DNA from: a virus
Taxonomy: Duplodnaviria > Heunggongvirae > Uroviricota > Caudoviricetes
IMG/VR virus record: IMGVR_UViG_3300026966_000012
Direction: 5' to 3' (one strand)
Length of the DNA stretch: 64,000 bases
Made by a program: the position numbers and the translations under genes. This document shows, piece after piece, positions 1-64,000 of the stretch. Within the stretch, counting starts at the first letter, position 1, and each line of letters starts with the position of its first letter. Below the pieces are notes generated by a model, which ran no database searches, had not been told where the DNA came from, and saw nothing but the letters and a program-made list of their open reading frames with translations.

Positions 1-422
1 CGGGCTGCTGTAGCCCAGCGCCCTTTCCGCTTTCGCGCGCCGCCCCGCGCCCGCCCTGTCTGGTCCGTCAACTCCGCGAGGTGATAGTAGAGGATCTGAT
101 TAAATGCAGGAATCGTGATGTGAATACAACCCATCTACCCCCACCGCCGTGGGCCCTACTCGGCGACGCCTTCTGACGGCCGTAGCCCCTACCCTCCAGG
201 GTTGGCTCACGGCCCCCCACGCCCCGTGTACCGGGATTCATGCGCCTGTCTACGCCTGTCTCATTTCATACTCTCCGATGATACGACCCCCTCTGTTTCA
301 TCTCCGCGACCCGTCGCGTCAAACCGGCGGTGTATCAGATAGTAGAAACATTTAATATCGTATCACTCCAAGGATAAGATAGGACACCGGTCAAAACCGG
401 TGGCCAACTGGAGTGACCAGAG

Positions 423-881
423 ATGGCAAACGAGACCCAGGCGACTGAGGCACAGCAGACGACCATCGCGGGCGACGTCGACGTCGTCGACCCAACGCAG
501 CACGTCGTGGGCTTCAACGCGAAGACGATGAAGCGCGCGAAGTGGGAGGAGTACGACTTCGTGGTGACGGAGTCCGGCAACGTCGAGGTGCGCAACGCGT
601 CCTACGGGGACGACGCGGACGAGCACACGTACCACGTGGTGACTGACGCCGCGGGCATCCCGAAGTGGTGCCTGCACGCGCTGAGCGACGCGCACGAGGA
701 CGACTGGAAGCCGTGCCCGGCGATGGCCTACCACGCGGCGAAGAAGAACAAGGCGACGGGCCTCGAGACCGACGAGCTCGTGGCGCGGGGCGAGTACAGA
801 GTGTGCAAGCACGCTCTCGCCTACGCGCGCAACGAGGCGATCGTTCAGGCGGTCCGCCGCGTCAAGCAGGGTGACAACTGA
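423..881 (+). CDS. hypothetical protein, first ORF of an early cassette
   Basis: 152-aa ORF with high GC3; preceded by the module hairpin ACCGGTCAAAACCGGT and CTGGAGTGACCAGAG immediately before the ATG. Confidence 0.6.
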   Translation: MANETQATEAQQTTIAGDVDVVDPTQHVVGFNAKTMKRAKWEEYDFVVTESGNVEVRNASYGDDADEHTYHVVTDAAGIPKWCLHALSDAHEDDWKPCPAMAYHAAKKNKATGLETDELVARGEYRVCKHALAYARNEAIVQAVRRVKQGDN

Positions 882-1072
882 TGTCGTGCCCGAATTGCGG
901 CGGGGAGACCGGGCCGAACCCGGTGCGCGACGACCCGCGGACGCCGGCGATGGGCGGGCACGATCCGGGACCGACCGTCGTGTTCTGCTCGGCGGAGTGT
1001 GTCGAAACGTATGACGGCGACCCCGTGCCGGCCACGTGGGGCATCGCTATCAGCAGCCCGGAGGGACAGTGA
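881..1072 (+). CDS. small zinc-ribbon protein
   Basis: 63 aa with CPNCG...CSAEC; ATGA overlap with the upstream gene. Confidence 0.5.
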   Translation: MSCPNCGGETGPNPVRDDPRTPAMGGHDPGPTVVFCSAECVETYDGDPVPATWGIAISSPEGQ

Positions 1073-1299
1073 TGTTCCTGTTGGATGTCTACGCGGACGC
1101 TCACGACGAGTACCCGGTGCGGACGCTCGAGGCGACTGGTGTGGGGACGGCGGTGCTGACGGCGGCCCGGACGGCCGAGTCCCTCGCGGACGAAGCGTGC
1201 CGGCTCCAGGTCGGCGCTGCTGGCGAGGATGAACTGTTCGAGATGTTCCCCGACCCGGGGCATGGGACCGTGGTGGTCCGGGAGGTCGGTCGCCGATGA
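1072..1299 (+). CDS. hypothetical protein
   Basis: Internal ATG of track ORF 1036..1299 (offset confirmed by protein index); GTGATG overlap with the upstream stop. Confidence 0.45.
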   Translation: MFLLDVYADAHDEYPVRTLEATGVGTAVLTAARTAESLADEACRLQVGAAGEDELFEMFPDPGHGTVVVREVGRR

Positions 1300-1490
1300 A
1301 CGACGTCGAGTACGCGCTCTCCTGTGTCGAGATCGTGCACGGCTACCGCGATTACGTTCCGGAGGAGGTGCTGATGGGCGAGCCCGAGGTCGAACGGTTC
1401 GACAGTGCAGTGGCGAAGCTCGAACGCGCGATCGAGATGATCGATCCCGACGACCTCGCAGCCTACCACCAGCAGCGGGAGGCCGAGTGA
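1296..1490 (+). CDS. hypothetical protein
   Basis: 64-aa ORF; ATGA overlap. Confidence 0.45.
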   Translation: MNDVEYALSCVEIVHGYRDYVPEEVLMGEPEVERFDSAVAKLERAIEMIDPDDLAAYHQQREAE

Positions 1491-1669
1491 TGGTGGCCCG
1501 GCCGCGGCGCTGGATGGTGGTGACCGACGCCTGGACTGACGCTGAGTCGCCCGTGTTCCGTCGCATCCGGTCGAAGTTGGAGGCGCACAAGCTGGCACAG
1601 TTAACCGTGCGAGCGTACGACGATGGACGCCCGGTCGATGTCGTGGAGGACCTGAGCGATGAGCGGTAA
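1490..1669 (+). CDS. hypothetical protein
   Basis: Internal ATG (index 87) of track ORF 1229..1669, overlapping the previous stop (TGATG). Confidence 0.4.
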   Translation: MVARPRRWMVVTDAWTDAESPVFRRIRSKLEAHKLAQLTVRAYDDGRPVDVVEDLSDER

Positions 1670-1781
1670 CGTGCGCTGGCGGGGCCAGGAGTTCGGCGAC
1701 GGCCAGTTCATCGTCTGGGAGGGTGACCCGAACACGTCGAAGGCGTACGTGGCCGGGACGCCAGTCCCGAACGAGCCCTGA
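1659..1781 (+). CDS. small hypothetical protein (40 aa)
   Basis: Untracked ORF MSGNVRWRGQEFGDGQFIVWEGDP...; ends exactly at the conserved terminator motif GCTGTTCCGCTTTTGCGCC. Confidence 0.3.
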   Translation: MSGNVRWRGQEFGDGQFIVWEGDPNTSKAYVAGTPVPNEP

Positions 1782-1812
1782 GCTGTTCCGCTTTTGCGCC
1801 GCGCCCCGCCGC
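1781..1812 (+). terminator. conserved cassette terminator motif (T-tract in a GC context)
   Basis: CCGCTTTTGCGCCGCGCCCCGCCG; one of at least 13 copies. Confidence 0.45.
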
Positions 1813-1993
1813 TCGCCGACCCTGTCGTGTTTTCCTGTCGCCCCCTCGCGCGGCGTGGTGCGGCAACCCGGTGCCCTTGCGATGTCTCGGGTTTACCAGC
1901 AGTATCAAGTTATTAACATATCTTTATACTCGCTCCTCTCTTAGGTTAGGATAGGCACTGGGGAAACCCGGTGGCCATCTGGAGTGAAATCGA

Positions 1994-3658
1994 ATGGCAA
2001 GCAGTGACAACGACGTGGAGTACAGCACGGGACAGATCGGCGTCGACGAGGAGCGTATCATCGACGAGCTGATCTTCAGCCAGGCGGAGGGCATCGTCGA
2101 CGGCATCCGCGAGCTGGCGCAAAACGGCGTCGACGCACCCGGCTCGACGAAGGTCGAGATCAACGTGACCCCGGAGCGGACGGTCGTGGTCGACGACGGA
2201 GACGGGATGGACCTGAGCGACGAGTCGGTCCGGGAGTTCCTGACGAACCTGGGCCAGTCGACGAAGATCGACGATGAGGAGACGATTGGCCAGTTCGGCA
2301 TCGGCTTCGGTCAGGCGCTGGCGGTCGGGAAAGTGATAGTGCACAGCCAGGACTCGAAGGTCGAGTTCGACGCGAAGAACTGGTTCCGCGACTACCGGCT
2401 GTACGAGGCCGAGGAGCACTTCGACGGCACGAAAGTGACGATCGAGCACTACGAGGACGAGGTGCCCGAGGCGGGCGCGAGTGAGTGGTCCGACCACCTC
2501 GCCGACATCCGCACCCGGTTCCAGTACATGGAGCTGGTCAAGGGCGTTGAGGTGTGGCTGAACGACGAGCAAGTATCCGGATACGACCCGGCTGAGGACG
2601 ATGAGAACGCCACCGTCTACGACTCGGAACTGGCGTACATGGTCCTGAAGCACGAGAGTTACGACTGGATAACGGTGTACTCGGCGGGCCTGAAAGTCAC
2701 GGACGTCCGCGGCCACGGCATCGGGGGCACCGTGATCACGAAGCGCAACCTCGAGCTGAACACGGCGCGGAACAGCATCCGGTCTGGGTGCGAGGTCTGG
2801 CCCGAGGTCGAGGCCGAGATCGAGGAGGCACGTGTCGAGCTCCTGGACGCCGTCTCTGATTCGAAGCTGACGAACAGTGGTCGCGCGGCCGTGGGCCGCC
2901 TGGCCGCCCAGGGACACGAGGGGTTCGAGGACCGCGAAGTGTTCAAGCTGGCGAACGGTGAGATGACCACCCTCGAGACGATCCAGAGCCGAGACAGCAT
3001 CATGTTCGCTGACCAGACGGACAAGGCCGGGGGCAAGCTGGCTGACCACGGGAAGACCGTCCTGATGCGCAGCGATGGCGCGGTTCAGGCGATTCGGGAA
3101 GCGGTGAACCTCGGTCAGCTGAGCATCCCGGAGACGAAAGACGTCCAGGCGTCGGCGGCCGCGATGGGCATCGCGAACGGCTACGAGATCCTCGAGCCCG
3201 AGGAGTTCCACAGCAAGCCCCTGGCGATGGCCCGCATCCTGCGGGAGAAGATGGAGCAGTACAGCCCCTACGCGCTGGACCGGGAGATCGTGGCCGGAGC
3301 GGATAGCGGGGCCAACGCGTGGACGAAGCCGGACCCGTCGACCCTGAACCCGGTGGAGACGGCGGCGATCGCCGACTCTGAGTTCGAGTCGTTCGTCGCG
3401 ATCACGGACACCGCCTACAGCCAGTTGGCGAGCGAGGTCCTCGTGCTCGAGCTGTGGCGCATCCTGGCTCACGAGTTCGCCCACACGGAGGATTCGACGG
3501 GTGAGCCGTCCCACGGGTCGGGCTTCGCGATGCGCTTCCGCAAGATCCTCGACAAGACCCAGCCGGCGGCCGTCGAGCTCCTGAACGAGATTCGCCAGGA
3601 TGGTGTCACGGCAACGTTCGAGCGATACGACCACGGCGTCCCACACGCCCGCGCCTAA
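1994..3658 (+). CDS. GHKL-family ATPase (HATPase_c) with a C-terminal HExxH motif
   Basis: N-box ELAQNGVDA, G1 VDDGDGM, G2 GQFGIGFGQA; C-terminal ILAHEFAH; hairpin and CTGGAGTGAAATCGA leader before the ATG. Confidence 0.7.
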   Translation: MASSDNDVEYSTGQIGVDEERIIDELIFSQAEGIVDGIRELAQNGVDAPGSTKVEINVTPERTVVVDDGDGMDLSDESVREFLTNLGQSTKIDDEETIGQFGIGFGQALAVGKVIVHSQDSKVEFDAKNWFRDYRLYEAEEHFDGTKVTIEHYEDEVPEAGASEWSDHLADIRTRFQYMELVKGVEVWLNDEQVSGYDPAEDDENATVYDSELAYMVLKHESYDWITVYSAGLKVTDVRGHGIGGTVITKRNLELNTARNSIRSGCEVWPEVEAEIEEARVELLDAVSDSKLTNSGRAAVGRLAAQGHEGFEDREVFKLANGEMTTLETIQSRDSIMFADQTDKAGGKLADHGKTVLMRSDGAVQAIREAVNLGQLSIPETKDVQASAAAMGIANGYEILEPEEFHSKPLAMARILREKMEQYSPYALDREIVAGADSGANAWTKPDPSTLNPVETAAIADSEFESFVAITDTAYSQLASEVLVLELWRILAHEFAHTEDSTGEPSHGSGFAMRFRKILDKTQPAAVELLNEIRQDGVTATFERYDHGVPHARA

Positions 3659-3940
3659 GCGGGCCGTGGCGCGGCAACCCGGCGTCGGACCGGCGTGATG
3701 CTGCGGATCGAATCCGCCCGACGTCCTGGCGGCCTTCGCTACTGTCAAGTGAAGTGACCGCCTACACCCGCCTGGATGGGTCGGAGCCGTTTGTGGTAGG
3801 CTCATAGGCGGTGCGCCCGACCCGTCCCACTCCAGGTGGCCACGGCGTTTGCGATCGGGCTGGCTCCCTCGGGAGCTAAGTGGTCGCGACCGCGGGGTAT
3901 CGCTCCCCGTGTCACCTTTCGTACTGATTGCTCTGATACC

Positions 3941-3977
3941 GTGTACGTACGTACAGACGCGTGTGTACGTACATACA
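3941..3977. repeat. alternating purine/pyrimidine (GTACGTACA) palindromic element
   Basis: gtgtacgtacgtacagacgcgtgtgtacgtacataca; family of 6 copies. Confidence 0.5.
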
Positions 3978-4076
3978 GCCTTTCGGAATCCTGACTTGTC
4001 AGAACCCTTTATTACCGTATCCTGAGAAGGATTACATGGACCTCGAGAAAGCCGAGGCCAGCTGGAGTGACCAGAG

Positions 4077-4388
4077 ATGACAGATACAGCACGACTTGTC
4101 GTGAATGGCTATGTGGAACCGAGCGAGCGAGATACCCGAATTGTGTCGATCCTGGGGAGTCTGGCCGGCGTCCCGGACGGCCACCAGTTCGACTATCGCG
4201 GGATGACGATCGAAAAGCGCGTGACGACCGAGCGAGCGCGGCGCGAACCCGAGATCGCTGTCTACGACCCTGACGGCGAGTACGTCGACCAGTTCCAACC
4301 GCTCCTGTTCTCGTCGTACGAGATCGTGGAGATGCTCGACGAGATGCGAGCCTACTGGGTCGAGGAGAGTCGCGCCACGGCACTGTGA
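4077..4388 (+). CDS. hypothetical protein
   Basis: 103 aa; module leader CCTCGAGAAAGCCGAGG + CCAGCTGGAGTGACCAGAG before the ATG. Confidence 0.55.
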   Translation: MTDTARLVVNGYVEPSERDTRIVSILGSLAGVPDGHQFDYRGMTIEKRVTTERARREPEIAVYDPDGEYVDQFQPLLFSSYEIVEMLDEMRAYWVEESRATAL

Positions 4389-4468
4389 TCGTGGCCGCGA
4401 CAGCGGTCGCAGTCGTGGTCGTCGGCCTGTGGCTGTTCTACGCCCTGGTCGTCTACCTCGAGTTGTGA
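4385..4468 (+). CDS. tiny hydrophobic peptide (27 aa, predicted single TM)
   Basis: GTG start overlapping the upstream stop (GTGA); VIVAATAVAVVVVGLWLFYALVVYLEL. Confidence 0.3.
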   Translation: MIVAATAVAVVVVGLWLFYALVVYLEL

Positions 4469-4486
4469 CCGAAAACTGGTATTTAC
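4469..4486 (+). promoter_or_regulatory. CGAAAACTGGTATWTA promoter motif, copy 1
   Basis: Same motif found upstream of the protease, sheath and TMP genes. Confidence 0.4.
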
Positions 4487-4520
4487 CGCGTGGGGCCTAC
4501 CGTGACATGGAGTACCAGAG

Positions 4521-4841
4521 ATGCCCCGACCGATCGAACGGATGGGTTGTGTTGCCGACCGACTGAGCGACGAGTGGGAGCTCGATGACATCGTGATCGA
4601 GCCGTCGGCGACCGTGACAGCAATCTACCGTCACGTATCCGGGGCGTACGTCATGTGGTCGGCCGACCCGGGACACACGGTACAGTTGTGGGAGGCCGAC
4701 GGATCGGTCGAGACGTGGCTCGATGACGACGAGTTCGCTGACCTGGATTCGGCGACCGAAACTGTCCAGACCTGCGTGGAAGTCATCGAACATGCGACCA
4801 ACCGCGCCCTACCACCAGCAGCGTCGACCCCGCGCCCGTAA
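4521..4841 (+). CDS. hypothetical protein
   Basis: 106-aa ORF, high GC3. Confidence 0.5.
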   Translation: MPRPIERMGCVADRLSDEWELDDIVIEPSATVTAIYRHVSGAYVMWSADPGHTVQLWEADGSVETWLDDDEFADLDSATETVQTCVEVIEHATNRALPPAASTPRP

Positions 4842-5016
4842 CGTTCCGCTTTTCCGCACCGCCTGCGCCAACCTGTCGACTTCCCGATTCAGTCTGACCT
4901 TGCTACGTTGTGTGATTACGGGCAAACACCTCAGATATACATATATTAATATTCACTCCACCCTTAGGTAGAAGTAGGCCAGGAAAACTGGCCCACCCGA
5001 ACGGAGATAGAGAAAG

Positions 5017-5166
5017 ATGCGATACAGAGTCTACGGTACGCACAGTGGCAACGAGTTTCAGGCACCTGTCGACGCAGTCGATGCGAGTGACGCGGTCGAC
5101 GAGTTCCTCGAGTCGGTCGAGGACCCGACCGAGTTCAGCGACGTCGAGGCCGAGGTCTGGGGGTAG
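5017..5166 (+). CDS. small acidic protein (49 aa)
   Basis: Untracked ORF after the module hairpin GGCCAGGAAAACTGGCC + CACCCGAACGGAG. Confidence 0.4.
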   Translation: MRYRVYGTHSGNEFQAPVDAVDASDAVDEFLESVEDPTEFSDVEAEVWG

Positions 5167-5169
5167 CCG

Positions 5170-5340
5170 ATGTCTGGCGAACCCCACACGGGCCCGATCG
5201 ACGCACACGTGTGCGAGCTCGAACCGCTCGATGGCGACGAGTTCGCGACCGTCCACAGCAAGGGCCAGTGCACGATCTGCGGGACCGTGACGACGCCGGC
5301 CCGGGGCGTGAAGAACGCGAAGCGACAGCGGATGTGGTAG
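5170..5340 (+). CDS. small zinc-ribbon-like protein (56 aa)
   Basis: Untracked ORF MSGEPHTGPIDAHVCELEPLDGDEFATVHSKGQCTICG... Confidence 0.35.
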   Translation: MSGEPHTGPIDAHVCELEPLDGDEFATVHSKGQCTICGTVTTPARGVKNAKRQRMW

Positions 5341-5342
5341 CG

Positions 5343-5651
5343 ATGGAGACAGAGAACGTCGCGATCGTCTCGCTGGAGGCGGCTGAAGTTGCCCGACGCG
5401 AGTTGGACATCCTGATTGAACAGACTGGCGGCCCGAACGCCGGGATCGATGAGTCGTGCTCGCCGATGGCCCTCGCGCGCCAACGCATCGAGCGCCTGGA
5501 AGGCGAAGGGATAGACCCGTTCACCGTGGCGACTGTGCTGCAAGTCATGTACGGCGTCGCGGAGGAGCGTGGTGTCGAGATCAGTAGCGCCGACCCGTTG
5601 CAGGACGACGTCTTCCGGGCACGAAGCGAGTTCGAGTCGGATCTCGAGTAG
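5343..5651 (+). CDS. hypothetical protein
   Basis: Internal ATG (METENVAIV) of track ORF 5211..5651, directly after the upstream stop. Confidence 0.45.
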   Translation: METENVAIVSLEAAEVARRELDILIEQTGGPNAGIDESCSPMALARQRIERLEGEGIDPFTVATVLQVMYGVAEERGVEISSADPLQDDVFRARSEFESDLE

Positions 5652-6059
5652 TCTCGACCCTGCTGCGGTTTGCATCGTTCCTGGTGGTAGTGAGCGGTTC
5701 GATTCCGTGACGATGCCTGGCCCCCGAGCCCTCAGACGATACGTTGATAGGTTCGCGGGGCCTATGCTCACGCGGCATCCGTTAGTGATGCCGTTCCGTT
5801 CGGGTGGGATAGCACGCGTCGGGCTGTCTCGGCAAGGGCAACCACGTCAGTCGAGATCAGAGGCTCGTGCAAACCCGTTGCCCGGGGCATTTGTCCCCGG
5901 GCGCCCTTTGGTACCGCCTCGAGCGAGAGCTCTTGTTCTCTGACATCGCGTATCCGCGCCCGAGCGCGCAAACCCGGTGTGATCATGCTACGATCCTGTT
6001 CTATCAGCAATATTATCTGACAAAGATATTATTATATCAGCTCCAGCCTAAGGTAAAGT

Positions 6060-6200
6060 ATGGCACGAAAAAGCCACTCGAGCGGAGATAGCGTGAACAA
6101 GCAGCGGTACCGCGGCAACGAGTCGACCGCCGACTTCGACCTGGGCGACGCACTGAGCCAGATCTCGGAGAGCCGCGAGGAGGACGAGGACGATGAGTGA
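6060..6200 (+). CDS. small acidic protein (46 aa), N-terminus MARKSHSSGD
   Basis: ATG inside the module hairpin TGGCACGAAAAAGCCA + CTCGAGCGGAG; untracked. Confidence 0.45.
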   Translation: MARKSHSSGDSVNKQRYRGNESTADFDLGDALSQISESREEDEDDE

Positions 6201-6402
6201 GCGCATGCACCGGGAGCCGAGCAAGTTCTCGGCTGACGAACTGTCAATCGGCGACGAGATCGTGGTCGCTGGCCTCGTCCACGAGGTCATGTCGGTGGGA
6301 GAGCCCGGGAAGCAGTGCCTCGTGCGGACGGACCGGGGCGCGTTCTCGAAAGACGGCCTGAGTAGCGGGATCGACGACGGCTCCGTGGAGGTGCGCGACT
6401 GA
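6193..6402 (+). CDS. hypothetical protein
   Basis: 69 aa; ATGAGTGA overlap. Confidence 0.45.
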   Translation: MSERMHREPSKFSADELSIGDEIVVAGLVHEVMSVGEPGKQCLVRTDRGAFSKDGLSSGIDDGSVEVRD

Positions 6403-6602
6403 TGCCGATGGCATGGGGCCTCGACGAGTCGTGCCCAGACTGTGGCGAGGACGAACTGATCTGGTGGACGAAAGACGAGACTGAACGTGTCGACGAGGTG
6501 AAGGTGGACTGCACCGCCTGCGGGATGGCGTTCCCGAAGGAGATCGTCGAGAAGACTGACGACACTCCTCGCGAGGAGATTGCACGGGGGATCGTCGCAT
6601 GA
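6402..6602 (+). CDS. zinc-ribbon protein
   Basis: CPDCG...CTACG. Confidence 0.5.
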   Translation: MPMAWGLDESCPDCGEDELIWWTKDETERVDEVKVDCTACGMAFPKEIVEKTDDTPREEIARGIVA

Positions 6603-7225
6603 GCTTCGAGTTCGACGAGGACTACGAGCTCGATGCGATGTTCGAGGGCGCGACCGAGTTCGACCCCGAGTACCAGCGCGAGCGGATGCGCGAACAGCTG
6701 GAGATCGCGGCCTGGGACATCCGTGAGGGACACGTCGAGGACGGCGAGACTTGGACGATCGAGGAGCCCAGCGTGCTGACGCCGGACCCGCTCGACGACA
6801 CCGACTTCGAATGGACGCTGCGCTTCGACGACATCGACGTGCTCGGTGACGAGAGTGTTCCCGGTGTGTTCGAAGTGATGGACCCGGAGGGAGAGTACGC
6901 CGGTCAGTTCGGTGCGTACGAGGATGGCGAGGAGCTGTTGAACGCGCTGGGCCACATCGCCCAGACGTTCCACCGCGACCGGGAGATCGCGAAGTTCCAC
7001 GCCCGCGTCGACGAGATGGAGCCCGGCGACAGTCACCTGCTCCCGAGTGGGAAGATCGAGCTGCGCGATGCCGAGAAGGCCGCGATCTTCGGCCCGGGTT
7101 ACGAGGAGCGGGTCGTGACCAACGCCGACAAAGTGACGCCGAAACTCGTCAAGCGCGTCGAGGGCGACTGGCGGGCTGAGATGCGCGAGAAGTACCGCGG
7201 GACCCCGATGGAGGAGGAGTTCTGA
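6599..7225 (+). CDS. hypothetical acidic protein
   Basis: 208 aa, high GC3. Confidence 0.55.
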   Translation: MSFEFDEDYELDAMFEGATEFDPEYQRERMREQLEIAAWDIREGHVEDGETWTIEEPSVLTPDPLDDTDFEWTLRFDDIDVLGDESVPGVFEVMDPEGEYAGQFGAYEDGEELLNALGHIAQTFHRDREIAKFHARVDEMEPGDSHLLPSGKIELRDAEKAAIFGPGYEERVVTNADKVTPKLVKRVEGDWRAEMREKYRGTPMEEEF

Positions 7226-7399
7226 ATGACCTACGAGATTCCGGCCAACGCAAGTGACAGAGACGAACGTATCGCCGAGCGGATGAACGAGATGCTGTTC
7301 AACGAGTTCGACATCCCGCTCGATGATTTCGAGATCCTGAGTGAAGAAGCAGGCTCGTTCGAGATCACGATCGAACCAGGTGTCGGGACGGTGGACTGA
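7226..7399 (+). CDS. small hypothetical protein (57 aa)
   Basis: Untracked; starts 1 nt after the upstream stop. Confidence 0.35.
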   Translation: MTYEIPANASDRDERIAERMNEMLFNEFDIPLDDFEILSEEAGSFEITIEPGVGTVD

Positions 7400-7539
7400 T
7401 GGGCGTCCCCGTGGGTGAGGCTGATGGTGAGTTCGCTGTGGAGCTGACGTGCGTCGCCTGTGAGGGCACGTTCGAGACCGATGAGACGATGCCCAACGAT
7501 TGCCCCGAGTGTGGGCGGCTGAGCTACACCGCGGCCTGA
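7399..7539 (+). CDS. small zinc-ribbon protein (46 aa)
   Basis: CVACEG...CPECG; followed by terminator motif CCGCTTTTGCGCACCGCCCCGTCG. Confidence 0.4.
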   Translation: MGVPVGEADGEFAVELTCVACEGTFETDETMPNDCPECGRLSYTAA

Positions 7540-7607
7540 CCGCGCTCCGCTTTTGCGCACCGCCCCGTCGAATGAGTTATCAGTTTTGCGGTAGTATCGC
7601 CGAATAG

Positions 7608-8120
7608 ATGAGTGACGATCGCAAGCCGTGGGAGAACCCCGTGACGCTGGCGCGGGCCTACGCCGAGTACGGCTCGGCTGAAGGCGTCGCTGACGCCTGG
7701 GGCTGTTCCGAACGGACGATCCGAACGTGGCTGCACGAGCACGACGAGATCCGCGTCAAGCGACAGGGTCGACGGCCGAGCTGGGAAGACACCGAGCCCC
7801 CGAACCACGTCCTCGAAGACGACGAGGGCTACGAGATCGTCGAGGCGTTCGTTCCCGTCCGCGACGACCGTGGCGAGCTCGTGAAGATCGAACGCAAAGC
7901 CGTCCGCATGCACCGGCTGATGTGTGTCCTCGAGTGGGGGTTCGACGCCGTCTGCGACATGGAAGTGCATCACCAGGATGGAATGAAGTTGCATAACTTG
8001 CCGCGGAACCTGGTGCCGCTCGATCACCTGACGCACGCGAACATGCAGACGCATCGGCGCTGGCGGATGCCCTGGGTCGGTGACTACGAACAGGGCGACC
8101 CCGGCCCAGTGGACGCGTAG
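7608..8120 (+). CDS. HNH endonuclease with an N-terminal HTH
   Basis: HTH segment GCSERTIRTWL; HNH core EVHHQDG...NLVPLDHLTHANM. Confidence 0.65.
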   Translation: MSDDRKPWENPVTLARAYAEYGSAEGVADAWGCSERTIRTWLHEHDEIRVKRQGRRPSWEDTEPPNHVLEDDEGYEIVEAFVPVRDDRGELVKIERKAVRMHRLMCVLEWGFDAVCDMEVHHQDGMKLHNLPRNLVPLDHLTHANMQTHRRWRMPWVGDYEQGDPGPVDA

Positions 8121-8135
8121 TGGGTTACGTCTGGT

Positions 8136-8282
8136 GCGTATCCCACGTGTCGCGCGCGTTTCACGGGTCGCGTATCCCGCGCGCGTTATCCCAGGTGCGT
8201 ATCCCGGGCCCTCGTTCTCGTGTACAGCGTATCCCTTGTGAGAGCACGCGAGAGCCCTCTCCCCCAGTAGAGATACGCACCC
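8136..8282. repeat. iteron-like cluster: 5 direct GCGTATCCC repeats plus 1 inverted copy
   Basis: Copies near 8136, 8170, 8183 (GCGTTATCCC), 8197 and 8227; inverted GGGTGCGTATC near 8272. Confidence 0.55.
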
Positions 8283-8391
8283 TTCGCATATCAATCGAGT
8301 TACGTAAGCAGCTATTGCCGATTCGGCGCCCCAGCGCGGCAACCCGGTGATTGCCAACCCCTAATCTATGACTCATGTTGATAAAGAAACA

Positions 8392-8399
8392 CTTAATAT
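8392..8399 (+). promoter_or_regulatory. TATA box of a cassette promoter
   Basis: acttaatatc lies about 26 nt upstream of the ATG at 8422. Confidence 0.45.
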
Positions 8400-8421
8400 C
8401 CCTCCACTCTTAGGTTAAGAT

Positions 8422-8583
8422 ATGGGACAAAAATCCCAACTCGGGCGGAACGAGGTACAGAGCGTCAAAATTGAAACGCAGGGCTCCCATGCTACGCTCT
8501 CACACATCGAGGGCGTGTGGATCGAGGATGGAGAGCTGGTCATCCGCACCCTCGAGGACTTGCCAATTCACGGAGAAATCTGA
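8422..8583 (+). CDS. small protein (53 aa), N-terminus MGQKSQLGRNE
   Basis: ATG embedded in hairpin TGGGACAAAAATCCCA; untracked frame (track ORF 8471..8809 is a different frame). Confidence 0.4.
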   Translation: MGQKSQLGRNEVQSVKIETQGSHATLSHIEGVWIEDGELVIRTLEDLPIHGEI

Positions 8584-8734
8584 GGCACGTCCTCCCACGG
8601 GACGCGCCCCCATGTCAAGCCTTCGTCCACGCGCAGCGGAGAGTGGCGGCGCCGACGGCTCGCCCTCGCGGGCCCGAGCGCGGCAAACCGGCACCATGCG
8701 ACGCCCGCGGAATCCCCGCAGTATCAGCCGTCTT

Positions 8735-8748
8735 ACATATATTAAATA
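8735..8748 (+). promoter_or_regulatory. TATA box of a cassette promoter
   Basis: acatatattaaata, about 27 nt before the ATG at 8772. Confidence 0.45.
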
Positions 8749-8771
8749 CCCTACCCTGAGTAGGAAGAAGT

Positions 8772-9107
8772 ATGGGACAAAAATCCCACCCCCGACCGGA
8801 GCAGTGTGAAGTGCCAGGGTACTACTGGACCGCCCCCGAAGTCGTCGAGTGCTGGCGCGACCCCGAGGACGTGCTGATCGCGTGGGACGACGGTGTGTAC
8901 GTGCTGTGTGTCGGCGAGCCGGCCGAGCATGCGAGTGAGTCAGGGCGACCGCTGTGGTACGCGCCCGAAGTGCGAGTGCACGACGTGTTCGTCGACGGCG
9001 AGCGATTCGAGCTGATCGAGCGCGACGACGAGCGCCTGCGCAACGTGCGGGAAGTGAGAGTGACGCACGGGACTGCAAGCGCCGTCGCCGAGCTCGAGTC
9101 AGCGTGA
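8772..9107 (+). CDS. hypothetical protein, N-terminus MGQKSHPRPE
   Basis: ATG inside hairpin TGGGACAAAAATCCCA followed by CCCCGACCGGAG. Confidence 0.55.
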   Translation: MGQKSHPRPEQCEVPGYYWTAPEVVECWRDPEDVLIAWDDGVYVLCVGEPAEHASESGRPLWYAPEVRVHDVFVDGERFELIERDDERLRNVREVRVTHGTASAVAELESA

Positions 9108-9187
9108 TCGTCGCCGTCGTCGCGCTGCTGGTGGTGCTGATAGGGCTCGCCGTGTTCTGGGCTGTCGTGCGGGCGATGGCGTCGTAG
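9104..9187 (+). CDS. tiny hydrophobic peptide (27 aa)
   Basis: GTGA overlap; VIVAVVALLVVLIGLAVFWAVVRAMAS. Confidence 0.3.
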   Translation: MIVAVVALLVVLIGLAVFWAVVRAMAS

Positions 9188-9336
9188 GGCCCTGTCGCGT
9201 GCCGCTTTCCCGCCGCGCCCCGTCGACCGCCGTCTGTCGTTTCCCCTCCGTCCACTCCGTCACCTCCGCGCGCCGCGTCACTGAAACCCGGTGTCCATGC
9301 CACGATCCGTACCCGACGACAATATCAGCCGATTAA

Positions 9337-9349
9337 CATATCTATATAC
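9337..9349 (+). promoter_or_regulatory. TATA box of a cassette promoter
   Basis: catatctatatac. Confidence 0.45.
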
Positions 9350-9371
9350 TTGCCCCAGACGAAGGTTAAGT

Positions 9372-9575
9372 ATGGCACGAAAATGCCTCCCGGACGGGTA
9401 CAGCTGGACAGTCGACGGTGAAGACGCGCAGACGACCGAGATCTACGTCGAGAACGCAGAGGGTGAGCTGATCGGCAAAGACCACGTGGCGTCGCAGTTC
9501 GTGCGAACCGACGCCGAGCGCGAGGAAGTTGCGGCGCAGATCGCCGCGGGTGAGCGGGGGCGTCAGTTCCAGTAG
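9372..9575 (+). CDS. hypothetical protein, N-terminus MARKCLPDG
   Basis: ATG inside hairpin TGGCACGAAAATGCC; internal ATG (index 27) of track ORF 9291..9575. Confidence 0.5.
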   Translation: MARKCLPDGYSWTVDGEDAQTTEIYVENAEGELIGKDHVASQFVRTDAEREEVAAQIAAGERGRQFQ

Positions 9576-9689
9576 AGCGGCGCCGACTGTCGGTTTTACG
9601 CCGTGCCCCGTCGACCATGCGACGTTCAGCGGAAGTCGACAATATCAGCTGTCATACATATATTCATATTCGCTCCCGACCAAGATAAG

Positions 9690-9806
9690 ATGGGGAGAAA
9701 AGCCCCACCCGACGGAACCATGAGCTACGCGACCCACGTCCAGATCCGGAAGTTGCAGAGAGCGAGAGACAAGAGCCGCTGGCCGAGCGACGAGGACGAC
9801 GAGTAG
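9690..9806 (+). CDS. small protein (38 aa), N-terminus MGRKAPPDG
   Basis: ATG inside hairpin TGGGGAGAAAAGCCCCA + CCCGACGGAAC. Confidence 0.4.
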   Translation: MGRKAPPDGTMSYATHVQIRKLQRARDKSRWPSDEDDE

Positions 9807-9833
9807 CGGGGCCGCCGCGGCCCCCTCGCCGAC

Positions 9834-9872
9834 GCGTGTGTACGTACATACGCGCCCATATGTACGTACGCC
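9834..9872. repeat. GTACGTACA alternating purine/pyrimidine palindrome
   Basis: gcgtgtgtacgtacatacgcgcccatatgtacgtacgc. Confidence 0.5.
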
Positions 9873-9990
9873 CATCTCGAACCCTCACGTGCCCGAGCGC
9901 GGCAAACCGGCACCCTGCGACGTCCGTCACAAGTCGACACATATCAGCCGCTTTACGTGTCTTTAATACCCTACCAGCCCAAGGTATAGT

Positions 9991-10353
9991 ATGGAAGCCA
10001 AAAACTTCCCACCGCGAACGGTGCAGAGCGCAGAGCCAACCGACGTCGTCGAAGAAGACGGCTACCGAGTCCTGACGTACGAGGACGTCGACGTCGACAT
10101 TCGGATCTCGCGGACGATCAGCCCCGAGACGCCGAAAATCTGGGTCGCCGGCGACCGACTCGACACGCAAGTGGAGACGGTGACCGACGTCGAGTTCCTC
10201 GGCTTCGAGCTCTGGCGATACACCTACCTCGAGGGTAAGCCGACCCATGCCGGTGAGGGTCGACACCGAGGCCGATTCGCCGAGGTCGAGATCGAGGAGA
10301 ATCACTACGGCGAAGACGAAGTCCACGAGTTCAGCCTCAGGGTCAAGCGGTAG
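9991..10353 (+). CDS. hypothetical protein, N-terminus MEAKNFPPRT
   Basis: ATG in hairpin TGGAAGCCAAAAACTTCCCA. Confidence 0.55.
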   Translation: MEAKNFPPRTVQSAEPTDVVEEDGYRVLTYEDVDVDIRISRTISPETPKIWVAGDRLDTQVETVTDVEFLGFELWRYTYLEGKPTHAGEGRHRGRFAEVEIEENHYGEDEVHEFSLRVKR

Positions 10354-10394
10354 ACGGGGCTGACGCCCGGTTTCGCGCGCCGCCCCGCCGCCCG

Positions 10395-10700
10395 ACGACC
10401 CCTGTTTCCACTCCGTCTGGTCCAACGCGGAATAGTAGAGGAAATTATTATTTGCAGAGATCGAGCCCTGAATACAACCCGCCTCAGCGAGGTTCATGGG
10501 CGCTACACGTCGGCGAGTTTTGTGAGGCATGGCTCCTACCCCTTCGAGTTGGCTCACGGCATTCCGAGCGTCGTGTGGACGGTGTCTCCGCGAGGTTCGT
10601 GGGCATCTCAGGAAATGCCCCCTGATGATACGAGAACCCCTGTTTCCCTTCCGCGTGCCGCGTCACGCGAATCCGGCACGCGCCATGCGACGTCGACGTC
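10395..10700. ncRNA. copy B of a conserved roughly 250-300 nt non-coding element (candidate ncRNA or regulatory repeat)
   Basis: Aligns with 1..335 and 14085..14335; core CTCCTACCC..GCTCACGGC, GCRTCTCAGG, CCCCTGTTTCC. Confidence 0.35.
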
Positions 10701-10724
10701 CATCCAGCAGTAACAGCCGTCTTA

Positions 10725-10737
10725 CATATCTATATAC
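10725..10737 (+). promoter_or_regulatory. TATA box of a cassette promoter
   Basis: catatctatatac. Confidence 0.45.
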
Positions 10738-10760
10738 CTGCACCACTCTTAGGATAAGAT

Positions 10761-11138
10761 ATGGGAACCAAAAACCCATCCGAAGCGGAACAGAGCGACG
10801 AGATCCTCCCGGCCCTCGACCACCGCGGACTGACGGGCCACGGCAAGGCCCGACTCGAGGAGAGCGAGCTCGTGACCCCGTACCTCGTGCGGACCCTCCA
10901 GGAGGCGGACCCGGCCATCCTCCGGGCCCTCTCGCAAGTGGCTGACGCCGCCGCCTCGGCCCGGTACGGCCCCATCCAGGCCCAGCTGGCCAAGGACGAA
11001 AGCGCGAGCCGCGAGATCCAGCAGCAGTACTGGAACCAGCTGGACGACGTGAAGGGCCTGTCCCTCCTCTGCACGGAAATCCTGCGCGACGAGCGTGACG
11101 GCGTGCCCAGCGAGGACGACCCGAGACTCGGCTTCTAA
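10761..11138 (+). CDS. hypothetical protein, N-terminus MGTKNPSEAE
   Basis: ATG in hairpin TGGGAACCAAAAACCCA. Confidence 0.55.
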   Translation: MGTKNPSEAEQSDEILPALDHRGLTGHGKARLEESELVTPYLVRTLQEADPAILRALSQVADAAASARYGPIQAQLAKDESASREIQQQYWNQLDDVKGLSLLCTEILRDERDGVPSEDDPRLGF

Positions 11139-11504
11139 CGCCGACCAGCGCACTACCACCAGCAGCGGCTGGCCTGCGCACCGGTTTTCCGCCGTGCCCC
11201 GTCGCCCACGTGACCCTCGTTTCCGCTCCGCCCGCGACTGTCTCGTGCGATCGTCGCGCCCTGCTTGCGTACGTGTCCCCCCACTGTTACGCTCGTCACG
11301 CCTGCGTTCGCGGCCTGTGCTATCCGCGTCCGACCCCTGTTTCATCTCCGCGTGCCAAGGCGCGGCAACCCGGTGGCGTCCCCGTCAGCAAACGGGCCCT
11401 TTCTGCAAGCAATCCGACACTGAAATCTATAAAACGCTGTCTCAAGCCCTCTACACGAGGATTTAGACCAGAACCTTTATATCAAATCAAGTTCAAGAAG
11501 AAGT

Positions 11505-11744
11505 ATGGAATCAAAAATTCCATCCCGGACGGAGAGTGGCGAGAGTGTCGAAATCGCAGTCGGTCACCGAGCGGAGAGCGACGTCATCGCGCGGGCGCTC
11601 AACGAGAAGGCGCGGGAAGCCGAGCTCGAAGCGGAGCGGGCCGGGCCGAAAACGCAGCCCGTGCACGAGCTCGACGCCGCCGTGCTGCGAAGCGCCGCCG
11701 CCGAGTTCGAGCGCGAGTACGCCGAGTGGCGCGAGGAGCGATAG
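11505..11744 (+). CDS. hypothetical protein, N-terminus MESKIPSRTE
   Basis: ATG in hairpin TGGAATCAAAAATTCCA + TCCCGGACGGAG. Confidence 0.5.
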   Translation: MESKIPSRTESGESVEIAVGHRAESDVIARALNEKAREAELEAERAGPKTQPVHELDAAVLRSAAAEFEREYAEWREER

Positions 11745-11746
11745 AG

Positions 11747-11908
11747 ATGCGCCCCGACGTGATCGAGTGGACGGGCGAGGCGCACCTGGTGACGACGGGC
11801 TGTGACGAGTGCGGGCGATCGTTCTCGATCGACGAGGACAGCGTGCGGTGGGCGGACGAGCGCGGACGACCCGTGTTCTGCGACTCGTGCGGGTCGGGAG
11901 GGCTGTGA
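11747..11908 (+). CDS. zinc-ribbon protein (53 aa)
   Basis: CDECG...CDSCG; in frame with track ORF 11210..11908. Confidence 0.45.
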   Translation: MRPDVIEWTGEAHLVTTGCDECGRSFSIDEDSVRWADERGRPVFCDSCGSGGL

Positions 11909-11909
11909 G

Positions 11910-12017
11910 ATGCGGCGGCTGCGGACGGCGCTGCTGGCGGCGAGCGTCGTGACGCGGATCGTCGCGTTCCCGGCGGTGTTGGCTGTCGCGCGGGCCCGAG
12001 CGAGGGTCGTGCGGTGA
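11910..12017 (+). CDS. small hydrophobic peptide (35 aa)
   Basis: MRRLRTALLAASVVTRIVAFPAVLAVA... Confidence 0.3.
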   Translation: MRRLRTALLAASVVTRIVAFPAVLAVARARARVVR

Positions 12018-12229
12018 GTTCCGTGCAGCGGCGGTTGTTCGAGGAGTCGGCGGTCGGGGCGGTCTGGGTCGAAGACAGTGACGGGGGTCGCGCGCTGGTG
12101 ACCGTCGAGCGGCACCCGACGGTGTCGATGGGACGTCTGCTCGAGGCGCTCCGGGGACGTGACGACGTCGAGACGGTGCGCCAGACGACAGCGACGCACG
12201 TCGAGGCGATCGTGCGAGGTGACGCCTGA
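12014..12229 (+). CDS. hypothetical protein
   Basis: GTG start overlapping the upstream stop. Confidence 0.4.
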   Translation: MSSVQRRLFEESAVGAVWVEDSDGGRALVTVERHPTVSMGRLLEALRGRDDVETVRQTTATHVEAIVRGDA

Positions 12230-12309
12230 TGCTGGTGGTACTGCTCGTTGCCCTGCTCGTGGTGCTGTTCGGCGTCTGGCTCGTGCTGGCCGCGGCTACC
12301 GCGTTCTAA
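12229..12309 (+). CDS. tiny hydrophobic peptide (26 aa)
   Basis: MLVVLLVALLVVLFGVWLVLAAATAF; ATGA overlap. Confidence 0.3.
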   Translation: MLVVLLVALLVVLFGVWLVLAAATAF

Positions 12310-12406
12310 CCTCGCGCGACGCGCCGCGGCAACCCGGTGAATCGGTCTAAGGGCTGTTACTACCGCATCACTGATATTTAATACCTCATGCGTCGAAGAT
12401 GAAGAT

Positions 12407-12868
12407 ATGGGACCAAAATCCCACCCAACGGGCGATGAAGCGAGCGATGAAGCGAGCGACGACGTCGTTGTCGTCGATGAGTGTGCGACGTGGGTCGGGC
12501 GACGCGAAGACGTGAGTGAAGACGAAGCCGTCGCCGCGATGAGCGATGTCGAGCGGGCCGTGAAGCGGGTCGCAGACGAGCGATGGGTCGACGTCGTGCG
12601 GGTCGCGATGTGCGACGACGAAGTGCGGGCCGTCGTGAAGATGAAGCAGTGTGAAGGGCCGGGTGCGGGCGCGACGACGTGGGCGAGCGCGTTGTGCGAC
12701 GTCGAGTTGGGCGACGGGCGCGAGCGCGAAGTCGATGTGAGCGTGACGTTGCCGGGCCGTGAAGGGATGTCGGGCGATGTGATGGGCGAAGTCGAAGTCG
12801 ACGGGCGCGAGTGGGAAGTGCGACGTGAAGTGTGGGTCGACGAAGACGGGCGCGAAGTCGGGCCGTAG
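12407..12868 (+). CDS. hypothetical acidic protein, N-terminus MGPKSHPTGD
   Basis: ATG in hairpin TGGGACCAAAATCCCA. Confidence 0.5.
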   Translation: MGPKSHPTGDEASDEASDDVVVVDECATWVGRREDVSEDEAVAAMSDVERAVKRVADERWVDVVRVAMCDDEVRAVVKMKQCEGPGAGATTWASALCDVELGDGREREVDVSVTLPGREGMSGDVMGEVEVDGREWEVRREVWVDEDGREVGP

Positions 12869-12995
12869 CGCGAGCGTGGGCGACGTCGCCGCCGGGCGAT
12901 GTCGTCGCGTGTCGGTTTCGCGCCGCGCCACCGCCCAACCAGCAGTTACAGCCGGAACACGTGCCTATATATCAGTATCATGAGAAGTAAGAAGT

Positions 12996-13334
12996 ATGGA
13001 ACCGAAAAGTTCCCACCGAGCGGAGTACAGTGAGCCGCCCATCGAGCTGGCGAATGCCGTGCGACGCGGCGAGCACTACCTGCTGGGCGACGTTGGAGAG
13101 TTCGTGGTCGACGAGATCGCTGTTGGGTACCCAGTCGAGGAGCGAGACGGCGTGGTCGCCCCGAACCGCGAGGCGTTCGTCACGCGTATCGAGTTTGTGG
13201 CGCCGGGCGAGTGTATCGTGATGGGTCTTGCCGAGCTCGAGGACCGCATCGATCGAACCGATGTGTTGCCCCTGACCGTGCGCGAACGCGATGAGGAGCT
13301 GCACGCGGAGTGGGAGAGCCACGGGCTGCTGTAG
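12996..13334 (+). CDS. hypothetical protein, N-terminus MEPKSSHRAE
   Basis: ATG in hairpin TGGAACCGAAAAGTTCCCA + CCGAGCGGAG. Confidence 0.55.
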   Translation: MEPKSSHRAEYSEPPIELANAVRRGEHYLLGDVGEFVVDEIAVGYPVEERDGVVAPNREAFVTRIEFVAPGECIVMGLAELEDRIDRTDVLPLTVRERDEELHAEWESHGLL

Positions 13335-13344
13335 TCGAGGCGCA

Positions 13345-13378
13345 CCGCTGCGGTCCGCTTTTGCGCCGTGCCCCGCCG
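13345..13378 (+). terminator. conserved cassette terminator motif
   Basis: GGTCCGCTTTTGCGCCGTGCCCCGCCGCTCG. Confidence 0.45.
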
Positions 13379-13438
13379 CTCGTCGCTGCTATTACCGGTA
13401 CGCTGACACTTATACTTGCACGAGTGGTAGGTAGAAGT

Positions 13439-13630
13439 ATGGTCAGAAACGACCACCCGAACGGAGAGCTGAGCGAGTACCAGAAGGCGAACGAGCTGAG
13501 CGACGACGAGTTGCGACAGCGCGTGATCGAGCTGCGGAGCGAGCCCGCGCCGCTGGTGGGAGTGGACAGCGAGTTGGAAGCCGCCGAGGAGGTCGCGCGA
13601 GACCGCGGGCTCGGGCTGGGGATGAGCTGA
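13439..13630 (+). CDS. hypothetical protein (63 aa), N-terminus MVRNDHPNGE
   Basis: ATG in hairpin TGGTCAGAAACGACCA + CCCGAACGGAG; internal ATG (index 43) of track ORF 13310..13630. Confidence 0.45.
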   Translation: MVRNDHPNGELSEYQKANELSDDELRQRVIELRSEPAPLVGVDSELEAAEEVARDRGLGLGMS

Positions 13631-13776
13631 TGCTGGGCCACAGCGGGCCGTTCTGTCCGGACTGCGGTGCAGAGGGACTGAGCGATGAGTGGGTCGAGGG
13701 CGGGCGACGGATGGTGGCGCGACAGTGCCCAGAGCCGAGATGTAGCTCGTACTGGGAGTACGAGGTGGGCTGCTGA
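13630..13776 (+). CDS. zinc-ribbon protein (48 aa)
   Basis: CPDCG...CPEPRC. Confidence 0.4.
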   Translation: MLGHSGPFCPDCGAEGLSDEWVEGGRRMVARQCPEPRCSSYWEYEVGC

Positions 13777-14006
13777 TGCAGCGACGGATCGACGCGACCG
13801 TGGTGATCGGGAGCGACCGAAAGACGGTGTCGGTGTGGGTCGACGAAGACGCGTCCGATGCGACCCGCGAGGCCGCGGTCGAGGAGATTGTCGGCGACGT
13901 CCGGTCGTGGGAGAGTGAGCCGGTCGAGCTCGAGGGATGGGGCGAGACGGGCTGGGTCCAGGGCGATGGCCGGGACGCGATGCCCCGCCGCGAGCCCGGC
14001 TGGTAG
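13776..14006 (+). CDS. hypothetical protein
   Basis: 76 aa; ATGA overlap. Confidence 0.45.
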   Translation: MQRRIDATVVIGSDRKTVSVWVDEDASDATREAAVEEIVGDVRSWESEPVELEGWGETGWVQGDGRDAMPRREPGW

Positions 14007-14084
14007 CCCCGCCTCGCGATTGTGGCCAGTGTCGGTTTTGCGCCGTGCCCCGCCGACCCCTGCTTCCGGTCCAACGACGCTGTC

Positions 14085-14335
14085 CAGCGGATTGAGCCGA
14101 CTGTGCGCCCGCATCTGACTGTCTCCGGAGGGTCCAAGGGCGTCTCACGTCGGCGTGTTTCTGACGCTGTGACTCCTACCCTGTAGGGCCTGCTCACGGC
14201 GTTTTGACGCCTGTGCGGACACTGTCTCCCGGCGTTCTGTGAGCGTCTCAGGCTGTCGCTTGCCGTGATGTCGTACGCATGTCATGACCCCTGTTTCCAC
14301 TCCGCGCCACGTCGCGTCAAACCAGCAGTATCAGC
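14085..14335. ncRNA. copy C of the conserved non-coding element
   Basis: cacgtcggcgtgtttctgacg..ctcctaccctgtagggcctgctcacggc..gcgtctcagg..cccctgtttccactccgcg. Confidence 0.35.
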
Positions 14336-14342
14336 CGCCAAA

Positions 14343-14355
14343 CATATCTATATAC
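14343..14355 (+). promoter_or_regulatory. TATA box of a cassette promoter
   Basis: catatctatatac. Confidence 0.45.
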
Positions 14356-14378
14356 TTGTACCCTGAGAAGCATAAGAT

Positions 14379-14621
14379 ATGGGAAAGAAAAGTCCCACCC
14401 GAGCAGAACTGGCACAGAAACGCCGCGGCATCGTCAGCGCGCTCCCGTTCACGTGCCCGACCGAGCGAGGCGACCAGATCGTGGTGCACGTGCAAGACCG
14501 CAAGCTGGAGAAGTTCGAGCGCGTCGCGAAGCAGCTCGAGCTCGAAATCGTCGACCGCGAAGACGGCGGGAGTTCGCAGCAGGGCCGGCGCCTGCGCATG
14601 ACGCTGGAGACGGCCTCGTGA
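14379..14621 (+). CDS. hypothetical protein, N-terminus MGKKSPTRAE
   Basis: ATG in hairpin TGGGAAAGAAAAGTCCCA. Confidence 0.5.
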   Translation: MGKKSPTRAELAQKRRGIVSALPFTCPTERGDQIVVHVQDRKLEKFERVAKQLELEIVDREDGGSSQQGRRLRMTLETAS

Positions 14622-14761
14622 GCCGCGTCGTCCGGGTCCCGCGTCTCGGCGACCGCCGTAACCCGTGCACCGTCATGCACGAGACGCACACGGGTCGCCT
14701 GAAAGTGCGCGACCGCTACGGCTACGCCCTGCGGGTCGACCCCGAGGAGGTCGTCGAGTAG
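14618..14761 (+). CDS. small hypothetical protein (GTG start)
   Basis: GTGA overlap; same frame as track ORF 14453..14761. Confidence 0.3.
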   Translation: MSRVVRVPRLGDRRNPCTVMHETHTGRLKVRDRYGYALRVDPEEVVE

Positions 14762-14771
14762 CGCAACCGCC

Positions 14772-15293
14772 ATGTATCGCGACTACGAGATTCGATTCGA
14801 GCCGATGGACTGGCCGACGCCCGTGTACGTCAGCGAGGACGAACCCAGCCCCGACGCGGTCGACCCGATCGAGAACTGGAACGTGAAGCCGGTCGGTGGG
14901 CTGTGGACAGCACCGCTGCTCGATGACAGCGACGGCCTCGCGACCGCCTGGACAGAGTGGATGAACGCCGAGCAGTACGTCCCGTATGGCGAGAACGCTC
15001 GCCTGTACGCCCTCGAACCGCGTGACGACGTCGACCTGTTCGTGGTCGACAGCCTCGATGCCGCGAAGGAGCTGTACGCGTTCGGCGACAGCGGACCGGC
15101 CGAGGTGCTCTCGAGCGCGGTCGACTACGAGGCGATCGTCGACGAGTACGACGGCGTCCGCCTGACGCATGAGGGCCAGATCGACACGCGCCTGTCGTGG
15201 GAGGCGAATCTGAACGGCTGGGATTGTGCGTCGACGGTGTGGTTCGACTGGTGCTTCGAGTCGGTCGAAGACCTGGGCCCGCTGGAGTTGTAG
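14772..15293 (+). CDS. hypothetical protein
   Basis: 173 aa, high GC3. Confidence 0.55.
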   Translation: MYRDYEIRFEPMDWPTPVYVSEDEPSPDAVDPIENWNVKPVGGLWTAPLLDDSDGLATAWTEWMNAEQYVPYGENARLYALEPRDDVDLFVVDSLDAAKELYAFGDSGPAEVLSSAVDYEAIVDEYDGVRLTHEGQIDTRLSWEANLNGWDCASTVWFDWCFESVEDLGPLEL

Positions 15294-15295
15294 CC

Positions 15296-15330
15296 GGGCC
15301 CGCTTTTGCGCCGTGCCCCGCCGTCAGCCG
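15296..15330 (+). terminator. conserved cassette terminator motif
   Basis: CCCGCTTTTGCGCCGTGCCCCGCCG. Confidence 0.45.
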
Positions 15331-15421
15331 ACAGCAAACGGGCCTGTTCTGTGGACCGTTCCGTCCTGTTTTCGCGGATTCGGGCGTCTCAGGCCGTCTA
15401 CGCGCGGAATGGTGTGGGAAA

Positions 15422-15430
15422 ACTATATAC
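15422..15430 (+). promoter_or_regulatory. TATA box of a cassette promoter
   Basis: actatatac. Confidence 0.4.
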
Positions 15431-15453
15431 CTGTAAGTGTCCAAGTATAAGAT

Positions 15454-15651
15454 ATGGGACAAAAAATCCCAACCCGACGGAGAGCGACGCCGGCGAACCT
15501 CGAGCAGAGACTCGCCGAGATCGAGCGAGAGCTGCGGGCGATGAGCCGGGGCGACGTCGACGCAGGGACGTGCCGCTGGCTGCTGGAGGAGAAAGCCGAG
15601 CTGCGAGCCGAGCGCAACCGCCTGTTCGCGGCGACGGGGCGGTGGTCGTGA
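15454..15651 (+). CDS. hypothetical coiled-coil protein, N-terminus MGQKIPTRRR
   Basis: ATG in hairpin TGGGACAAAAAATCCCA. Confidence 0.5.
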   Translation: MGQKIPTRRRATPANLEQRLAEIERELRAMSRGDVDAGTCRWLLEEKAELRAERNRLFAATGRWS

Positions 15652-15800
15652 TGAGCGACGACGAGTTCCCGGGACCCGCGCCGATGGGCGCACGACCGCC
15701 GGACGTCGTCGAGCGGGCGAAGGAGATCGCGTACGGCGAGGTGTCGGCGACGTCCGAAGAAGTCGCCTGGGCGCTGGAGGTGATCGCGGATGAGCGATGA
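15651..15800 (+). CDS. small hypothetical protein
   Basis: Internal ATG of track ORF 15306..15800; TGATG overlap. Confidence 0.4.
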   Translation: MSDDEFPGPAPMGARPPDVVERAKEIAYGEVSATSEEVAWALEVIADER

Positions 15801-16029
15801 GTTGCTGGGCGTGATCGAGGTCGAGAGCAGCAAGCCGTACGTGAAAGACGTGTACGACGTGGTCCGCGTCGATGGGCCCGATCTCGAGACGGTCTGCGTC
15901 GAAGCTGGCGAGCGCCACGAGCTGGGCGACCGCGTCCGCTGGCCGAACGAGCTCGTGACGGTGATGTCCCGGGCGACGCTGTACGACCCCGACGGCAACG
16001 AGATCGAGATGGCTGAGCTCGGCCGATAG
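15790..16029 (+). CDS. hypothetical protein
   Basis: 79 aa. Confidence 0.45.
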   Translation: MSDELLGVIEVESSKPYVKDVYDVVRVDGPDLETVCVEAGERHELGDRVRWPNELVTVMSRATLYDPDGNEIEMAELGR

Positions 16030-16082
16030 GGCCCCGGCTCCCGCCTCGGCCTACGCGCGCCAAGGCGCCGCAACCCGGCAAC

Positions 16083-16120
16083 GCGTGTGGGTACGTACCG
16101 ACGTGTGTGTATGTACAGAC
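16083..16120. repeat. GTACGTACA alternating purine/pyrimidine element (degenerate copy)
   Basis: gcgtgtgggtacgtaccgacgtgtgtgtatgtacagacg. Confidence 0.4.
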
Positions 16121-16305
16121 GCCGACCCCGAACCCCGATTCGCCCGACCGGCTGCACTACCACCAGCAGCGACCGGCTCAGCCGACAAAAAACGGGCCCA
16201 CATCACGACGGTTTTCACGCGCGGAATCCAAAACGAACGCCTCAGGGCTCCTACGCGCGGAATGTGACCAGAAACTATATACCTGTCAAAGTACAAGTAT
16301 GTAAT

Positions 16306-16542
16306 ATGGAATCAAAAATTCCATCCCGACGGAGCAGCGAAGCGTGCGAGAACGGTGTCGAGAACGCGATCAGTGAGCGAGAACGTCGCCTCGTGCGGGA
16401 CGTGACGGCCATCGTCAACGAGCTCGAGACGATCTCGCAGCACGACGAGATGCTGAGCGGGCGAATGACGAAGCAGTGGGCCGAGGGGCTGTGCGACGCA
16501 GTCGACGAGTTCGCCGAGTCGGACCCGCACGCGCAGGAGTAG
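16306..16542 (+). CDS. hypothetical protein, N-terminus MESKIPSRRS
   Basis: ATG in hairpin TGGAATCAAAAATTCCA. Confidence 0.5.
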   Translation: MESKIPSRRSSEACENGVENAISERERRLVRDVTAIVNELETISQHDEMLSGRMTKQWAEGLCDAVDEFAESDPHAQE

Positions 16543-16544
16543 GG

Positions 16545-16610
16545 CGGGCGAGCGGGCTTTTTTGTGGGCGCTGATGTCGCGTGCCGATTTTCCGCCGTGC
16601 CCCGCGCCGC
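16545..16610 (+). terminator. T6 tract plus conserved terminator motif closing the cassette array
   Basis: gggcttttttgtggg, then GTGCCGATTTTCCGCCGTGCCCCGCGCCGCG. Confidence 0.5.
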
Positions 16611-17133
16611 GTCGTCCAGCCGAACGGTGGGTGTCGTTCCCGTGGGCGCTCGAGCTGACGCCGTGTCGTACGGTGACGCTCTGACCCGTGCAGTCGGTCG
16701 CGTCGTACGGCGGGCCCCCTGAACGGCGCCCCACTAAAGTCAAATTTTAGATATATCCTCGTTTCGACCTACTTTTCAGGGCACACCGCTGTGAGAGGTG
16801 CGTATCGACAATAATCTATCATAACCCCTCCCGAATAGCTCCCCATAACCCTGTCTTCAACGATGTCGCCCGTCCACGTCCCCATTTGTCGGGCACACCG
16901 ATTTTCAGGCACTCGCCTCTGGTGGTAGTGAGTTTCGGTGACATGAACCATATCGATTGACCTGTATGTACCCATATTTCGAATCATAACGAAAATTATA
17001 TATCCGCTTACTGACTATCTTAGAATGTCCCTCCCGTGGAACGGAGTGACGCATTGCATGAAGCGAACGCACGACCGGCCTGGAGACCCGGTCACGTACC
17101 CGAGTAGCACCGCACTCACTACCACCAGGGACG

Positions 17134-17448
17134 GTGATTCTGGTGAGTGAAGCTGACCAGTTCACGCCTGAGATGGTGGAACGTATCGAGGAGTTGCAAG
17201 ATGATGAGTCGGTCGACTCGCGTAACACGAACCGCCACGAGGATGGTTGGGTTCGATTCTACGTCGAGTGCCCTGACTGTCACGTCCCGATGGCCCGAAC
17301 GACGGTCGAAGCCAAAGACGTCGACGAGACCCACTCGCGATCGACGCACCGATGCATTTGTCCCGAGTGTCACGCAGTCCAGACGAACCTGACTGTCTAC
17401 CGCGAGACCTACAACTTCGACGAGAAGCACCGGAGGAGTGATGAGTAA
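17134..17448 (+). CDS. zinc-finger protein
   Basis: CPDCH...CICPECH. Confidence 0.55.
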   Translation: MILVSEADQFTPEMVERIEELQDDESVDSRNTNRHEDGWVRFYVECPDCHVPMARTTVEAKDVDETHSRSTHRCICPECHAVQTNLTVYRETYNFDEKHRRSDE

Positions 17449-17743
17449 CACGTACTTCGTGAACGACGTCTCTCGACAGCAGGCCGGTGACCTGTGGCAC
17501 GTTGCCGAACAGAGTACCGACCCGTACTCGAACTGGGTTGCCCGAGCGGCCCGGAGTTTGTACGAGGAACTGGACATCGATGATCGTGGGCGGATTCGAC
17601 TCGATGGCAACCAGACGTACCATCGAGCGCGCAAGTTGGTCGAAGCCCATGCCTCCGGAATAGGTTATGTCAACCGTCCTGAATTAGCCCAGTCGTGGGA
17701 AGACATGCTCGACCGCGTCTTGAACGCACAGGTGGTGCCCTGA
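17438..17743 (+). CDS. hypothetical protein
   Basis: 101 aa. Confidence 0.5.
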   Translation: MMSNTYFVNDVSRQQAGDLWHVAEQSTDPYSNWVARAARSLYEELDIDDRGRIRLDGNQTYHRARKLVEAHASGIGYVNRPELAQSWEDMLDRVLNAQVVP

Positions 17744-17991
17744 TGTCGAGTGATCCGCGGATGCTCCAACTGCTCCAGAGTCAGAACGAACTGCTTCGTC
17801 AGCAGAACGCGTTTGTCGCCGATCTCGCGAAGACGCAGAACGACCTGCTGCGATTCCAGTACCTGGAGCGTCTTGGTCGGATGCCAGAGGTCGAGATGGC
17901 CGAGGAGTACGTCCACTCGGACAAGGTCGAGCGACTCCGCATCACTGTAGTCAAAGGCTCTGATGGGGACACCCCAAAACTTCACGATTAA
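17743..17991 (+). CDS. hypothetical coiled-coil protein
   Basis: Internal ATG (index 16) of track ORF 17695..17991; TGATG overlap. Confidence 0.45.
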   Translation: MSSDPRMLQLLQSQNELLRQQNAFVADLAKTQNDLLRFQYLERLGRMPEVEMAEEYVHSDKVERLRITVVKGSDGDTPKLHD

Positions 17992-17993
17992 AG

Positions 17994-18422
17994 ATGACAT
18001 TAGCAAGTGGAGCGGAAGACTTGCCGAAACGACTCGGAGAACTGTTCGACGACCCACGTCTCGGGCTGGTCAGTGTCCGGCATGGGTCGGGGCGCGACGG
18101 CGTCCTCCCGTACAAGTCGGTTTCTCAACTCCCGAACGAGAAGCCGGCCATCGAGATCGCACACGAAGATCCGTATCTCACAGAGACGACGCTCACGTTC
18201 GACGCACTACTGGCTGAGTACGGTTGCACGTACACGACGGTTGGCGAGAACACCTACGTCTACGAGGTGACCAGTCTCGGCGAGGACGCGATGAAGGACA
18301 TGGACGTCGTCCGCGGCCTTGCAGACGCTGGGTTGTCGGCACTGGCCGCTGGTGACATAGACGGTGTGGAGGACGTGCTCAGGGAGATAGAGGACATCGC
18401 TGTTCAGTGGGAGGACCCGTGA
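17994..18422 (+). CDS. hypothetical protein
   Basis: 142 aa. Confidence 0.5.
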   Translation: MTLASGAEDLPKRLGELFDDPRLGLVSVRHGSGRDGVLPYKSVSQLPNEKPAIEIAHEDPYLTETTLTFDALLAEYGCTYTTVGENTYVYEVTSLGEDAMKDMDVVRGLADAGLSALAAGDIDGVEDVLREIEDIAVQWEDP

Positions 18423-18673
18423 CGGGCGACGACGGATACGTACCACCAGGAGCGATGCCCCGAAACGCGAATCGGATGAAAGAGGCTGTCAGACAGTGGA
18501 ACGCTGCGGTCGAAGGGCTCCAGGAGCTCGTCGACGATCTCGATGATCTCGACATCCCCGACCGACACGACATGCGGGAAGCTGAGGAGACCATCATGCA
18601 CGACCTTCCGGACGCGGAGCTGTTCCTGCGCGATGCGTGGGATGACCTAACAACGGTATTCGATGATGAGTGA
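18407..18673 (+). CDS. hypothetical protein (start uncertain: GTG at 18407 or 18419)
   Basis: Track ORF; acidic. Confidence 0.45.
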   Translation: MGGPVTGDDGYVPPGAMPRNANRMKEAVRQWNAAVEGLQELVDDLDDLDIPDRHDMREAEETIMHDLPDAELFLRDAWDDLTTVFDDE

Positions 18674-18869
18674 CGACGAAACAATCACGGTAGAAACGGA
18701 CGGAGAAACGTACGCAGACATCCGCGTCGACGGCGAGGTGGCTGCATCGGTCGATGTTGTCGACAAGGACCAGGTGAAAGCAAAGCTCTACGAGCTGACG
18801 AACGCGGCTGACCGAGACGCGATAGACGTCTGGTTCCTGGACCGGCCGACGGAGGGCGACGATGAGTGA
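18663..18869 (+). CDS. hypothetical acidic protein
   Basis: 68 aa. Confidence 0.45.
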   Translation: MMSDDETITVETDGETYADIRVDGEVAASVDVVDKDQVKAKLYELTNAADRDAIDVWFLDRPTEGDDE

Positions 18870-19305
18870 GCAGGAGGAACCGATCACGTTGGCCGAGCTC
18901 CTGGGAGACGAGGAGGTCGAGTTCGTCGTGTTCAAAGACGGCGACGAGGTGACCACATTCGAGGACTTCGGTGCAGCTGTCGACCGTGTGCTCGAGACTG
19001 TGGGCCTCGATGTTGGCGTGGTCCAGAACGTCGGTGGCCCGCGGCGCCCGGTGTACCTCTCGATGGCGGGTGTCGTTGAGACACTGCTCGCCGACGTGCC
19101 CGACGATGTCCACTTACAGCTGCGAGAAAAGTACAGCGAGTTGATCGACCGACATGGTAAGCTCAAGGACGCTGCTCGTGAGGCCGACGTGACCGACGAC
19201 CCGATGCACGCACCCGGTGAGATCCGGGCCGAGGCGGATGGTGTGCTCTACGGCATCCAGGCTATCGAGGAGGTTCTGAACGACATCGAGGGAAACGATG
19301 AGTGA
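18862..19305 (+). CDS. hypothetical protein
   Basis: 147 aa. Confidence 0.5.
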   Translation: MSEQEEPITLAELLGDEEVEFVVFKDGDEVTTFEDFGAAVDRVLETVGLDVGVVQNVGGPRRPVYLSMAGVVETLLADVPDDVHLQLREKYSELIDRHGKLKDAAREADVTDDPMHAPGEIRAEADGVLYGIQAIEEVLNDIEGNDE

Positions 19306-19720
19306 ACACGTCGCGACGTACGCACTGGAGCTCAAGCGCGACGTTGGGGGGATGACAGTCTGGTATCAGGTCGAGGCCGAGGGCGATGTCGATCTCGACG
19401 AGGACGAGCTACGTGAGATGGGTGTCGACGCTGTCGAGGCGAACCTCCCTGACGCCCCTGTCGGCGACCTGGTCCTCGCGTTTGCCGAGATGACCGAGCT
19501 GGAGACGTCGGCGTACACGTTCGAGTTCTCTGAGACGGTAAACTACCACGCAGATGGCACCGACTGTCAGGGCCTCGCTGCTGGTGGTAGTCTCGACGAG
19601 GATGGTGAGCTACGTCTCACGGTCTACCGGACGGAGATGGACGGCGTAGACGTGAGCAAACCGACGAAGGTGGACCGGGTGGCCATCGACGACGTGAAGG
19701 CGGTAGTGGACGATGAGTAG
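19298..19720 (+). CDS. hypothetical protein
   Basis: 140 aa. Confidence 0.5.
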   Translation: MSEHVATYALELKRDVGGMTVWYQVEAEGDVDLDEDELREMGVDAVEANLPDAPVGDLVLAFAEMTELETSAYTFEFSETVNYHADGTDCQGLAAGGSLDEDGELRLTVYRTEMDGVDVSKPTKVDRVAIDDVKAVVDDE

Positions 19721-20054
19721 CACCGTCCAGGGACAGGTGTCGAAAGCCTCCTCGTCGTTTTCGAGCTGGTGGGAGATCGAGCTCGAGATACCGTTCGAGA
19801 TGGCGATGGATGCGTACTTCGTCTACCGCGAGTCGAGCCACAAGTGCTCTGACCGTATGGCGAACGCCCTGTACTACGGCATGAAGCTCGCTAACCACGA
19901 GCGGTCGGATATGGTCGAGGTCGAAGTCACTTACTACGACCAGGGGTGGCGGACCTGGTTGCTGAAGACCGTCAACATGCGCCCGTACTTTGCGTCCGAC
20001 CCGGAGCAGGTGAAGCATCTGGAGGAGTTGGCCGACCTGTTGGAAAACATCTGA
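19713..20054 (+). CDS. hypothetical protein
   Basis: 113 aa. Confidence 0.5.
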   Translation: MSSTVQGQVSKASSSFSSWWEIELEIPFEMAMDAYFVYRESSHKCSDRMANALYYGMKLANHERSDMVEVEVTYYDQGWRTWLLKTVNMRPYFASDPEQVKHLEELADLLENI

Positions 20055-20245
20055 TGTCAGTCGAGGAGACCGGCGTGTGCCCCCACTGTGAGATCAACCT
20101 CAAGCAGACGGGGACAGCCTTCGGGAAGTACGACAGCGCACTCCTGTTCACGTACGAGGGTCACCTGGTGTTCGAGTGCCCTGATGTCCCCCCACAGACA
20201 CGAGCGCACCTCAATGAGGGAAAGGGTCATACTTCCCTGAAGTGA
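20054..20245 (+). CDS. small zinc-binding protein
   Basis: CPHC...ECPD; internal ATG of track ORF 19946..20245; TGATG overlap. Confidence 0.4.
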   Translation: MSVEETGVCPHCEINLKQTGTAFGKYDSALLFTYEGHLVFECPDVPPQTRAHLNEGKGHTSLK

Positions 20246-20246
20246 A

Positions 20247-20633
20247 ATGTCAGGTATGAGTTTCGAAAAGTACCAGGGGTCGAGCCGTGGTCGGAAAACG
20301 ATCAGTCACCCATGTGTTAAAATCTGGTCGTCCGGTAAGATCGCCTTCAACGACGTGGCTGTCGAGGAGTGGCTGGATAATGCAGAGTACGTCGGGATCT
20401 GGACGCACAGTGAGATTCCACAGGTGGCCATCGCTCCGTCGACGAAGTCAAACTCGGGTCTCCCACACGTCTATGCGCTCCATACGCAGGGGACGTACAA
20501 CGGCAAGCTCCTCCAGGTACGCAAGTTGCTCCGCGATTTCGGATGTTCCCGACCGGACGAATCTCTCGAGCTCGACGCCTGGTACGACGACGATCGGGAG
20601 ATGATGGTTGTCGACCTGGACCCACTGACGTGA
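20247..20633 (+). CDS. hypothetical protein
   Basis: 128 aa. Confidence 0.5.
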   Translation: MSGMSFEKYQGSSRGRKTISHPCVKIWSSGKIAFNDVAVEEWLDNAEYVGIWTHSEIPQVAIAPSTKSNSGLPHVYALHTQGTYNGKLLQVRKLLRDFGCSRPDESLELDAWYDDDREMMVVDLDPLT

Positions 20634-20685
20634 CCCCCACCCCCGGGACACCGATATAGCCTGTCCGAGCGGTGAGCCCTATTGG

Positions 20686-20717
20686 TACGGCGAGTCGGTT
20701 CGATTCCGACCAGGGCC
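20686..20717 (+). other. tRNA 3'-half-like fragment (T-arm GTCGG-TTCGATT-CCGAC plus acceptor 3' strand CAGGGCC); possible att-site remnant
   Basis: Canonical T-loop GGTTCGATTCC; no matching 5' acceptor strand or anticodon arm upstream. Confidence 0.4.
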
Positions 20718-20751
20718 GTGTGCGCCCACACGCTGGCGCCCAAGAAGTAGC

Positions 20752-21180
20752 GTGGAACGGAACCATGACGCAGATAACCCAGGAGGTGGCGCAACGATGG
20801 AGGTAATCGTTACGCCGTACGGCAACGAACCGAAGTTAGTGACGAAGGCGGAAAGTCTGGTGCGCGACGGCTACGCTGCTGATGTGTGGGTACTATGCGA
20901 ACGCATCCTCGCCTCGAATGGGGCTGATATGCTGGTCCAGTTGCGAAACGAGGATGGGGACAACTGGCTCATCGAGGAGAAGGGGCTCGGGACAGCTGTG
21001 CTCCAGCAGGACTGCATCGCGATCGAGGCCGAACACCAGACGGAGAACGCGGTCCTCGTTGGTCGATACGCGACACCTGGCGGTCAGGGGACGGAGTCCG
21101 GGCTCCACCTCCGTGATACGCTCGGAGACATATGGCTTCCGAAAAGCCAGATCACCTCGTTTGAACTGAAGTCTGACTGA
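20752..21180 (+). CDS. hypothetical protein (start may be the ATG at 20797, MEVIV)
   Basis: Track ORF. Confidence 0.45.
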   Translation: MERNHDADNPGGGATMEVIVTPYGNEPKLVTKAESLVRDGYAADVWVLCERILASNGADMLVQLRNEDGDNWLIEEKGLGTAVLQQDCIAIEAEHQTENAVLVGRYATPGGQGTESGLHLRDTLGDIWLPKSQITSFELKSD

Positions 21181-21200
21181 CACCACCCCAACGATAGACC

Positions 21201-21734
21201 ATGCGACAAGATACCACAACGGAAGACGTGAACACACTGGAGCTGACGGTGAACGATGGCCACCCGCTCGACGCGGTCGCTGCGGCGCTTGATGCGCTGG
21301 ACGTGACTGAGGACCGTATCCAGACAGCACAGATCGCAGTCACCTACGAACCCGACCACTCGGTACCACCAGAACCGGCTGTCGAAGATGAGCCAGTGCA
21401 GGACGAGGAAGAAACCGTCGAGCTCGACATCAACGTGGTCGATACCTGCTCCGTTTCGTACGGGAGTCAAGCGCACGCGATCCTCAAACACCTCGAGGAG
21501 ATCACGGACGAGAACGAGTGGGCAACCCCACTTGGGGTCGCAGAGCGACTCGGTGATGAAAGCAAAGCGACGACCGTGAGCGCGCAGATCTCGAAGTACC
21601 ACGATCGTGAGTTGGTAGAGAGAGCGCCACGAGACGACATCCCGCAAACGGCATACAAGTACAAGATCACGCTTCTTGGGCGGGAGGCGTTGCGTCGGTG
21701 CGAGTTCGAGGAGGACCAGAGCATCCCTGCATGA
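21201..21734 (+). CDS. putative winged-helix DNA-binding protein
   Basis: C-terminal region AHAILKHLEEITDENEWATPLGVAERLGDESKATTVSAQISKYHDRELVER resembles ArsR/MarR-type wHTH. Confidence 0.45.
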   Translation: MRQDTTTEDVNTLELTVNDGHPLDAVAAALDALDVTEDRIQTAQIAVTYEPDHSVPPEPAVEDEPVQDEEETVELDINVVDTCSVSYGSQAHAILKHLEEITDENEWATPLGVAERLGDESKATTVSAQISKYHDRELVERAPRDDIPQTAYKYKITLLGREALRRCEFEEDQSIPA

Positions 21735-22012
21735 GTCGAAAACGGGCGGGACTCTCGCCGCGACAACTCGGTGCGTTGACTCGCGGTGGGTTGGTCGAGG
21801 TAGACGATGGGACGCGACGCTCCGTCGAGCTGTACTGTGTACAGGACGATGCAGAGGTGTGGACGAGAATCGCGACGACAGACGATGGGGAGGAGTTGAC
21901 CGTACTTTCGTTCCCCGAGAGTACGTGGGAGGACGTCCTCGATGTCCTCGGTATCGACGATGGACGCGATAAGGTCAAGGTCGGCTCGATGGTGTGGGTG
22001 TGTCGAGACTGA
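21731..22012 (+). CDS. hypothetical protein
   Basis: Internal ATG of track ORF 21698..22012; ATGA overlap. Confidence 0.4.
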   Translation: MSRKRAGLSPRQLGALTRGGLVEVDDGTRRSVELYCVQDDAEVWTRIATTDDGEELTVLSFPESTWEDVLDVLGIDDGRDKVKVGSMVWVCRD

Positions 22013-22696
22013 CGCTGCTGGTGGTAGTGGTGACAGGTCGATATTAAATATTCTTATACTTGCCACTGTATCGGGATGAGTGATCGGCGTAGATCAGGGT
22101 TAAAACTGTCTGATGGGCTTATCTGTGGGACAACCCGAAAGTTATAATGAGTTGGGGAGCAGAGTGTATGATACCGGATATGGATAGCCACATCGGGGTG
22201 GTAGACACGATGTTGATCACCCCAGACCCACACGAGCTGCACACGCACTACGAACTACTGGAGCTTGGGCGCGAGGAGTTCCACGGGACAGTCACTGTCG
22301 TTGGACTGGCATCGTAGCCTGACGAGACGATCTTCGAGATATGACCCCCACACTCGGGACGCGGTTTACTGGTGTCCACCGTGAGTCCGATGTGTTGGTT
22401 CCATTGGTCAAAAACTCGGCCGTATGGCCCGTTAGGGCGGGATTATCGTACTATGTAGGGTCTGTATCTAAATACTTGCACGCCGTAGTGTATGCTACGG
22501 GAAAGTGCCCTGTCCTCTCAACAGTGCAGAGCACAGACCCGTTCAACTGGGTAGCTGCGAGCGACCCCCTTTCGGAACGTGAGCGATCCACCTGGGGAGG
22601 TGTCGCCTCACGTCGCTCTCAGTTTTACGTACTCACGCCCGTGAGACTGGTGTCTCTCATTCCGTTCGATTCGGGACACGGGAATCACCCATCTGG

Positions 22697-23119
22697 GTGA
22701 GGTTTCAAACGATGGAAGAACTACCGCCGACAGCTGAGCCGGCGCACGAACAGGAGTATAATGTGACGATGCCGCGCGAGATGGTCGTCTACTACGACAC
22801 GGTGCTGGACCAGACGATCACGGTCCGTGACGTCGACGACTCGGACGACGGGTTCGTCACGTACCACCCTGACGGTGACCCGGAGGGGATGCAGAGCGAT
22901 CCCATGAATCGCTTCTTGGCGTGGTTGGCCGCTGGCCGCTTCGTCAAGCTGGGCGACCGAATGGAAGCACATGGGCTCGACGCGAGTGACAAGGAGGTAG
23001 CCCGAGTCTTCGCCGAGGCGTACGGATACGACCCGCGCGAGTTCCGACCGATGGAGCTCGCTCGGTTCCTCCTATCCGAGCGGCTCGACGAAACGTTGAT
23101 CATGGAGGAAGATGGATAG
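22697..23119 (+). CDS. hypothetical protein
   Basis: 140 aa. Confidence 0.45.
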   Translation: MRFQTMEELPPTAEPAHEQEYNVTMPREMVVYYDTVLDQTITVRDVDDSDDGFVTYHPDGDPEGMQSDPMNRFLAWLAAGRFVKLGDRMEAHGLDASDKEVARVFAEAYGYDPREFRPMELARFLLSERLDETLIMEEDG

Positions 23120-23294
23120 CGCGCTGCAAGACTTCGACGAAATAGAGGTGTCGGACGACGACTGGCACCACCTGGAGGTCACGATGTGCGGCGCGGAGGT
23201 CGAGGGGATCGTCTTCGACGGCGACATCGTCTTCGCCACGGAGCAGTACATGTCGGGGCGAACCGACCTGGACGACGTCGACGTGGGTCGCTAA
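23112..23294 (+). CDS. hypothetical acidic protein
   Basis: 60 aa. Confidence 0.35.
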   Translation: MDSALQDFDEIEVSDDDWHHLEVTMCGAEVEGIVFDGDIVFATEQYMSGRTDLDDVDVGR

Positions 23295-23382
23295 CTGGGT
23301 ACGACCCATGTATCTTCCCCATTACCGGTCTATTCACTCCTGCTGACTATTCGATATAGATTGTACGGCATCAACCCCGAAA

Positions 23383-23400
23383 CGGGTATTTGTATATAAA
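23383..23400 (+). promoter_or_regulatory. strong TATA box ahead of the packaging module
   Basis: tttgtatataaaatc in an AT-rich intergenic region. Confidence 0.45.
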
Positions 23401-23445
23401 ATCACCGCAACACTTTTCTGATACTAAAGACCAACTATCACATAG

Positions 23446-24120
23446 ATGAGTGGTGGACGCCGCCCGGACATTGACAGGTCCCCGTTCCGGGACGAGATCC
23501 GTATGCTCCTCAAGAGCAAGGGTCGTGCGCATAGCCCGACCTACGAGGAGCTGCAAGAGACGATCGAAGAACGGTACGGAGAGGAACTCACTGTCCGACA
23601 ACTCCGCGACTACATGAACAAGGAGTTGCTCCCCGAGGAGCTCATGCCCGCCAAGGAGGCGCAGGAGGAGTTAGAGCGCCGGAAGGAAACGGTCGATATC
23701 GCCGCCAAGCGACAGGAACTGGTCGAGCTACAAGAGTCGCGACTGGGGAAAGCAGTCGACACGGAGGAGCAGATGGGTGGGATGCTCCTCGACCAGGTGA
23801 ATGAACAGATCGAGCTGAAAGACAAACTGCTCGAATCCCTGTCGAAAGACTACGAACGGCTTGGTGTCCTCCAGTCCACGTCGGACATCGATATCGACGT
23901 CAACCAGATTCAGGCCGACCCGTTCAGTCAGATGCTCGCCGAGTCCCTCCAGATCGAGCTCGAGGAAGATACTGACGACGAGCATGCTGACTACCGCGAC
24001 CCGGAGGACATCCGCAACGAAGCTGAGTCTGACGAGGAGTTCGAGGAAGGTGAGTCCGAGGACGCCTGGATGGACAAAGACCCCGACGAGATCAGCCTCG
24101 ACGACCTCCCCGACGAGTAG
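23446..24120 (+). CDS. putative terminase small subunit (positional call; acidic, HTH-like N-terminus)
   Basis: Sits immediately upstream of the large terminase; N-terminus TYEELQETIEERYGEELTVRQLRDYMNKE. Confidence 0.4.
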   Translation: MSGGRRPDIDRSPFRDEIRMLLKSKGRAHSPTYEELQETIEERYGEELTVRQLRDYMNKELLPEELMPAKEAQEELERRKETVDIAAKRQELVELQESRLGKAVDTEEQMGGMLLDQVNEQIELKDKLLESLSKDYERLGVLQSTSDIDIDVNQIQADPFSQMLAESLQIELEEDTDDEHADYRDPEDIRNEAESDEEFEEGESEDAWMDKDPDEISLDDLPDE

Positions 24121-24134
24121 CCACTACCACCAGA

Positions 24135-24172
24135 AGCGTGTGTACGTACATACGCGCCCATACGTACATACA
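24135..24172. repeat. GTACGTACA alternating purine/pyrimidine palindrome
   Basis: gcgtgtgtacgtacatacgcgcccatacgtacataca; adjacent to dispersed motif CCACTACCACCAGAAGCG. Confidence 0.5.
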
Positions 24173-24192
24173 CCCCCTGAAGCCCTCCCCAA

Positions 24193-25836
24193 ATGCCCAC
24201 AGCGAACCTCCTGAACACGAAGGCCGGCAAGTTCGGCCAGGTCCCCGGCGCCGCCTCTCGCGCTCGCATGTCCGAGCTCGTCGAGGGGAAAGGTGCGATC
24301 GACCTTCGCGACTACCAGTCCCACTTCGAGCAAGCGTTCGACGATCCCGTCGAAGCACAGATCAAGTTCGAGAACTGGTGTTGCCGAGTCAAAGACACGC
24401 TGATCTCGTCGTCGGGTATCGATCTCCGACCATACCAGAAGGAGTTCTCCGATCGCATCATCAAGTCCGTCGTTCGGAATGATGGACAGACGTTCTTCGC
24501 CGAATGGGCTCGTCAGAGTGGAAAAACGGAGACACTGGCCTCGACGGCCTACGCGGTGTCTGTCCTGTTTGCCCCGATCCGCATCGGTATTTTCGGTCCG
24601 AAGCAGCGACAGGCGCAGATCATGTGGGACCGCGTGAAAGAGCGGTACAACCAGGAGGTTCTCGACGGACTTGGGCTCGAGATCGAGAAGTATGGGGGAA
24701 ACACGTTCAAGCTCTCCTCTGGGTCCGTGGTTCAGGCGATCACGGCTGGCTCGGGGAACATTGAGGGGGAGACATTCGACCTGATCCTCATCGACGAGAC
24801 GCAGAAGATCAGCCGCCGGATGCTCCTTGCGGAGATCTGGCCGATGGGGGCGGAGACCAACGCGACGAAGTGTTGTATCGGAACGCCGCACTTCCAGGAC
24901 TGCTGGTTCCGAGAGCAGCTGGAGCGGCTGAAGGGCACGCCGTTCTGTATGATATACGACTGGCGGACGCCGGCGAAATACTCGAAGAACTACCGGAAAT
25001 CGATCGCCCGCCAGCTGGAGCAGATGAGTCCGGAGTCCGAGGAGTTCCGCACACAGTACGAGCTCGAGTGGATTCTGGAGTCGGGGATGTTCATCACGAT
25101 AGAGGACTGGCGCCGGATGAACCCGCCGCCGCTCATGACCCCGGTCGTGACGAAAGAGGAGCTGTACGACAGCGAGATCAACTCGAAGTGGCAAGTGAGA
25201 GCGGGCGTCGACCTCGCGAAAGAACACGACTCGACTGTTCTGACGGTCACTGGCAAATACTTCGGGTCGTGGGAGCCATACTGGGATGGCTTCTCGGAGG
25301 AGACGATCGTACTCCTCGACGTGGTCGAATTGGAGGGCCTCGAGTACCCGGACCAGATAGACATCATTCAGGAGGAACTGGACCGATGGCACGCCGACGT
25401 GCTTGGAGTGGACTCGACTGGTGTCGGCGACCCGGTGACAGATATCCTGAAGCGAGAGCTGAACCAGCACGTCGAGGGCATCAAGTTCACGTCATCGAGC
25501 AAGCACGACCTGTACAAACACGTCGAGCGGAAGGTGAAGGTCGAGGAGGAATGGGACTACTGCAACTTCGTGATCCCAAAGAAGGTCCGCTCCTACCCAC
25601 ACCTGGAGGTGTCGATGCGGAAGATGGAAGAACAGTGGTTGGAGCTGACGAAAGAGTACAAAGGGTCACGCATGAGTGTTGAGGGACCGGATAGCGGGCA
25701 CGACGACTACCCGGACAGTGCAGCCCTCTCCATGTGGGTGCAGGACGCCGACTACAACATCGACGAGAAGCACATGACCTCGCCAACCCCAGTCCTGGGG
25801 ACGATGAACGGCATCGGGGCGAAGATCGGGTACTGA
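24193..25836 (+). CDS. terminase large subunit
   Basis: Walker A ARQSGKTE, Walker B LILIDETQ, C-terminal nuclease region GVDSTGVGD; 547 aa. Confidence 0.9.
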   Translation: MPTANLLNTKAGKFGQVPGAASRARMSELVEGKGAIDLRDYQSHFEQAFDDPVEAQIKFENWCCRVKDTLISSSGIDLRPYQKEFSDRIIKSVVRNDGQTFFAEWARQSGKTETLASTAYAVSVLFAPIRIGIFGPKQRQAQIMWDRVKERYNQEVLDGLGLEIEKYGGNTFKLSSGSVVQAITAGSGNIEGETFDLILIDETQKISRRMLLAEIWPMGAETNATKCCIGTPHFQDCWFREQLERLKGTPFCMIYDWRTPAKYSKNYRKSIARQLEQMSPESEEFRTQYELEWILESGMFITIEDWRRMNPPPLMTPVVTKEELYDSEINSKWQVRAGVDLAKEHDSTVLTVTGKYFGSWEPYWDGFSEETIVLLDVVELEGLEYPDQIDIIQEELDRWHADVLGVDSTGVGDPVTDILKRELNQHVEGIKFTSSSKHDLYKHVERKVKVEEEWDYCNFVIPKKVRSYPHLEVSMRKMEEQWLELTKEYKGSRMSVEGPDSGHDDYPDSAALSMWVQDADYNIDEKHMTSPTPVLGTMNGIGAKIGY

Positions 25837-25916
25837 ACCCCTCTGACAACCTAACATTTTTCTGGTAATACCACATTAGCAATACACTTAAGCGTAGGTA
25901 GTACCAGATTTGTGAT

Positions 25917-26057
25917 ATGGGAAGAACAGTCGAGACGGGCGCCGTGAACGAGCGTCCTGAAGATATTCGGGAAGAAGGACAGTGTCCGTGCTGCGGGACC
26001 GAAGTATCCGCAGAAGACCACGACCACGAGTGCAGCTGCTCGGACGAGAGCGAGTAA
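25917..26057 (+). CDS. small Cys-rich protein (46 aa)
   Basis: CPCCG...ECSCS; untracked. Confidence 0.3.
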   Translation: MGRTVETGAVNERPEDIREEGQCPCCGTEVSAEDHDHECSCSDESE

Positions 26058-26073
26058 CCTGGAGTCGCCCTGA

Positions 26074-27807
26074 ATGAGTGACGCAGAAACACCGACAGAC
26101 GACGCGAACGATCCAGTCGAGATCACCGCCGAGGTCGAGTCGGCTGACGGCACAACGGCAACGGTCACCCGATCGGCATCGCTGGCCGAAGTTGTCTCTG
26201 AGCCCCGCGAGATCCTCGAGAAAGATCAGTTCGAGACTGACTTCGACCTGTATGAACGGCTCATAGAGATCGACCCCGAACTGGCTGGGACGATCCGCGC
26301 ACAGGCACAGCTGGCCTCTGGCTTCGAACTAATCCACCCCACTACAGAAGGAGACAGTGAGGAGCCGACGGACGCAGATGTGACCGCACATAACGACTGC
26401 ATGGAGCTGGTCCAGGCCCTGGACCTCGACCTGTCCCAGCCGTCGATGTTCAAGCACATGATCGGGATGGGTAACGACATCTCGAAGATCATCTATTCGG
26501 ATGGCGTTGGCGTGACTGGTCTCCAGTCGCTCCCCCTCCGGTCGGTGACGATCATCGACGAGGACACACAGCCGGGTGTGCAGAACGCAATTGCTGAAGC
26601 GAAAAAGCAGGCGCAGGACGACGAGGAGATCGAGCTCACGACGTACACCGATAACCTCCCGGACGCAGTCGTACAGGATGCCGACTTCTACGTCCTGAAC
26701 GAGGGCAAGAAGGACATGAAGATGATCGAGTCGTGGAAGATCCTTCACCTCGCTGTCGAGCGCCGTGGCAACTGGTTCACCGACAAGTTCGACCGCAAGA
26801 CCTACGGGGTGTGGGGTGCCCCGCGAATCGAGCCGACAAAGTTCGCCCTCCAGGCCAAGCACAACACGCTCACGAACAAGGTGTCGATGGATGACTCACT
26901 GATCGCCCGTGAGATCTACCACATCGACGTCGCCACGCTATTCGGCCACATCAATAACGACGACAAACGAGAGAAGAAAGCGAAAAAGTACGCCTCCGAC
27001 CTCAAGGAGACACTCGAGGGACTGGGTCCCGACGAGAAGCCGATCCTCCCGGACGAAGTGAGCGTCGACGTTCAGGGACCCGAGGGGAAGGCCAAAGAGC
27101 ACGGTGACTTCCTCGACCTGATGAACGATTCCATCATGCACGCACTGACGTTCAACGTCTCTGGCGTCGGGCGTGACGCTGGTGGACCGTACATTGGGAA
27201 CCGGCCGGCGAAGGATACGTCGCTGAACAACGTCCGGCACCTTCGCGAGACGATGGGTCGACAACTCCGGAAGCTGTTCAAGATCCACCTGCTCCTCAAG
27301 CACCCCGAGTGGCGCGAGGATATGGCCGACCCCGAGGACGTCTCGACATGGAAGCTCCGCGATGACATCACGCTCCCCAAAGTCGAGTGGGCGCAGATGG
27401 AAGACGGAGACCTCGAGCGCATCGTCAACGCGGCGACGAAAGCGTACGGGTCGAAGCTGATCACGCGTAACGAGGCCCGAGAGATGTTCGGCCTCGACCC
27501 GATCCCCGACGACGAGATCGACCGCCTGTTCCAGGACCAGTTCATGAACATGGAGATTCAGGACGAGTTCAACCGACGCCAGCAAGAGCGTCAACAGGAG
27601 GATGCCCCCGAACGGGATCAGGATACTGAGGAAGAAGACGAGGAGGATGCAAGTGTTGCTCAGACCGCCTCCACCTCACTACCACCAGAAGCGCAAGAAA
27701 CAGTCGCGAATGAATCGTTCCGATCGGCGCTGGCCACAGGGTTCGATGACGCTGTGTCGAACATGAACGTCGCGCTGAGTCAGGGGGATGCTGATGACAC
27801 TGAGTGA
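26074..27807 (+). CDS. portal protein
   Basis: 577 aa directly after the terminase; acidic C-terminus; size and position typical of a portal. Confidence 0.75.
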   Translation: MSDAETPTDDANDPVEITAEVESADGTTATVTRSASLAEVVSEPREILEKDQFETDFDLYERLIEIDPELAGTIRAQAQLASGFELIHPTTEGDSEEPTDADVTAHNDCMELVQALDLDLSQPSMFKHMIGMGNDISKIIYSDGVGVTGLQSLPLRSVTIIDEDTQPGVQNAIAEAKKQAQDDEEIELTTYTDNLPDAVVQDADFYVLNEGKKDMKMIESWKILHLAVERRGNWFTDKFDRKTYGVWGAPRIEPTKFALQAKHNTLTNKVSMDDSLIAREIYHIDVATLFGHINNDDKREKKAKKYASDLKETLEGLGPDEKPILPDEVSVDVQGPEGKAKEHGDFLDLMNDSIMHALTFNVSGVGRDAGGPYIGNRPAKDTSLNNVRHLRETMGRQLRKLFKIHLLLKHPEWREDMADPEDVSTWKLRDDITLPKVEWAQMEDGDLERIVNAATKAYGSKLITRNEAREMFGLDPIPDDEIDRLFQDQFMNMEIQDEFNRRQQERQQEDAPERDQDTEEEDEEDASVAQTASTSLPPEAQETVANESFRSALATGFDDAVSNMNVALSQGDADDTE

Positions 27808-28654
27808 CCAACTCATGGAGCACGTAGACACACTCCGTTCGGAGCACGAAGAAGCGACCGAGACACACATGCGCGACGCATACGATGATGGGGCGTACCA
27901 GGAAGCAAAGTGGCTTCGTAACCTGGGCGTCCAGGTCACTACCCCCGACCCTGAGCCGGGGGACGAGCTCGATGAAATCCGAGAGCGAGCTGCGTCTCGC
28001 ACCCGGTGGTACGACGATGCGCTGGAAAATGCCGTATTCTCAAGTCTCGAAGAATCGAAGGGTAGCGTCTATGAGACGCTTGCTCGCGTGTTCGACGATG
28101 GGTTCACGATCACTCCCGGAGAAGCGCCGGTCAAGTGGGTCAGTCCCGATGGTTCGGCGTCGTTTGACGACCGCACGGTCGCCTCGATAACGCTCGATCC
28201 TGAGACCTACTTCGAATGGGTGACGGCGGTGGCTATTGTCGAAGCACGGAGTGCCGGCCGCGTATCCGTTCAGCTCGAACTGGGCGAAGTCATGGGTCAC
28301 GTGTGGGTCGACCCGCTCGACGAACAGACGACCCCCATGGCCGCTCGCCTCCACGGTGAAACGTACGGCCGAGACGGCTTCCCGTTTTACCCACCTGTCG
28401 CATACGGCGGGCGGTCGCGTGTGTGGCCGGTGTTCGAAGCATCGTCGACGCCGGCGGCACGGCTCCCGTCGGTAGATACGCTCGTGGGCCAGCGAGAACG
28501 CTGGTTCATCAACTACTCGCGGATGCAGAACGGGGAGCTCCCGGAAGACGACTGGGCGAGCGAGCCTGTGGTCGAGGGAGAATACAACCTGGCGTTCATC
28601 TACACGCAGTTACTCCCGCGAGACCCTGCACAGTACCTCCCCACCAACGAATAA
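27788..28654 (+). CDS. putative head morphogenesis / minor head protein (Mu F or SPP1 gp7-like)
   Basis: Position immediately after the portal; 288 aa. Confidence 0.4.
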   Translation: MLMTLSDQLMEHVDTLRSEHEEATETHMRDAYDDGAYQEAKWLRNLGVQVTTPDPEPGDELDEIRERAASRTRWYDDALENAVFSSLEESKGSVYETLARVFDDGFTITPGEAPVKWVSPDGSASFDDRTVASITLDPETYFEWVTAVAIVEARSAGRVSVQLELGEVMGHVWVDPLDEQTTPMAARLHGETYGRDGFPFYPPVAYGGRSRVWPVFEASSTPAARLPSVDTLVGQRERWFINYSRMQNGELPEDDWASEPVVEGEYNLAFIYTQLLPRDPAQYLPTNE

Positions 28655-28920
28655 TGTCCCCCAACAAACCACTCGCAGACTGGCAAAAGCTGACGATCAT
28701 GGCCCAGGCCCCGTTCCGGGGCAACCGGACTATCGCAAAGCGCGCGGAATGCTCTGTCTGGGCTGTTAGGAAGTACCGCTCGATGATGAAGGAGAACGGC
28801 CACGCCCTCGACGTCGGAGTGACCGAGGAGTACGATGAAGCCCTCGTCTCAGAGGAAGCGATGGAGATTTTCGACACGATCGTCGACGAAGGGCTGAACC
28901 AGGAGCGCGGGAGGATATGA
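28654..28920 (+). CDS. small HTH-like protein
   Basis: Internal ATG (index 77) of track ORF 28423..28920; TIAKRAECSVWAVRKY. Confidence 0.4.
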   Translation: MSPNKPLADWQKLTIMAQAPFRGNRTIAKRAECSVWAVRKYRSMMKENGHALDVGVTEEYDEALVSEEAMEIFDTIVDEGLNQERGRI

Positions 28921-29147
28921 TGCCCCGGGCGAAGGACGTGGTGAGCGTCCTCCTGGTCGGCGCTGTCACGAGCGTGTGGCTCTACCAGACGCTCGACCCG
29001 GCGCTGGCTGAGGACTTCGCTATTAAAGCCCTCGCACTCACGTTCGCGGCTGCTGGTGGTATCACACTGTTCGGTCGTGGGACGATGAGAGCTGCAAAGA
29101 GGGTGGCTGAATCGACACTCCGCCCGCGAGAAAAGACCGAGGAATGA
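28917..29147 (+). CDS. small membrane protein
   Basis: Two predicted TM segments. Confidence 0.45.
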   Translation: MMPRAKDVVSVLLVGAVTSVWLYQTLDPALAEDFAIKALALTFAAAGGITLFGRGTMRAAKRVAESTLRPREKTEE

Positions 29148-29545
29148 GACTCGTCAAACAGGAGAACTGGAACGATTGTGCGCCAGCATGTTTGGCCATG
29201 GTCACTGGCGTACCGATTACCGAAGTCAAAGGGTTCGTTCACGTCCCGACGACACACGCGGAGATGTATGCGTTTCTGTATCATCGGGTCGACGAAGTGA
29301 ATCTGATCCCGATTCTCGACGAGATGAAATTTCGCGACGTGAGAAGGAGAGATGAGCTGTTCCGCGACAATCGCCCGTTCGATGAGCGGACGGTGATCCT
29401 GACCGTGTCTGCGCCGTATCCAGAAGTCTCCTGGCACGCCCTCGTCATCCACGACGGAGAGGTACTGGACCCGAAGCAGGAGTGGAACGACGTTGACGGA
29501 CTCACAGACGTAAGTTGCGTATGGGGATTCGACATCAAGCCCTGA
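29144..29545 (+). CDS. putative papain-like/C39-type cysteine peptidase
   Basis: QENWNDCAPACLAMV (Gln, Cys) and a later WHALVIHDG His. Confidence 0.4.
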   Translation: MRLVKQENWNDCAPACLAMVTGVPITEVKGFVHVPTTHAEMYAFLYHRVDEVNLIPILDEMKFRDVRRRDELFRDNRPFDERTVILTVSAPYPEVSWHALVIHDGEVLDPKQEWNDVDGLTDVSCVWGFDIKP

Positions 29546-29634
29546 GCCTGTCGACTTCCCAGACAGGTGGGAGATAGAAGGGTCGAATCACCAGACAAGT
29601 AAGCTTTTTATCAATGTAACGTATTTGGTAATAT

Positions 29635-30654
29635 ATGCAAGCTGTTGTAGATGCAACTGGAAACGCACCCAGCCTCGCACCCCTGAACGCGCGCCGCTCT
29701 CGATTCAGCCTCCCAGTCGCTGGAGAGACGATCATCGAGCGCGTCGTAAGCGGGCTCGTCGATATCGGTGTTGAACGGATCGCGATTGTCACGGACGAAG
29801 ACTCCATCCGGACGATCTTCGGCGCTGAGCGCGGTGTCGATCGGCTCGGCATGGAGGACGTCGAACTGTGTTTCATCCCGCACTACTACGGCGACACAGC
29901 GTCGAAGACACGCGGTCTGGCGGAAGACACTGGCTTCCTGTGGGTCCGTGGCGATACACTCTACGACTGGGAGACGATTGCCCAACTCGCCGAGCACGAT
30001 GCGGCACTCGGATACGTCCCTCACCCGCACGAGGCGGCCCACGGGAAGCTCCAGATCAACGGTGACGACCTGCGCGCATCGCCCGGCGAATACACACACT
30101 CTGGGGCACACCTGGCCTACGCGTACAAGTTCCCACCCCGAGCTCACGAGTGGGACTACGGAATCGATCCGATGACAGAGGAACTCGCCACGGAGCCCGG
30201 CACAGAGGAGGTCTCGATTCGCTGGACGCCGATCACGAACCCGAGAGACTATCTGCAAGCGAACCTCGAGCGGGCCGGTGCTGGTGGTAGTGAGATGTCG
30301 GTCGATGGAACACTGGTCGGACCCTGCGTGATCGGAGAGGACGTGACCGTCGGACCGGGTGCTGTGGTCGAATCGTCTGTGCTCCTGGACGGTGCGACTA
30401 TCGGTGCCGGATCGTACGTTGGATACTCAGTGGTCGACGAGGGCGTCACTATCGAACAGAACGTGACGACGAATACGCGAGCAGCCAGTGGGGAAACGGT
30501 CGTCGCAGAGTTCGGCGGCGAACGGGTAGACACTGGGATGACGGAGTTCGGGACAGTCTTCGGCCCAGGGGTGACGGTTCAGGCCGGGGCGACGGTCATG
30601 CGCGGGACCACGATCGACACGGGACTGACTGTTGATCCTGGGGAAGTTCGCTGA
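29635..30654 (+). CDS. sugar-nucleotidyltransferase-like protein with a C-terminal hexapeptide-repeat (left-handed beta-helix) domain
   Basis: N-terminal NTP-transferase-like fold; hexapeptide repeats GPCVIGEDVTVGPGAVVESSVLLDGATIGAGSYVG. Confidence 0.65.
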   Translation: MQAVVDATGNAPSLAPLNARRSRFSLPVAGETIIERVVSGLVDIGVERIAIVTDEDSIRTIFGAERGVDRLGMEDVELCFIPHYYGDTASKTRGLAEDTGFLWVRGDTLYDWETIAQLAEHDAALGYVPHPHEAAHGKLQINGDDLRASPGEYTHSGAHLAYAYKFPPRAHEWDYGIDPMTEELATEPGTEEVSIRWTPITNPRDYLQANLERAGAGGSEMSVDGTLVGPCVIGEDVTVGPGAVVESSVLLDGATIGAGSYVGYSVVDEGVTIEQNVTTNTRAASGETVVAEFGGERVDTGMTEFGTVFGPGVTVQAGATVMRGTTIDTGLTVDPGEVR

Positions 30655-30698
30655 GTGCGTGAAAACCCGTATCAGAGCCTGATAGCGTAGGAGATTCA

Positions 30699-31025
30699 GT
30701 GTACGTCGAAGACCTCTCATCCGGCTACCTGCTGACGAAGCTCAGCGTCGAACTGTGGGACGAGGACTACGGGGCGATGGACTACGCAGACCACGGAATC
30801 CTGTCTGACGTCGTCTACGACGGTGGCCGCCATCCGTTGTTGATCAAAGGACAGCGACATCGGTCGATGTACATCCCCGTCTACCCCGAATCGTCGGTCC
30901 CACGAGATACGGTATTCGTCCCTGGTGAGGGTCGAGCACCGCAGCCGGAACAGGAACGCATACTTGTCGCAAAACGTGCACATGCCCTCAAGCTACTCAG
31001 GCTGATGAGCCACGACCCCCTCTGA
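30699..31025 (+). CDS. hypothetical protein
   Basis: 108 aa. Confidence 0.4.
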   Translation: MYVEDLSSGYLLTKLSVELWDEDYGAMDYADHGILSDVVYDGGRHPLLIKGQRHRSMYIPVYPESSVPRDTVFVPGEGRAPQPEQERILVAKRAHALKLLRLMSHDPL

Positions 31026-31030
31026 ACCCC

Positions 31031-31066
31031 CGCACGTACATATACACACGCACATATGTACGTGCA
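31031..31066. repeat. perfect 34-36 nt alternating purine/pyrimidine palindrome (Z-DNA-prone)
   Basis: cgcacgtacatatacacacgcacatatgtacgtgca; identical copy at 51791. Confidence 0.6.
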
Positions 31067-31562
31067 AAAGGGTAGAGAGTCTGAAAGGGATTAGGTAGGA
31101 AAGTTTTCATTCCGACGTGTGCCGACCCTGTTTCCAGACCGTAACCCCCCACCTCTCGGGCCTGTAAACCACTCTCCACGCAATCCGGCCGAAAAGGCCC
31201 TCTAAACCGCACTCTCAGAGCTTCTATCCTTTGAATATGCCATGTCTGAGCGACATTCTGGGTATCCAGACTGGTTTCCCCTCACCAACCACTCATGTCC
31301 GATACCGCAGGATAACCACCCTGACACTCGTACCACCAGGAACGAAGGCCCGTATTCCTTCAAGATATACAGAGACAAGCAGAGTGGAATCGATAGACTG
31401 CACTGACCTCCACGCATATACGAAAAACGACAGAACAGAAATCTTTAATATCACATCCCACATATTTCTATTCACCCACAGCTACCCAGTGGGACGTGCT
31501 CCCCGAGTGCGTAGAACGGAGATATACATGAAGGAATGGCGACAGAAGTGGAGGAATAGTCT

Positions 31563-32444
31563 ATGAACGAACGTGCGCAGTCAGCGGCTGGGCCGATTGC
31601 GGTCGTGGTCCTGGTCGGTGCCGTTATCCTTGTCGGAGTTGGTCTCGCGTCGATGCAGACAGTCGACGAGGGACACGTCAAAGTGGTCACCTACAAAGGC
31701 AACGCCGAAGGGACGTTCTACCCCGGCAACTGGTATTTCATCAACCCGATCACGCAGGGGACCGTGTCGGTCGACGTTCGGCCACAGGTGATGCAGATGG
31801 TTGCTGCACAGGGAGAAGGCGAGCGTTCCGAGTTCGACGACTCGATCAAAGTAGTGACTAACGACAACATGCGAGTGCCAGTTGACGTTGCGATCACCTA
31901 CCAGGTCGACGACCCGGTCACCTTCTATGAGGAGTGGAAGACTCACGACCAGGCCCGACAGCGGGCGATCCGACCTGGGTCCCGGGCCGCCATCTACACC
32001 GTTGGTGGTGGGATGTCCGGTACCGAGATCACCAACGACGAGGCACGAGAGCGGATGCGCCTCGCTGTTGCTGAAGAACTGGAAGACCGGTTCGACGGGA
32101 CGGGGCTCGCTCTGATCGCTGTCGACATCCGTGGCGTGTACCCACCCGACTCGTTCCTGGATGCGGCCGAGAACGCCCAGGCCGAGCGTCAGGAGATCAT
32201 CGCTGAACAGCACCGACAGGAAGTTGCCAGAGAGCACGCAGAAACGCTCCGTATCGAAGCCGAAGGTGAGCGAGACGCCCGCCTGATCCGCGCCGAAGCG
32301 TACGAGAACGACGCTGTCCTCGAAGCGATGTACATCGACGAGCTCAGCGAGTCCAACGTGATCTACGTACCGGTCGGTAACGATGGCGTGCCACTGTTCA
32401 TGGACGTCAGCGACGACGAGAACAGTACAAGCGGGAGTCCGTAA
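31563..32444 (+). CDS. SPFH/band-7 (prohibitin/stomatin-like) membrane protein
   Basis: N-terminal TM segment; SPFH domain with a coiled-coil EA-rich tail. Confidence 0.85.
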   Translation: MNERAQSAAGPIAVVVLVGAVILVGVGLASMQTVDEGHVKVVTYKGNAEGTFYPGNWYFINPITQGTVSVDVRPQVMQMVAAQGEGERSEFDDSIKVVTNDNMRVPVDVAITYQVDDPVTFYEEWKTHDQARQRAIRPGSRAAIYTVGGGMSGTEITNDEARERMRLAVAEELEDRFDGTGLALIAVDIRGVYPPDSFLDAAENAQAERQEIIAEQHRQEVAREHAETLRIEAEGERDARLIRAEAYENDAVLEAMYIDELSESNVIYVPVGNDGVPLFMDVSDDENSTSGSP

Positions 32445-32447
32445 GTC

Positions 32448-32627
32448 ATGGCTCTCGCGGTCGTGGGCCTCCTGCTCGTGTGGGTGTCTCTGTGCATCGT
32501 TACGTTCGTCGCCTATCGGATGTACATGCGCCACCGCGACCGGAAGCACGAGGAGCGTATCAAACAGCTGGAGACGCAGCAAACGCTGTTCGAGAACGAC
32601 GAGCTGTTCGACGACGAGGACCTGTAA
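32448..32627 (+). CDS. small membrane protein partner of the SPFH protein (59 aa)
   Basis: MALAVVGLLLVWVSLCIVTFVAY, then a charged tail. Confidence 0.4.
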   Translation: MALAVVGLLLVWVSLCIVTFVAYRMYMRHRDRKHEERIKQLETQQTLFENDELFDDEDL

Positions 32628-32628
32628 G

Positions 32629-32724
32629 ATGATCCCGCCCGAATCGTACTGGATGGCGGCGGGAGCGGTACTGGGCGTCGCGGGGACGCTCCTGGGACTG
32701 TACCTCGACGGGTACATCCCGTAG
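32629..32724 (+). CDS. tiny membrane peptide (31 aa)
   Basis: MIPPESYWMAAGAVLGVAGTLLGLYLDGYIP. Confidence 0.3.
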   Translation: MIPPESYWMAAGAVLGVAGTLLGLYLDGYIP

Positions 32725-32731
32725 CGGCGAC

Positions 32732-32776
32732 TGTCGGCCCGGCTGGGTCATTCGGGGTTCGAATCCCCGACCGACA
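32732..32776 (+). other. tRNA-like minihelix (acceptor-like stem TGTCGG/CCGACA plus T-arm CGGGG-TTCGAAT-CCCCG); candidate attP core or tRNA-like element
   Basis: Canonical T-loop GGTTCGAATCC; no D arm or anticodon arm. Confidence 0.4.
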
Positions 32777-32788
32777 CTGGGGTGACCA

Positions 32789-33601
32789 ATGCAAATCAAA
32801 CAAATCGCAGGCACGCCGCACCCCGAGCGACTGGTGAGTCTGTGTGCACGAAACGACTATCGAGCTGATGGCGTCATCGACCACTCATTCGCCGAGATCA
32901 TGGCGGGTGTGAAAGTGGACGACGACGTCGTCGACGATCTCCGTGAGGAGTGGTTTGACGACGACGATGTTGCACGGGACGACCCGTGGGATGCGATGCC
33001 AGCCGAGTTCAGAACAGAAGCAGAACAACGATCGCTCCTCAAGCATACCATGAACGAGGGCCACTGGGGCGTGTTCGAGCACCCACAGGCGACGCTCGCG
33101 CTCGAGGGTATCACCCGGACATCGATGGCGCAGATCACGCGCCACCGACACTTCACGTTCGACATCATGTCCCTCCGATACGTCACACTCGACTTCGACT
33201 CGGTCGAGGAGATGAAGGAGCGATTCGCCGAGCCTGATGAGATCACGGCCGAGGAGGTCGTGAGTCGGAACGGCGTCGAGACCATCGACATGGACCCCGA
33301 CGAGCGCGAGGAGATCTGGTGGGAGACGATCGCCCACACCGCCCACACCTACAACACACTCGTGGACGCTGGCGTCCCTCAGGAAGAAGCGCGCAAAGTC
33401 CTCGGTATGGGAACGAAGGTCAACATCATGATGTCTGGGAACGCCCGGGCCTGGATGCACCTTCTGAACATCAGAGGGAAAGCGAACGTCCAGGGAGAGG
33501 CCCGAAACATCGCTGACGGCGTGATGGGCGAGATGAAGGAGTGGATGCCGTACACGTTCGAGCGGTACGACGACATGCTCCCACTGAGACTGAACCCATG
33601 A
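32789..33601 (+). CDS. thyX: FAD-dependent thymidylate synthase ThyX
   Basis: ThyX signature RHRHFTFDIMSLRY (RHRxxSxxxxSxRY-like). Confidence 0.85.
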   Translation: MQIKQIAGTPHPERLVSLCARNDYRADGVIDHSFAEIMAGVKVDDDVVDDLREEWFDDDDVARDDPWDAMPAEFRTEAEQRSLLKHTMNEGHWGVFEHPQATLALEGITRTSMAQITRHRHFTFDIMSLRYVTLDFDSVEEMKERFAEPDEITAEEVVSRNGVETIDMDPDEREEIWWETIAHTAHTYNTLVDAGVPQEEARKVLGMGTKVNIMMSGNARAWMHLLNIRGKANVQGEARNIADGVMGEMKEWMPYTFERYDDMLPLRLNP

Positions 33602-34044
33602 GTCAGAAGAAGCTTCCACGATACCAACGGCTGACACCACCGAGAGTACACAACGATGATTACGCCACATACAGAGGCGAATCGATCGGATGGGTTGGAC
33701 GAGCGGAGAACCGTCGTGGGAATGTATTCGTCCAGTATCGACCGAAGGGGGTGAAAGAGCTCCGTAAAGAGGACGGTCGTCGAACAGTCTCGTTCACGAC
33801 GGGAATCCTCGACTACGTACGCGAGCAGCTTGGTGCCAAATGGTTGCTCTCGATCATGTACACAGGGCGCGTCCTGGAGTACGACCTTGCGCAGTTCGAT
33901 GATGGATGGGTCGGTGGTAAGCACCCGGAGACGACGGAGGCGATCGTCAACCTGTACTTTGAGGACGCGCTGTACGAGTGGGAGTACGGCCAGATCAAAC
34001 TGACTGAGCCGATAAACGAGCTCGAGAAGGAGTATGAACAGTGA
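33598..34044 (+). CDS. hypothetical protein
   Basis: Internal ATG (index 19) of track ORF 33541..34044; ATGA overlap. Confidence 0.5.
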   Translation: MSQKKLPRYQRLTPPRVHNDDYATYRGESIGWVGRAENRRGNVFVQYRPKGVKELRKEDGRRTVSFTTGILDYVREQLGAKWLLSIMYTGRVLEYDLAQFDDGWVGGKHPETTEAIVNLYFEDALYEWEYGQIKLTEPINELEKEYEQ

Positions 34045-34217
34045 ACCCAACGGAAGCGCGACAGCGCGTGAAGGACGAGTTCGCACTGGCGGCCGACCTG
34101 ATGGCGACTGGTGACGTCGAACCAGAAGTGATGCGAGAAATGGTTGACAACGTGATCGGTCGATACAACGCCTATCTCGGCGACGAGATCGAAAACATCT
34201 ACGAAGACAATGAGTAA
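34041..34217 (+). CDS. small hypothetical protein (58 aa, GTG start)
   Basis: GTGA overlap; untracked. Confidence 0.35.
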   Translation: MNPTEARQRVKDEFALAADLMATGDVEPEVMREMVDNVIGRYNAYLGDEIENIYEDNE

Positions 34218-34668
34218 CGCAAACACTACAGACGCAGACGCAACGATTCAGAGCAGAGACGACATCCCGGACCGCGACGAGCTCGTCGAGCTTCGACGCG
34301 ACCGTGGCCTCACGAACGGTGAGATCGCAGAGAATCACATCACCGAGTTCAGCTCTCGACAGATAGGGATCTTCGCCTCGATGTACGGCATCGAGAAGGG
34401 CTGGAAGGACGCTGAGTACGTGCAGGAACAAATCGATAGAGGGGTGACCCCCGAAGAACTGGCCGAGCAGTGGCCGATCACGGCCGGCACCGTTCGCGGC
34501 TGGATGGCCGAACACGGTATCGAGGAGAACCCGATCCCTGACGCTTACGCCGACGCGGTCGAGGCGCTGGAACACCTCGCCGAGGTCGTCGACGACGACG
34601 ATCTCGCGACCGAGTACGAGGAGTTCGCGAACGAGCTCGTCGACGACGAGGGTAGCCTGTTCAACTAA
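34210..34668 (+). CDS. HTH-containing protein
   Basis: PEELAEQWPITAGTVRGWMAEHGI; paralog of the 34671 ORF. Confidence 0.5.
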   Translation: MSNANTTDADATIQSRDDIPDRDELVELRRDRGLTNGEIAENHITEFSSRQIGIFASMYGIEKGWKDAEYVQEQIDRGVTPEELAEQWPITAGTVRGWMAEHGIEENPIPDAYADAVEALEHLAEVVDDDDLATEYEEFANELVDDEGSLFN

Positions 34669-34670
34669 CC

Positions 34671-35411
34671 ATGGCCTCGGTAAAGGAACTGTTCAGGTGG
34701 CACATGGGCCTCAAAGCAGATATCGCGGAGATGGCGGAGAGTCTGGAGGTTGAGAACCCTGACGAACTGGTGAGACAGCTGCGCGACGACGGATACCCGA
34801 TTAGAGACGACGACCCAGACTACGGAACAATGGCAACCACGCAAGACACAGAAACTGACGGACAGAACGATGAACACCCCCTCGCGACGGAGAAAAACAG
34901 TCTCAAATCTGTTGACAACCTGAACGAGATCTACGCGGACCTGGAGACGAGGGACGATTACCCATACGACGAAGTTCCATCGAAAGAGCTGTTGAAGCGA
35001 CTCCTGCACTACTGGGGGTTGAAAAAGATCCATGCGGCTGGTATCCTGGAGGAGAAGTCGTCAGCAATCAGCACGTACACGGAAGCGTACGGCTTAAAGA
35101 GAGCGTGGAACGATCCTGACGCGATCCAGCGTGCGATCGACAACGGAGATACGGTTCATGAGCTCGCCGAGCGATGGGTTATCAGTGAGTCCACGTTGAG
35201 AAAAGCCATCGACAAGTACGACATCCGCACGATGTCGCTCATGGTCGCCTACTCGGAAATCATCGAAGCAGGAGACGTGATACTCGAGCAGACGGACAAC
35301 CCCGAGTTGGAAGAACAGCTTCGACAGGTGATCACGACTGTGAAAGCGGAGAGAGGGATGGAAAGTAGTGAGATCGGACAAAAGACAGTTGTAGAGGCTG
35401 AGGCCGAATGA
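34671..35411 (+). CDS. HTH-containing protein (paralog)
   Basis: DTVHELAERWVISESTLRKAIDKYDI. Confidence 0.5.
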   Translation: MASVKELFRWHMGLKADIAEMAESLEVENPDELVRQLRDDGYPIRDDDPDYGTMATTQDTETDGQNDEHPLATEKNSLKSVDNLNEIYADLETRDDYPYDEVPSKELLKRLLHYWGLKKIHAAGILEEKSSAISTYTEAYGLKRAWNDPDAIQRAIDNGDTVHELAERWVISESTLRKAIDKYDIRTMSLMVAYSEIIEAGDVILEQTDNPELEEQLRQVITTVKAERGMESSEIGQKTVVEAEAE

Positions 35412-35725
35412 GTACCGAGCGGTATGAGGAGTCTTCGGTCGGTGAGCCGAACATCCTCGAAGAAGCCAACGACACGGTCGGTCAGCGGGCCGAGGAGTAC
35501 GGGCCGCCGACTGAGAACTTCCGGTGCATCGCCGACATGTGGTCTGGATACCTCGGCATCGAGGTGACGCCGTACGACTACGCGATGCTCATGCAGCTCG
35601 CGAAGATCGGGCGCACCAAGACCGGTGGACCTGACCGGGACACGCACGTCGACATCCCGGGATATGCGCTCACGGCCGATCTCGTCAATCAGGACGGGTC
35701 GGAGCCAGGGCCGTACCTCGGCTGA
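35408..35725 (+). CDS. hypothetical protein
   Basis: 105 aa. Confidence 0.5.
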   Translation: MSTERYEESSVGEPNILEEANDTVGQRAEEYGPPTENFRCIADMWSGYLGIEVTPYDYAMLMQLAKIGRTKTGGPDRDTHVDIPGYALTADLVNQDGSEPGPYLG

Positions 35726-35726
35726 T

Positions 35727-35785
35727 GTCCTAACTAATCTCACCCACACGAGCCGTTCGAATCTTAGTTAGGACAGCGAAACGCT
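35727..35785. repeat. 11-bp inverted repeat (GTCCTAACTAA / TTAGTTAGGAC) with a 37-bp spacer
   Basis: Intergenic, immediately after the stop at 35725. Confidence 0.4.
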
Positions 35786-35914
35786 CAGTTCCCAAACTCG
35801 TGTTTCGAGACGACGATGGAGCTACAGTAATGCGTTTGACCGATAGTAAGAAAATAGACCTATCAGTATTAGAAAACTATATACTCGCACACTGACTACT
35901 CTTAGCAAACAAGC

Positions 35915-36877
35915 ATGCCCACCCAGTTAGCAGTTGAAGCGGACAGCAAGAACCACTGGGCGCTCCTGTGCCTCGCGCTCTACCAGGAGGAGCACGCGGC
36001 GGGAGCTACCACACGTGAGTTGTACGAAACGGCCGATGGCGTCTTCGACAACGCACAGCGCCTCTCCGGCGCGTTCCACTCCCTGTACAACAAGCGCCGC
36101 CTCCTCGAGCGTGAAGACGACCTGAGTCATCCGAGGGCGTACCGCTACTATCTGAACGAAAGCGGATGGTCGATGCTCAAGCACATCGGAAGCCCGACGC
36201 GAACGCCCGGCGGTGATCGTGTTCGGAGTATCGACATCCCTGACAAACCACCGGCTGTCAAAGCGCCAAGTGAGTACAAGCAGGTCGAGATCACCGACGA
36301 TGCTGACGAAGCAGGTCAGGACCCTGGCCCGTTCGAGTCCGCCAAGTCACGGCGCCGGTACTTTGCCCAACAGGACGAGAGTGAGTATCTCGACTGGCTG
36401 GAGAACAAGTGGGCGCCGAACCACCGCCTGACTGACGAGCAGTCTGGGATGACGGGGGAGGAGGTCGACGAGATGATCGAGCTGAACCGTCGAGCGGAGG
36501 CGAACGGCGAGGTTCGGTTCGAAGGCCACGATGAGATGATGGAGCAGGTGTTCGGCGATGATGACGACGAGGAGGAGTCGGTGGAGACGATCGATCTCTC
36601 ACCCGACTGGGACTGGCTTGGGACGCAACTCGTCAAGCTCGGATTCGTCGGTCTCGCACGGGATGCGTTCGAGGCGAAGCTCTCGCCGCGCATCGTCTAC
36701 AACGACGTTCTCGACACGATTCAGGAACACGCTGGTGATCCAGATGCCGACCTGGACCTGGAGACCGGCGCAGGTGGTGCGACCATGGTTGAGGCACCGG
36801 CCGACCCGGAGCAGGTGTCCCGGTTCAAGCAGGCACTCGGCATCGACAACACGGACTCCGACACAGCCACCGCCTAA
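35915..36877 (+). CDS. protein with N-terminal winged-helix (MarR/PadR-like) fold
   Basis: N-terminal 90 aa HTH-like; TATA aaaactatatactc upstream. Confidence 0.5.
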   Translation: MPTQLAVEADSKNHWALLCLALYQEEHAAGATTRELYETADGVFDNAQRLSGAFHSLYNKRRLLEREDDLSHPRAYRYYLNESGWSMLKHIGSPTRTPGGDRVRSIDIPDKPPAVKAPSEYKQVEITDDADEAGQDPGPFESAKSRRRYFAQQDESEYLDWLENKWAPNHRLTDEQSGMTGEEVDEMIELNRRAEANGEVRFEGHDEMMEQVFGDDDDEEESVETIDLSPDWDWLGTQLVKLGFVGLARDAFEAKLSPRIVYNDVLDTIQEHAGDPDADLDLETGAGGATMVEAPADPEQVSRFKQALGIDNTDSDTATA

Positions 36878-36986
36878 AAAACACCTACCACCAGCAACGC
36901 CCGTTTGGAGCACGGCGGTTCAACTCCGCCGGCGGGCCTGCGCTCCCCACCAGCGCGTTAGAAAACCGTGGGACGGAGTACAAGAA

Positions 36987-37238
36987 ATGACCGCAGATAC
37001 CCAGTCTACCAGCACCGGGTCTACCGAGAACCGGGAGCTGATGAGAGTGGACGTGCTCGCTGAGGACGGGCACCTCCACGAGTTTCGCAATGTCGTCGAT
37101 GCGCACGAGCGTGGCGACGGCGTCCAAGTAACGTATCTCGACGACGGTGAGGAAATCGTCGAAACCGTGGGCGAGATGGGTGGGCGCATCGTGTGCGCAC
37201 TCATACCGGCCAGGTACGGGGGACAGAGCGATGATTGA
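36987..37238 (+). CDS. hypothetical protein
   Basis: Internal ATG (index 143) of track ORF 36558..37238; GGACGGAG box before the ATG. Confidence 0.45.
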   Translation: MTADTQSTSTGSTENRELMRVDVLAEDGHLHEFRNVVDAHERGDGVQVTYLDDGEEIVETVGEMGGRIVCALIPARYGGQSDD

Positions 37239-37488
37239 CCCGGTCCACCTGGTGGTCCTCGACGGTGAGTGTGACGTGTTCGAGGACGGCTACGGGATTC
37301 AGCCGGCGCACCGCGTCGCCGTGACCGACTATTACGGTGACTTCGAGTTCCCTGGCTCGGAGGTGTATTCAACGGCCATCAAAGCGCACGGCGCCAACGG
37401 GATCGTCTACATCCGAGAGTCTGATATCAACTACATCGTCGACCTGTCTGACGACGAGTTCCGACCCGTCGGCGAGGAGAGTGCGTGA
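37231..37488 (+). CDS. hypothetical protein
   Basis: Internal ATG of track ORF 37147..37488. Confidence 0.45.
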   Translation: MIDPVHLVVLDGECDVFEDGYGIQPAHRVAVTDYYGDFEFPGSEVYSTAIKAHGANGIVYIRESDINYIVDLSDDEFRPVGEESA

Positions 37489-38009
37489 CCATGACTGATG
37501 ACTTTGTCCCTGTCCGCCGCGAGGTCGCCGAGCTTGCCGCCCAGGAGCTGTTCGAACAGGCGGAGTACACAGACGTCCCAGAACAATCGGACCGCCGTGA
37601 GCGGCTGCTGGAGGCCGCAGAATCGATCACAGTATCAGTCAATGGCGACCACGATGGGAAGCTCAGTCACCCGGACAGAGAGACGTGCGTCCGAGAGGAG
37701 GTGTTTCTCGAGGAAGACCCAACTGACGAGTACCTGGACGAGGCCGGGTGGAACGTCGTCTACAACTGTCCGATGTGTGGCCGGCGTTACGAATACTTCT
37801 ACGGGTTCGAGGGCATCTACGACACGGAGACGAAGCGGTACATTACGTCAGAGTCGTTCGACCCCTCGTGGGAGTGGGACGAAGAAGACGGGTACCACGA
37901 TGGACAGTGTTTCTCAATCCCCGCCACCGACGACGCCCGGTACGAACGGGTGTACATCATGGATGGGCTGTACGACCCACTCGATCACGAACAGATCTGG
38001 AGTGCCTGA
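37485..38009 (+). CDS. zinc-finger protein
   Basis: CPMCGRRYEY. Confidence 0.5.
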   Translation: MTMTDDFVPVRREVAELAAQELFEQAEYTDVPEQSDRRERLLEAAESITVSVNGDHDGKLSHPDRETCVREEVFLEEDPTDEYLDEAGWNVVYNCPMCGRRYEYFYGFEGIYDTETKRYITSESFDPSWEWDEEDGYHDGQCFSIPATDDARYERVYIMDGLYDPLDHEQIWSA

Positions 38010-38695
38010 TGGCGGTTACGACACAGGTCCCGACAACACTCGCCGACTGGTACCACCAGCACGACTACGGCGCCGTGCAGGACCGGCTCGCCACTGTCCG
38101 AGACGTCACGCTCGACGGTGAGATCGAGCAGGCGGCCGAGAACATCCGGCGAGCTTACCACTTCGCCGTCCTCTCGATTCGGACGGTCAAAGACATCCAC
38201 GAGCATGCGTTCGACCTATGGATGGACGGCACTGCGCTTGAGGACGCAGTACGCATCGCCGGCGTCAACTTTTACCGGAACAAAGTCGGTTGGATTCGAC
38301 AGACTGAGGAGTCGGTTCACTGGAAGGGGCTTGTTCGGAGTGTTCGAGAACACGTCGCCCGTGACGAGCTCGGCTCACTCATGGACCTGAACGAACGACT
38401 GTCCGGTGTCCACTACGCGAAGTGGGGCTTCACACTCGCACTGTCCGGTGTGTGGGAAGTGATCTGTATCGATAGCAACGTCAAGAATCACTACGGGATC
38501 GACGGGCGACTCGATCTTCGGTCGAACGATGGGATCGACACCTACCGTGAGATGATCGACCGTGTGGTGCGCGACGTGCCCGGCGACGTCCCGCCGTTTG
38601 TCGCGCAGTGGGTGGTGTACGATTACCAGCGCGGTGAACACGCCACGCACGACCCGTACTTCGAATCGGCCTACCCGTTCGCGGAGGGTGTCTGA
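38009..38695 (+). CDS. hypothetical protein
   Basis: Internal ATG (index 87) of track ORF 37748..38695. Confidence 0.5.
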   Translation: MAVTTQVPTTLADWYHQHDYGAVQDRLATVRDVTLDGEIEQAAENIRRAYHFAVLSIRTVKDIHEHAFDLWMDGTALEDAVRIAGVNFYRNKVGWIRQTEESVHWKGLVRSVREHVARDELGSLMDLNERLSGVHYAKWGFTLALSGVWEVICIDSNVKNHYGIDGRLDLRSNDGIDTYREMIDRVVRDVPGDVPPFVAQWVVYDYQRGEHATHDPYFESAYPFAEGV

Positions 38696-39696
38696 TGGAC
38701 ATCGACGAGATCTACGAGCAAGAGATTGACGCTCGCGAAGACATCGTCGAGGCGTGTCCCATCGACATCTACGTCGCGTCGATCAACCCCTACTGGGCAT
38801 ACCCGAACAAGCTGATGTCGTACTACGAGACGCGGCCCGGCGTTCGTGATTCGTGTCGCCAGGTGATCGTCGACTCTGGGAAGACGCGTATCGGTAACAT
38901 GAGCGAGATCATCCAGGCGGCTATCGACATGGATGCTGACCAGGTGATACCGCCGGACCCGACGCCATACACAGACGGGTACGACGAGCTCACGCCCCAC
39001 GGCCACGCCGAGGAACAGGCACAGCACTACTGGGAGTGGTATCGAGAAGACGTCGACGGGACGATTTTGCTCCCGATCCACCCGCCGTATCAGCGGTTTA
39101 TTGAGGAGCTCGGTCGGTGGGACCCTGGGCACATACTCGGGTACGAGGACGACCCGTACTTCGACTACCCGAGTACGCCTGAAGCTGAAGAACGCTACCT
39201 CGCCGGTGTCGAGCACTACTCGCTCACGTACGACCTGATCGGTGCCGCCGATGGCGTTGCGGTCGGGAGCCTCCTGGGCCTCGACGTCTTCGAGCAGATC
39301 ACGGCACTCAAGCAAGTACGAGAGGCGGTCGGGCCGTACAAACACGTCCACGCACTTTCGCCGACCCCTCGGCCCGAGATGCTGCTGTTTCTCCGGCGAA
39401 ACCCTGGGATTATCGACTCACTCGACCTGTCGACGCCCGAGACGGCGCCGGCTGGGAACAAGCTTCCCGACCTGCGGTTCTATCCGCAGATGAAGTACCT
39501 GTTCCCACCAGCCCATGCGAACATCAGCCCCGTCAGAGGTGCAGCGTCGACGATGATCGCGCTCATGCTCAACTTCTGGCTGAGTGAGTGGGTCAAAGAG
39601 GAGGAGTTGATGGAGATGCTCGAGGAGCACTACGACTGGGTCGAGCGTGAGCAGACCGCCCAGACCGGCCTGGAGGCGTTCGGACATGGCGACTAA
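38695..39696 (+). CDS. TGT/DpdA-like protein, degenerate paralog
   Basis: VIVDSGKTRIG (degenerate DSGG box); C-terminal half aligns with the 39686 ORF. Confidence 0.4.
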   Translation: MDIDEIYEQEIDAREDIVEACPIDIYVASINPYWAYPNKLMSYYETRPGVRDSCRQVIVDSGKTRIGNMSEIIQAAIDMDADQVIPPDPTPYTDGYDELTPHGHAEEQAQHYWEWYREDVDGTILLPIHPPYQRFIEELGRWDPGHILGYEDDPYFDYPSTPEAEERYLAGVEHYSLTYDLIGAADGVAVGSLLGLDVFEQITALKQVREAVGPYKHVHALSPTPRPEMLLFLRRNPGIIDSLDLSTPETAPAGNKLPDLRFYPQMKYLFPPAHANISPVRGAASTMIALMLNFWLSEWVKEEELMEMLEEHYDWVEREQTAQTGLEAFGHGD

Positions 39697-40915
39697 CCTC
39701 GTCGACGACGGTCATCGTCCCACGCCGGAACGAGACACGTTCCGTCACGTCTGGGCGAGAGAACGCGGGCCCTGGGTCGTCCTTGAGCGCATCAAAGGGA
39801 CGCGAATGGAGAGCGGTGAGATCGTCGCTGAGTGCGATGACTACCTGGAGGCACTCGCGTTCGCTGTCGATTCCGAGACAGAGGACTGGGTTATCACGGA
39901 GATCGCTGGTCAGTGCTGCAACTGTGGACAGCTGGTTGTCGTCGACGAGCTCGCTGAGGAGCCGACGTGTCCACACTGCAACGACGTCCTCTGGCTGGCC
40001 GCCGAGCAGCGACGGTTGGCCGAGTTTGCCCGCGACCGGCTGGCGTTCGATATGTACTGGGGTGTTGCCTCTGGCGCACAGCGGAAAGCGATCCGTGTCC
40101 TTGCGCACGGATTCGACCATCGCGAGCCAGACAATCTCAACATCATGCTGAACTACGCGACGCAGAATAATCAGCTCCTGACCGAGAAGGGACTGGAGCT
40201 CATGACGAACGTCGAGACCCTGTTTATCGACTCTGGCGGCTACTCGTTCTTCGAGCGAGAGGGTGGATACGACACTTCAGACTGCGAGTACCTGCGATAC
40301 ATCGCCCGCGTGCAACCTGATTACTTCGCACTCAGGGATTACCCGTGTGAGCCTGACATCCTGGATGCACGCGACACGACCGTCCAATACCACCAGCAAC
40401 GGACGACAGAGAAAGCCCAGATCCTGCTCGATATGCTTGATGACTTTGCGATCACGGCCACACCAGTTGCGGTCGTGCAGGGGTGGTCGCCCGATGATTA
40501 TCGGTCACACCTCCGGCAACTCTATCGCGCTGGTGTCCTCGACGAGGTGGAGCACATCGGCATTGGGACCCTCTGTGGTCGCGAAGACGTTGCCCAGATC
40601 GCGACCATCGTCGAGGCCGTCAGAAAGAGTGTTGGACCGGACTTCAAAATACACGGGTTCGGTGTCAAGCGAGAGGCGTTAGAACGCCCGGACGTCGTCG
40701 AGTCACTCGACTCGGCCGACACACTCGCGTACAGCATGAAGCCGATGTACGATTCAATCGCTACTGGTGGTATGGTCGCGAACACGTGGAAACACGAAGC
40801 GCGAGGGTTCCTGGATTACTATGCCACGATCCACGAGTCGCTCAGACGAATCGAGCACGGGGAAGCCGACGAAGATATAGTCGCCCAACAGACGCTTGCA
40901 TCATATGGTGACTGA
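39686..40915 (+). CDS. tRNA-guanine transglycosylase (TGT)/DpdA-like protein with an N-terminal zinc ribbon
   Basis: FIDSGGYSFFE matches the TGT substrate-binding box DSGG[FY]Q; CCNCGQ...CPHC. Confidence 0.5.
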   Translation: MATNLVDDGHRPTPERDTFRHVWARERGPWVVLERIKGTRMESGEIVAECDDYLEALAFAVDSETEDWVITEIAGQCCNCGQLVVVDELAEEPTCPHCNDVLWLAAEQRRLAEFARDRLAFDMYWGVASGAQRKAIRVLAHGFDHREPDNLNIMLNYATQNNQLLTEKGLELMTNVETLFIDSGGYSFFEREGGYDTSDCEYLRYIARVQPDYFALRDYPCEPDILDARDTTVQYHQQRTTEKAQILLDMLDDFAITATPVAVVQGWSPDDYRSHLRQLYRAGVLDEVEHIGIGTLCGREDVAQIATIVEAVRKSVGPDFKIHGFGVKREALERPDVVESLDSADTLAYSMKPMYDSIATGGMVANTWKHEARGFLDYYATIHESLRRIEHGEADEDIVAQQTLASYGD

Positions 40916-41046
40916 AAGAAAGAGTTCTATTGGCACACAGTCTTGCGATTAGAACAGGTAAGAAAACAGAAACATATTTTACCTCCTACTGCATACATAG
41001 ATTACCCACCGGGCACAGGGCCTGGTGGCGTGGAACGGAGTTACTG

Positions 41047-42099
41047 ATGGAAGACGGACCAGATACGCATGACGTCCCCGGGCACGACCGGGCGACAGGC
41101 ATCGACGACCCCGTACCGGACCGCGAGTATGGGGACCAGGACCACCGGCCTGAGGACGAGGTCGATCCCGCCGAAGACGACCGCTACACGATGGAGGACG
41201 AGTACGCGGTGGATGAGGTCGGCGGATATGGTTCCAGCAAACACTACGGCACGTACTGTGCGTTCGACTTCGCACAGGCGGCGGAACAGGCTCAGGATGA
41301 GCACCCCGCTCTCGACCTGGGCCTCGTCCATGTGACTCACCTGGAAACGGGAGAGACGCAGCATGTAGAGCTCGAGCCCACGGGACAGGACCCAGACGGA
41401 ACGGTCGACGTGGCCACGGACACGGTTGAGCTCGAAGGCGAGATCGGAACGCTCGAGCCCGACGTTGACGAGGAGGAGATGGAGAGAGTCAACGACTCAC
41501 TCGAGGACTGGATAACGACACTGGAGCTGAACGCGTTCCTCGAGACCTACGACTACCTGTGGGCCGAGTATCCGGTCGACGATGGGGAGGACGTTGTCTA
41601 CGTCGTTCCGGATGCAGAACGGTCGTTCACGAACAAGGAGGAGCTCGCATACTTCATCCACCAGCTCGAACAGTACCCGAAGCAGGTGAGCGTCAGGGCA
41701 CAGGTGCAGTGTCGCTTTGACCTGATGCTGGCGTCGCCGGATAGCGACCCGGAAACAGCCGCGAATGATCAGGTCGCATCGGCAATCGAATCAGTGGGCG
41801 TCACAGTTGACGGCGTGAACGTGATCGACGTCGAAGATGTCCCCAAGTATCCTGAGAGTGAGCAGGCCGACGTGGAAGACCCGATCCCAGACATCGGCGA
41901 CACTATTCGATTCATCCTCCCCGGAGATGGTGTCGAACGCGATGGTGTTGTCAAAACGGTTCGCGGGTTCGACGGCGATATCGAGATCGAGGTGGAAACC
42001 GCGGACAAGAACAATCAGACGTACGTCTCTCCAGAGCACATCACGAGTGTCCAGCCAGCTGATGATGCTGACACGCCCGATCACGAGGTGTTCAACTGA
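41047..42099 (+). CDS. hypothetical highly acidic protein
   Basis: ATG after a hairpin + CGTGGAACGGAG box; upstream part of the track ORF looks non-coding. Confidence 0.45.
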   Translation: MEDGPDTHDVPGHDRATGIDDPVPDREYGDQDHRPEDEVDPAEDDRYTMEDEYAVDEVGGYGSSKHYGTYCAFDFAQAAEQAQDEHPALDLGLVHVTHLETGETQHVELEPTGQDPDGTVDVATDTVELEGEIGTLEPDVDEEEMERVNDSLEDWITTLELNAFLETYDYLWAEYPVDDGEDVVYVVPDAERSFTNKEELAYFIHQLEQYPKQVSVRAQVQCRFDLMLASPDSDPETAANDQVASAIESVGVTVDGVNVIDVEDVPKYPESEQADVEDPIPDIGDTIRFILPGDGVERDGVVKTVRGFDGDIEIEVETADKNNQTYVSPEHITSVQPADDADTPDHEVFN

Positions 42100-42470
42100 T
42101 GTTCAACCCAGTTTCATGGGTTCGACGGTTGGTGTCGGGGTCTCCAGACCCTGACCCCTCCCCTGTGGAGGCCGACATCGAGCCTCCGGAGACTGTGGCG
42201 CGCGATGTAGCACTCTACCCGGACATCGACGACATGATCGAGTTCGCTGAACGCCGCGGTCGGGTGCTCCGATACGATGATGCAGAGACGGTGGTTGTCA
42301 AGCTCGACGAGACACAGTCGATGACGCCGGTTGCTGTCGAACAGATCGACTGCATCGTTGCTGGTGGTAGTCCGCACCTCCCCGACCATGATGTGTTCGG
42401 GACGGAGACGCCTGACCACCCAGTGTTCGAAGCCGACGAGGACCTTCCGGACCACGAGGTGTTCGCCTGA
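42099..42470 (+). CDS. hypothetical protein
   Basis: 123 aa; PDHEVF repeats. Confidence 0.45.
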   Translation: MFNPVSWVRRLVSGSPDPDPSPVEADIEPPETVARDVALYPDIDDMIEFAERRGRVLRYDDAETVVVKLDETQSMTPVAVEQIDCIVAGGSPHLPDHDVFGTETPDHPVFEADEDLPDHEVFA

Positions 42471-42652
42471 TGGCCGACAGAGGGCCGTGGGCGATCGTAG
42501 AACTGTCTGTCGGGGATCGAGCTGACCAGTTCTACAACGATGAGGGGGAGTTGCTGACGGTATCTCTCCCTGTCTACGGTGTGTTCGACGACGAGGAACT
42601 GGCGGAGGACAATGTCGAGGAGAACCAGACGGTGATCGAGGTGTTCCCGTGA
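42470..42652 (+). CDS. hypothetical protein
   Basis: 60 aa. Confidence 0.4.
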   Translation: MADRGPWAIVELSVGDRADQFYNDEGELLTVSLPVYGVFDDEELAEDNVEENQTVIEVFP

Positions 42653-42966
42653 TCCTCGATGACAGGTTCCTGGAGGGGCTGTACTACGACGCCCAATACG
42701 GCGACATCGTTCGTCTCGACAGGGACGAGAAAGCAGGCGTTGTTATCATCCTCAGTCCGGACAGAGAGGAGCTCGACCGTGTCGACCCAGTCGACTTCGA
42801 CGAGGGAGACATGTACCCAGTCCCGGAACTGGCTGTCGACGACCCAGCGACGTTCATGGCCAACGTCTACGAAGACGCGCTCGAGGTCGACGCACTCGAT
42901 GTTCGAGAGTGGGCCGGGTACATGTACGCCAGCGATCGCACAACACTCGTCGAGGTTGAGCCATGA
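42649..42966 (+). CDS. hypothetical protein
   Basis: 105 aa. Confidence 0.45.
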   Translation: MILDDRFLEGLYYDAQYGDIVRLDRDEKAGVVIILSPDREELDRVDPVDFDEGDMYPVPELAVDDPATFMANVYEDALEVDALDVREWAGYMYASDRTTLVEVEP

Positions 42967-43226
42967 CGGTCGTCGATGTCGTCATCTCGTTCGCAACCTC
43001 GGCGAAAGTCGAGATAGGCGATTACGACAGGGAGACCGCCTTCGGCGATGACTTCCCATGGAAGGAGTTCGACGAGGCACTGGTCGAGTATCTCGACTCA
43101 CTCTCCGAGGACGAGCTTCGTGAGCTCTATCGAGAGCCAGAGGCGATCGCCATGGACGATCCGATCTTCGGCGGCTTCGGTGACGCAGCGGCGGACGTCG
43201 AGATGGAGGTGAACGATGGCGCCTGA
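42963..43226 (+). CDS. hypothetical protein
   Basis: 87 aa. Confidence 0.45.
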   Translation: MTVVDVVISFATSAKVEIGDYDRETAFGDDFPWKEFDEALVEYLDSLSEDELRELYREPEAIAMDDPIFGGFGDAAADVEMEVNDGA

Positions 43227-43365
43227 ACGGTACGCCTCGTACATCGAGTTCGAGGATGATGTCGACCAGGCGTTCAAGGACCTGGTACAGGAGACGCTGG
43301 AGCAGTCAGCGTTTATCGAGACGCACTGGGTCGGTGAGCATCTCGCAGTTGAGGAGGTTGAGTGA
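43216..43365 (+). CDS. small hypothetical protein (49 aa)
   Basis: Untracked. Confidence 0.3.
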   Translation: MAPERYASYIEFEDDVDQAFKDLVQETLEQSAFIETHWVGEHLAVEEVE

Positions 43366-43682
43366 TGTCGGGTGTCGAGTTCAGTGGAGAGACCGCTCGC
43401 ATCGACGACACGGCTGACCACGACGAGACGGTCGATCACGTTCCAGACAACATGGCCGCTCACTTCGCGGGTGCCTATGAAAAGGGCGCGCTCGCGAGGC
43501 GACGCGGCGAAGACCAGTCAGCGAACCCGTACATCGCACGGTACAACCCAGACTCGGCGATGGGGGGTGAGTGGGGTCATGTCTGGTCGAACGCCTGGCG
43601 ACTCGGCTGGGAGAACGAACGCCGTGAACAAGAGGGAGAATCGATCCTGAGCTACCGGAAAGCCTGGAAGATGGGGCGATAA
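43365..43682 (+). CDS. hypothetical protein
   Basis: Track ORF 43362..43682 with the ATG at 43365. Confidence 0.45.
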   Translation: MSGVEFSGETARIDDTADHDETVDHVPDNMAAHFAGAYEKGALARRRGEDQSANPYIARYNPDSAMGGEWGHVWSNAWRLGWENERREQEGESILSYRKAWKMGR

Positions 43683-43882
43683 TGGCGACCGCTGACGAGA
43701 CGACACAGGAGACCCTCTCACCCATACCACCAGCAGCCCGGTGTGTGAACTACGCCGACTGTGGCAACGAGACGCCTGGTGGCGAGGATGCTGGGAACAT
43801 GATGTGCGATGCGTGTCTCGACGCTGCACGTGCTGGTGGGACAGGACACGACCTGGCGACGCCCGACGAAGACGACGCATAG
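43682..43882 (+). CDS. zinc-binding protein
   Basis: CVNYADCG...CDAC. Confidence 0.45.
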   Translation: MATADETTQETLSPIPPAARCVNYADCGNETPGGEDAGNMMCDACLDAARAGGTGHDLATPDEDDA

Positions 43883-43980
43883 TACGTAGACTATCTGAAT
43901 CGAATCGAATTGAAGGAATCAACCATGCCATAACTGAACGGCAAACTGAACCGAAGTGACGTAGCAAGAGACTGAGATAG

Positions 43981-44418
43981 ATGGCACAACACACACGGCC
44001 ATACCCGTACGCAGAATCGCTCAAGAACACCCAGCTGATGGCGTTGTACGACCGAGGACCGTTGTTCTCGGATGAGCTCCCCAACGGAGCCCGTTTTACA
44101 CCGCGCTCTCGCCCGTATGTCGGGTCGGTACAACCGACGTGGGGGAGTGGCAAGTCAGTCTGGTATCTCTGGGGAGACGAACGGCAAGCGATCCGCCGAT
44201 TCGTTAAGACGTACGAGGATGAAGTACGGGACGCTATGGTTAGCAAGAACAGCGCACTCTGTGCTCGACTGGACGACGCTCTCTGGCGGATGCTTTGCGA
44301 GGAGTTCTACTGGGGCGTTGCCACAGACGAGGAACAGAAAGAAATTGGTGCACGACAGCGGCGGGTCCGATCGCAAGCCACACAGAACGAGATCGACGCG
44401 GAGGCACAGGATGTCTGA
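43981..44418 (+). CDS. hypothetical protein
   Basis: 145 aa. Confidence 0.5.
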   Translation: MAQHTRPYPYAESLKNTQLMALYDRGPLFSDELPNGARFTPRSRPYVGSVQPTWGSGKSVWYLWGDERQAIRRFVKTYEDEVRDAMVSKNSALCARLDDALWRMLCEEFYWGVATDEEQKEIGARQRRVRSQATQNEIDAEAQDV

Positions 44419-44854
44419 AGACGACGGCTCTACTGACGCCGATACTGACGTCGACGAAATGGGGCTGGACCCTGACAACGAAATCGTGTACTTCGAGCGA
44501 CGACAGGAGGACGAAAGCGAGTTCCCTGATACGTATCGCGACGCGCAGATACGAGAACTCGCAAACTCTCGGGAGACGCTGGCGATCGAGTTGACGCTTC
44601 GCCAACTTCAGGGGTGGGCGGATACACTCGGAGCGAAACTCTCCGAACAGCGGCGTCGGGTTGGAGAAGATCTCGCGGCCGTCGACGAGGTGTACATCCT
44701 CTACCGGACGAGAGATGGAATCAAAGTCGACGCGAAGGGTGTCGCGTTCACACTCAGAGCGGCGAAAGAGGCACAAATGGAGCTGAGATCTGATCTCGAC
44801 GAACCGTGGTGTGAGGAAATAGAGCTCGAAACACTCCCGTTTTTCACGGGCTAA
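44411..44854 (+). CDS. hypothetical protein
   Basis: Internal ATG (index 113) of track ORF 44072..44854. Confidence 0.45.
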   Translation: MSEDDGSTDADTDVDEMGLDPDNEIVYFERRQEDESEFPDTYRDAQIRELANSRETLAIELTLRQLQGWADTLGAKLSEQRRRVGEDLAAVDEVYILYRTRDGIKVDAKGVAFTLRAAKEAQMELRSDLDEPWCEEIELETLPFFTG

Positions 44855-45012
44855 CTACGCGCCCTCACACGCACTCTAACGGAATCCGATGCCCGGCCCA
44901 TACTGGTCCTTACTATACGGATACAACAGATACAACGCCTATACAGCACCTTCTGAGCGATCATTATGTTTAGATAATAGGGTTTTTATCCCATACCGCC
45001 ATACTAACGGAG

Positions 45013-45669
45013 ATGACACTGGTGGCCGAGTTCAGTGTGACGACGCCGATTCTGGAAGATACTCGCTTGTCGTTCCCACATATATCACTCGAGATGGTGA
45101 GTCTCTATCTCACAGAGGACGGTCAGGTAAAGTTAGTGCTATGGGTTGAAGGAGATGGTGAGGAGGAGTTTTTTATGGAAATGCAGCACGATATGACAGT
45201 GGATGACGTGGAGGTGTTGGCACACCTCGATGATGACTCCCGAATCCTGTGCTCGGTGGTACTGACTGAAGAAGCGTCAAAGATGACGTCATACTCACAG
45301 GTAGTCGAATCGGATGTCGTTTGGATCAGTGTGGTCATGCAGGGAGACAGGGGCCGATGGTTGGTTCGGATACACGACAGAGACCGTCTGAGCCGATTCG
45401 TTCGAGGGATACGAGACGAGAATAATGAATCGATTCAACTGGTGAGTCTGTACGACGATGCCGAGATGAAACGTGGTGAGCGAGGACGGGTAGAGGTTTC
45501 TGTGCCCCAGTTAGATGCGCTGTCTACCGCGTACGAGATGGGGTACTTCGACAATCCACGACGAGCATCACTCGATCAGGTGGGTGATCAGCTGGGGATC
45601 TCGTCTGGAGCTGTGAGTGGACGGATCAGACGGGCTGTGAGAACATTGGTTCGAGAGACCGTAGAGTAG
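45013..45669 (+). CDS. HTH_10 (Bat/bacterio-opsin-activator type) transcriptional regulator
   Basis: C-terminal QLDALSTAYEMGYFDNPRRASLDQVGDQLGISSGAVSGRIRRAVRTLV is the haloarchaeal HTH_10 signature; lower GC3 than neighbours. Confidence 0.65.
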   Translation: MTLVAEFSVTTPILEDTRLSFPHISLEMVSLYLTEDGQVKLVLWVEGDGEEEFFMEMQHDMTVDDVEVLAHLDDDSRILCSVVLTEEASKMTSYSQVVESDVVWISVVMQGDRGRWLVRIHDRDRLSRFVRGIRDENNESIQLVSLYDDAEMKRGERGRVEVSVPQLDALSTAYEMGYFDNPRRASLDQVGDQLGISSGAVSGRIRRAVRTLVRETVE

Positions 45670-45990
45670 ATTGTGGGCGTGAGTAACAGATGGTTATACA
45701 TAAAGTATTGATAGCGACACGGTACGTGTTATAGCCATATGCGGCGATTGATCGGTAGAGAGGAGTCTGGCCAAAACCACCGCCTAAACAGGTAGTATTT
45801 TATTTTTATGTAATGGTTTAATGTCCAACTCTAAATAGCTATTTCAGGCTCTCTAAGAACTGTTTATAGTAATTCTGTCTATTTAAGAAGACTGATACAA
45901 CGTAACACTTATCTCCTAATCGCGACAAGGTACGAGTACCCCTCGGCGAAGGGGGTCGTCCCACGACGGGACGCGGCTACCCACACCTCC
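45670..45990. other. AT-rich non-coding region (lowest GC in the window); candidate origin or regulatory region
   Basis: A/T runs such as tattttatttttatgtaatggtttaatg; no ORFs. Confidence 0.35.
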
Positions 45991-45994
45991 CCAG

Positions 45995-46372
45995 ATGTCG
46001 ACAGCCACACGAAACCAATCGGTAGAGATTGGTACAGAAACGACGACGCTCGTCCGGGTCGCTATAGAAGATGGCGACCATGGATACGTTATCGTCCAGT
46101 TCGAAACGGACTACGAGCCCGCAACGCACTCAGAAGTACAGGAGCGAGTGCGGGCAATGTGGAACAATCTCCCCGTCCGCGAGTATCGGACACTTGCCGG
46201 CCGAGTAGTTACACAGTGGCCCGGTGCTGTCGCTGGTGTCTGTGGTGGAGTTCTTCAACACGATCCGTCCCAAGAGACATGGCATTGCGAACATTGCGAT
46301 GTCCGACTTCCCCCAGGAGTCTGGGCGGCTCATGTTGAAGGCTGCTTTCGCTCACAGTGGAGAGATCAATGA
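45995..46372 (+). CDS. hypothetical protein
   Basis: C-terminal HCEHCD. Confidence 0.5.
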   Translation: MSTATRNQSVEIGTETTTLVRVAIEDGDHGYVIVQFETDYEPATHSEVQERVRAMWNNLPVREYRTLAGRVVTQWPGAVAGVCGGVLQHDPSQETWHCEHCDVRLPPGVWAAHVEGCFRSQWRDQ

Positions 46373-46812
46373 CGACAGAACCAACTGACGTACTGGAAGA
46401 ACAGAAAGCAACATTCGAAGCGAAGAATGAGGACTACTCGGACACGTGGATCGTGTCGGGTATCGCCCTCTCCTCGCTTCACGACGAGCCCGTGGTGCTC
46501 GATTCAGACATCGACCACATCGTGAACGGAAACGTTCACCGTCTCCTCGACAAGGTGCTGCGCGGCTACAGCGCAACGATCATCAACGACGACGTCAACT
46601 TCGAAGCGGCGGTTGACTCGTTCAGAGATGCAGCAACCTACGCGGCGATGCTCGCGTCGGTGCTCGAGGGAGAACCAACGGAACGGCTTCACACGGCGTA
46701 CGATAACGCCCTCGCAGGCGGTATCGACGAAGGCGATCTCGATGTGCTGATCAACGCCCACGAGAGTAGTACACCGACCAGCATCGGCTACAGCCCGGAG
46801 GACCCGCGATGA
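46357..46812 (+). CDS. putative all-alpha NTP pyrophosphohydrolase (MazG-like), weak
   Basis: Adjacent to a clear MazG-like gene; EDYSDTW. Confidence 0.3.
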   Translation: MERSMTTEPTDVLEEQKATFEAKNEDYSDTWIVSGIALSSLHDEPVVLDSDIDHIVNGNVHRLLDKVLRGYSATIINDDVNFEAAVDSFRDAATYAAMLASVLEGEPTERLHTAYDNALAGGIDEGDLDVLINAHESSTPTSIGYSPEDPR

Positions 46813-47150
46813 GCTGGGACACCGAGTTCGACGACCGCTACCAGGAGATGGCCTGGGTCGTCGCAGATGGCTGGGAGATGCGTCCGGAGTACAGTAGCGA
46901 CCGAGACTACGTCGCGCAACTCGAAGCTGTCCGCGAGGAAGTGCTCGAGCTCTCGCACGCGATCCGTGGCGAGGGACGTGACGACCCGTCGATTGTCGGT
47001 GAGGAACTCGCCGACTGTCTGATCACGCTCCACCTGCTGGCTGTGCAGTTAGATGTCAACCCCTGGCCATACTACCACGCCAAGCAAGAGTACAACATGA
47101 ACAAGACGGGCACACGGACGGAGTCGGGCAAAGTCATAGACGACGCGTAA
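46809..47150 (+). CDS. MazG-like nucleotide pyrophosphohydrolase
   Basis: REEVLELSHAI...EELADCLITLHLLAVQL matches the MazG EE..E / EELGDLL pattern. Confidence 0.55.
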   Translation: MSWDTEFDDRYQEMAWVVADGWEMRPEYSSDRDYVAQLEAVREEVLELSHAIRGEGRDDPSIVGEELADCLITLHLLAVQLDVNPWPYYHAKQEYNMNKTGTRTESGKVIDDA

Positions 47151-47245
47151 ACCGCCATACGGCGGCAACGTACACACTTATTATCCCCCAGCGACTACAA
47201 GATAAGCACCCACTCCTGGAGCGGAGTGTATCAGAATAGAGTAAT

Positions 47246-50236
47246 ATGAGCCAACCAGACAGTAGTGTGCGCCTCCCGAAGAAGCAAACAACGGGAGCCA
47301 CGCTCGAAGACCGACTGACAGAGAACGCGTACCAGCGGATTATTCCACAGCGATACCTCAAGAAGGACGAGAACGGTGTGCCAACGGAGGAGCCAGAAGA
47401 CCTGTTCGAACGCGTGGCGAAGAACATCGCCATCGCTGAGGCGATCCACACGGACGAGACGGTGTGGATAGAACCCAGGCACATCAAGCCCGACCACCCG
47501 CGACGCGAGGACCTGATCCGCGAGGTATTCGACGACTACGGCATCGCTGATGCCGAGGGCATGGAGCCGACCACGGAACTGGACGAGGAGAACGCCAAGT
47601 GGGTCTCCTACGATACAATCATCGACGACCTCGACACTACCACCAGAAGCGTCGTCGAGGACACGAAAGAGCGGTTCCAGGATCGTATGGAGCGTCTGGA
47701 TTTCATCCCGAACAGCCCCACCCTCGCCAACGCCGGCGACGAGCTCCAGCAACTCAGCGCATGTTTCGTGATGTCCCCGGAAGACGACATCGCTGACATC
47801 CACGACACGCTTCGTGATGCTGCGCTGACGTTCCAGTCGGGAGGCGGCGTTGGGTATGCGTTCAGCTACCTTCGACCCTACGGTGACCGTGTCGGCTCGA
47901 CTGGTGGTATCGCATCGGGCCCGCTCACGTTCATGCGGACCTACGACCAGATGTGCCGGACGATCGCCCAGGGCGGGATGCGCCGCGGCGCGCAGATGGG
48001 TGTGATGCGAGTCACGCACCCTGACGTGATCTTCTTCATCCACTCGAAGAACAAGGACGTCTCACTCGCGCAGGCCCTCCGTCTGAACGACCCGAAGGAC
48101 TACGTAAACTCGTCGTACGGGGAAGCCCTCGAAGAAGCCCGCGACACACTCGAGCGGTTCACTGACGACGAAGGACGTCTCGAACCACACCTCCGAAACG
48201 CTGTCGAGGCACAGCTCGCCAACTTCAACATCAGCGTGACGGTCACCGACGACTTCATGCTGGCCGTGGAGAACGACGAGCTCCACACGTTCATCAACCC
48301 GCGCACTGGACAGCCCCACATCGCGACCGAGGAGACCAAAGAGATGTACGAGTGGTTCGACCTGGGTCACCACGTCACTGTGGGAGAGCCACTACGTGTC
48401 CCGGCTCGCGAGATCTGGGATGACATCATCGAAGGTGCGCACGAGAACGGCGAACCAGGGGTGCTGTTCATCGACAGTGCGAACGCGGACCACTCGTTCC
48501 CGACGGAATCGACGCCGACATGGCGCGACGACGATCAGTTCGAGATGTCGACGACCAACCCCTGTGGCGAGCAATGGCTCATGGAGAACGAGGCGTGCAA
48601 TCTGGGCCACATAAACCTCTCGACGCTTGTGGCCGAGGATGCACCCGACTGGCGAACGTACCTCGACACATACGGCGCCCCGAGTGGGTACGAACCCGAC
48701 CGGTCTGAGATGGCATACGTCGTTGGTGATTTCCTCGAGAAAGCCATCGACTGGGAGGAGCTCGACGCCCGCGTCGACGACGGCGTTCGGTTCCTCGACA
48801 ACGTCGTCACCATGTCGTCATTCCCCACCCCGGAGATCGAACAGACAGTACGGGATAACAGGAAGATAGGACTCGGGATCATGGGACTGGCCCAGATGTT
48901 CGTGCAGATCGGGACCAAGTACGGGAGCGATGTCTCGAACGAAGTGACCAGACAGGTGATGCGCCACATCAACCAGCGGTCGAAAGACGCATCGCTACGT
49001 CTGGCTGACCAGCGTGGGTCGTTCGAAAACTGGGAGCACTCGAAGTACGCCGACCCGACCGCCCACACAGACTGGTTCGAGCGCCAGACTGGAGAGGCGG
49101 CCGACGTCTGGGAAGATGGCTACCCGATACGGAACCACAACACGACCACAGTGGCGCCGACTGGGACAACTGGAATGATCGGAAACACGAGCGGTGGATG
49201 TGAACCGATCTTCGGTGTTGCACACTTCAAAAACGTCTCTCAGGACATCCAGGGAGACGAGCAGCTCGTTGAGTTCGACGACTATTTCCTCCGTGTCCTG
49301 GAGGCTAACGACGTCGACGTCGAAGCGGCGAAGACAGAGTGTCTCGAGCAGATGCAAGCCAACGAGTTCGAGGGTGTGAAGGGGCTCGAAACGGTCCCGG
49401 ACGAGATCGGCGAGCTATTCGTCACCACGGACATGCTCAGTGGCCTCGAGCACGCGTCTGTCCAGTGTGCCGCCCAGGAGGGCGTGGACAGTGCGATCAG
49501 CAAGACCGTCAACTTCCCCAACAGCGCGACCAAACAGGACGTGCAGGAAGTGTACGCGTACCTGTGGAGCCACGGAGCCAAGGGAGGAACGATCTACCGC
49601 GATGGGTCCCGTTCGAAGCAAGTGATCTCAACCAGAGCTGATCACGGAGACGTGGCCGGCGGAGAGCCCATGTCGCGAGAGGACGCTGAGGCTCGAATCG
49701 ACGAGCTCGCAGAGGAACACGGTATCCCACTGGCCGCCGCTGAGCAACCCGCTACTGGTGGTATCGAGCTGGCTGAGCCGGGCAAGGTTCTGTCTGCTCG
49801 ACGCGAGCGCATCAAGACGGGATACGGGAACATGTACGTCAACATCGGGTTCGACGACGAGGGTCGCCCCATCGAGACGATCTGCAACATCGGGAAGTCG
49901 GGCGGGTTCACCAACTCGATGGTCGAGGCCATCGGCAAACTGTCGTCGCTGGCACTCCAGGCTGGCGTTCCAGCCGAGGAAGTAGTCGAGAAACTCGACG
50001 GCATCTCCTCGCCGGACATCGGGTTCGACGATGGTGAGCAGATAGCCTCACTCCCGGACGGTATCGCCACCGCACTTCGTCGTGCGGTCGAGGCCGAGAG
50101 TGAAGCGACACTCGAGATCAAAGCCCACAACGATCACAACCCGAACGAGGAGTCCTGTCCGGACTGTGGCGGCGACGTCGTTTACGACGGTGGGTGCCCG
50201 AAGTGCGCCCTCGAGTGTGGTTGGTCGAAGTGCTGA
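47246..50236 (+). CDS. nrdJ: class II (adenosylcobalamin-dependent) ribonucleotide reductase
   Basis: 996 aa; active-site TTNPCGEQ; C-terminal zinc ribbon CPDCGG...CPKCALECGWSKC. Confidence 0.85.
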   Translation: MSQPDSSVRLPKKQTTGATLEDRLTENAYQRIIPQRYLKKDENGVPTEEPEDLFERVAKNIAIAEAIHTDETVWIEPRHIKPDHPRREDLIREVFDDYGIADAEGMEPTTELDEENAKWVSYDTIIDDLDTTTRSVVEDTKERFQDRMERLDFIPNSPTLANAGDELQQLSACFVMSPEDDIADIHDTLRDAALTFQSGGGVGYAFSYLRPYGDRVGSTGGIASGPLTFMRTYDQMCRTIAQGGMRRGAQMGVMRVTHPDVIFFIHSKNKDVSLAQALRLNDPKDYVNSSYGEALEEARDTLERFTDDEGRLEPHLRNAVEAQLANFNISVTVTDDFMLAVENDELHTFINPRTGQPHIATEETKEMYEWFDLGHHVTVGEPLRVPAREIWDDIIEGAHENGEPGVLFIDSANADHSFPTESTPTWRDDDQFEMSTTNPCGEQWLMENEACNLGHINLSTLVAEDAPDWRTYLDTYGAPSGYEPDRSEMAYVVGDFLEKAIDWEELDARVDDGVRFLDNVVTMSSFPTPEIEQTVRDNRKIGLGIMGLAQMFVQIGTKYGSDVSNEVTRQVMRHINQRSKDASLRLADQRGSFENWEHSKYADPTAHTDWFERQTGEAADVWEDGYPIRNHNTTTVAPTGTTGMIGNTSGGCEPIFGVAHFKNVSQDIQGDEQLVEFDDYFLRVLEANDVDVEAAKTECLEQMQANEFEGVKGLETVPDEIGELFVTTDMLSGLEHASVQCAAQEGVDSAISKTVNFPNSATKQDVQEVYAYLWSHGAKGGTIYRDGSRSKQVISTRADHGDVAGGEPMSREDAEARIDELAEEHGIPLAAAEQPATGGIELAEPGKVLSARRERIKTGYGNMYVNIGFDDEGRPIETICNIGKSGGFTNSMVEAIGKLSSLALQAGVPAEEVVEKLDGISSPDIGFDDGEQIASLPDGIATALRRAVEAESEATLEIKAHNDHNPNEESCPDCGGDVVYDGGCPKCALECGWSKC

Positions 50237-50355
50237 TCGCGTAGACTCACCGTTTTTCGGATAGCTTGAAACCAAACGAGTGGAAGCCACTCGTGTATGA
50301 AAACACTCTTAATCTGATAGTACCAAGAATGTGATAACGCCTCCCCAGGTGTCAC

Positions 50356-51165
50356 ATGGACAAAGAAACAACGGAAGTGTCGGCCCACACCAACTGGGTC
50401 CACCCGCAGCTGCGAAACGCGGGCTTCGATATCTTCGACGTGGAGGGGTACAGTCTGGACGAGGACGCGGATTCGGTCGAGCTGTTCATCGACCGCCGGA
50501 GAGTCCGCGACGTCCGAGGGTACAACGCTGGCCGAGTCTGGCGCGAACTACAGCAGACAGTCGACGATACAGAACTGGAGGCGAAGGAGCGGCTCGCCAC
50601 GCGCGCAGGCTGTGACTACGTCGTCGCGGTCTATGACGACAAACGCGTCCGAGTGTACCGAGTAGACAGCCAGGGTGTCGAAACGATCACCGAGGAACTG
50701 TCCTTCCCCGAGTTCGGTGTCTGGGTGTTCAGCCACAACTCGACGACCGAGCTCGGTAAGGAGTTCATCCACGACGACGACTTCCCGACGCTGGACGCGG
50801 CCCTGAGACAGAACGGGACGCCGTGGCCGCCGAACCTCGATGGGTTCTGGTACGACGATGATGGGGTGCAGTGTCTCATCGAGTATCAGACCACGAACGT
50901 CACGTCCCCGGCGAATCACTCGAACAACCGCTATTTCTCACAGGACCACGGCCGCTGGAAACACCTCTGGGGGCTGGCACAGGCGCTCGACCTCCCGCTC
51001 GTGATCGTCGTCTGGTCGCCCAACGAGAAGTACCAGAACGAAGTGAAGGTAAAGATCGTCCACGAGGTCAACTTCAGCGGTCGTGACCGCGGCCTGTCTT
51101 ACTCCAGTGTGCAGCTGCTGGAGCCAGCGCAGGTGAGTGACGAGATCCGGATGGTGGCCCAATGA
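50356..51165 (+). CDS. hypothetical protein
   Basis: 269 aa. Confidence 0.5.
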   Translation: MDKETTEVSAHTNWVHPQLRNAGFDIFDVEGYSLDEDADSVELFIDRRRVRDVRGYNAGRVWRELQQTVDDTELEAKERLATRAGCDYVVAVYDDKRVRVYRVDSQGVETITEELSFPEFGVWVFSHNSTTELGKEFIHDDDFPTLDAALRQNGTPWPPNLDGFWYDDDGVQCLIEYQTTNVTSPANHSNNRYFSQDHGRWKHLWGLAQALDLPLVIVVWSPNEKYQNEVKVKIVHEVNFSGRDRGLSYSSVQLLEPAQVSDEIRMVAQ

Positions 51166-51530
51166 CGTTCGAGTACCAGCACGCCCGGGCCGACCGGGTC
51201 GTCGACGGTGACACGATCTGGATGACAGTGGATGTTGGGTTCTACCAGTACGTGAAGATCCCGTTCCGACTCATCGACGTCGATACGCACGAGATCCACT
51301 TCGTTAGCCACGATAGCGAGGAGTACAAGCAGGGAATGGTGGAGAAACAGTTCGTCATCGATTGGCTCACTGAAGCTGAGCTCGGTCGTGGCGACTGGCC
51401 GCTGGAGCTGATCACATACGGCACCGGAAAGTACGGTCGGTGGTTGGCCTACGTCAAGCGCAAGAGTGACGGCGCGATCCTGAACGAGGACCTGCTCGAC
51501 GCGTTCGACGACATTCGGTACGGTGAGTGA
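51162..51530 (+). CDS. SNase-like (thermonuclease) nuclease
   Basis: RVVDGDTIWM and a staphylococcal-nuclease-like layout. Confidence 0.55.
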   Translation: MTFEYQHARADRVVDGDTIWMTVDVGFYQYVKIPFRLIDVDTHEIHFVSHDSEEYKQGMVEKQFVIDWLTEAELGRGDWPLELITYGTGKYGRWLAYVKRKSDGAILNEDLLDAFDDIRYGE

Positions 51531-51789
51531 GATGGGGCGTGAGAGCGTACCGGTCAGTCGTCGCGACCTGCTGATCGCCCTGGGCGCCGGGTCCGTAACA
51601 CTGGCTGGCGACTTCGTCAGAACGAGAACGACAGTCGTTGGGGACGAGTGTGAGCCAGTGACGGTGTGTACACCCACCGGATACGGTGACTGTGGCTACG
51701 GTGAGGGTCCCTTTGGCGGAACCGACCCGAGCGCCGACTTGCTCGGCTACAGTGAGGGTGGGTACGGGACCGGAGGATACGGCGGATAG
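51523..51789 (+). CDS. small Tat-signal secreted Gly-rich protein
   Basis: Twin-arginine SRRDLLIALGAGS; GYG repeats. Confidence 0.5.
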   Translation: MSEMGRESVPVSRRDLLIALGAGSVTLAGDFVRTRTTVVGDECEPVTVCTPTGYGDCGYGEGPFGGTDPSADLLGYSEGGYGTGGYGG

Positions 51790-51790
51790 G

Positions 51791-51826
51791 CGCACGTACA
51801 TATACACACGCACATATGTACGTGCA
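51791..51826. repeat. perfect alternating purine/pyrimidine palindrome (identical to 31031 copy), followed by a T-run
   Basis: cgcacgtacatatacacacgcacatatgtacgtgca + gggtttta. Confidence 0.6.
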
Positions 51827-51831
51827 GGGTT

Positions 51832-52431
51832 TTAGAGCAGGTTGTCGACGACAGTTAGTGTTCGGGTGGTGAGTTCGTCGAGCCCACGATTGTTTTGTAC
51901 GACGGCGTCTGCACGCTGGAAGTAGTCCCTGACCCCCGCATCGTGCTCGCGATCGGTCCGTTCGCGCAAATATCGAGCACTGTCGATGGGGTCCTCGCCC
52001 CCTTTCCCCCTACCCTCACGGGTTGCAAACCACCTAACACGGTCGCCGAAGGTCGCGTCGACCCACACAACGTGTGCCTCAATGTCTAACTCGGCCGCGA
52101 GGTAGTCAACTTCGGCGGGATTCCGGGTCCCTTCCAGGACAACGACATCGGACTCGTCGAGATGCTCGCGGATGGGGCCGGTGCAGGGAACGGCCACTCC
52201 ATACTCACCATGCTCCTCTCTGAGAGCTTCGGCGTAGGCCCACACTTCATCCTCGTCGCTCGACTCCATGGCTTCTCTGAGCGTCTCACCCATGCTCACG
52301 ACTGGAAACCCCTGTTCTCCCAGGAGTTGAGCGGCTGTGCTTTTCCCACTTGCCGGATATCCCGCGAGTGCTATGATAGTCATCATGATATGTAATATAT
52401 CCCGAAACAAGAACATTGCGCTCACTACCAC
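51832..52431 (-). CDS. P-loop nucleotide kinase (adenylate/dNMP kinase-like); only minus-strand gene
   Basis: Walker A AGYPASGKST; start probably at MMTII (52386). Confidence 0.6.
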   Translation of the reverse strand: MVVSAMFLFRDILHIMMTIIALAGYPASGKSTAAQLLGEQGFPVVSMGETLREAMESSDEDEVWAYAEALREEHGEYGVAVPCTGPIREHLDESDVVVLEGTRNPAEVDYLAAELDIEAHVVWVDATFGDRVRWFATREGRGKGGEDPIDSARYLRERTDREHDAGVRDYFQRADAVVQNNRGLDELTTRTLTVVDNLL

Positions 52432-52522
52432 CAGAAGCGTTTGATTGTGCCCCGTCTATCCGGGTGAGGTGACCCGAGTATAACAAATATATTCTCGATT
52501 GTATCTGTTCAAAGAGTAGTTA

Positions 52523-52539
52523 CGAAAACTGGTATATAT
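52523..52539 (+). promoter_or_regulatory. late promoter motif CGAAAACTGGTATATAT
   Basis: TATA about 28 nt before the ATG at 52563. Confidence 0.5.
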
Positions 52540-52562
52540 GTTCGTGCGTGTTTGACAACTTG

Positions 52563-53366
52563 ATGGGTGACCCACAGACCGCCGAAATCCTTCTCGACAC
52601 CCCCGAGGTAGTCGTCGAGACGGCTGCGGACGGAGATACCGTCGAGAGCGTCAAGCTCGTCGGTACCATGTTCGCAGACGGACTCAACGCCAACGCCTGG
52701 GGCCTTACAGAGAAGGGTGCGAAGGCGATCGCGTCCTCGCTTGAGGGCGAAGATCTAACGGCTGGTCATCCTCCCGTCGTAGGGTACGGCTTCACACGAA
52801 GCATCCACGACGGGCCGGGCAAACCCATCGGTTCAGTCACAGACACCGGCGTTCAGTTTTTCCAAGCTGCGATGATGGCCGACGTCGGCGGTGGGTACAC
52901 CGCTGAGTACGAGGCCGAGGTAACGTCCCCGGCGTATGCCGAGGACTTCCAGCAGGGACTGATGATCGGTGGTGACTACGGCGTCTCGATCGGGATCACC
53001 GCTCGGGACGAGGATGCCATCTGTTCAATTGATGGCGAAGTCTTCGCGGAGTGCAAGCACTTCCGTGGAGAGGAAGTCGACGGCAAGATCGCTGGCCCAC
53101 TCTACGATGCTGGGGAAGCTGACCACCTCGCGGTGGTCTATGTCCCTGCATGGGAGGAGGCCGACTCCGAAGTAACTGACGCGAACGCAGCGATGCTCGC
53201 GTCAACTGCGGACGAGTTCTTCGGTCAGCCGTTCGACGCCACCAGCAACCAGCAAGCAGACGCGACCGCCGACACCGGCACCGCAGATTCCACCGAGGAG
53301 ACCTGCACCGATGATCGGTATCGTGTCCAGGTCACACCTGACCCAACGTTCACACTTCAACTATAA
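52563..53366 (+). CDS. putative prohead protease / head maturation protein (positional call)
   Basis: First gene of the head block, upstream of scaffold and capsid; ATG inside the track ORF that starts with GTG at 52548. Confidence 0.35.
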   Translation: MGDPQTAEILLDTPEVVVETAADGDTVESVKLVGTMFADGLNANAWGLTEKGAKAIASSLEGEDLTAGHPPVVGYGFTRSIHDGPGKPIGSVTDTGVQFFQAAMMADVGGGYTAEYEAEVTSPAYAEDFQQGLMIGGDYGVSIGITARDEDAICSIDGEVFAECKHFRGEEVDGKIAGPLYDAGEADHLAVVYVPAWEEADSEVTDANAAMLASTADEFFGQPFDATSNQQADATADTGTADSTEETCTDDRYRVQVTPDPTFTLQL

Positions 53367-53368
53367 CC

Positions 53369-54022
53369 ATGAGCGACGACGACACCCCGAACCAGCACAC
53401 GGTCGCGCTCGCCGACCTCTCCGTTCCCAAGATCCGGTCTGAGAACGAGCAGGTCGCCGAGGAGATCGACCGACTGGAGGGCCGCGTCGAGGAACTTCAG
53501 GCTGTGAAGGCCGAGGCGGAAGCCCGTGCCGACCAGCTCGAGGAGGAAGCAGAGAGCTTCGAAGCAGAGAAGCAGGATGCCCTCGACGACACAGCGGCCG
53601 AGTACGAGGAACAGATCGCAGAGCTCGAGACGGAGCTCGAGGCGAAAGACGAAATCATCGAGGAGATCCGCGAGGCCGAGCGCCAGCAGGCTCTCGACCG
53701 CTTCAGCGAAGCGTTCTCCGCCGCAACCGGTGCGGACGAGGAGGCCGTCGAGGCCAAGCTCGCAGAGTTCGACGACGCGCCCAAGGCGACGGTGGAAGCC
53801 GCCGCAGAGGGCTACGAAGTCGCAGCCGAGCGCGCCGAATCCGCAGCCAACGTCGAGTCCACCGAGGAGAACCTCGGCGGCACCGGAGACGCCCCGGGAG
53901 CAGACGCGACCGAGGACCGGAAGCAGGAGATCGCCCGCGAGATGGGCGTCCTCGACCAGCTCGAAGCAGCTGACGACCTGAAGCCCCAGGGCTTCGAGGT
54001 CAACACAGAGGGGGGAGCGTAG
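53369..54022 (+). CDS. scaffolding protein (acidic coiled-coil)
   Basis: EAEA-rich coiled-coil immediately upstream of the capsid gene. Confidence 0.55.
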   Translation: MSDDDTPNQHTVALADLSVPKIRSENEQVAEEIDRLEGRVEELQAVKAEAEARADQLEEEAESFEAEKQDALDDTAAEYEEQIAELETELEAKDEIIEEIREAERQQALDRFSEAFSAATGADEEAVEAKLAEFDDAPKATVEAAAEGYEVAAERAESAANVESTEENLGGTGDAPGADATEDRKQEIAREMGVLDQLEAADDLKPQGFEVNTEGGA

Positions 54023-54469
54023 ATGAGCCGAGCAGCAGAGGTCGGCGACAACCTGAACTTCACCTCGGACGACGCCGCTGACGGCGGCTTCGACTCCGAG
54101 GGCTACGTCCTCGAACCCGGAGACGACAACGGGCGAACGGTCAAGAAAGCCGGCGCTGGCTCCAACACGAACGCCTTCATGGGCGTCAACCACAAGAGCA
54201 CCTACAACTACGACGAGTCTGTCGTCCAGCAGGGTGTCCCCGTCGGGGTCATCCAGGACGGCGTCGCGATGGTGCTCTGCATGGGCGGAGCCAACTACCA
54301 GCTCGGCGAGCACGTGTACTTCCCCGACACTGGGGAGGATGCGGGCGTCGCCTCCAAGTCGAACAACAGCAACACGGAAGTCGGCAAGGTCGTCGAAGAC
54401 CACGATGACTCCGCAGGCTCGGCGAGCGACCCGGTGCTCGTCAAGGTCCGCGTCGACGGGAGGGTCTAA
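54023..54469 (+). CDS. hypothetical head protein
   Basis: 148 aa. Confidence 0.45.
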   Translation: MSRAAEVGDNLNFTSDDAADGGFDSEGYVLEPGDDNGRTVKKAGAGSNTNAFMGVNHKSTYNYDESVVQQGVPVGVIQDGVAMVLCMGGANYQLGEHVYFPDTGEDAGVASKSNNSNTEVGKVVEDHDDSAGSASDPVLVKVRVDGRV

Positions 54470-54471
54470 AC

Positions 54472-55419
54472 ATGGCAAAGCAGACAATCACTGAGATCGC
54501 CGCAGACGGCGAAGCGACAGAAGACGACGTACTCCGTCGCCAGGTCGTGCGCGAGCTGCTCTACAAGCAGGCCGGGAACCTCTCGGTCGGCACGCAGATC
54601 GTCGACACGACCTCGTTCGACGTGCTCGACGTCAAGTTCGAGTACCCCGGCGAGATGTCGGCGGAGTACCCGGTGGCACAAGACACCACCGTGGACCGAC
54701 AGAAGATCACCTGGAACGAGTTCGACATGTCCCTCCAGCAGGGAGAGGGTCGGTACTTCATCGCCGACTCCGCCAAGCTCCGGGGCATGGGCGACCTCCA
54801 GCAGCGGTTCACCCAGCAGCGCCAGGGAGAGGCCCTCGCGCGCCGGAAAGACGAGAACATCCTCTCGGCTCTCCTGAACGGCTCCCCATCCGCCAACGAC
54901 GACACCGCGTCGGCCGGCGACGAGTGGGACCAGCCCGACGTGGACATGGTCAACAAGCTCCACGGCATGTGGACGGACATCCTCACGAACGCGCCGATCA
55001 ACAACGCGAACATCGGCAACTTCAGTGTCGTCCTCCCCATCGAGATCTGGGCGGAGATCAACCAGGTCGAGCTGATCAACAACGTGCAGCAGCAGATCCG
55101 GGACTACCTCGGAACCACGTTCGGGTTCAGCATCTACCCGACCAAGCTCGGGCTCCACGACGACGACAACGTGGACCTCCAGGACGAGGCCATCATGCTC
55201 ATCCCCGGCGACGAGACCGCCATCCACGGCGTGCTCTCGGACAACGCGGCCGCCTCCGCAGGCGTGCCGCTCGTCGAGGAAGAACGCATCGCGGGCCGCG
55301 GCGACGAGTACATCGTCAGCCAGTGGTTCAACACCGCGATCGTCGAGCACGAGGGTGCCGGCGCTGGCGAGAGCCCGCGCATCGCCACCCGGAAGAACGT
55401 CAACAGCAACCGGAGCTAA
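54472..55419 (+). CDS. major capsid protein (putative, HK97-fold size class)
   Basis: 315 aa following the protease and scaffold. Confidence 0.55.
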   Translation: MAKQTITEIAADGEATEDDVLRRQVVRELLYKQAGNLSVGTQIVDTTSFDVLDVKFEYPGEMSAEYPVAQDTTVDRQKITWNEFDMSLQQGEGRYFIADSAKLRGMGDLQQRFTQQRQGEALARRKDENILSALLNGSPSANDDTASAGDEWDQPDVDMVNKLHGMWTDILTNAPINNANIGNFSVVLPIEIWAEINQVELINNVQQQIRDYLGTTFGFSIYPTKLGLHDDDNVDLQDEAIMLIPGDETAIHGVLSDNAAASAGVPLVEEERIAGRGDEYIVSQWFNTAIVEHEGAGAGESPRIATRKNVNSNRS

Positions 55420-55449
55420 ACGCTCCGGTAACGAGTAGGTGAAGACATC

Positions 55450-55824
55450 ATGATCGACATCGGTGAAACGTTCGCCGCCCGGCGATTCGGTACGCTCTCG
55501 TACGTGCTTCACGGGGCCCTCGCAGCCCAGGACTACCTGGGCGACACGGCCGGGGACAGCGGTGTGTCCATGCCGGCCTGCACGCTCAACCACGTGCACT
55601 ACCACCTGGGTTCCGCTGACGACGGAAACACGGACGTCGTGTTCCACAACGAGACGCAAGGCACGAGCGACACCGTGACGCTCAGCACCAACACGGAAGA
55701 CGACGCTGCTCTCGATCTCGACTTCGACGAGGGAGATGAGCTCGCTGTCGAGGTGGGTGCGGTCACCACACCCGGTAGCGACCTGTCCCTCCTGGTCGAG
55801 TACGAGCAGCAGGAGATCGCCTAA
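55450..55824 (+). CDS. hypothetical structural protein
   Basis: 124 aa. Confidence 0.45.
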   Translation: MIDIGETFAARRFGTLSYVLHGALAAQDYLGDTAGDSGVSMPACTLNHVHYHLGSADDGNTDVVFHNETQGTSDTVTLSTNTEDDAALDLDFDEGDELAVEVGAVTTPGSDLSLLVEYEQQEIA

Positions 55825-55854
55825 CTGGGGTTCGTTCCCCCACCCTGACGCCCA

Positions 55855-56361
55855 ATGGTTGACTTTATCGACGATTACGACGCGCTGACAGTGGACGAAA
55901 TAGTCGAGCGGCTCGAAGACAGGCCCGCCGAAGATCTCGTTGCGCTGAAAGCACATGAAGCAGACCACAAAGCCCGGGTGACACTACTCGATGAAATCGA
56001 CACACGACTCGATCGACACGAAGGCGGAGATAGTACAGGCGATCGAGCGGAAGCAGAAGATAGCCCCCGGGACGTCGGTGAGTCCGACGATACAGACGGC
56101 CCTCAAGACAATGAGTCGGTTCAGGGAGCTGGACTCCCAGATGAGTCGGGCACAGCGTCGGACGAAAGAACTGACGACGGTGATGCCGTGGGAGTAAACA
56201 CGCCTGACTCTGGCGACGAAGTGCTGGTCAGGTACATGGGCCACGGCCGCGGGTACGCCGCTGGCCACTGGTTCGATGCCGCCTACGAAGAACGCACCGT
56301 CACATACGACAAGCGAATCGCGGACGCGGTCGATGAGGGGACACTGAGACTCCTCGACTGA
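55855..56361 (+). CDS. hypothetical acidic protein
   Basis: 168 aa. Confidence 0.45.
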   Translation: MVDFIDDYDALTVDEIVERLEDRPAEDLVALKAHEADHKARVTLLDEIDTRLDRHEGGDSTGDRAEAEDSPRDVGESDDTDGPQDNESVQGAGLPDESGTASDERTDDGDAVGVNTPDSGDEVLVRYMGHGRGYAAGHWFDAAYEERTVTYDKRIADAVDEGTLRLLD

Positions 56362-56393
56362 CCGCTCACTACCACCAGCAACGGGATTAACAC

Positions 56394-57032
56394 ATGGAAG
56401 ACTGTCCAATCGATAACTACGACCAGATGACCGTCAGCGAGGTTGGGTCAGCTGTCGGGCCGTATACCAACGGCCTCGAACAGCTATCTGACTCCGACCT
56501 CGTCGAACGGCTCGAGCTGGTCACGGCGGTACTGGAATACGAACGTGCCCACAAAGACCGGAAGACAGCGAAGTCTTCCATCACTGAAGTTCGAGACGCC
56601 CTCGTCGCCGAGGCGCGCCCACGCGGACTGCTCACCCCGGATGAGGAAGCCGAGACTGAAAGCGACGACGCTGACGACGTGCAGACAGACGAAGAAGACG
56701 ACGCAGACGCTGGCGATGCTGACGATGCTGACGGCGAAGATACTGGGGATGGCGATGATCCTGAGCCTGACGCTGCTGAGGACGAGAGCGAGGAGGGTGC
56801 TGAAGACGTAGCCCCGACATCCGGTCCGATGCAGCAGCGCGACAACGAAACGAGAGAGGCCGCGTTTACTGGCGCTGACCGGCGCTCACGTGTCCTCGTT
56901 CGGAACCACCTGAAGGAAGCACGACGCGTTGCGGGACATGCGTTCGATGGTGGAGAAGTCAAAGAGATCGTCCTCGACGACAAACTCCGAGCGGCGATCC
57001 GACGTAACCAGCTCCAGGTGGTGAAGGGGTAG
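56394..57032 (+). CDS. hypothetical protein with a poly-acidic (D/E/A) tract
   Basis: 212 aa. Confidence 0.45.
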   Translation: MEDCPIDNYDQMTVSEVGSAVGPYTNGLEQLSDSDLVERLELVTAVLEYERAHKDRKTAKSSITEVRDALVAEARPRGLLTPDEEAETESDDADDVQTDEEDDADAGDADDADGEDTGDGDDPEPDAAEDESEEGAEDVAPTSGPMQQRDNETREAAFTGADRRSRVLVRNHLKEARRVAGHAFDGGEVKEIVLDDKLRAAIRRNQLQVVKG

Positions 57033-57425
57033 ATGCCAAACAAAGAAGCGGCCTTCGCCTGTGAAATCCGCGACACACAGGCCCACAACAGCGACGACGA
57101 TCCTGACGGTGACGCGGAGTTTACTGTCGTCACGGACACGCTCCACCCTGGAGACACGTTCCGGCACTACGATGCGATCACCGTCCACGTTGAGAACACG
57201 CACGATCAGGCGTTCGACGTGACGGTCCAGTCCGATCATCACGAGGGCGACTTTACGAACCCCGTCGACGAGACAACGCTCTCTCCTGGGTCGGGCGGCG
57301 CTGCGAACACCACGTTCGTCACACCGCGCGGGAAACTCCGGTTCAGTTTCGCGGCGCCCGCGTCGTCCCCCGGCTCCGGTCAGTACAAGTGCTACGTGTA
57401 CGCGAGTGGCCCGCCGAAGCGGTGA
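57033..57425 (+). CDS. hypothetical structural protein
   Basis: 130 aa. Confidence 0.45.
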   Translation: MPNKEAAFACEIRDTQAHNSDDDPDGDAEFTVVTDTLHPGDTFRHYDAITVHVENTHDQAFDVTVQSDHHEGDFTNPVDETTLSPGSGGAANTTFVTPRGKLRFSFAAPASSPGSGQYKCYVYASGPPKR

Positions 57426-57431
57426 TCTTCG

Positions 57432-57830
57432 ATGGTCGTTGAAGCCCGCGACGTGAGAACGGCGCTGAACGAGATCGACGAAGATGCCATCTCGAACGGG
57501 GTTATCACCCAGAAGATCGGACAAGCGAAGGTGATCGTCACTGACCGTGGTGTCAAAGAGTCTGACGATCAGTACGAGTACGCAGTGATCCAGACGGCCG
57601 CGTTCCTGGCGTTCATGGCCAGCCCACCGATGGAGCAAAAGCGTGCCCTCGATGCCGAGGCGCACTGGAACGTCAAGGACTACATCGAGAACCTCAAGTG
57701 GCAAATGAATCTCGCCCTGGAATCCGCTGGCGGCGCTTCTGGTGGTAGGTCGGCTGCGTTCGTCGACAACACAGATGGTGTCTACGACGACGTTACGAGC
57801 GACACTGACGACACGCAGTTTTCGCGATGA
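57432..57830 (+). CDS. hypothetical structural protein
   Basis: 132 aa. Confidence 0.45.
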   Translation: MVVEARDVRTALNEIDEDAISNGVITQKIGQAKVIVTDRGVKESDDQYEYAVIQTAAFLAFMASPPMEQKRALDAEAHWNVKDYIENLKWQMNLALESAGGASGGRSAAFVDNTDGVYDDVTSDTDDTQFSR

Positions 57831-57919
57831 TCTGTGAGACGGCACTCACGGTTGGCATCTGGGCCATCGTCCTGTGCGTTGTTATCCTGTTCGTTTGGAC
57901 GGTGCTCGCGGACAGATAG
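57827..57919 (+). CDS. tiny membrane peptide (30 aa)
   Basis: ATGA overlap; MICETALTVGIWAIVLCVVILFVWTVLADR. Confidence 0.3.
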   Translation: MICETALTVGIWAIVLCVVILFVWTVLADR

Positions 57920-57960
57920 CACCAAACCTGATATCAAGTGCGTGAGACGTATCGCTATCC

Positions 57961-58395
57961 ATGGCGAGTAAAGTCGTCGACATCAACCGAATCCCGCAGC
58001 TCATTCTGGCGCTCGACGAGGCGCAGGAGGAGTATCTCGAGCATATGGGGAAAGCCATCCTCGAGCAGATCGACATGGGATTCGACAAGGGTGCCGACCC
58101 CCTCGGCCGGCCATGGGAGCCACTCGATCCCGAGACAGTCGCTCGGAAAGGACACGACGATATTCTCATCGAATCCGGCGACCTCCGGGACTCGTTTGTC
58201 TACCACGTCGACAAGGGTGAGAACGCCGTTGCTATCGGGTCGAACAGCCCCCTCATCGAGTTCCACGAGTACGGGACGGAAGACATCCCACAGCGTCCAA
58301 TCCTCCAGCCGGCGTCCATCTGGGCGGAAGAACGGCTTATCGTCCCCATGGGACGAGAAGTGCTTGGAAGCCACATAGACCAGGTGACCTTCTGA
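57961..58395 (+). CDS. putative virion morphogenesis protein (Mu gpG / P2 gpS-like)
   Basis: EDIPQRPILQPA resembles the Phage_tail_S PxRPFL box. Confidence 0.35.
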   Translation: MASKVVDINRIPQLILALDEAQEEYLEHMGKAILEQIDMGFDKGADPLGRPWEPLDPETVARKGHDDILIESGDLRDSFVYHVDKGENAVAIGSNSPLIEFHEYGTEDIPQRPILQPASIWAEERLIVPMGREVLGSHIDQVTF

Positions 58396-58742
58396 TGCCG
58401 GACTTTACGGCAACGGATGCGATCATGAACGATGGTCGGTGGAGAGCTGTCGTACCGGTCACACCACAGGGGACGATCACGAACACGAGCGGCTACGCAA
58501 CCCACACACCTGGCGACCCTGTCGACGTCGAGGCGGTCATCAGACCGGCTGCTGCGACGCGCTACTCGGTAATCGCCGAGGGACTGTCGGACGGAGCTGA
58601 GTACGTCATGTTTGTCCGCCACGGAGCACCTGTCTCGTCGGGCGACCAGCTCGACTACGAGGGTTCGACCTACGAGGTGCGGGGGTTGGAGGCTGACCCA
58701 TATGACGGGCTCAAGATCTTCGAGCTCGTCGAGGAGGTCTAA
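58395..58742 (+). CDS. hypothetical structural protein
   Basis: 115 aa. Confidence 0.45.
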   Translation: MPDFTATDAIMNDGRWRAVVPVTPQGTITNTSGYATHTPGDPVDVEAVIRPAAATRYSVIAEGLSDGAEYVMFVRHGAPVSSGDQLDYEGSTYEVRGLEADPYDGLKIFELVEEV

Positions 58743-59360
58743 ATGCTCAGTCACGCAGAACAGCAGCGAATCTACGACTCCGTGCCGACCTCATACTCGG
58801 TGAGTTGGGACGGGTCAACGTACACGTACAGCAACCTCCCTGTCTGGTGGGCTGACCAAGATCACGACATCGACCTCCCTGAGATCGTCCTGGGCTGGAC
58901 CGTCCAGGGTGTCGAGAAAAGCGGCCAGCAACCGATGAATCAGGTGCTCGACTACGACTACAAGCCGAACCAACAGGGGATGGACATCACCCGTGGGACC
59001 CGGGTGTACGACGAGATGCAGGTCACGTTCGCCGTCGAAGCAGACCAGAACGCTGACGGCGTCCCCGCGCCGGTTCGGTCGAACGCGTTTGGCGAGGTGT
59101 TACTCGACCACTTCCGGTACGCGTTCTCCCAGAACAGTGAGGGCTCGAATGGGGAACGAGCAGTGGTGGCCCGCGTGGTCGAGGAGCCATCTATCGTCCC
59201 GGCCGAGATCGACGGCGATCGTGGGCTGCGAGCACGGTTCCCCGTCAGATTCCACTACACGGACACGCACGTCGACGACGAGCCCACAGTCGAGCGGGTC
59301 GAGGGCGACGTGGACCTGGACGACGACCCCAACACCGTCGATTCGTTCTCGTACGACTAA
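58743..59360 (+). CDS. hypothetical structural protein
   Basis: 205 aa. Confidence 0.45.
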   Translation: MLSHAEQQRIYDSVPTSYSVSWDGSTYTYSNLPVWWADQDHDIDLPEIVLGWTVQGVEKSGQQPMNQVLDYDYKPNQQGMDITRGTRVYDEMQVTFAVEADQNADGVPAPVRSNAFGEVLLDHFRYAFSQNSEGSNGERAVVARVVEEPSIVPAEIDGDRGLRARFPVRFHYTDTHVDDEPTVERVEGDVDLDDDPNTVDSFSYD

Positions 59361-59512
59361 TAGACGCCCGCCGACCCACTTATCGGGCCACAACCCCCAC
59401 CTCTCGGGCCTGCAAACCCTCCTCCGGGAGCGTACGAATGGCCATGTATTCTCACTCTCTACTTTTGAGAGGTCTTCGAAGAATACGTGGACGTTGGCGA
59501 CCCAGAACATTA

Positions 59513-59530
59513 GCGAAAACTGGTATATAC
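59513..59530 (+). promoter_or_regulatory. late promoter motif GCGAAAACTGGTATATAC
   Basis: TATA about 31-37 nt before the ATG at 59561. Confidence 0.5.
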
Positions 59531-59560
59531 GCCAGATTGTGTCTGTTCTGATGAAACGAT

Positions 59561-60916
59561 ATGCCAACCAGTGTAGTCGACCTGAGCCTGTCGTCGAGCA
59601 CTGGTGCCACGGTCCAAGAGACGTACAACGACATCTGCGTCATCGGCCATGCCACCAGCGCACCCACGGCTGGGTTCAACACCGTGAAGTCCTACACGTC
59701 CGCCTCGGACGTGGAATCGGACTTCGGGGCCAACTCTGACGTTCACACCGCCTCACAAGCCCTCGCGGAGATGGGCGTCGAGAGTTGGTCGGTCATCGTA
59801 GCAGAAGAAAAGACAGTCACTGACGAAGTGGTCGGAAGCTCCGACTCGTCCGCAGTCACGAACGGGACAGTCGCGAACACACCGATGCACGACGACGACT
59901 CGGTCATCGACGTCACCGTCGACGGCGGGAGTTCGCTGACGAAGAACTTCACGACGGACGACCCGAGCTCGAAGTCGCCGGCCGCTGGTGAGTGCTACAT
60001 CAACACCGACACCGGAGAAGTAGAGTCCGGTGACGCATCGTCCGGGTCGGGCAACGGGATCGAGGTGGACTACCACTACCTCGACTGGTCCCCGGTCAAG
60101 ACGGAGATCGAGCCTCAGGGCTTCGACCTGGTGTTCCTCGCAGACACGTACTTCGACGTTCCCGGGTACGGGAACCTCGACGAGGTCGTGACCTGGGCCA
60201 GCTCGAACGACGCCGGTGTCGTCGGTGCCTCGGTGAACGGCGACAACGAGTCGACCGAGCAGGACGCGATGGACATTGCCCACGAAGTCGGCGGTGCCGT
60301 CTCCTCGGGTTACTACATGCAGGTGGCCCACAAGTCGACCGACGACGTCGCGGCCTACATCGTCGGCCAACTCGGCGTGAACGAAGCCTGGTTCGACCCA
60401 TTCTGGGACGGCGACGGCTACCCGTTCGCGACGAACTACTACAGCCGCGCCAACGTCGGCGACCCCGCCTCGGCGGGAACGTTCGAGGGTGGCGATGCCA
60501 GTAACCAGGAAGGCGCGACCAACGTCGTGATCAGTGTCGACGGGACGAAAGTCCTCTCGAACTCGCTGACCACAGCCGGCTCGTCGTCGAACTACCAGTT
60601 CTTCGACGTCGCCCGGACAGAATCGTTCGTCGCCAGCGAGATCGAAAACGCACTCACGTCGCTGCGTCTGTCGAGTGACCAGATCCCGTACACGTCCCAG
60701 GGTCGCTCGGCCATCATCGGCGCGATCCAGGGCCAGCTCCAGGAGTACGTCTCCGGACAGGGAGCCCCGCTCTCGGAACTGGACATCACGGCACCCACGA
60801 TCGACCAGATCTCGGACTCTGACAAGGCGAACCGCGTGTTCCCCAACATCAGCGTCACCGGCACGCTGGCCGGGAACGTGCACGAGTTCGGCGTCGATCT
60901 GAACGTGAAGGTCTAA
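59561..60916 (+). CDS. putative tail sheath protein
   Basis: 451 aa directly upstream of a roughly 130-aa tube-like protein. Confidence 0.45.
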   Translation: MPTSVVDLSLSSSTGATVQETYNDICVIGHATSAPTAGFNTVKSYTSASDVESDFGANSDVHTASQALAEMGVESWSVIVAEEKTVTDEVVGSSDSSAVTNGTVANTPMHDDDSVIDVTVDGGSSLTKNFTTDDPSSKSPAAGECYINTDTGEVESGDASSGSGNGIEVDYHYLDWSPVKTEIEPQGFDLVFLADTYFDVPGYGNLDEVVTWASSNDAGVVGASVNGDNESTEQDAMDIAHEVGGAVSSGYYMQVAHKSTDDVAAYIVGQLGVNEAWFDPFWDGDGYPFATNYYSRANVGDPASAGTFEGGDASNQEGATNVVISVDGTKVLSNSLTTAGSSSNYQFFDVARTESFVASEIENALTSLRLSSDQIPYTSQGRSAIIGAIQGQLQEYVSGQGAPLSELDITAPTIDQISDSDKANRVFPNISVTGTLAGNVHEFGVDLNVKV

Positions 60917-60931
60917 AGGAGGTGAGATAAG

Positions 60932-61321
60932 ATGCCAAAATCAGAGTACGACGCCCGCGAAGTCTCGATCATGGTCGATGGGGTCGCAATCGCCGACCTC
61001 GACTCGTTCGGATACGACCAGAGTAAAGCCCACGAGCTCGAACGCACCCTCGACGAGGGAAGCGTTTGGGTGAAGGGAACCGGGGAGTTCACCGGGACAG
61101 TGGTCATGAAGGCCACGTCCGACAACATCCCGGACGTCGAAGACCTGTTCCAGAACGACGAGATCTTCGACATCACGATCCAGTACGCAAGCACGGAGCC
61201 ACGCGATCAGAGCGTGTTCACCCGAGTCATGCTCCAGGACTGGGGCCCATCGGACTACGAGCTCGATGGACTCCCGACGTTCGAAGGGTCCTGGGAAGCC
61301 GACGAGGTCGCCCACAGCTAA
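60932..61321 (+). CDS. putative tail tube protein
   Basis: 129 aa after the sheath. Confidence 0.4.
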   Translation: MPKSEYDAREVSIMVDGVAIADLDSFGYDQSKAHELERTLDEGSVWVKGTGEFTGTVVMKATSDNIPDVEDLFQNDEIFDITIQYASTEPRDQSVFTRVMLQDWGPSDYELDGLPTFEGSWEADEVAHS

Positions 61322-61367
61322 CCTCGACGGCAAAACTGTTATAGCGACGGAATCAGTAATCTGATAT

Positions 61368-61976
61368 ATGTCGGGTAACGACAAGTCTGACCCAGAAGTC
61401 ACTGAGCGTCGCGACGTTACTGACCTCTCGACAAACGATGAGGTAGAAGAAGCTGTCGACGACATGCTCGGTATCCCGGAAGAAGAACGGCCGGAACGCA
61501 ATCTGTCCGTCCCAGAGGGCGAAGAAGACCTGGAAGCAGAAGCCGACGAACCAGAGCTTCGCCCCGAGGTCGAAGCGCACATGGAAGCCGCGCGTGAGCA
61601 ACAAGAGGCCCAGGAAAGTGAGTCCTCGACAGAGGTGACCGTCAGCTCGCTCGATGAGCCAGACGAGTGGGAAAGCTTCGACTTCGAAGACCAGGAGTGG
61701 ACGCTCGACGACGCCAAAGAGCCCGAGATCCGCGAGATCCGCGGGATGGTGTTCAAACTCGCCGAGCCAGAAGACGACGACGAGATCCTCAACCAGCTGG
61801 AAGTCGCGAGCGACGGCGACCGCTGGGACCAGATGTTCGCTCTGGTCAGCCTCGTGGTGGAGGGCCCGGAGGTCACAGAGGAGCGGTGGGACAACATGAG
61901 CTTCGCCTCCAAGCTCGCACTCGGGTCGGCCGCAGCTGACTACCTGGGGCTGGACGAGGGTTTTCTCGACGAATAA
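61368..61976 (+). CDS. acidic protein, possible tail assembly chaperone
   Basis: Position between the tube and TMP; very acidic. Confidence 0.35.
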   Translation: MSGNDKSDPEVTERRDVTDLSTNDEVEEAVDDMLGIPEEERPERNLSVPEGEEDLEAEADEPELRPEVEAHMEAAREQQEAQESESSTEVTVSSLDEPDEWESFDFEDQEWTLDDAKEPEIREIRGMVFKLAEPEDDDEILNQLEVASDGDRWDQMFALVSLVVEGPEVTEERWDNMSFASKLALGSAAADYLGLDEGFLDE

Positions 61977-62352
61977 GGGGCTGGGCACAGTCCCCTGCTG
62001 GCCAGATCACGGTCAGCATCGCCCTGAGATTCAACAAAGAGATCGAAGAAGTCGATGCATGGCCCTGGCGCCGCCGATTCGCTTACGCCCTGGCGATCGG
62101 CGCAGTCGAAAACCAGGAGAACGCACAGTCCGAGCTCCCGAATGTAAATACAAGCCAACTCCCCGCTGGCGCGAACGTGAATACGCACATGCCCTCCGGC
62201 AAAGAAGTCCACCCATCCGTCGCGAAGCACGACCACGTATTCCACGTCGAGAACGGCAACTGACCGCTCACTACCACCAGGAGCGTCTGTGGCATACACT
62301 TATTACCGCATACTGTCAATATCTATATATGGAACTAACTGAAAGAAGCACC

Positions 62353-62778
62353 ATGGGACTGACTGAAGAAACCGCGGCTGACTGGATCGGGCGATCGAAA
62401 GAGGAGATGCCCGATGACCTTACCAGTATGTTCGACGCGTTTGACTCACCGTGCCCAGAGTGTAACGAGAACATGGTCGCGTTCGCGCCAGAAGGTATCG
62501 ATAGCGAGTGTGTCTGCTTTGGCTGTGGGGCTGAGCTCCGCTCACACGACGTCGACAATATGTTCGAGGTGGCCAAAGAGAAAGTCGACAACCACATCGA
62601 GACTCGGGGAGAAAGAAAGGAAGCGATGTCGAAGGGTGAGTACAAGCGCGAGGGTAACAAGAACCTCGCGAAGATGCTCGGGATCATCGGTATACTGTTC
62701 TGTCTCACGATCATCGGCATCCCGATAGGTGCTGTCCTGATATACCTCGCCGCTCGCATCGCTCCTGACGAGGAGTGA
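62353..62778 (+). CDS. zinc-ribbon membrane protein
   Basis: CPECN...CFGCG and a C-terminal TM; TATA atctatatat about 25 nt upstream. Confidence 0.45.
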   Translation: MGLTEETAADWIGRSKEEMPDDLTSMFDAFDSPCPECNENMVAFAPEGIDSECVCFGCGAELRSHDVDNMFEVAKEKVDNHIETRGERKEAMSKGEYKREGNKNLAKMLGIIGILFCLTIIGIPIGAVLIYLAARIAPDEE

Positions 62779-62795
62779 CCTGATCTATTTCTGAC

Positions 62796-62814
62796 CCGAA
62801 AACTGGTATATAGG
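62796..62814 (+). promoter_or_regulatory. late promoter motif CCCGAAAACTGGTATATAG
   Basis: Fourth copy, upstream of the TMP. Confidence 0.45.
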
Positions 62815-62921
62815 CCAAATCGTCTTCGTTACAGTAGCAGGCGGTAGTCGTACCGCCGGCGCCGGCCATGAGAGTATCCGCGTCAGTCCCCCAAGAGCGT
62901 CTGTTCGAGGTGGTCGAATAG

Positions 62922-64000
62922 ATGGTTTTCCAGCAGATAAGACATCTTTTTATAACTCTCGACGCCACTGACAAGGCTACCAGAAAGCTCAAGCAGGTAG
63001 ACCGGACTGCGGATAACCTCACGAGGACACAGCGTGAGGCGGCTGAAGCGACACGGAAGTATCGACAGCGGCTCGTGGCGGCTGGGTTCGGTGCAGCGAT
63101 TCTCACCGGCGCACTCGCCCGCATGGTCCAGATGACCGCCGAGGTCGACCGCACGTTCGCCCGCATTGAGGGGACGAGTGGGGCGACGGCCGAGGAGATG
63201 GCACGTATCCGTGAGGAAGCAGAGCGGATCGGTGCGGAGATGCCTGTCCTCATGTCTGACGCTGCTCAATCGTTCGAACAGCTCAGCTATGCCGGCTTTA
63301 GTGTCGAAGAACAGATAGCGGCCGCGAGTGCTGTGACCGAGCTCGCCATCGCGGGTAACATGGAAATGGCCCAGTCGGCTCGTATCGCCTCGTCGGCCGT
63401 GAGAGCCTTCAGCCTCGAAGCCACCGAGGTGGAACAGATCACAGAGTCGATGGCGGCGACGTTTACGAACAGCGCCTTCGAGATGGCCGAGATGGCGCAG
63501 TCGCTCGAGTACGCAATGTCCACAGCGTCGCAGGCGAACCAGTCGTTTACTGAAGTCGTCGCGGCCCTGGGTGTTCTCGCCGACATCGGCCTCCGTGGGA
63601 CGAAAGCAGGGACGGCCCTGGAACGCATGTTCACCCGGCTCGCCAAGCAGAACGGCGAGACAGCGGACGCGATGCAGACGCTCGGGCTCACGATGGACGA
63701 CCTCGTCGACTCACAGGGCGATTTCCTCGACCTGAGTGCGATCGTCCAGATCATCAGCCAGAACATCGAGGAACTCGGCGTGGGTGGTGCCGAGACGCTT
63801 CGTATCCTCCAGGAGCTATTCGGCGCTCGTGGTGGTAGGGCTGCGGCGGCGCTCGTGAACAACACGGACAAGTTCCTCACGAAGATCGGCGACAACGCCC
63901 GTGCAGAGATCCACGCCACGATGGCCACGCTGAACGAACTGAATGAGGAAGAACTCGCCCAAACGAACGAGGTGCTGAACATGATGGTCGAGAACTTCGA
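62922..64000 (+). CDS. tail tape measure protein (3'-truncated at the window end)
   Basis: Untracked because no stop in the window; N-terminal TP901-like TMP domain ...MAQSARIASSAVRAFSLEATE...; Ala-rich and helical. Confidence 0.75.
   Translation, partial: MVFQQIRHLFITLDATDKATRKLKQVDRTADNLTRTQREAAEATRKYRQRLVAAGFGAAILTGALARMVQMTAEVDRTFARIEGTSGATAEEMARIREEAERIGAEMPVLMSDAAQSFEQLSYAGFSVEEQIAAASAVTELAIAGNMEMAQSARIASSAVRAFSLEATEVEQITESMAATFTNSAFEMAEMAQSLEYAMSTASQANQSFTEVVAALGVLADIGLRGTKAGTALERMFTRLAKQNGETADAMQTLGLTMDDLVDSQGDFLDLSAIVQIISQNIEELGVGGAETLRILQELFGARGGRAAAALVNNTDKFLTKIGDNARAEIHATMATLNELNEEELAQTNEVLNMMVENF

What the first reader, a model, noticed from the sequence alone, without database searches (positions are those of the whole stretch)
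1994..3658. GHKL ATPase fused to an HExxH metallopeptidase-like motif
The N-terminal 120 aa have the Bergerat-fold boxes of gyrase B / Hsp90 / MutL / MORC / histidine kinases: ELAQNGVDA, VDDGDGM, GQFGIGFGQA. The C-terminus carries ILAHEFAHTEDSTGEPSHGSGF (HExxH plus a downstream His). This fusion is unusual. GHKL ATPases appear in several anti-phage and counter-defence systems. In a virus this could be a DNA-topology or chromatin manipulating factor, or an anti-defence effector. It is expressed from a cassette-type promoter and hairpin.
Basis: partly seen in the sequence, partly recalled or inferred. Interest (0 to 1): 0.6.

Follow-up and report, generated by a model that had tools for sequence, protein, structure and literature searches.

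The report
ATPase clamp fused to zinc protease
A virus of salt-loving archaea encodes a protein that joins an Hsp90/MutL-type ATP-driven module to a small Wss1/Spartan-like zinc protease; this undescribed combination is common in large phages and conjugative plasmids, and may be a new kind of ATP-controlled protease used when mobile DNA establishes itself in a cell.

Summary
ORF 1994-3658 (+, 554 aa) carries all the Bergerat ATP-binding boxes and a C-terminal HExxH...H...F motif. It is preceded by a repeated promoter/hairpin/Shine-Dalgarno cassette.

- an unmatched helical/alpha-beta middle region;

The fusion is not a one-off. At least 576 cluster representatives and more than 1,100 proteins share the full architecture. 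They occur in large or jumbo phage contigs, 191 plasmid records (91 conjugative, some inside T4SS/ssb/topoisomerase modules), haloarchaeal megaplasmids and relatives of this virus. No Pfam, NCBIfam, PHROG or PADLOC model covers the full length, and I found no paper describing it. No conserved partner gene exists.

The ATPase residues are near-invariant. About 10 of 141 members have lost HExxH.

Best reading (inferred): an ATP-gated dimeric clamp that controls a Wss1/SprT-like protease and acts early in establishment of mobile elements. Substrate and role are untested.

The parts
1784..1805 (+). Terminator-like T-tract element (TGTTCCGCTTTTGCGCCGCGCC) closing the upstream gene run
   Evidence: Four-copy direct-repeat family at 23, 1784, 4842 and 7543, with copies lying just after the ends of gene runs (D6/D14). 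Function inferred.
1922..1929 (+). TATA-like promoter box (CTTTATAC) of the cassette
   Evidence: Aligns with TTTAATA/TTTATTA boxes of the other cassette copies and of the orthologues' upstream regions. Promoter function inferred.
1956..1973 (+). 5' leader hairpin CACTGGG-GAAA-CCCGGTG
   Evidence: RNAfold gives -14.6 kcal/mol. Six leaders in the window, L003 and L004 keep a 5-7 bp stem with different sequences.
1973..1987 (+). Conserved leader GGCCATCTGGAGTGA containing a Shine-Dalgarno-like GGAGTGA (1981-1987), 6 nt before the ATG
   Evidence: 5 matches against 0.68 expected by chance. The position relative to the ATG is conserved.
1994..3658 (+). CDS of the 554-aa GHL-ATPase/zincin fusion protein (stop codon included)
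   Evidence: ORF. An identical protein, P0001, and 12 haloarchaeal homologues exist. The large family is shown.
2090..2467 (+). Bergerat-fold ATP-binding domain (aa 33-158): N box E40/N44/D47, G1 box D67xGxG71, G2 box G99xFGxG104, G145
2468..2794 (+). Second, S5-like 'transducer' domain (aa 159-267) with the conserved motif LxLN256xAR259N and C266xxW269
2795..3268 (+). Two long helices plus an alpha/beta middle region (aa 268-425) with no recognisable relatives
3269..3625 (+). Minimal zincin (Wss1/SprT-like) domain (aa 426-544): R430, G435, W443-T444, H493-E494-xx-H497, H507, F511
3470..3514 (+). Predicted zinc site and catalytic base: HEFAH (aa 493-497) and the third ligand H507
   Evidence: 90-94% conserved in the family. 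Aligned to Spartan HEMIH...HGPEF.
3659..3935 (+). Conserved, highly structured non-coding region directly downstream (3' UTR or separate ncRNA); its link to the gene is uncertain
   Evidence: 74% column identity across three elements. RNAalifold gives -106 kcal/mol, and 14 of 76 pairs have compensatory changes. No Rfam or tRNA hit.

Best explanation
The gene encodes a single-chain, two-enzyme machine.

SHOWN: it combines a GHL-class GHKL ATPase (Bergerat fold plus S5-like transducer, with the catalytic Glu, the Mg-binding Asn and a near-invariant Arg259 in the transducer) with a C-terminal Wss1/SprT-like minimal zinc metalloprotease (three-His zinc site H493/H497/H507 and catalytic E494). It belongs to a large, previously undescribed family. 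That family is carried almost exclusively by mobile elements: large and jumbo phages, conjugative and other plasmids, haloarchaeal megaplasmids, and this virus lineage.

INFERRED mechanism: like other GHL ATPases, the N-terminal modules of two subunits dimerise on ATP binding, and the transducer relays this movement. The ATP cycle then gates or positions the two protease domains on a bound client. Expressed early from its own promoter, the protein cleaves a host or DNA-associated protein that would otherwise block establishment of the incoming element. This would make it a counter-defence or take-over factor, functionally analogous to the ArdC and Spartan/Wss1 proteases. The substrate is unknown.
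For: Architecture:
- Pfam HATPase_c_3 above cutoff.
- Two independent profiles find Spartan's SprT domain as the only non-GHKL PDB hit, aligned on HExxH...HGxEF.

Both active sites are under selection:
- E40, N44, D67, G69, G71, G104 and R259 are at least 96% conserved, and H493/E494/H497/H507/F511 are 90-94% conserved, in 141 members from halophiles and non-halophiles.

Mobile-element lifestyle:
- 576 representatives at E<=1e-30 and more than 1,118 proteins, mostly on metagenomic contigs of 100-380 kb.
- Phage-like neighbourhoods with GpA terminase, RNR, SbcCD-like genes and methylases.
- 40 IMG/VR contigs of up to 479 kb.
- 191 plasmid records, of which 91 are conjugative.
- Location between virB11 and the coupling protein next to topoisomerase IA and ssb; beside ssb, topoisomerase III and LPD7; beside ParB-N, PAPS-reductase and DinG; beside cytosine methylase, PAPS-reductase and DndB.
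- In this virus and its relatives, the gene lies in a long run of small same-strand early-type ORFs with its own promoter cassette.

Precedent: ArdC is a plasmid anti-restriction protein with a Spartan/Wss1-like metalloprotease domain (PMC7213743).
Against: - No biochemical data exist for any member.
- No DNA-binding domain was identified, and the middle region has no fold match.
- The ATPase resembles the protein chaperone Hsp90 at least as much as it resembles DNA-acting GHKLs.
- About 10 of 141 members have lost HExxH while keeping the ATPase, so proteolysis is not indispensable.
- No conserved partner or target gene was found.
- Neighbourhood evidence is partly inherited synteny among related phages.
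- Dimerisation could not be modelled with these tools.
Confidence: 0.42

Rival explanations
1. Hsp90-like chaperone-protease. The ATPase clamps unfolded or partly folded client proteins rather than DNA, and the zincin trims or degrades them. The purpose would be quality control or maturation of viral or plasmid proteins in elements with very large proteomes.
For: The best sequence and structure neighbours of the ATPase are HtpG, TRAP1, GRP94 and sacsin. GRP94 aligns over 384 residues. The family is enriched in very large phage genomes. No DNA-binding domain was detected.
Confidence: 0.2
2. Replication-coupled DNA-protein-crosslink or adduct protease: a Spartan/Wss1 analogue for the element's own genome. 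It would remove covalently trapped proteins, such as topoisomerase adducts, relaxase on the transferred strand, or terminal proteins, from replicating or incoming DNA.
For: The closest protease relatives, Wss1 and Spartan, are DNA-dependent crosslink proteases (PMC5389635, PMC7534798). The gene lies next to type IA topoisomerase, ssb and the coupling protein in plasmids. It lies near RNR, an SbcCD-like pair and NAD-dependent DNA ligase in phages.
Against: No ssDNA/dsDNA-binding zinc-binding domain or basic region like Spartan's was found. In non-halophiles only modest basic patches occur, in the N-strap, the post-transducer helices and the tail. Some members have lost the protease motif.
Confidence: 0.15
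3. An element-borne defence or superinfection-exclusion effector. This would be a GHKL-type sensor ATPase, as in Tiamat or paraMORC systems, that triggers proteolysis of host or competitor proteins when another phage or plasmid invades.
For: Weak N-terminal similarity to PADLOC TmtA (Tiamat) models (E down to 6e-11). The chromosomal homologue P0007 lies in an integrated element alongside ThsB-TIR, PDDEXK and Eco57I genes. Phages and plasmids often carry defence genes.
Against: The TmtA match covers only about 80 residues of proteins 1,300-1,650 aa long. Most full-length members have no PADLOC hit at all. The family is concentrated in virulent-looking large phage genomes and conjugative transfer modules rather than defence islands.
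Confidence: 0.15
4. The HExxH module is a non-catalytic binding or structural domain (a pseudo-protease), and the protein is purely an ATP-driven clamp or remodeller.
For: About 10 of 141 members carry degenerate motifs (KQxxC, TQxxY, DQxxY and others) with an intact ATPase.
Against: 89% of members keep H-E-H-H, and F511 is 90% conserved across very divergent bacterial and archaeal lineages, including this protein. That pattern is typical of an active metal site.
Confidence: 0.06

Closest known systems
Wss1 / Spartan (SprT-like, WLM) DNA-dependent metalloproteases and the archaeal minigluzincins (proabylysin, selecase)
   Different: Sequence similarity is below Pfam thresholds. The protein lacks Spartan's zinc-binding/basic DNA-binding region, SHP/PIP/UBZ motifs, and the SIM or VIM motifs of Wss1. 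Here the protease is fused to a GHKL ATPase, an arrangement none of these relatives has.
ArdC (plasmid anti-restriction protein, R388)
   Same: It is encoded by a mobile element and is needed in the recipient cell early after DNA entry. It carries a Spartan/Wss1-like metalloprotease domain (PMC7213743). Like ArdC, this family lies among plasmid transfer and establishment genes.
   Different: ArdC's partner domain is an ssDNA-binding ArdC-N domain, not an ATPase. No ArdC-N similarity was detected here.
Hsp90 / HtpG / TRAP1 / sacsin ATPase modules
   Different: Scores are far below the family cutoffs. There is no Hsp90 C-terminal dimerisation domain. The recalled NLSRE-type catalytic loop similarity was not confirmed by sequence search.
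MutL / MORC / topoisomerase II-VI ATPase subunits
   Same: GHKL plus S5 transducer arrangement. The bacterial family profile hits MutL and PMS2 motifs I-II first.
   Different: There is no MutL endonuclease domain, no Toprim domain and no CW or coiled-coil modules. TIGR00585 scores 13.8 against a cutoff of 180.
Phage T4 rIIA family
   Same: A phage early protein with an N-terminal GHKL ATPase and a variable C-terminus, thought to be counter-defence (PMC7824862). There are weak PHROG and Foldseek matches.
   Different: The match is limited to the ATPase boxes (aa 64-104; TM about 0.3). rIIA has no zincin domain.
Tiamat (TmtA) defence protein
   Same: N-terminal GHKL box similarity.
   Different: TmtA proteins are 1,300-1,650 aa long and match over only about 80 residues. 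Most family members give no PADLOC hit.

Membership tests
GHKL (Bergerat-fold) ATPase superfamily | Motif I ExxxNxxD, motif II DxGxG, motif III GxxGxG, and motif IV Gly/Thr | tested here: met
   E40/N44/D47, D67/G69/G71, G99/F101/G102/G104 and G145 are present and 87-99% conserved. Pfam PF13589 scores 34.8 bits against a cutoff of 25.
GHKL (Bergerat-fold) ATPase superfamily | Bergerat alpha/beta sandwich fold | tested here: met
GHL subclass (gyrase B/Hsp90/MutL/MORC type) as opposed to histidine kinases | A second S5-like transducer domain follows the ATP-binding domain | tested here: met
GHL subclass (gyrase B/Hsp90/MutL/MORC type) as opposed to histidine kinases | A conserved basic residue from the transducer reaches the gamma-phosphate | tested here: inconclusive
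   R259 is conserved in 140 of 141 members.
Hsp90 family | Passes the family HMMs; has an Hsp90 middle domain and a C-terminal dimerisation domain | tested here: not met
   NF010683 scores 35 against 455 and NF003555 scores 21 against 371. The transducer profile finds no Hsp90 M domain by sequence. The C-terminus is a zincin.
MutL | Passes TIGR00585; has the C-terminal endonuclease/dimerisation domain | tested here: not met
   13.8 bits against a cutoff of 180. No MutL C-terminal domain is present.
Zincin metallopeptidases (minimal Wss1/SprT-like type) | HExxH on the active-site helix, plus a third zinc ligand downstream | tested here: met
   H493, E494, H497 and H507 are 92-94% conserved. They align to Spartan HEMIH...HG.
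Zincin metallopeptidases (minimal Wss1/SprT-like type) | Zincin alpha/beta fold | tested here: met
Zincin metallopeptidases (minimal Wss1/SprT-like type) | Zinc binding and peptidase activity | not testable with these tools
   Requires biochemistry.
Pfam SprT-like (PF10263) / WLM (PF08325) | Score at or above the gathering threshold | tested here: not met
   No hit for the window protein. Among 10 relatives the best scores were SprT-like 12.1 against 25.6 and WLM 18.6 against 26.
ArdC | N-terminal ArdC-N ssDNA-binding domain plus a C-terminal metalloprotease | tested here: not met
   The N-terminus is a GHKL ATPase, and no ArdC-N hit was found.
T4 rIIA | Full-length similarity to rIIA PHROGs or structures | tested here: not met
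   phrog_612 matches only aa 64-104 (E 1.5e-4). BFVD rIIA matches have TM about 0.3.
Tiamat TmtA | Full-length similarity to PADLOC TmtA models (1,300-1,650 aa) | tested here: not met
   The match is limited to about 80 N-terminal residues. There are no hits for most relatives.

The most novel reading that the evidence does not exclude
This family is a new class of ATP-dependent protease in which a GHKL (Bergerat-fold) dimerising clamp, rather than an AAA+ ring, couples nucleotide hydrolysis to substrate selection by a Wss1/SprT-like zinc protease. Phages, archaeal viruses and conjugative plasmids would deploy it early after entry, to destroy DNA-bound host proteins such as restriction or defence nucleases, nucleoid proteins or covalent adducts.
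Probability: 0.3. Interest if true: 0.8.

Novelty: new variant of a known kind. Interest (0 to 1): 0.6.

Why it matters
To my knowledge, all characterised energy-dependent proteases (Lon, FtsH, Clp, HslUV, proteasome) use AAA+ motors. A GHKL-gated protease would be a mechanistically distinct solution.

The family is large and spans Bacteria and Archaea. It sits in clinically and ecologically relevant mobile elements: Pseudomonas, Xanthomonas, Acinetobacter, Aeromonas and Photobacterium plasmids, jumbo phages and haloarchaeal viruses. It carries only the label 'ATP-binding protein'.

If it acts in establishment or counter-defence, it would be a new target for understanding, or blocking, plasmid transfer and phage take-over. 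It would also extend the Wss1/Spartan/ArdC theme of DNA-linked proteolysis to viruses of archaea.

Tried and rejected
1. Direct DNA and tblastn search of 50,697 phage records with the window gene found nothing. A bacterial relative found only two 'Acinetobacter phage MD-2021a' contigs, which look plasmid- or chromosome-like.
2. The word-indexed protein search suggested a tiny family of 13-14 members. The exhaustive profile search showed that this was a sensitivity artefact.
3. The genome-contig scan used G2-box patterns and returned unrelated GHKL proteins only. None of the 36 loci was a full-length member.
4. Conserved partner gene: the small genes directly downstream are unrelated to one another, and DUF6166 is adjacent only once. 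Clustering neighbours over 54 loci gave only lineage-specific ORFans, a terminase and an NAD-ligase.
5. Hsp90 'LNLSRE' catalytic-loop resemblance of LELNTARN (recalled from memory): a profile of the transducer segment found no Hsp90 M domain. I dropped it as evidence.
6. Known defence-system membership (PADLOC) was rejected.
7. rIIA and PHROG membership was rejected.
9. Nine literature searches and several targeted reads found no description of a GHKL-zincin fusion.
10. The charge profile of non-halophilic members shows only mild basic patches, which decides nothing about DNA binding.

Full report
THE OBSERVATION

The window has an ORF at exactly 1994..3658 (+) that encodes 554 aa. The quoted motifs are all present: RELAQNGVDA (aa 39-48), VDDGDGM (66-72), GQFGIGFGQA (99-108) and ILAHEFAHTEDSTGEPSHGSGF (490-511). 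Pfam HATPase_c_3 matches aa 38-130 above its gathering score (34.8 against 25 bits). NCBIfam gives sub-threshold sacsin-N, HSP90-family, HtpG and MutL hits, plus a faint HEXXH_Rv0185 hit on aa 490-521.

The protein is very acidic (19% D+E). The window itself is a tailed haloarchaeal virus: it has a large terminase at 24193-25836, a portal at 26074-27807, an RNR at 47246-50236 and a sheath- or head-like protein at 59561-60916.

REGULATORY CASSETTE

The leader GGCCANCTGGAGTGA occurs 5 times against 0.68 expected. It ends 6-7 nt before the ATGs at 423, 1994 and 4077.

Upstream of it lie a TATA-like box (TTTAATA/CTTTATAC) and a 5-7 bp hairpin capped by a GAAA-type loop. The stem sequence differs between copies while pairing is kept. 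The same arrangement precedes the orthologous genes in two related elements. GGAGTGA looks like a Shine-Dalgarno sequence; that reading is inferred. The gene therefore appears to be an independent transcription unit between a T-tract element (1784-1805) and a long downstream non-coding region.

THE N-TERMINAL HALF

- TRAP1 N+M: 13.7 (226 residues aligned)
- Hsp90 N-domain: 13.3
- T6 topoisomerase II ATPase: 12.7 (252 residues)
- MutL NTD: 12.3 (218 residues)
- ParE 43 kDa: 12.2-12.3 (245-263 residues)
- MORC2: 10.1
- sacsin SR1: 10.1
- TopoVI-B: 9.8

GHMP kinases, which share the ribosomal-S5 domain-2 fold, score 5.4-6.8, and histidine kinases score only about 5. So the protein has the two-domain GHL ATPase module (Bergerat fold plus transducer) and is not a kinase-type sensor.

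Across 141 full-length relatives, E40, N44, D67, G69, G71 and G104 are 96-99% conserved, and D47, G99 and F101 are 87-94% conserved. In the second domain, N256, R259, N260, C266 and W269 are 82-99% conserved. R259 is a candidate for the basic finger that S5 domains usually supply (PMC2292703), but its geometry could not be checked.

The subfamily assignment is ambiguous. The halophile profile hits HtpG and TRAP1 first, while the bacterial profile hits MutL and PMS2 first. My recalled resemblance of LELNTARN to the Hsp90 catalytic loop was not confirmed by a profile search.

THE C-TERMINAL HALF

- proabylysin: 6.4 (20% identity)
- neprilysin: 6.2
- S. pombe Wss1: 6.2
- a 'predicted zincin-like metalloprotease': 6.1
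- selecase: 6.0
- M48 peptidase: 5.8
- BepA: 5.6

Sequence evidence agrees. A profile of the C-terminal domain alone finds Spartan (E 0.057), Wss1 (0.15), proabylysin (0.17) and 3e11 among its top PDB hits, aligned on HExxH...H..F. The full-length bacterial profile again finds Spartan as its only non-GHKL hit (E 0.018). Two relatives give sub-threshold Pfam WLM or SprT-like hits. H493, E494, H497, H507 and F511 are 90-94% conserved.

The HExxH is therefore in a minimal, three-His, Wss1/SprT-like zincin fold. Residues 268-425 (two long helices plus an alpha/beta unit) have no convincing structural relative.

HOW UNUSUAL IS THE FUSION?

The word-indexed search found only 13 homologues, all haloarchaeal. 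The exhaustive profile search found 2,422 cluster representatives, 576 of them at E<=1e-30. Most are 470-650 aa and match nearly end to end. About 85% of the listed ones carry a single HExxH at the same C-terminal position, and many are non-halophilic.

A second search with a bacterial alignment returned more than 1,118 proteins. Almost all are metagenomic, and many sit on contigs of 100-385 kb.

Three contexts I inspected are phage-like, with GpA terminase, RNR, an SbcCD-like pair, DNA methylases and runs of small ORFs. Forty IMG/VR viral contigs of up to 479 kb carry the family.

It is also in 191 plasmid records, of which 91 are conjugative (Acinetobacter, Pseudomonas, Xanthomonas and others), and in haloarchaeal megaplasmids. 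Examples:
- P. savastanoi 1448A small plasmid: between virB11 and the coupling protein, followed by TrbM, topoisomerase IA and ssb.
- A Photobacterium plasmid: after ssb, thermonuclease and topoisomerase III, and before an LPD7 protein.
- Xanthomonas pLH3.1: near PAPS-reductase-family, ParB-N and DinG genes.
- Aeromonas pMAH4: near a cytosine methylase, PAPS-reductase and DndB.

All of these proteins retain HExxH..H..F.

By contrast, no Pfam, NCBIfam, PHROG or PADLOC model covers the full length. BFVD contains only partial matches, to topoisomerase II and rIIA at TM about 0.3. Only 2 of 50,697 deposited phage records have a homologue. Nine literature searches found no description. So the fusion is common but unrecognised, and 'unusual' is true only relative to characterised proteins.

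IN THE HALOVIRUS LINEAGE

The gene (P0001) and its 79%- and 66%-identical orthologues lie in the same syntenic run of small early-type ORFs:
- in an 88-kb IMG/VR contig;
- in the 148.9-kb 'plasmid' NZ_CP058532 of Halobaculum/Halorarum halophilum, whose terminase is 83% identical to the window's. That replicon is therefore an extrachromosomal relative of this virus.

A 46%-identical homologue sits in an integrated element of Halalkaliarchaeum desulfuricum, alongside an integrase, ThsB-TIR, PDDEXK and Eco57I genes.

FUNCTION

No conserved neighbour exists, so the protein probably works alone or on host factors. Both catalytic centres are under strong purifying selection. About 10 of 141 members have lost HExxH while keeping every ATPase residue and R259, so the ATPase is the obligatory core.

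From established knowledge of GHL ATPases, ATP binding drives N-terminal dimerisation and the transducer relays that movement. From established knowledge of Wss1, Spartan and ArdC proteases, these are DNA-associated proteases, and ArdC is a plasmid anti-restriction factor acting in the recipient (PMC7213743).

Combining these, the most likely mechanism is an ATP-gated dimeric clamp that controls a Wss1-like protease acting on a host or DNA-bound protein during early establishment of the element. This is inference. The rivals cannot be excluded, and each is weighed separately: an Hsp90-like chaperone-protease, a crosslink or adduct repair protease, an element-borne defence effector, and a pseudo-protease.

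VERDICT

The domain interpretation is supported and its refutation criterion is not met. The claim of rarity is wrong, and the functional suggestions remain untested.

The finding is a new, widespread and uncharacterised combination of two known enzyme types on mobile elements of Bacteria and Archaea. I score interest at 0.6 and class it as a new variant of a known kind. There is a realistic but unproven possibility that it represents a GHKL-driven class of ATP-dependent protease.

Noticed in passing
window 3659-3935 (+), within the 418-nt intergenic region 3659-4076: The non-coding region downstream of the gene is more conserved than the flanking proteins. It has 74% column identity, with long invariant blocks, across the window, an 88-kb IMG/VR virus and the Halobaculum 'plasmid'. 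It folds into an elaborate consensus structure (-106 kcal/mol; 14 of 76 pairs have compensatory changes). The structure includes an acceptor/T-arm-like minihelix (GCGTCGG..GCGGATCGAATCCGC..CCGACGT) and a long hairpin, CCGCCTGGATGGG/CCCACTCCAGGTGG. There is no Rfam hit at E<=1 and no tRNA. It is a candidate novel structured RNA, either a 3' UTR or an ncRNA. An exact 20-mer scan of IMG/VR found it only in the same 88-kb contig.
   Followed up: partly
window 330-428, 1901-1999, 3984-4082; also 8399-8422 and 10746-10761: A repeated expression cassette occurs before several genes. It consists of a TATA-like box, a CTCTTAGGTTAGGATA-type element, a leader hairpin with covarying stems and a GAAA-type loop, and GGCCANCTGGAGTGA 6-7 nt before the ATG. 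It is conserved in related elements. It may mark a co-regulated, possibly early, gene set.
   Followed up: partly
window 3942-3977: A near-perfect adjacent inverted repeat, TGTACGTACGTACAGACG/CGTGTGTACGTACATACA, built of GTAC repeats, lies just upstream of the next promoter. It is conserved in all three related elements (I14). Its function is unknown; it may be a protein-binding site.
   Followed up: no
L003 / NZ_CP058532.1 (Halobaculum halophilum 148,857-bp 'plasmid'): This deposited plasmid encodes a terminase 83% identical to the window's. It also shares the early-gene synteny, including the GHKL-zincin gene at 66% identity. It therefore looks like an extrachromosomal (plasmid-like) provirus of the same virus lineage.
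   Followed up: partly
window 39647-40915 and 47246-50236: There is a queuine/archaeosine tRNA-ribosyltransferase-like gene (phrog_1279, E 2e-28) and a class II-type RNR large subunit. The transglycosylase may signal 7-deazaguanine modification of the viral DNA. Not examined further.
   Followed up: no
L001 1-3494 (about 6.5 kb upstream of the gene on the source contig, outside the window): A 1,172-aa MmeI_Mtase/Eco57I-type protein (a type IIG-like methyltransferase/restriction fusion) is encoded on the opposite strand upstream of the early region. An Eco57I-type gene also lies near the chromosomal homologue in L002.
   Followed up: no
family alignment (P0020, P0032-P0034, P0037, P0039, P0043, P0044, P0133, P0135): A subset of halophilic family members has degenerate HExxH positions (KQxxC, KLxxY, TQxxY, DQxxY, EExxH and others), while their ATPase boxes are intact or nearly so and R259 is kept. 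These are apparent pseudo-protease derivatives.
   Followed up: partly
window 1946-3805 (-): A 619-aa, Arg-rich antisense ORF completely overlaps the gene. It is probably a high-GC artefact. Antisense ORFs overlapping the family gene also clustered across loci in the neighbourhood analysis, as expected for shadows of a conserved gene.
   Followed up: no
L046 11744-12097; L002 16562-16963: A DUF6166 protein lies directly downstream of the family gene in one marine phage-like contig. Another lies about 5 kb downstream of the Halalkaliarchaeum homologue, and the two are detectably similar (E 1e-7). This is too sporadic to call a partner.
   Followed up: partly
L048 (CAKLQF020000023.1, 'Acinetobacter phage MD-2021a'): The only phage-collection records with a family member have TetR-type regulators, an A-factor-binding-protein-like gene and an M48/YfgC peptidase next to the gene. 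The same M48 + GHKL-zincin pair occurs on an Acinetobacter plasmid. The 'phage' label of these metagenome-derived contigs is therefore doubtful.
   Followed up: no

What the first reader, a model, noticed from the sequence alone, without database searches (positions are those of the whole stretch)
3941..51826. Six alternating purine/pyrimidine GTACGTACATA palindromes (Z-DNA-prone) at module boundaries
Copies lie near 3941, 9834, 16083, 24135, 31031 and 51791. The last two are identical 36-mers (cgcacgtacatatacacacgcacatatgtacgtgca) that are perfectly alternating Pu/Py for 34 nt and also perfect inverted repeats (11-bp arms, 8-bp spacer). Copies 9834 and 24135 are GCGTGTGTACGTACATACGCGCCCATA(T/C)GTACGTACA. 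All are intergenic and sit at transitions between functional blocks: after the GHKL gene, inside the cassette array, at the end of the array, before the terminase, after the NTP-transferase block, and before the lone minus-strand gene. They could be cruciform or Z-DNA forming boundary elements, bidirectional terminators, or recombination hot spots that delimit exchangeable modules.
Basis: seen in the sequence. Interest (0 to 1): 0.7.

Follow-up and report, generated by a model that had tools for sequence, protein, structure and literature searches.

The report
Conserved purine–pyrimidine alternating intergenic repeats
A virus of salt-loving archaea carries a small family of ~36-bp intergenic elements in which related genomes have preserved the strict purine/pyrimidine alternation more than the exact letters or the hairpin, which points to a DNA-shape (Z-DNA-prone) signal placed at the ends of gene blocks.

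Summary
Six intergenic sites (3940, 9832, 16082, 24136, 31031, 51790) are the only strongly purine/pyrimidine-alternating tracts in the 64 kb. 31031 and 51791 are identical 36-mers.

The window is part of a haloarchaeal myovirus. The same element family sits at matching positions in a metagenomic relative (~80% nt). It is also in a complete 148.9-kb plasmid-prophage of cultured Halobaculum halophilum (12 copies) and in two more distant contigs.

Across 13 distinct 36-mers, 24 columns vary: 23 only by transitions, one by a transversion. In flanking DNA transversions outnumber transitions. So the alternation itself is under selection, including in the unpaired centre.

Hairpin potential beats dinucleotide shuffles only for the two identical copies, and covariation is not significant. 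Copies within one genome resemble each other more than their orthologues.

Most elements lie 1–120 nt (a few ~260–280 nt) after a stop codon and lack the T-runs found at other gene ends. No recombinase or Y1 transposase was found.

Best reading (~35%): DNA-level, supercoil-responsive non-B (Z-prone) punctuation of transcription units. Rivals are transcript-end hairpins and protein-binding sites. The function is untested, but it can now be tested in a cultured host.

The parts
3940..3977 (.). Element W1 (array type). Two alternating blocks, 3940-3955 and 3957-3977: CGTGTACGTACGTACA-G-ACGCGTGTGTACGTACATACA. It lies 281 nt after the GHKL-ATPase stop (3658) and 31 nt before the TATA-like TTTATTA at 4008.
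   Evidence: Orthologues at L019:11883 and pHh 79642. Hairpin no better than shuffles, z -0.7.
9832..9871 (.). Element W2, inside the cassette array: ACGCGTGTGTACGTACATACGCGC-C-CATATGTACGTACGC. It has 11-bp inverted arms and an 8-nt spacer, and lies 25 nt after the stop of a small ORF (9806).
   Evidence: The same 36-mer occurs on the metagenome contig L238. Fold z -1.4. Probable positional counterpart at pHh 84681.
16082..16120 (.). Element W3, at the right edge of the hypervariable cassette array: CGCGTGTGGGTACGTACCGACGTGTGTGTATGTACAGAC. It is the most degenerate copy and lies 52 nt after the stop at 16029.
   Evidence: 25 of 29 steps. Fold z +0.9. Probable counterpart at pHh 90706.
24136..24173 (.). 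Element W4: GCGTGTGTACGTACATACGCGC-C-CATACGTACATACAC. It lies 15 nt after the stop at 24120, ends 19 nt before the TerL start codon (24193), and directly follows a CTACCACCAGAAGCG motif (24124-24138).
   Evidence: Orthologues at L001:8500 and pHh 100605-100643 with dense invariant columns. Fold z -1.8.
31031..31066 (.). Element W5 (long type): CGCACGTACATAT-ACACACGCAC-ATATGTACGTGCA. All 36 nt alternate, with 12-bp perfect arms. It lies 5 nt after the stop of the DUF5802 gene (31025) and is followed by a ~500-nt non-coding stretch.
   Evidence: Orthologues at L001:18012, pHh 107682 and L265:10985. DNA hairpin z -4.3. Best Z-score of the window.
51790..51826 (.). Element W6, identical to W5 and wedged between convergent genes. 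The + strand stop is at 51787-51789 and the - strand stop at 51832-51834. TTTT follows at 51830.
   Evidence: Orthologue at L010:4649. It is absent from pHh, where the convergent genes abut at 126359/126360. It lies at the edge of a ~660-nt segment found only in the window and the metagenomic relative.

Best explanation
The six sites belong to a conserved family of ~36-40-bp DNA-level structural elements. Their selected property is unbroken purine/pyrimidine alternation, with a partial dyad as a secondary feature. They sit just downstream of gene blocks in a genome transcribed almost entirely in one direction. I propose that the duplex itself is the signal. Under the torsional stress that transcription (and replication) creates between neighbouring units, the tract flips to a left-handed or other non-B form, or serves as a preferred type-II topoisomerase/gyrase substrate. 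Either way it would absorb or resolve supercoils, insulate adjacent transcription units and hinder read-through. Shown: the family exists, it is confined to intergenic DNA after stop codons, it is positionally conserved in several genomes, alternation is under purifying selection, and copies are homogenised within a genome. Inferred from sequence comparison: the elements work in either orientation. Inferred without direct evidence: the B-to-Z (or other) transition, any topoisomerase involvement, and the effect on transcription.
For: (1) An unbiased alternation scan finds exactly the 6 window sites and exactly 12 sites in the complete related replicon pHh, all intergenic. (2) In the alignment of 13 distinct 36-mers from four genomes, 24 columns vary: 23 by transitions only and 1 by transversion. 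This includes the central 10 nt, which no hairpin needs. The background ts:tv is 0.63-0.9 in both coding and intergenic DNA, giving P about 6e-9 to 5e-7. Orthologues differ at 11-12 of 36 positions with no transversion (W5/H5, W7/H7). (3) Copy W7, just beyond the window (L263:7819-7854), has lost its dyad (fold z +0.6) yet is perfectly alternating for 36 nt. (4) More distant relatives (TerL 68-69% identical) keep 36-39-nt alternating tracts in which most ACGTAC boxes are replaced: L265:10985, which is the E5 orthologue, and L271:4090. (5) On a crude B-Z energy scale the six elements are the six best 36-nt segments of the window (27.0-30.1 against the next best 32.9 kcal/mol). In pHh the ten best are all elements. 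The best segment in 64-kb Markov simulations averages 31.9. (6) Elements in pHh appear in both orientations: H72352 and H52796 match the reverse complement of H36727 and H5248 (my comparison of the sequences). (7) The host is a salt-in halophile: median protein pI is 4.4 and the relative resides in Halobaculum. High salt favours Z-DNA (PMC2643941). Z-DNA formation in Halobacterium plasmids and a non-B-DNA, supercoiling-stimulated bop promoter have been reported; I saw only the titles, cited in PMC12123511 and PMC3184054.
Against: There is no structural or transcript data. The tracts are rich in TA steps (5 of 18 in W5), the least favourable Z-forming step. With 24-nt windows they barely beat chance CG-rich segments. 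The metagenomic relative and the array-type copies break the alternation (GCGC-C-CATA, CAGAC), so perfection is not required. 22 of 36 columns are also >=90% conserved at base level, which a sequence-reading protein would explain equally well. W6 lies between convergent genes, where positive supercoiling is expected; that opposes Z-DNA formation, although it fits a gyrase site. The genome encodes a DpdA homologue. If guanines are replaced by 7-deazaguanines, Z-DNA could be disfavoured (from memory, unverified). The cited title of Kim et al. 1996 says Z-DNA in Halobacterium was stabilised by supercoiling but not by salinity.
Confidence: 0.35

Rival explanations
1. Transcript-end elements acting through a hairpin in the RNA (or a cruciform). 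This would be REP-like extragenic palindromes that terminate transcription or protect mRNA 3' ends at the ends of operons, in both directions for the copy between convergent genes.
For: Most elements start 1-120 nt after the preceding stop codon, and a few ~260-280 nt after it, in the window and in pHh. W6 sits snugly between convergent stops. W5/W6 form a 12-bp stem, z -4.3. 90.5% of the cells in the 13-bp arms pair, and three pairs show compensatory changes. A hairpin without a T-run terminated 59% of transcripts in Haloferax in vivo (PMC7237163).
Against: Neither pairing nor covariation exceeds the shuffle controls. W1, W2, W3, W4 and W7 fold no better than dinucleotide shuffles. There is no sense-strand advantage: the - strand folds better in 10 of 15 copies. 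T5 runs, the efficient haloarchaeal terminator, follow TerL, RNR and other genes but not the elements, except TTTT after W6. A hairpin does not explain the alternation across the loop. No RAYT-type transposase was found.
Confidence: 0.22
2. Binding sites for a virus-encoded sequence-specific DNA-binding protein. This could be an HTH_10/BAT-type, PadR-type or other HTH regulator, or a partition/condensation factor. It would recognise paired GTAC-containing boxes (TGTACGTACA or GTACNNAC repeated at ~18-22 bp).
For: 22 of 36 columns are >=90% conserved, and the ends TGYACGTAC...GTACGTRCA are nearly invariant. E1 and E4 are much better conserved than their flanks in three genomes. Each genome has its own flavour shared by its copies, as expected if the sites co-evolve with a genome-specific binder. 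The window encodes an HTH_10/BAT regulator (45013-45669) and other HTH proteins, and pHh encodes PadR, HTH_3, HTH_10 and ParB proteins.
Against: The spacing between boxes is not fixed: the spacer is 8-12 nt and the GTAC positions shift. The distance to the next promoter varies from ~20 to ~500 nt, and one site has no downstream promoter at all. Distant relatives have replaced the boxes but kept the alternation. Transition-only change at 23 of 24 variable columns is not what base-specific readout predicts.
Confidence: 0.2
3. Recombination or gene-conversion sites. These would be either lox/FRT-like targets of a site-specific recombinase (inverted arms around an asymmetric spacer) or recombination hot spots that delimit exchangeable modules and cassettes.
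For: W5/W6 have a 12 + 10 + 12 lox-like architecture. Copies within a genome share spacer variants that differ between genomes: 5 differences are shared by both W5/W6 against R5/R6, and W7 carries the window-type spacer. W6 lies at the edge of a ~660-nt indel relative to pHh. W1 and W3 flank the hypervariable cassette array.
Against: No integrase, recombinase or Y1 transposase was found among ~70 window proteins or in the listed annotation of the complete related replicon. Its 'transposase' is only an HTH_Tnp_1 domain. The window, the relative and pHh are collinear with no inversion or deletion between sites. There is no step in sequence identity at the elements. Spacer length varies, and a 10-nt spacer is longer than the 6-8 nt of known tyrosine-recombinase sites.
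Confidence: 0.07
4. Promoter-associated elements, either weak TATA-like boxes or a supercoiling-sensitive 'RY box' such as the one reported for the Halobacterium bop promoter. The comparison is with the promoter-bearing intergenic repeats of halovirus HF2.
For: W4 ends 19 nt before the TerL start codon, so its TACATA lies about -28 to -23 if the mRNA is leaderless. The orthologue in the relative lies ~30 nt upstream. The elements are AT-richer than the genome. HF2 intergenic repeats carry promoters (PMC8707807).
Against: Separate canonical TATA boxes lie 30-150 nt downstream of W1, W2, W3, W7 and several relatives' copies. W5 has no gene for 500 nt, and W6 faces the 3' ends of two genes.
Confidence: 0.06
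5. Functionless low-complexity DNA: microsatellite-like (GTAC)n/(CA)n/(TA)n tracts produced by slippage and spread by gene conversion.
For: pHh copies contain (GTAC)3-4 runs. Copies are homogenised within a genome.
Against: The positions are conserved in up to four genomes that differ by 20-35% in their flanks. The length is constrained to ~36-40 nt. Transversions are absent although they dominate the background. The elements occur only in intergenic DNA after stop codons.
Confidence: 0.05

Closest known systems
Z-DNA-forming alternating purine-pyrimidine tracts / 'RY box' of the Halobacterium bop promoter (Yang et al. 1996; Kim, Yang & DasSarma 1996)
   Same: Both involve alternating Pu/Py sequence in a haloarchaeal replicon, proposed to respond to supercoiling. 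The elements here are the top-ranked Z-prone 36-mers of their genomes.
   Different: The bop RY box is a single ~11-bp tract inside one promoter (from memory; I saw only titles). Here there is a multi-copy 36-40-bp family, mostly at 3' ends of gene blocks, TA-rich, with a partial dyad and a comparative signature of selection on the alternation. No structural data exist.
REP/BIME repetitive extragenic palindromes of enterobacteria
   Same: Both are ~35-40-bp imperfect palindromes, extragenic, placed after stop codons or between convergent genes, with genome-specific sequence shared by all copies. REPs are reported to bind gyrase and to stabilise mRNA 3' ends (established knowledge, from memory).
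   Different: There are only 6-12 copies per ~150-kb replicon. No RAYT/Y1 transposase was found. The hairpin is not a family-wide property. The defining constraint here is Pu/Py alternation, which REPs do not show.
Intergenic repeats (IR class I/II) of halovirus HF2 (PMC8707807)
   Same: Both are short repeats confined to intergenic regions of a haloarchaeal tailed virus. Both are conserved in related viruses and mark transcription-unit boundaries.
   Different: HF2 IRs are AT-motif promoters (BRE/TATA/INR) located upstream of genes. The elements here mostly sit after stop codons, with separate TATA boxes downstream. In this window the promoter-bearing repeats are a different family (CAGTATCAGCCG..TATATAC..ATATGGGAC).
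Haloarchaeal transcription terminators (T-stretch; hairpin S12) (PMC7237163)
   Same: Both lie in intergenic DNA shortly after stop codons. A hairpin alone can terminate ~59% of transcripts in Haloferax.
   Different: The elements lack T5 runs, which the same genome uses after TerL and RNR. Most copies have no significant hairpin.
loxP/FRT-type recombinase core sites
   Same: W5/W6 have 12-bp inverted arms around an asymmetric spacer. The spacer is identical in the two direct copies and co-varies between genomes.
   Different: The spacer is 10 nt and variable in length. No recombinase gene was found and no rearrangement between copies is seen in three collinear genomes.

Membership tests
Z-DNA-forming sequence | Uninterrupted purine/pyrimidine alternation over at least ~12-14 bp | tested here: met
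   Runs of 36-37 nt (W5, W6), 21-24 nt (W1, W2, W4) and 17 nt (W3). pHh copies reach 36-38 nt.
Z-DNA-forming sequence | Energetically favourable step composition (CG > CA/TG >> TA) | tested here: inconclusive
   W5 has 4 CG, 9 CA/TG and 5 TA steps. The elements are the top six 36-nt segments on a crude energy table, but with 24-nt windows they barely differ from chance CG-rich segments. The energy values were recalled from memory.
Z-DNA-forming sequence | Demonstrated B-to-Z transition (supercoil-dependent, chemical or antibody/Z-alpha probing) | not testable with these tools
   No experimental data. The cultured carrier Halobaculum halophilum Gai3-2 (NZ_CP058532.1) makes the test feasible.
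REP/BIME extragenic palindromes | Multi-copy imperfect palindrome restricted to extragenic DNA at 3' ends or between convergent genes | tested here: inconclusive
   The location requirement is met. But only 6-12 copies exist, and only W5/W6 fold better than shuffles.
REP/BIME extragenic palindromes | Associated RAYT (IS200/IS605-like Y1) transposase | tested here: not met
   No Y1_Tnp hit among ~70 window proteins. The pHh 'transposase' WP_179171719.1 has only an HTH_Tnp_1 domain. Caveat: the window's own genome extends beyond the window.
Archaeal intrinsic terminator | Oligo-T stretch (T5) at the termination point | tested here: not met
   Only W6 is followed by TTTT. T5 runs occur after TerL (25857), RNR (50253) and elsewhere. 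The motif definition is from PMC7237163.
Archaeal hairpin terminator | Stable RNA hairpin just upstream of the 3' end, maintained by covariation | tested here: inconclusive
   90.5% of cells pair and there are 3 compensatory pairs, but the shuffles do equally well. There is no sense-strand bias. RNA 3' ends cannot be tested here.
Tyrosine-recombinase core site (lox/FRT-like) | Inverted arms around a 6-8-bp asymmetric spacer of fixed length | tested here: not met
   The spacer is 10 nt in W5/W6, 8 nt in W2, and variable or absent in pHh copies.
Tyrosine-recombinase core site (lox/FRT-like) | Cognate recombinase gene and rearrangements between sites | tested here: not met
   No integrase or recombinase in the window or in the listed annotation of the complete pHh. 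The genomes are collinear.
HF2-type promoter-bearing intergenic repeats | BRE/TATA motif at about -24 to -28 from a transcription start | tested here: inconclusive
   Only W4 (and R4) lies at a suitable distance from a start codon. The other copies have separate TATA boxes or no downstream gene. TSS data are unavailable.
Operator of a dimeric transcription factor | Half-sites at fixed spacing and fixed position relative to a promoter | tested here: not met
   Both the half-site spacing and the distance to the promoter vary.

The most novel reading that the evidence does not exclude
Natural selection acts directly on Z-DNA-forming (non-B) potential. A haloarchaeal virus/plasmid-prophage lineage uses ~36-bp B-Z switches as genome punctuation, with one tract at the end of each major transcription block. 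These tracts would buffer or signal transcription-driven supercoiling in a high-salt cytoplasm. If so, this would be the first repeat family in a prokaryotic virus whose comparative signature (transition-only evolution, sequence turnover with the Pu/Py pattern preserved) identifies DNA conformation rather than sequence or RNA structure as the conserved trait.
Probability: 0.25. Interest if true: 0.85.

Novelty: new variant of a known kind. Interest (0 to 1): 0.62.

Why it matters
Whether Z-DNA or other non-B structures have a selected function in prokaryotes, and especially in halophiles whose cytoplasm should favour them, has been open for decades. Most evidence comes from in-vitro or plasmid assays on artificial repeats. 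Here a natural multi-copy element shows an evolutionary signature that points at the Pu/Py pattern itself: 23 of 24 variable columns change only by transition against a transversion-rich background, and the sequence turns over while the alternation is kept. The same family is present on a complete plasmid-prophage in a cultured strain, Halobaculum halophilum Gai3-2. So the question becomes directly testable by probing, Term-seq, Topo-seq, and transition-versus-transversion mutagenesis. Even if the answer turns out to be a terminator or a protein site, it would define a new regulatory punctuation mark for an almost unstudied lineage of large haloarchaeal myoviruses.

Tried and rejected
- RAYT/REP mobilisation: no Y1 transposase was found, and the pHh 'transposase' is HTH-only.
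- lox-like recombination: no recombinase, collinear genomes.
- Mosaic breakpoints at the elements: the 1-kb identity tracks against both relatives show no step there.
- Sense-strand RNA optimisation: the - strand folds as well or better in 10 of 15 copies.
- Covariation test on the 13-bp arms: not above the shuffles.
- Known RNA families and tRNAs: none.
- Restriction-site avoidance: GTAC and ACGT occur at expected frequency genome-wide, so the elements are not islands of an otherwise avoided site.
- Occurrence in cellular genomes: the motif scan of 185,579 species genomes gave only six unrelated bacterial hits.
- Cultured phage records: no match to the 46-mer, the TerL region DNA or the portal protein.
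- Fetching more relatives through a cassette protein, the DUF5802 protein or an NTP-transferase alignment gave nothing new.
- In one search one comparison (E7, window against pHh) was out of register. It was redone.


Full report
**1. The observation**

- GTACGTACATA with at most one mismatch occurs 15 times on the two strands against 0.37 expected.
- 31031-31066 and 51791-51826 are identical 36-mers.
- A listing of purine/pyrimidine-alternating runs gives 36 and 37 nt for these two, 21-24 nt for 3957, 9832 and 24136, and 17 nt for 16101.
- A scan I designed without reference to the motif (at least 25 alternating steps of 29 in a 30-nt window) returns exactly the six sites and nothing else in 64 kb. 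Markov-simulated sequences give 1.4 such sites on average.
- All seven GTACGTAC octamers of the window are inside the sites.

- The perfect copies have 12-bp arms and a 10-nt asymmetric spacer.
- 24136 carries a direct, not inverted, second half.
- 3940 and 16082 are two shorter alternating blocks broken by AGAC/CGAC.

**2. Context**

The window is GC-rich (0.53-0.66) and its genes are almost all on the + strand. Its proteins are very acidic, with a median pI of 4.4.

It encodes a TerL, a GHKL ATPase, an NDP-sugar transferase, ThyX, a DpdA homologue, a class II RNR, an HTH_10/BAT regulator and a tail sheath. It is therefore part of a large haloarchaeal myovirus.

The elements lie close behind stop codons:

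| Element | Distance after the preceding stop |
|---|---|
| W6 | 1 nt |
| W5 | 5 nt |
| W4 | 15 nt |
| W2 | 25 nt |
| W3 | 52 nt |
| W1 | 281 nt |

W6 is also 5 nt from the stop of the lone minus-strand gene. The distance to the next promoter or start codon ranges from 19 nt (W4 to the TerL start) to about 500 nt (W5). About 35 other gaps >100 nt carry no element.

**3. Relatives**

- **Relative R.** The window is collinear, at 78-89% nucleotide identity, with IMG/VR contig 3300027007_000012. A 154.8-kb ENA contig matches the same virus.
- **W7.** Contig JGI12479J12853_1000745 (L263) is the same virus continuing past the window end. It carries a seventh copy, W7.
- **Relative H (pHh).** A TerL search led to a complete, annotated, circular 148,857-bp replicon of a cultured archaeon: Halobaculum (Halorarum) halophilum Gai3-2 plasmid unnamed3, NZ_CP058532.1. 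It has ParA/ParB plus a full myovirus gene set and is collinear with the window over pHh 76-137 kb.
- **More distant contigs.** L265 (relative D) and L271 have TerL 69% and 68% identical.

Orthologous elements are present in these relatives:

| Position | Copies |
|---|---|
| E1, after the GHKL gene | W1, R1, H79642 |
| E4, before TerL | W4, R4, H100605 |
| E5, after the DUF5802 gene | W5, R5, H107682, D (L265:10985) |
| E6, between convergent genes | W6, R6; absent in pHh |
| E7, in the baseplate module | W7, R7, H5248 |

pHh has exactly 12 sites by the unbiased scan. All are intergenic and lie 16-260 nt after the upstream stop.

**4. What is conserved**

I aligned 13 distinct 36-mers from four genomes end to end (A2).
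- 12 columns are invariant and 24 vary.
- 23 of the 24 vary only by transition, and one (column 22, A/C) by transversion.

In the same genome pairs, transversions outnumber transitions in both coding and intergenic DNA. The ts:tv ratio is 0.63-0.65 against pHh and 0.9 against R. The chance of 23 or more of 24 is about 6e-9 to 5e-7.

Orthologues differ at up to a third of their positions without a single transversion: W5/H5 11:0, W7/H7 12:0, R0b/H72352 4:0. This is the same as saying that each lineage has kept the Pu/Py pattern while the letters turned over. It includes the central 10 nt, which no stem requires.

- W7 has lost its dyad yet is perfectly alternating for 36 nt.
- L265 has changed both arms (ACGTAC to ACATAC, GTACGT to GTATGT).
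- L271 carries GCGTATGTATACATGTGTACGTATGTATACATACACACG, with hardly any shared boxes but 39 nt of alternation.

**5. The hairpin**

- 90.5% of cells pair in the 13-bp arms and three pairs change on both sides. The shuffle control gives the same numbers, and sliding the partner by two columns still leaves 63% paired, because the sequence is periodic.
- Against dinucleotide-preserving shuffles, only W5/W6 fold significantly (z -4.3). The others are W4 -1.8, W2 -1.4, W1 -0.7, W7 +0.6 and W3 +0.9.
- RNA folds show no sense-strand advantage.

So the dyad is real in some copies but is not the family-wide property.

**6. Concerted evolution**

- W5 and W6 are identical and differ from R5/R6 at five positions that R5 and R6 share. 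R5 and R6 differ from each other at only one position.
- W7 carries the window-type centre (ACACACGCAC), while its orthologue R7 carries the R-type centre.
- pHh copies fall into near-identical pairs: 5248/36727 and 52796/72352.

Copies within a genome are homogenised, or they co-evolve with something specific to that genome.

**7. Tests of specific mechanisms**

- **Terminators.** T5 runs, the efficient haloarchaeal signal (PMC7237163), follow TerL, RNR and other genes here but not the elements. Only W6 has TTTT. A bare hairpin can terminate ~59% of transcripts in Haloferax, so W5/W6 could still do so.
- **Recombinase or transposase.** None was found among ~70 window proteins or in the pHh listing. 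The annotated 'transposase' is an HTH_Tnp_1 protein.
- **Module exchange.** The genomes are collinear and the identity tracks show no step at the elements. However, W6 sits at the edge of a ~660-nt indel, and W1 and W3 bracket the hypervariable cassette array.
- **Operators or promoters.** Spacing and promoter distance vary. Separate TATA boxes follow W1, W2, W3 and W7. Only W4/R4 lie at a promoter-like distance from a start codon.
- **Z-propensity.** I used a crude dinucleotide energy table recalled from Ho et al. 1986. The six elements are the six best 36-nt segments of the window (27.0-30.1 against the next best 32.9 kcal/mol). In pHh the ten best are all elements. The best segment in simulations averages 31.9. 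With 24-nt windows the margin is small.

**8. Interpretation**

The only property shared by all copies in all genomes, and demonstrably protected from mutation, is Pu/Py alternation over ~36-40 bp in intergenic DNA at the 3' ends of gene blocks, apparently in either orientation. That is the classical sequence requirement for Z-DNA. It is also, from memory, a preference of type II topoisomerases. The host cytoplasm is high-salt, and non-B DNA and supercoiling effects have precedent in Halobacterium (titles cited in PMC12123511 and PMC3184054; PMC2643941).

I therefore rank a DNA-level, supercoil-responsive structural punctuation element first, at about 0.35. The conformational switch and its consequences are inferred, not shown.

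Weaknesses of this reading:
- The tracts have a high TA content.
- Breaks in the alternation are tolerated in some lineages.
- Base-level conservation is substantial: 22 of 36 columns are >=90% conserved.
- W6 sits between convergent genes, where positive supercoiling is expected.
- Guanines may be modified to 7-deazaguanine through DpdA.

Rivals are transcript-end hairpins (0.22), a sequence-reading protein (0.20), recombination sites (0.07), promoter elements (0.06) and neutral low-complexity DNA (0.05).

**9. Novelty**

Full-text searches found promoter-bearing intergenic repeats in HF2 (PMC8707807) and general Z-DNA and halophile literature. They found nothing describing this family.

It is best filed as a new variant of known kinds: Z-prone RY tracts and REP-like extragenic repeats. 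It has an unusually clean comparative signature and a cultured system in which to test it.

Noticed in passing
window, 29 sites, e.g. 1463, 4809, 11153, 16157, 24124, 27679, 47637, 52425 (+) and 5676, 19576, 22013, 49750, 57734 (-): The 15-mer CTACCACCAGMAGCG (<=2 mismatches) occurs 29 times on both strands against 0.23 expected. It occurs in several reading frames inside genes (portal-like ORF, RNR) and just after stop codons. It abuts element W4 and, in relatives, W7/R7/R4. It is enriched in the window's virus and in relative R but nearly absent from pHh (2 hits in 149 kb), L265 and L266. It looks like a lineage-specific DNA-level signal of unknown function.
   Followed up: partly
whole window; also pHh (L267-L269): The tetranucleotide CTAG is completely absent (0 observed against ~54 expected in the window, and 0 in the 148.9-kb plasmid). 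The other 4-bp palindromes, including GTAC and ACGT, are at expected frequency.
   Followed up: partly
window 1788-16618: A hypervariable cassette array of small genes. Each is preceded by a repeated promoter-like unit (CAGTATCAGCCG..ACATATCTATATAC..AAGATATGGGACAAAAATCCCA) and accompanied by CCGCTTTTGCGCCGTGCCCCGCCG (8 copies) and GCGCGGCAACCCGGC repeats. The stretch from about 5.9 to 16.3 kb has little or no nucleotide-level match in either relative.
   Followed up: no
window 20634-20796, 32725-32788, 36878-36986: These intergenic gaps contain tRNA-like T-arm sequences (GGTTCGATTCCGACC, GGGGTTCGAATCCCC, GGCGGTTCAACTCCGCC). ARAGORN and Rfam (including the permissive E-value mode) find no tRNA. 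They may be tRNA fragments, degenerate tRNA genes or att-like remnants.
   Followed up: partly
L001:8890-10004 (TerL) and L010:360-1430 (RNR); proteins P0004 and P0006: Relatives carry ~1.1-kb insertions inside TerL and RNR. These are intein/LAGLIDADG in P0004/P0006 by precomputed Pfam. The window's TerL and RNR lack them.
   Followed up: no
NZ_CP058532.1 (L267-L269): 'Plasmid unnamed3' of Halobaculum halophilum Gai3-2 is a complete myovirus-like plasmid-prophage. It has ParA/ParB, a DNA polymerase, a helicase, TerL, portal, sheath, tape measure and baseplate genes, and is collinear with the window. It is a cultured handle on this otherwise metagenome-only lineage. A contig of 320,643 bp carries a TerL identical to the window's.
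   Followed up: partly
window 52522-52540, 59516-59532; L263 ~7885-7900: A conserved promoter-like motif, GAAAACTGGTATATA (BRE + TATA), precedes the head, sheath and baseplate gene blocks. It is probably the late-promoter class.
   Followed up: no
window 39806-40915: A DpdA (DNA transglycosylase) homologue suggests that the viral DNA may carry 7-deazaguanine modifications. This could affect both restriction and non-B DNA formation.
   Followed up: no
window 31067-31562: A ~500-nt non-coding stretch follows W5. Its first ~40 nt (AAAGGGTAGAGNNTCTGAAAG..ATTAGGTAGG) is better conserved with relative R than typical intergenic DNA. It may be a ncRNA or a regulatory region.
   Followed up: no
window 3988-3999: A small inverted repeat, CTGACTTGTCAG, lies between element W1 and the TATA-like box at 4008. 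It is invariant in the window and pHh and has one change in relative R. It looks like an operator for the first cassette promoter.
   Followed up: no
window 44000-46400: A low-GC island (0.53 against ~0.60) with atypical codon usage contains the HTH_10/BAT-type regulator gene (45013-45669) and long AT-rich non-coding flanks.
   Followed up: no

What the first reader, a model, noticed from the sequence alone, without database searches (positions are those of the whole stretch)
4469..62814. Shared late-promoter motif CGAAAACTGGTATATA in front of head, tail and TMP genes
Four copies (4469, 52523, 59513, 62796) share 15-17 nt including the TATA box and an upstream GAAAACTGG element that may be BRE-like or an activator site. 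Three precede the protease-scaffold-capsid block, the sheath-tube block and the tape measure gene, all with TATA-to-ATG spacing consistent with leaderless transcripts. The fourth precedes an early-region ORF (4521). The motif is distinct from the cassette promoter (CAGTATCAGCCG...ACATATCTATATAC), implying at least two temporal promoter classes.
Basis: seen in the sequence. Interest (0 to 1): 0.6.

Follow-up and report, generated by a model that had tools for sequence, protein, structure and literature searches.

The report
Repeated consensus promoter of a halovirus
A 15-16 base sequence repeated in front of the head, tail-sheath and tape-measure genes of an uncultivated salt-loving archaeal virus is a textbook-strength archaeal promoter that related viruses also use, so it is real but ordinary, and it is not shown to be specific to late genes.

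Summary
The motif is real. CGAAAACTGGTATATA occurs exactly at 52523, 59514 and 62797, and with one mismatch (TATTTA) at 4470. All copies are on the coding strand and intergenic. About 0.07 matches are expected by chance, and the next-best match has 4 or more mismatches.

The window is a new haloarchaeal myovirus (sheath 42% identical to ChaoS9/phiH). A fifth copy lies just beyond the window, before the baseplate genes.

The motif survives in relatives with 56-90% sheath identity, in a 149-kb Halobaculum plasmid-provirus and in tail-only clusters of two other genera, while the upstream flanks have randomised. Across 32 instances AAAAC is invariant, TATATA is about 90% conserved, A/T at +13/+14 is 97%/84%, and 24 have an ATG at +22 to +26. 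These are the three published haloarchaeal basal promoter elements (BRE CGAAA, TATA box, WW at -10/-11) with leaderless geometry.

- The tape-measure copy has a leader of about 86 nt, so it is not leaderless.
- "Late-specific" is not established. Relatives carry the same motif next to DNA ligase, polymerase and helicase genes.

A second promoter class without the BRE (the cassette promoters) is confirmed. The closest precedent is the halovirus HF2 intergenic-repeat promoters, which work similarly but share no sequence.

The parts
4470..4485 (+). Variant promoter copy CGAAAACTGGTATTTA. It starts 2 nt after the stop codon of a small membrane-protein ORF. It lacks the GTGTYTG -10 element. ATGs lie at +22 (4507, a 19-codon ORF) and +36 (4521).
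   Evidence: Conserved, including TATTTA, in relative L036:12472. Degenerate in the Halobaculum plasmid at 80173.
4521..4841 (+). ORF of 106 aa of unknown function downstream of the variant copy. It lies inside the cassette-promoter region of the window.
   Evidence: The ortholog in L036 is conserved.
52523..52538 (+). Exact promoter copy: BRE GAAAAC at 52524-52529 and TATATA at 52533-52538. It heads the head-morphogenesis block and lies in a divergent intergenic region opposite a minus-strand AAA-ATPase gene.
   Evidence: Orthologous copies at L006:5382, L031:2413, L034:3239 and plasmid 127011.
52548..52554 (+). Proximal element GTGTTTG. Its TT at +13/+14 matches the haloarchaeal WW element at -10/-11.
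   Evidence: W frequency 0.97 and 0.84 at +13 and +14 over 32 instances. PMC2151090.
52563..55419 (+). Head block of four genes: 52563-53366 (candidate prohead protease), 53369-54022 (scaffold-like, weak coiled-coil-type matches only), 54023-54469 and 54472-55419 (major capsid protein). The first ATG is at +25 from the motif end, so the mRNA is predicted to be leaderless.
59514..59529 (+). Exact promoter copy heading the sheath-tube block.
   Evidence: Orthologs at L001:6663, L031:9593, L034:9954, L033:9953, L035:9952 and plasmid 133229.
59539..59545 (+). Proximal element GTGTCTG (the WW position).
59561..61321 (+). Tail sheath (59561-60916) and probable tail tube (60932-61321). The sheath ATG is at +32 to +34 from the motif in every relative, which predicts a leader of about 8-10 nt.
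62797..62812 (+). Exact promoter copy upstream of the tape measure gene.
   Evidence: Variant GAAAAACTGGTATATA at L001:9954 and TGAAAACTGGTATATA at plasmid 136011. Absent in L031 and L034, where an HNH endonuclease gene abuts the TMP gene.
62822..62828 (+). Proximal element GTCTTCG (the WW position).
62840..62857 (+). Hairpin GGCGGTA-gtcg-TACCGCC near the predicted 5' end of the TMP transcript.
   Evidence: Kept, with a T-A to T-G change, in the 90% relative. A different hairpin is present in the Halobaculum plasmid. Function not established.
62868..62921 (+). 17-codon uORF whose stop codon directly abuts the TMP ATG. It is probably a remnant of the 3' end of the HNH gene found at this position in relatives.
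62922..64000 (+). Tape measure protein gene (runs off the window). The ATG is at +110 from the motif end.
   Evidence: The full 998-aa gene is seen in L027.
50298..50313 (+). Related candidate promoter TGAAAACACTCTTAAT before gene 50356-51165. It has the same BRE but a different TATA box.
   Evidence: The orthologous element CGAAAACATCTAAATA is at L034:1552.

Best explanation
The motif is the core of a strong, near-consensus haloarchaeal basal promoter that this virus lineage reuses many times.

Proposed mechanism:
- The host TATA-binding protein binds TATATA.
- Transcription factor B (TFB) reads the adjacent GAAAAC, which is the BRE (TFB-recognition element).
- An A/T pair 13-14 nt after the motif serves as the -10/-11 element.
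- RNA polymerase starts about 24 nt after the motif. In most copies that is the A of the start codon or a few bases before it, which gives leaderless or very short-leader mRNAs.

In the window's virus, one copy heads each morphogenesis sub-block: head, sheath-tube, tape measure and, just beyond the window, baseplate. A weaker variant heads ORF 4521. The likely effect is high-level re-initiation along a long, single-direction late gene array.

Shown here: the motif, its strand and position, its conservation against diverged flanks, and its geometry. Inferred: promoter activity, the transcription start site, promoter strength and timing. The motif is probably not late-specific, because relatives place it before genes in the replication module as well.
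For: - Copies and chance: four copies against 0.07 expected, forming a discrete class. A fifth copy lies at L027:14350 before the sheath-initiator/baseplate-J genes of the same virus.
- Strand: all 9 copies in the complete 148.9-kb Halobaculum plasmid-provirus are on the coding strand.
- Conservation: over 32 instances from 8 elements, AAAAC is invariant, G2 is 30/32 and TATATA is about 90% conserved, while the 20 nt upstream show no consensus.
- Proximal element: A/T at +13/+14 is 97%/84%.
- Start codon spacing: an ATG lies at +22 to +26 in 24 of 32 instances, against about 6% expected per instance. The spacing is gene-specific and conserved: head +25, baseplate +25/+26, sheath +32 to +34.
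- Match to published elements: BRE consensus CGAAA, TATA centred at -27/-28, WW at -10/-11, and mostly leaderless transcripts (PMC2151090).
- Use outside the family: the same 15-mer plus GTGT sits 21 nt before the ATG of a small gene in Natrarchaeobius oligotrophus.
- Precedent: repeated intergenic promoters in halovirus HF2 were verified with reporters and mapped transcription start sites (PMC8707807).
Against: - No transcription start, reporter or expression data exist for this virus or its relatives.
- The distant instances were found by pattern search at <=4 mismatches, where about 1.6 chance hits are expected per 21-kb locus. The conservation figures therefore carry some ascertainment bias, although orthologous position and spacing argue against chance.
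- The TMP copy has a leader of about 86 nt, unlike the others.
- The 4470 copy lacks the -10 element, and its +22 ATG opens only a 19-codon ORF.
- The strict conservation of the CTGG spacer within the clade is more than TBP/TFB contacts obviously require.
Confidence: 0.8

Rival explanations
1. This is the first reader's idea: a dedicated late-class promoter. The 15-mer, including the CTGG spacer, would be read only late in infection by a virus-encoded factor or a particular host TFB/TBP paralog, while the cassette promoters, which lack the BRE, fire early.
For: - Five of six copies in the window's virus head virion-gene blocks.
- Six of nine plasmid copies lie in the morphogenesis region.
- The cassette class differs exactly in the BRE region.
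- BRE/TATA alone can confer condition-specific expression through specific TFB paralogs in haloarchaea (PMC2396416).
- The HF2 authors proposed class-specific viral factors (PMC8707807).
- CTGG is conserved within the clade down to 56% sheath identity.
Against: - Copies precede genes flanking the DNA polymerase and helicase genes in the Halobaculum plasmid (60756, 65665).
- Copies lie after the DNA ligase gene and on both sides of the DNA polymerase gene in the closest viral contig (L043: 6548, 7225, 11672).
- The window's 4470 copy is in the cassette region.
- The terminase and portal genes, normally late, do not have the motif.
- The motif equals the host consensus, and a similar site occurs before a cellular small gene.
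- No TFB or TBP homolog is annotated in the plasmid or was seen among the window proteins tested.
Confidence: 0.25
2. The conserved CTGG (or the whole 15-mer) is mainly the operator of a virus-encoded repressor or activator that overlaps an otherwise ordinary TATA box. An example would be a lysogeny repressor that silences virion genes in the plasmid-prophage state.
For: - The related element is maintained as a ParA/ParB plasmid that must keep its virion genes silent.
- Several HTH proteins are encoded.
- The spacer is conserved beyond what the basal factors need.
Against: - The motif has no dyad symmetry.
- The spacer is not conserved in the Halorussus and Halomicrococcus tail clusters, which keep GAAAAC and TATATA.
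- No candidate binding protein was identified.
Confidence: 0.1
3. The repeat is not transcriptional. It would be a recombination or module-boundary sequence, a packaging or replication site, or a remnant of a mobile element.
For: The copies sit at module boundaries. The TMP copy coincides with an indel relative to relatives that carry an HNH gene there.
Against: - All copies are on the coding strand at a fixed distance from start codons.
- The flanks share no repeat structure.
- The content matches all three basal promoter elements.
- No Rfam family or tRNA gene is present.
Confidence: 0.03

Closest known systems
Haloarchaeal basal promoter: BRE 'CGAAA', TATA 'TTWT' centred at -27/-28, 'WW' at -10/-11, mostly leaderless mRNAs (Brenneis et al. 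2007, PMC2151090)
   Same: All three elements are present in the right order and spacing. Start codons sit at the predicted transcription start.
   Different: Host promoters match the consensus only loosely (the genome-wide logo in that paper carries about 0.3 bit). Here 15 consecutive bases are almost invariant across copies and across genomes, including a CTGG spacer that is not part of the published consensus.
[quoted passage not shown]
   Same: Near-identical short repeats in the intergenic DNA of a haloarchaeal myovirus that carry promoters. There are two sequence classes, one of them in the morphogenesis arm, and both are conserved in related viruses.
   Different: - There is no sequence similarity. 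The HF2 class II core CCCTTTAC and the class I core are absent from the window's + strand.
- HF2 has two class II copies, one of which drives a single 35-kb late transcript. Here each morphogenesis sub-block has its own copy.
- BRE mutations did not affect the HF2 IR4 promoter, whereas here the BRE is the most conserved part.
- The HF2 promoters have experimental proof; these have none.
GTF-directed regulation through core promoter elements (hsp5 promoter; Lu et al. 2008, PMC2396416)
   Same: It shows that BRE plus TATA sequence alone can assign a haloarchaeal promoter to a regulatory class through specific TFB paralogs. This is the most economical way for the two viral promoter classes to differ in timing.
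   Different: That is a host heat-shock promoter. No link to viral timing has been shown, and no TFB specificity was tested here.
Bacteriophage T4 late promoters (TATAAATA read by gp55/gp33; recalled from memory, not retrieved here)
   Same: A short, invariant promoter element repeated in front of virion genes.
   Different: T4 uses a phage-encoded sigma-like factor and a non-host consensus. This motif equals the host consensus, and no viral initiation factor was found.

Membership tests
Haloarchaeal BRE/TATA basal promoter | AT-rich TATA box about 24-30 bp upstream of the transcription start | tested here: met
   TATATA (TATTTA at 4470) is conserved at about 90% over 32 instances. Start codons at +22 to +26 after it fit a start site about 24 nt downstream. 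The start site itself was not mapped.
Haloarchaeal BRE/TATA basal promoter | Purine-rich BRE (consensus CGAAA) just upstream of the TATA box | tested here: met
   GAAAAC: AAAAC in 32/32 and G in 30/32 instances. Consensus taken from PMC2151090.
Haloarchaeal BRE/TATA basal promoter | WW element at -10/-11 | tested here: met
   A/T frequency is 0.97 and 0.84 at +13 and +14 after the motif, against 0.16 at +10 and +12 and 0.72 at +11.
Haloarchaeal BRE/TATA basal promoter | Intergenic, on the coding strand, upstream of a gene | tested here: met
   All 5 copies of the window's virus and all 9 plasmid copies are on the + strand upstream of ORFs.
Haloarchaeal BRE/TATA basal promoter | Primary transcript 5' end and orientation-dependent promoter activity | not testable with these tools
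   Needs dRNA-seq or 5'RACE and reporter assays.
HF2-type intergenic repeat promoters (homology) | Sequence similarity to HF2 class I or class II repeats | tested here: not met
   CCCTTTAC is absent. CGTCTNNTAGAG is absent on the + strand. The relationship is an analogy only.
HF2-type intergenic repeat promoters (kind) | Near-identical repeats in intergenic DNA, conserved in related viruses, in distinct sequence classes | tested here: met
Temporal 'late' promoter class | Restricted to late (virion or lysis) genes | tested here: not met
   Copies lie next to DNA ligase, polymerase and helicase genes in relatives and at 4470 in the cassette region. The terminase and portal genes lack the motif.
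Temporal 'late' promoter class | Late timing of transcripts and dependence on a dedicated factor | not testable with these tools
   No expression data. No viral TFB or TBP was found among the proteins tested or annotated.

The most novel reading that the evidence does not exclude
The two promoter sequence classes of this virus differ essentially only upstream of the TATA box: GAAAACTGG in one and the cassette-type ACATATC plus CAGTATCAGCCG in the other. They could form a BRE-encoded temporal switch. In that case different host TFB paralogs, or an unrecognised viral factor that reads the clade-specific CTGG spacer, would select which class fires. This would be an archaeal counterpart of phage sigma-factor cascades, and it could be tested in a cultured host that carries the related 149-kb plasmid-provirus.
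Probability: 0.2. Interest if true: 0.55.

Novelty: new member of a known kind. Interest (0 to 1): 0.3.

Why it matters
The result gives a precise, conserved promoter definition (nGAAAACTGGTATATA-N9-GTGTYT, start about 24 nt downstream) for an unstudied lineage of large haloarchaeal myoviruses and their plasmid-proviruses.

Practical uses:
- It improves start-codon and operon annotation in these genomes.
- It identifies a candidate strong promoter for haloarchaeal expression work.
- It points to a cultured system (Halobaculum halophilum Gai3-2, plasmid unnamed3) in which viral promoter classes and TFB-paralog selectivity could be tested.

It does not reveal a new mechanism.

Tried and rejected
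- Megablast of 50-64 kb against INPHARED phages gave no match. The capsid protein gave no tblastn match, so there is no cultured close relative to borrow transcription data from.
- A sheath-based scan of GTDB genomes confirmed no relative.
- ChaoS9/phiH/phiCh1-type viruses have tightly packed structural genes with no such intergenic promoters. Relatives with 48-51% sheath identity (L037, L038) lack the motif and instead carry TGTACATGTACA palindromes before the TMP and baseplate genes. The 43% relative L039 has neither.
- The exact 16-mer scan of IMG/VR returned mostly low-GC chance hits. It also missed true copies, because position 1 is variable.
- The TMP leader fold stands out in the window only (z = -3.2). 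It does not in the 90% relative (z = -0.65) or in the plasmid (z = -1.25), so I make no claim of a conserved regulatory RNA. The uORF is not conserved in the plasmid.
- Rfam and tRNA scans of the window found nothing.
- No literature hit for the motif string.
- The protease identity of 52563-53366 has no Pfam, PHROG or PDB sequence hit and no similarity to the ChaoS9 protease. There is only a weak fold hit to T4 gp21.
- I considered and rejected a mobile-element or recombination-site reading, because the flanks share nothing and the geometry to start codons is fixed.
Full report
**1. The observation**

A search for CGAAAACTGGTATATA with up to 3 mismatches finds exactly four sites in the 64-kb window, all on the + strand. 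They are 52523, 59514 and 62797 (exact) and 4470 (one mismatch, TATTTA). Dinucleotide-preserving shuffles give 0.07 matches on average and never four. When the search is relaxed to 5 mismatches, nothing appears between 1 and 4 mismatches, and the single 4-mismatch hit lies in coding DNA. The class is therefore discrete.

**2. What the window is**

The window has about 60% GC and nearly all genes are on the + strand. Identified genes:

| Coordinates | Gene |
|---|---|
| 24193 | terminase large subunit |
| 32789 | ThyX |
| 39647 | DpdA |
| 47246 | ribonucleotide reductase |
| 59561-60916 | tail sheath (42% identical to Halobacterium phage ChaoS9, 41% to phiH) |
| 62922 onward | tape measure protein (TMP) |

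There is no nucleotide match to any phage in INPHARED. This is an uncultivated haloarchaeal myovirus.

In the head block, 54472-55419 is 79% identical to a relative's protein with a weak Phage_capsid_4 hit. The first gene, 52563-53366, has only a weak but top-ranked fold match to the T4 gp21 prohead protease.

**3. More copies of the motif**

The same virus continues on JGI contig Ga0207718_100161 (L027). A fifth copy, TGAAAACTGGTATATA, lies there 25 nt before the ATG of a sheath-initiator gene that is followed by baseplate J.

Relatives keep the motif at the same places:

| Relative | Sheath identity | Copies found |
|---|---|---|
| IMG/VR contig 3300027007_000030 | 90% | sheath, TMP, baseplate, plus two further variants downstream |
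| Halobaculum halophilum Gai3-2 plasmid unnamed3 | 79% | nine copies (listed below) |
| Logan contig (L031) | 63% | head, sheath |
| ENA contig (L034) | 56% | head (exact), sheath, baseplate |

The Halobaculum plasmid (148,857 bp, circular, with ParA/ParB) is syntenic with the window. It carries nine copies at <=3 mismatches, all on the coding strand: baseplate (5316), two tail-distal genes (11146, 12450), 60756, 65665, the ORF 4521 ortholog (80173), head (127011), sheath (133229) and TMP (136011).

Tail-gene clusters without capsid genes occur in the Halorussus halophilus chromosome and in a Halomicrococcus gelatinilyticus plasmid. They keep GAAAAC-N3-TATATA before the sheath gene, the baseplate genes and two further genes.

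**4. Anatomy**

I aligned 32 instances.
- AAAAC is invariant, the preceding G is 30/32, and the T/A positions of TATATA are about 90% conserved.
- The first base (C in the window) varies freely between orthologs.
- The 20 nt upstream show no consensus.
- Downstream, positions +10 to +15 tend to GTGTTT. A/T frequency is 0.97 at +13 and 0.84 at +14, against 0.16 at +10 and +12.
- An ATG lies at +22 to +26 in 24 of 32 instances, where about 6% per instance is expected by chance.

The spacing is gene-specific and conserved while the intervening sequence changes: head +25, baseplate +25/+26, and sheath +32 to +34 in every relative.

**5. Comparison with known promoters**

Brenneis et al. (PMC2151090) defined three haloarchaeal basal promoter elements from mapped 5' ends: a BRE (TFB-recognition element) with consensus CGAAA, a TATA box centred at -27/-28, and WW at -10/-11. 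They also showed that most haloarchaeal transcripts are leaderless.

If the start site is placed about 24 nt after the motif, GAAAAC falls at about -38 to -33, TATATA at -29 to -24 and the A/T pair at -11/-10. The 'upstream element' is therefore the canonical BRE. No extra activator site is needed.

The predicted 5' UTRs are:

| Copy | Predicted 5' UTR |
|---|---|
| head | 0-1 nt |
| baseplate | 1-2 nt |
| sheath | about 8 nt |
| ORF 4521 | about 12 nt |
| TMP | about 86 nt |

The TMP leader contains a hairpin (62840-62857) and a 17-codon uORF whose stop codon abuts the TMP ATG. In L031 and L034 an HNH endonuclease gene occupies this position and there is no promoter. The uORF resembles the 3' end of that HNH gene and is not conserved in the plasmid. 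The leader fold is exceptional only in the window (z = -3.2, against -0.65 and -1.25 in the relatives). I therefore claim no regulatory RNA.

**6. Is it a late promoter?**

In favour: one copy heads each morphogenesis sub-block.

Against:
- The 4470 copy lies among cassette-type promoters in a non-structural region. The DNA upstream of the window's start in a relative encodes an SNF2 helicase, not virion genes.
- The plasmid has an exact copy at 60756, upstream of the DNA polymerase gene, and a variant at 65665, before a small ORF and the helicase gene.
- The closest viral contig (L043) has copies after the DNA ligase gene and on both sides of the DNA polymerase gene. One of them heads a block that contains a beta-helix protein.
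- The terminase and portal genes have other upstream sequences, namely GTACGTACATAC-type repeats.
- A 15-mer-plus-GTGT match in Natrarchaeobius oligotrophus sits 21 nt before the ATG of a small cellular or plasmid gene.

Taken together, this fits a general strong promoter better than a late-only one.

**7. Two sequence classes**

The cassette promoters have the consensus CAGCAGTATCAGCCG-N4-ACATATCTWTATAC, with about 24 nt to the ATG. They share the TATA/WW/leaderless geometry but lack GAAAAC. So the two classes differ upstream of the TATA box.

In haloarchaea, BRE plus TATA alone can make a promoter condition-specific through particular TFB paralogs (PMC2396416). That makes a BRE-encoded temporal difference possible, but it is untested here.

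**8. Closest precedent and novelty**

Halovirus HF2 has class I (early/middle) and class II (late, morphogenesis arm) intergenic repeats. These were shown to be promoters by reporter assays and transcription-start mapping, and they are conserved in related viruses (PMC8707807). The present motif is an analogue, not a homologue, because the HF2 repeat cores are absent. The motif string does not occur in the searchable literature.

My verdict is that this is a real, well-conserved, near-consensus viral promoter. It is a new member of a known kind and of modest interest.

**9. Caveats**
- There are no expression data.
- Distant instances were found by pattern search, so the conservation figures are somewhat ascertainment-biased.
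- Orthologous instances are not independent.
- The strict conservation of CTGG within the clade is unexplained. It could reflect shared ancestry under selection for strength, or a clade-specific factor.

Noticed in passing
window, about 25 sites; exact copies at 24122, 27677, 47635 and 52423; others include 11151, 16155, 22013(-), 16914(-), 56367 and 62269: A 17-mer, CACTACCACCAG[A/C]AGCG, is scattered on both strands in coding and intergenic DNA. It often lies just after stop codons or shortly upstream of promoters (before the terminase gene, about 100 nt before the head promoter, and before gene 56394). Its function is unknown. A binding site for a DNA-binding protein is possible.
   Followed up: partly
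window 4905-16300 (for example 8700-8790, 10689-10779, 12335-12425, 14307-14397 and 15382-15472): In the cassette gene family, each copy has its own promoter and a conserved N-terminus (ATGGGACAAAAATCCCAC). The bases at and just after the start codon form a short hairpin with an A-rich loop. The stem covaries between copies: GGGAC/TCCC, GGAAC/GTTCC, GGAAG/CTTCC, GGAAT/ATTCC and GGCCAG/CTGGCC. This suggests a selected 5'-terminal stem-loop on leaderless mRNAs, or a DNA inverted repeat.
   Followed up: partly
window 3959-3976, 9834-9870, 24136-24172, ~31034-31067 and ~51790-51823; also L037:12610-12660, L037:18480-18530, L038:9590-9640 and L038:16110-16160: GTGTACGTACATAC-type repeats occur in the window, together with two identical 34-nt palindromes (GCACGTACATATACACACGCACATATGTACGTGC). 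More distant relatives carry TGTACATGTACA palindromes exactly where this virus has the GAAAAC promoter, before the TMP and baseplate genes. These may be another regulatory or promoter class.
   Followed up: no
L033 (Halorussus halophilus CP044523, 3052011-3073363) and L035 (Halomicrococcus gelatinilyticus CP100467, 19044-40396): Sheath-to-baseplate gene clusters with no capsid genes upstream, flanked by ordinary cellular genes (leuS, proline biosynthesis). These may be haloarchaeal tailocin-like or contractile-injection elements that retain the viral promoter architecture.
   Followed up: no
L040-L042 (NZ_CP058532.1, Halobaculum halophilum Gai3-2 plasmid unnamed3): This 148.9-kb 'plasmid' is syntenic with the window (terminase, thyX, RNR, head, sheath, TMP, baseplate) and also encodes ParA/ParB. 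It is probably a plasmid-form provirus of this virus lineage in a cultured host.
   Followed up: partly
window 62868-62921; L031:12321-12926; L034:12882-13850: Relatives have an HNH endonuclease gene inserted directly upstream of the TMP gene. The window instead has a promoter copy plus a 17-codon ORF that looks like the remnant of the 3' end of that HNH gene.
   Followed up: partly
window 43700-46200, especially 45700-45950: A stretch with little coding signal that includes an AT-rich segment of about 250 nt (TATTTTATTTTTATGTAATGG...). It may be an origin or another regulatory region.
   Followed up: no
window 35870-35882 and 15413-15426: GAAAAC is directly abutted to TATATA with no 3-nt spacer (AGAAAACTATATA before gene 35915, GGAAAACTATATAC in the cassette copy before 15454). 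These are variant BRE-TATA spacings within the same genome.
   Followed up: no
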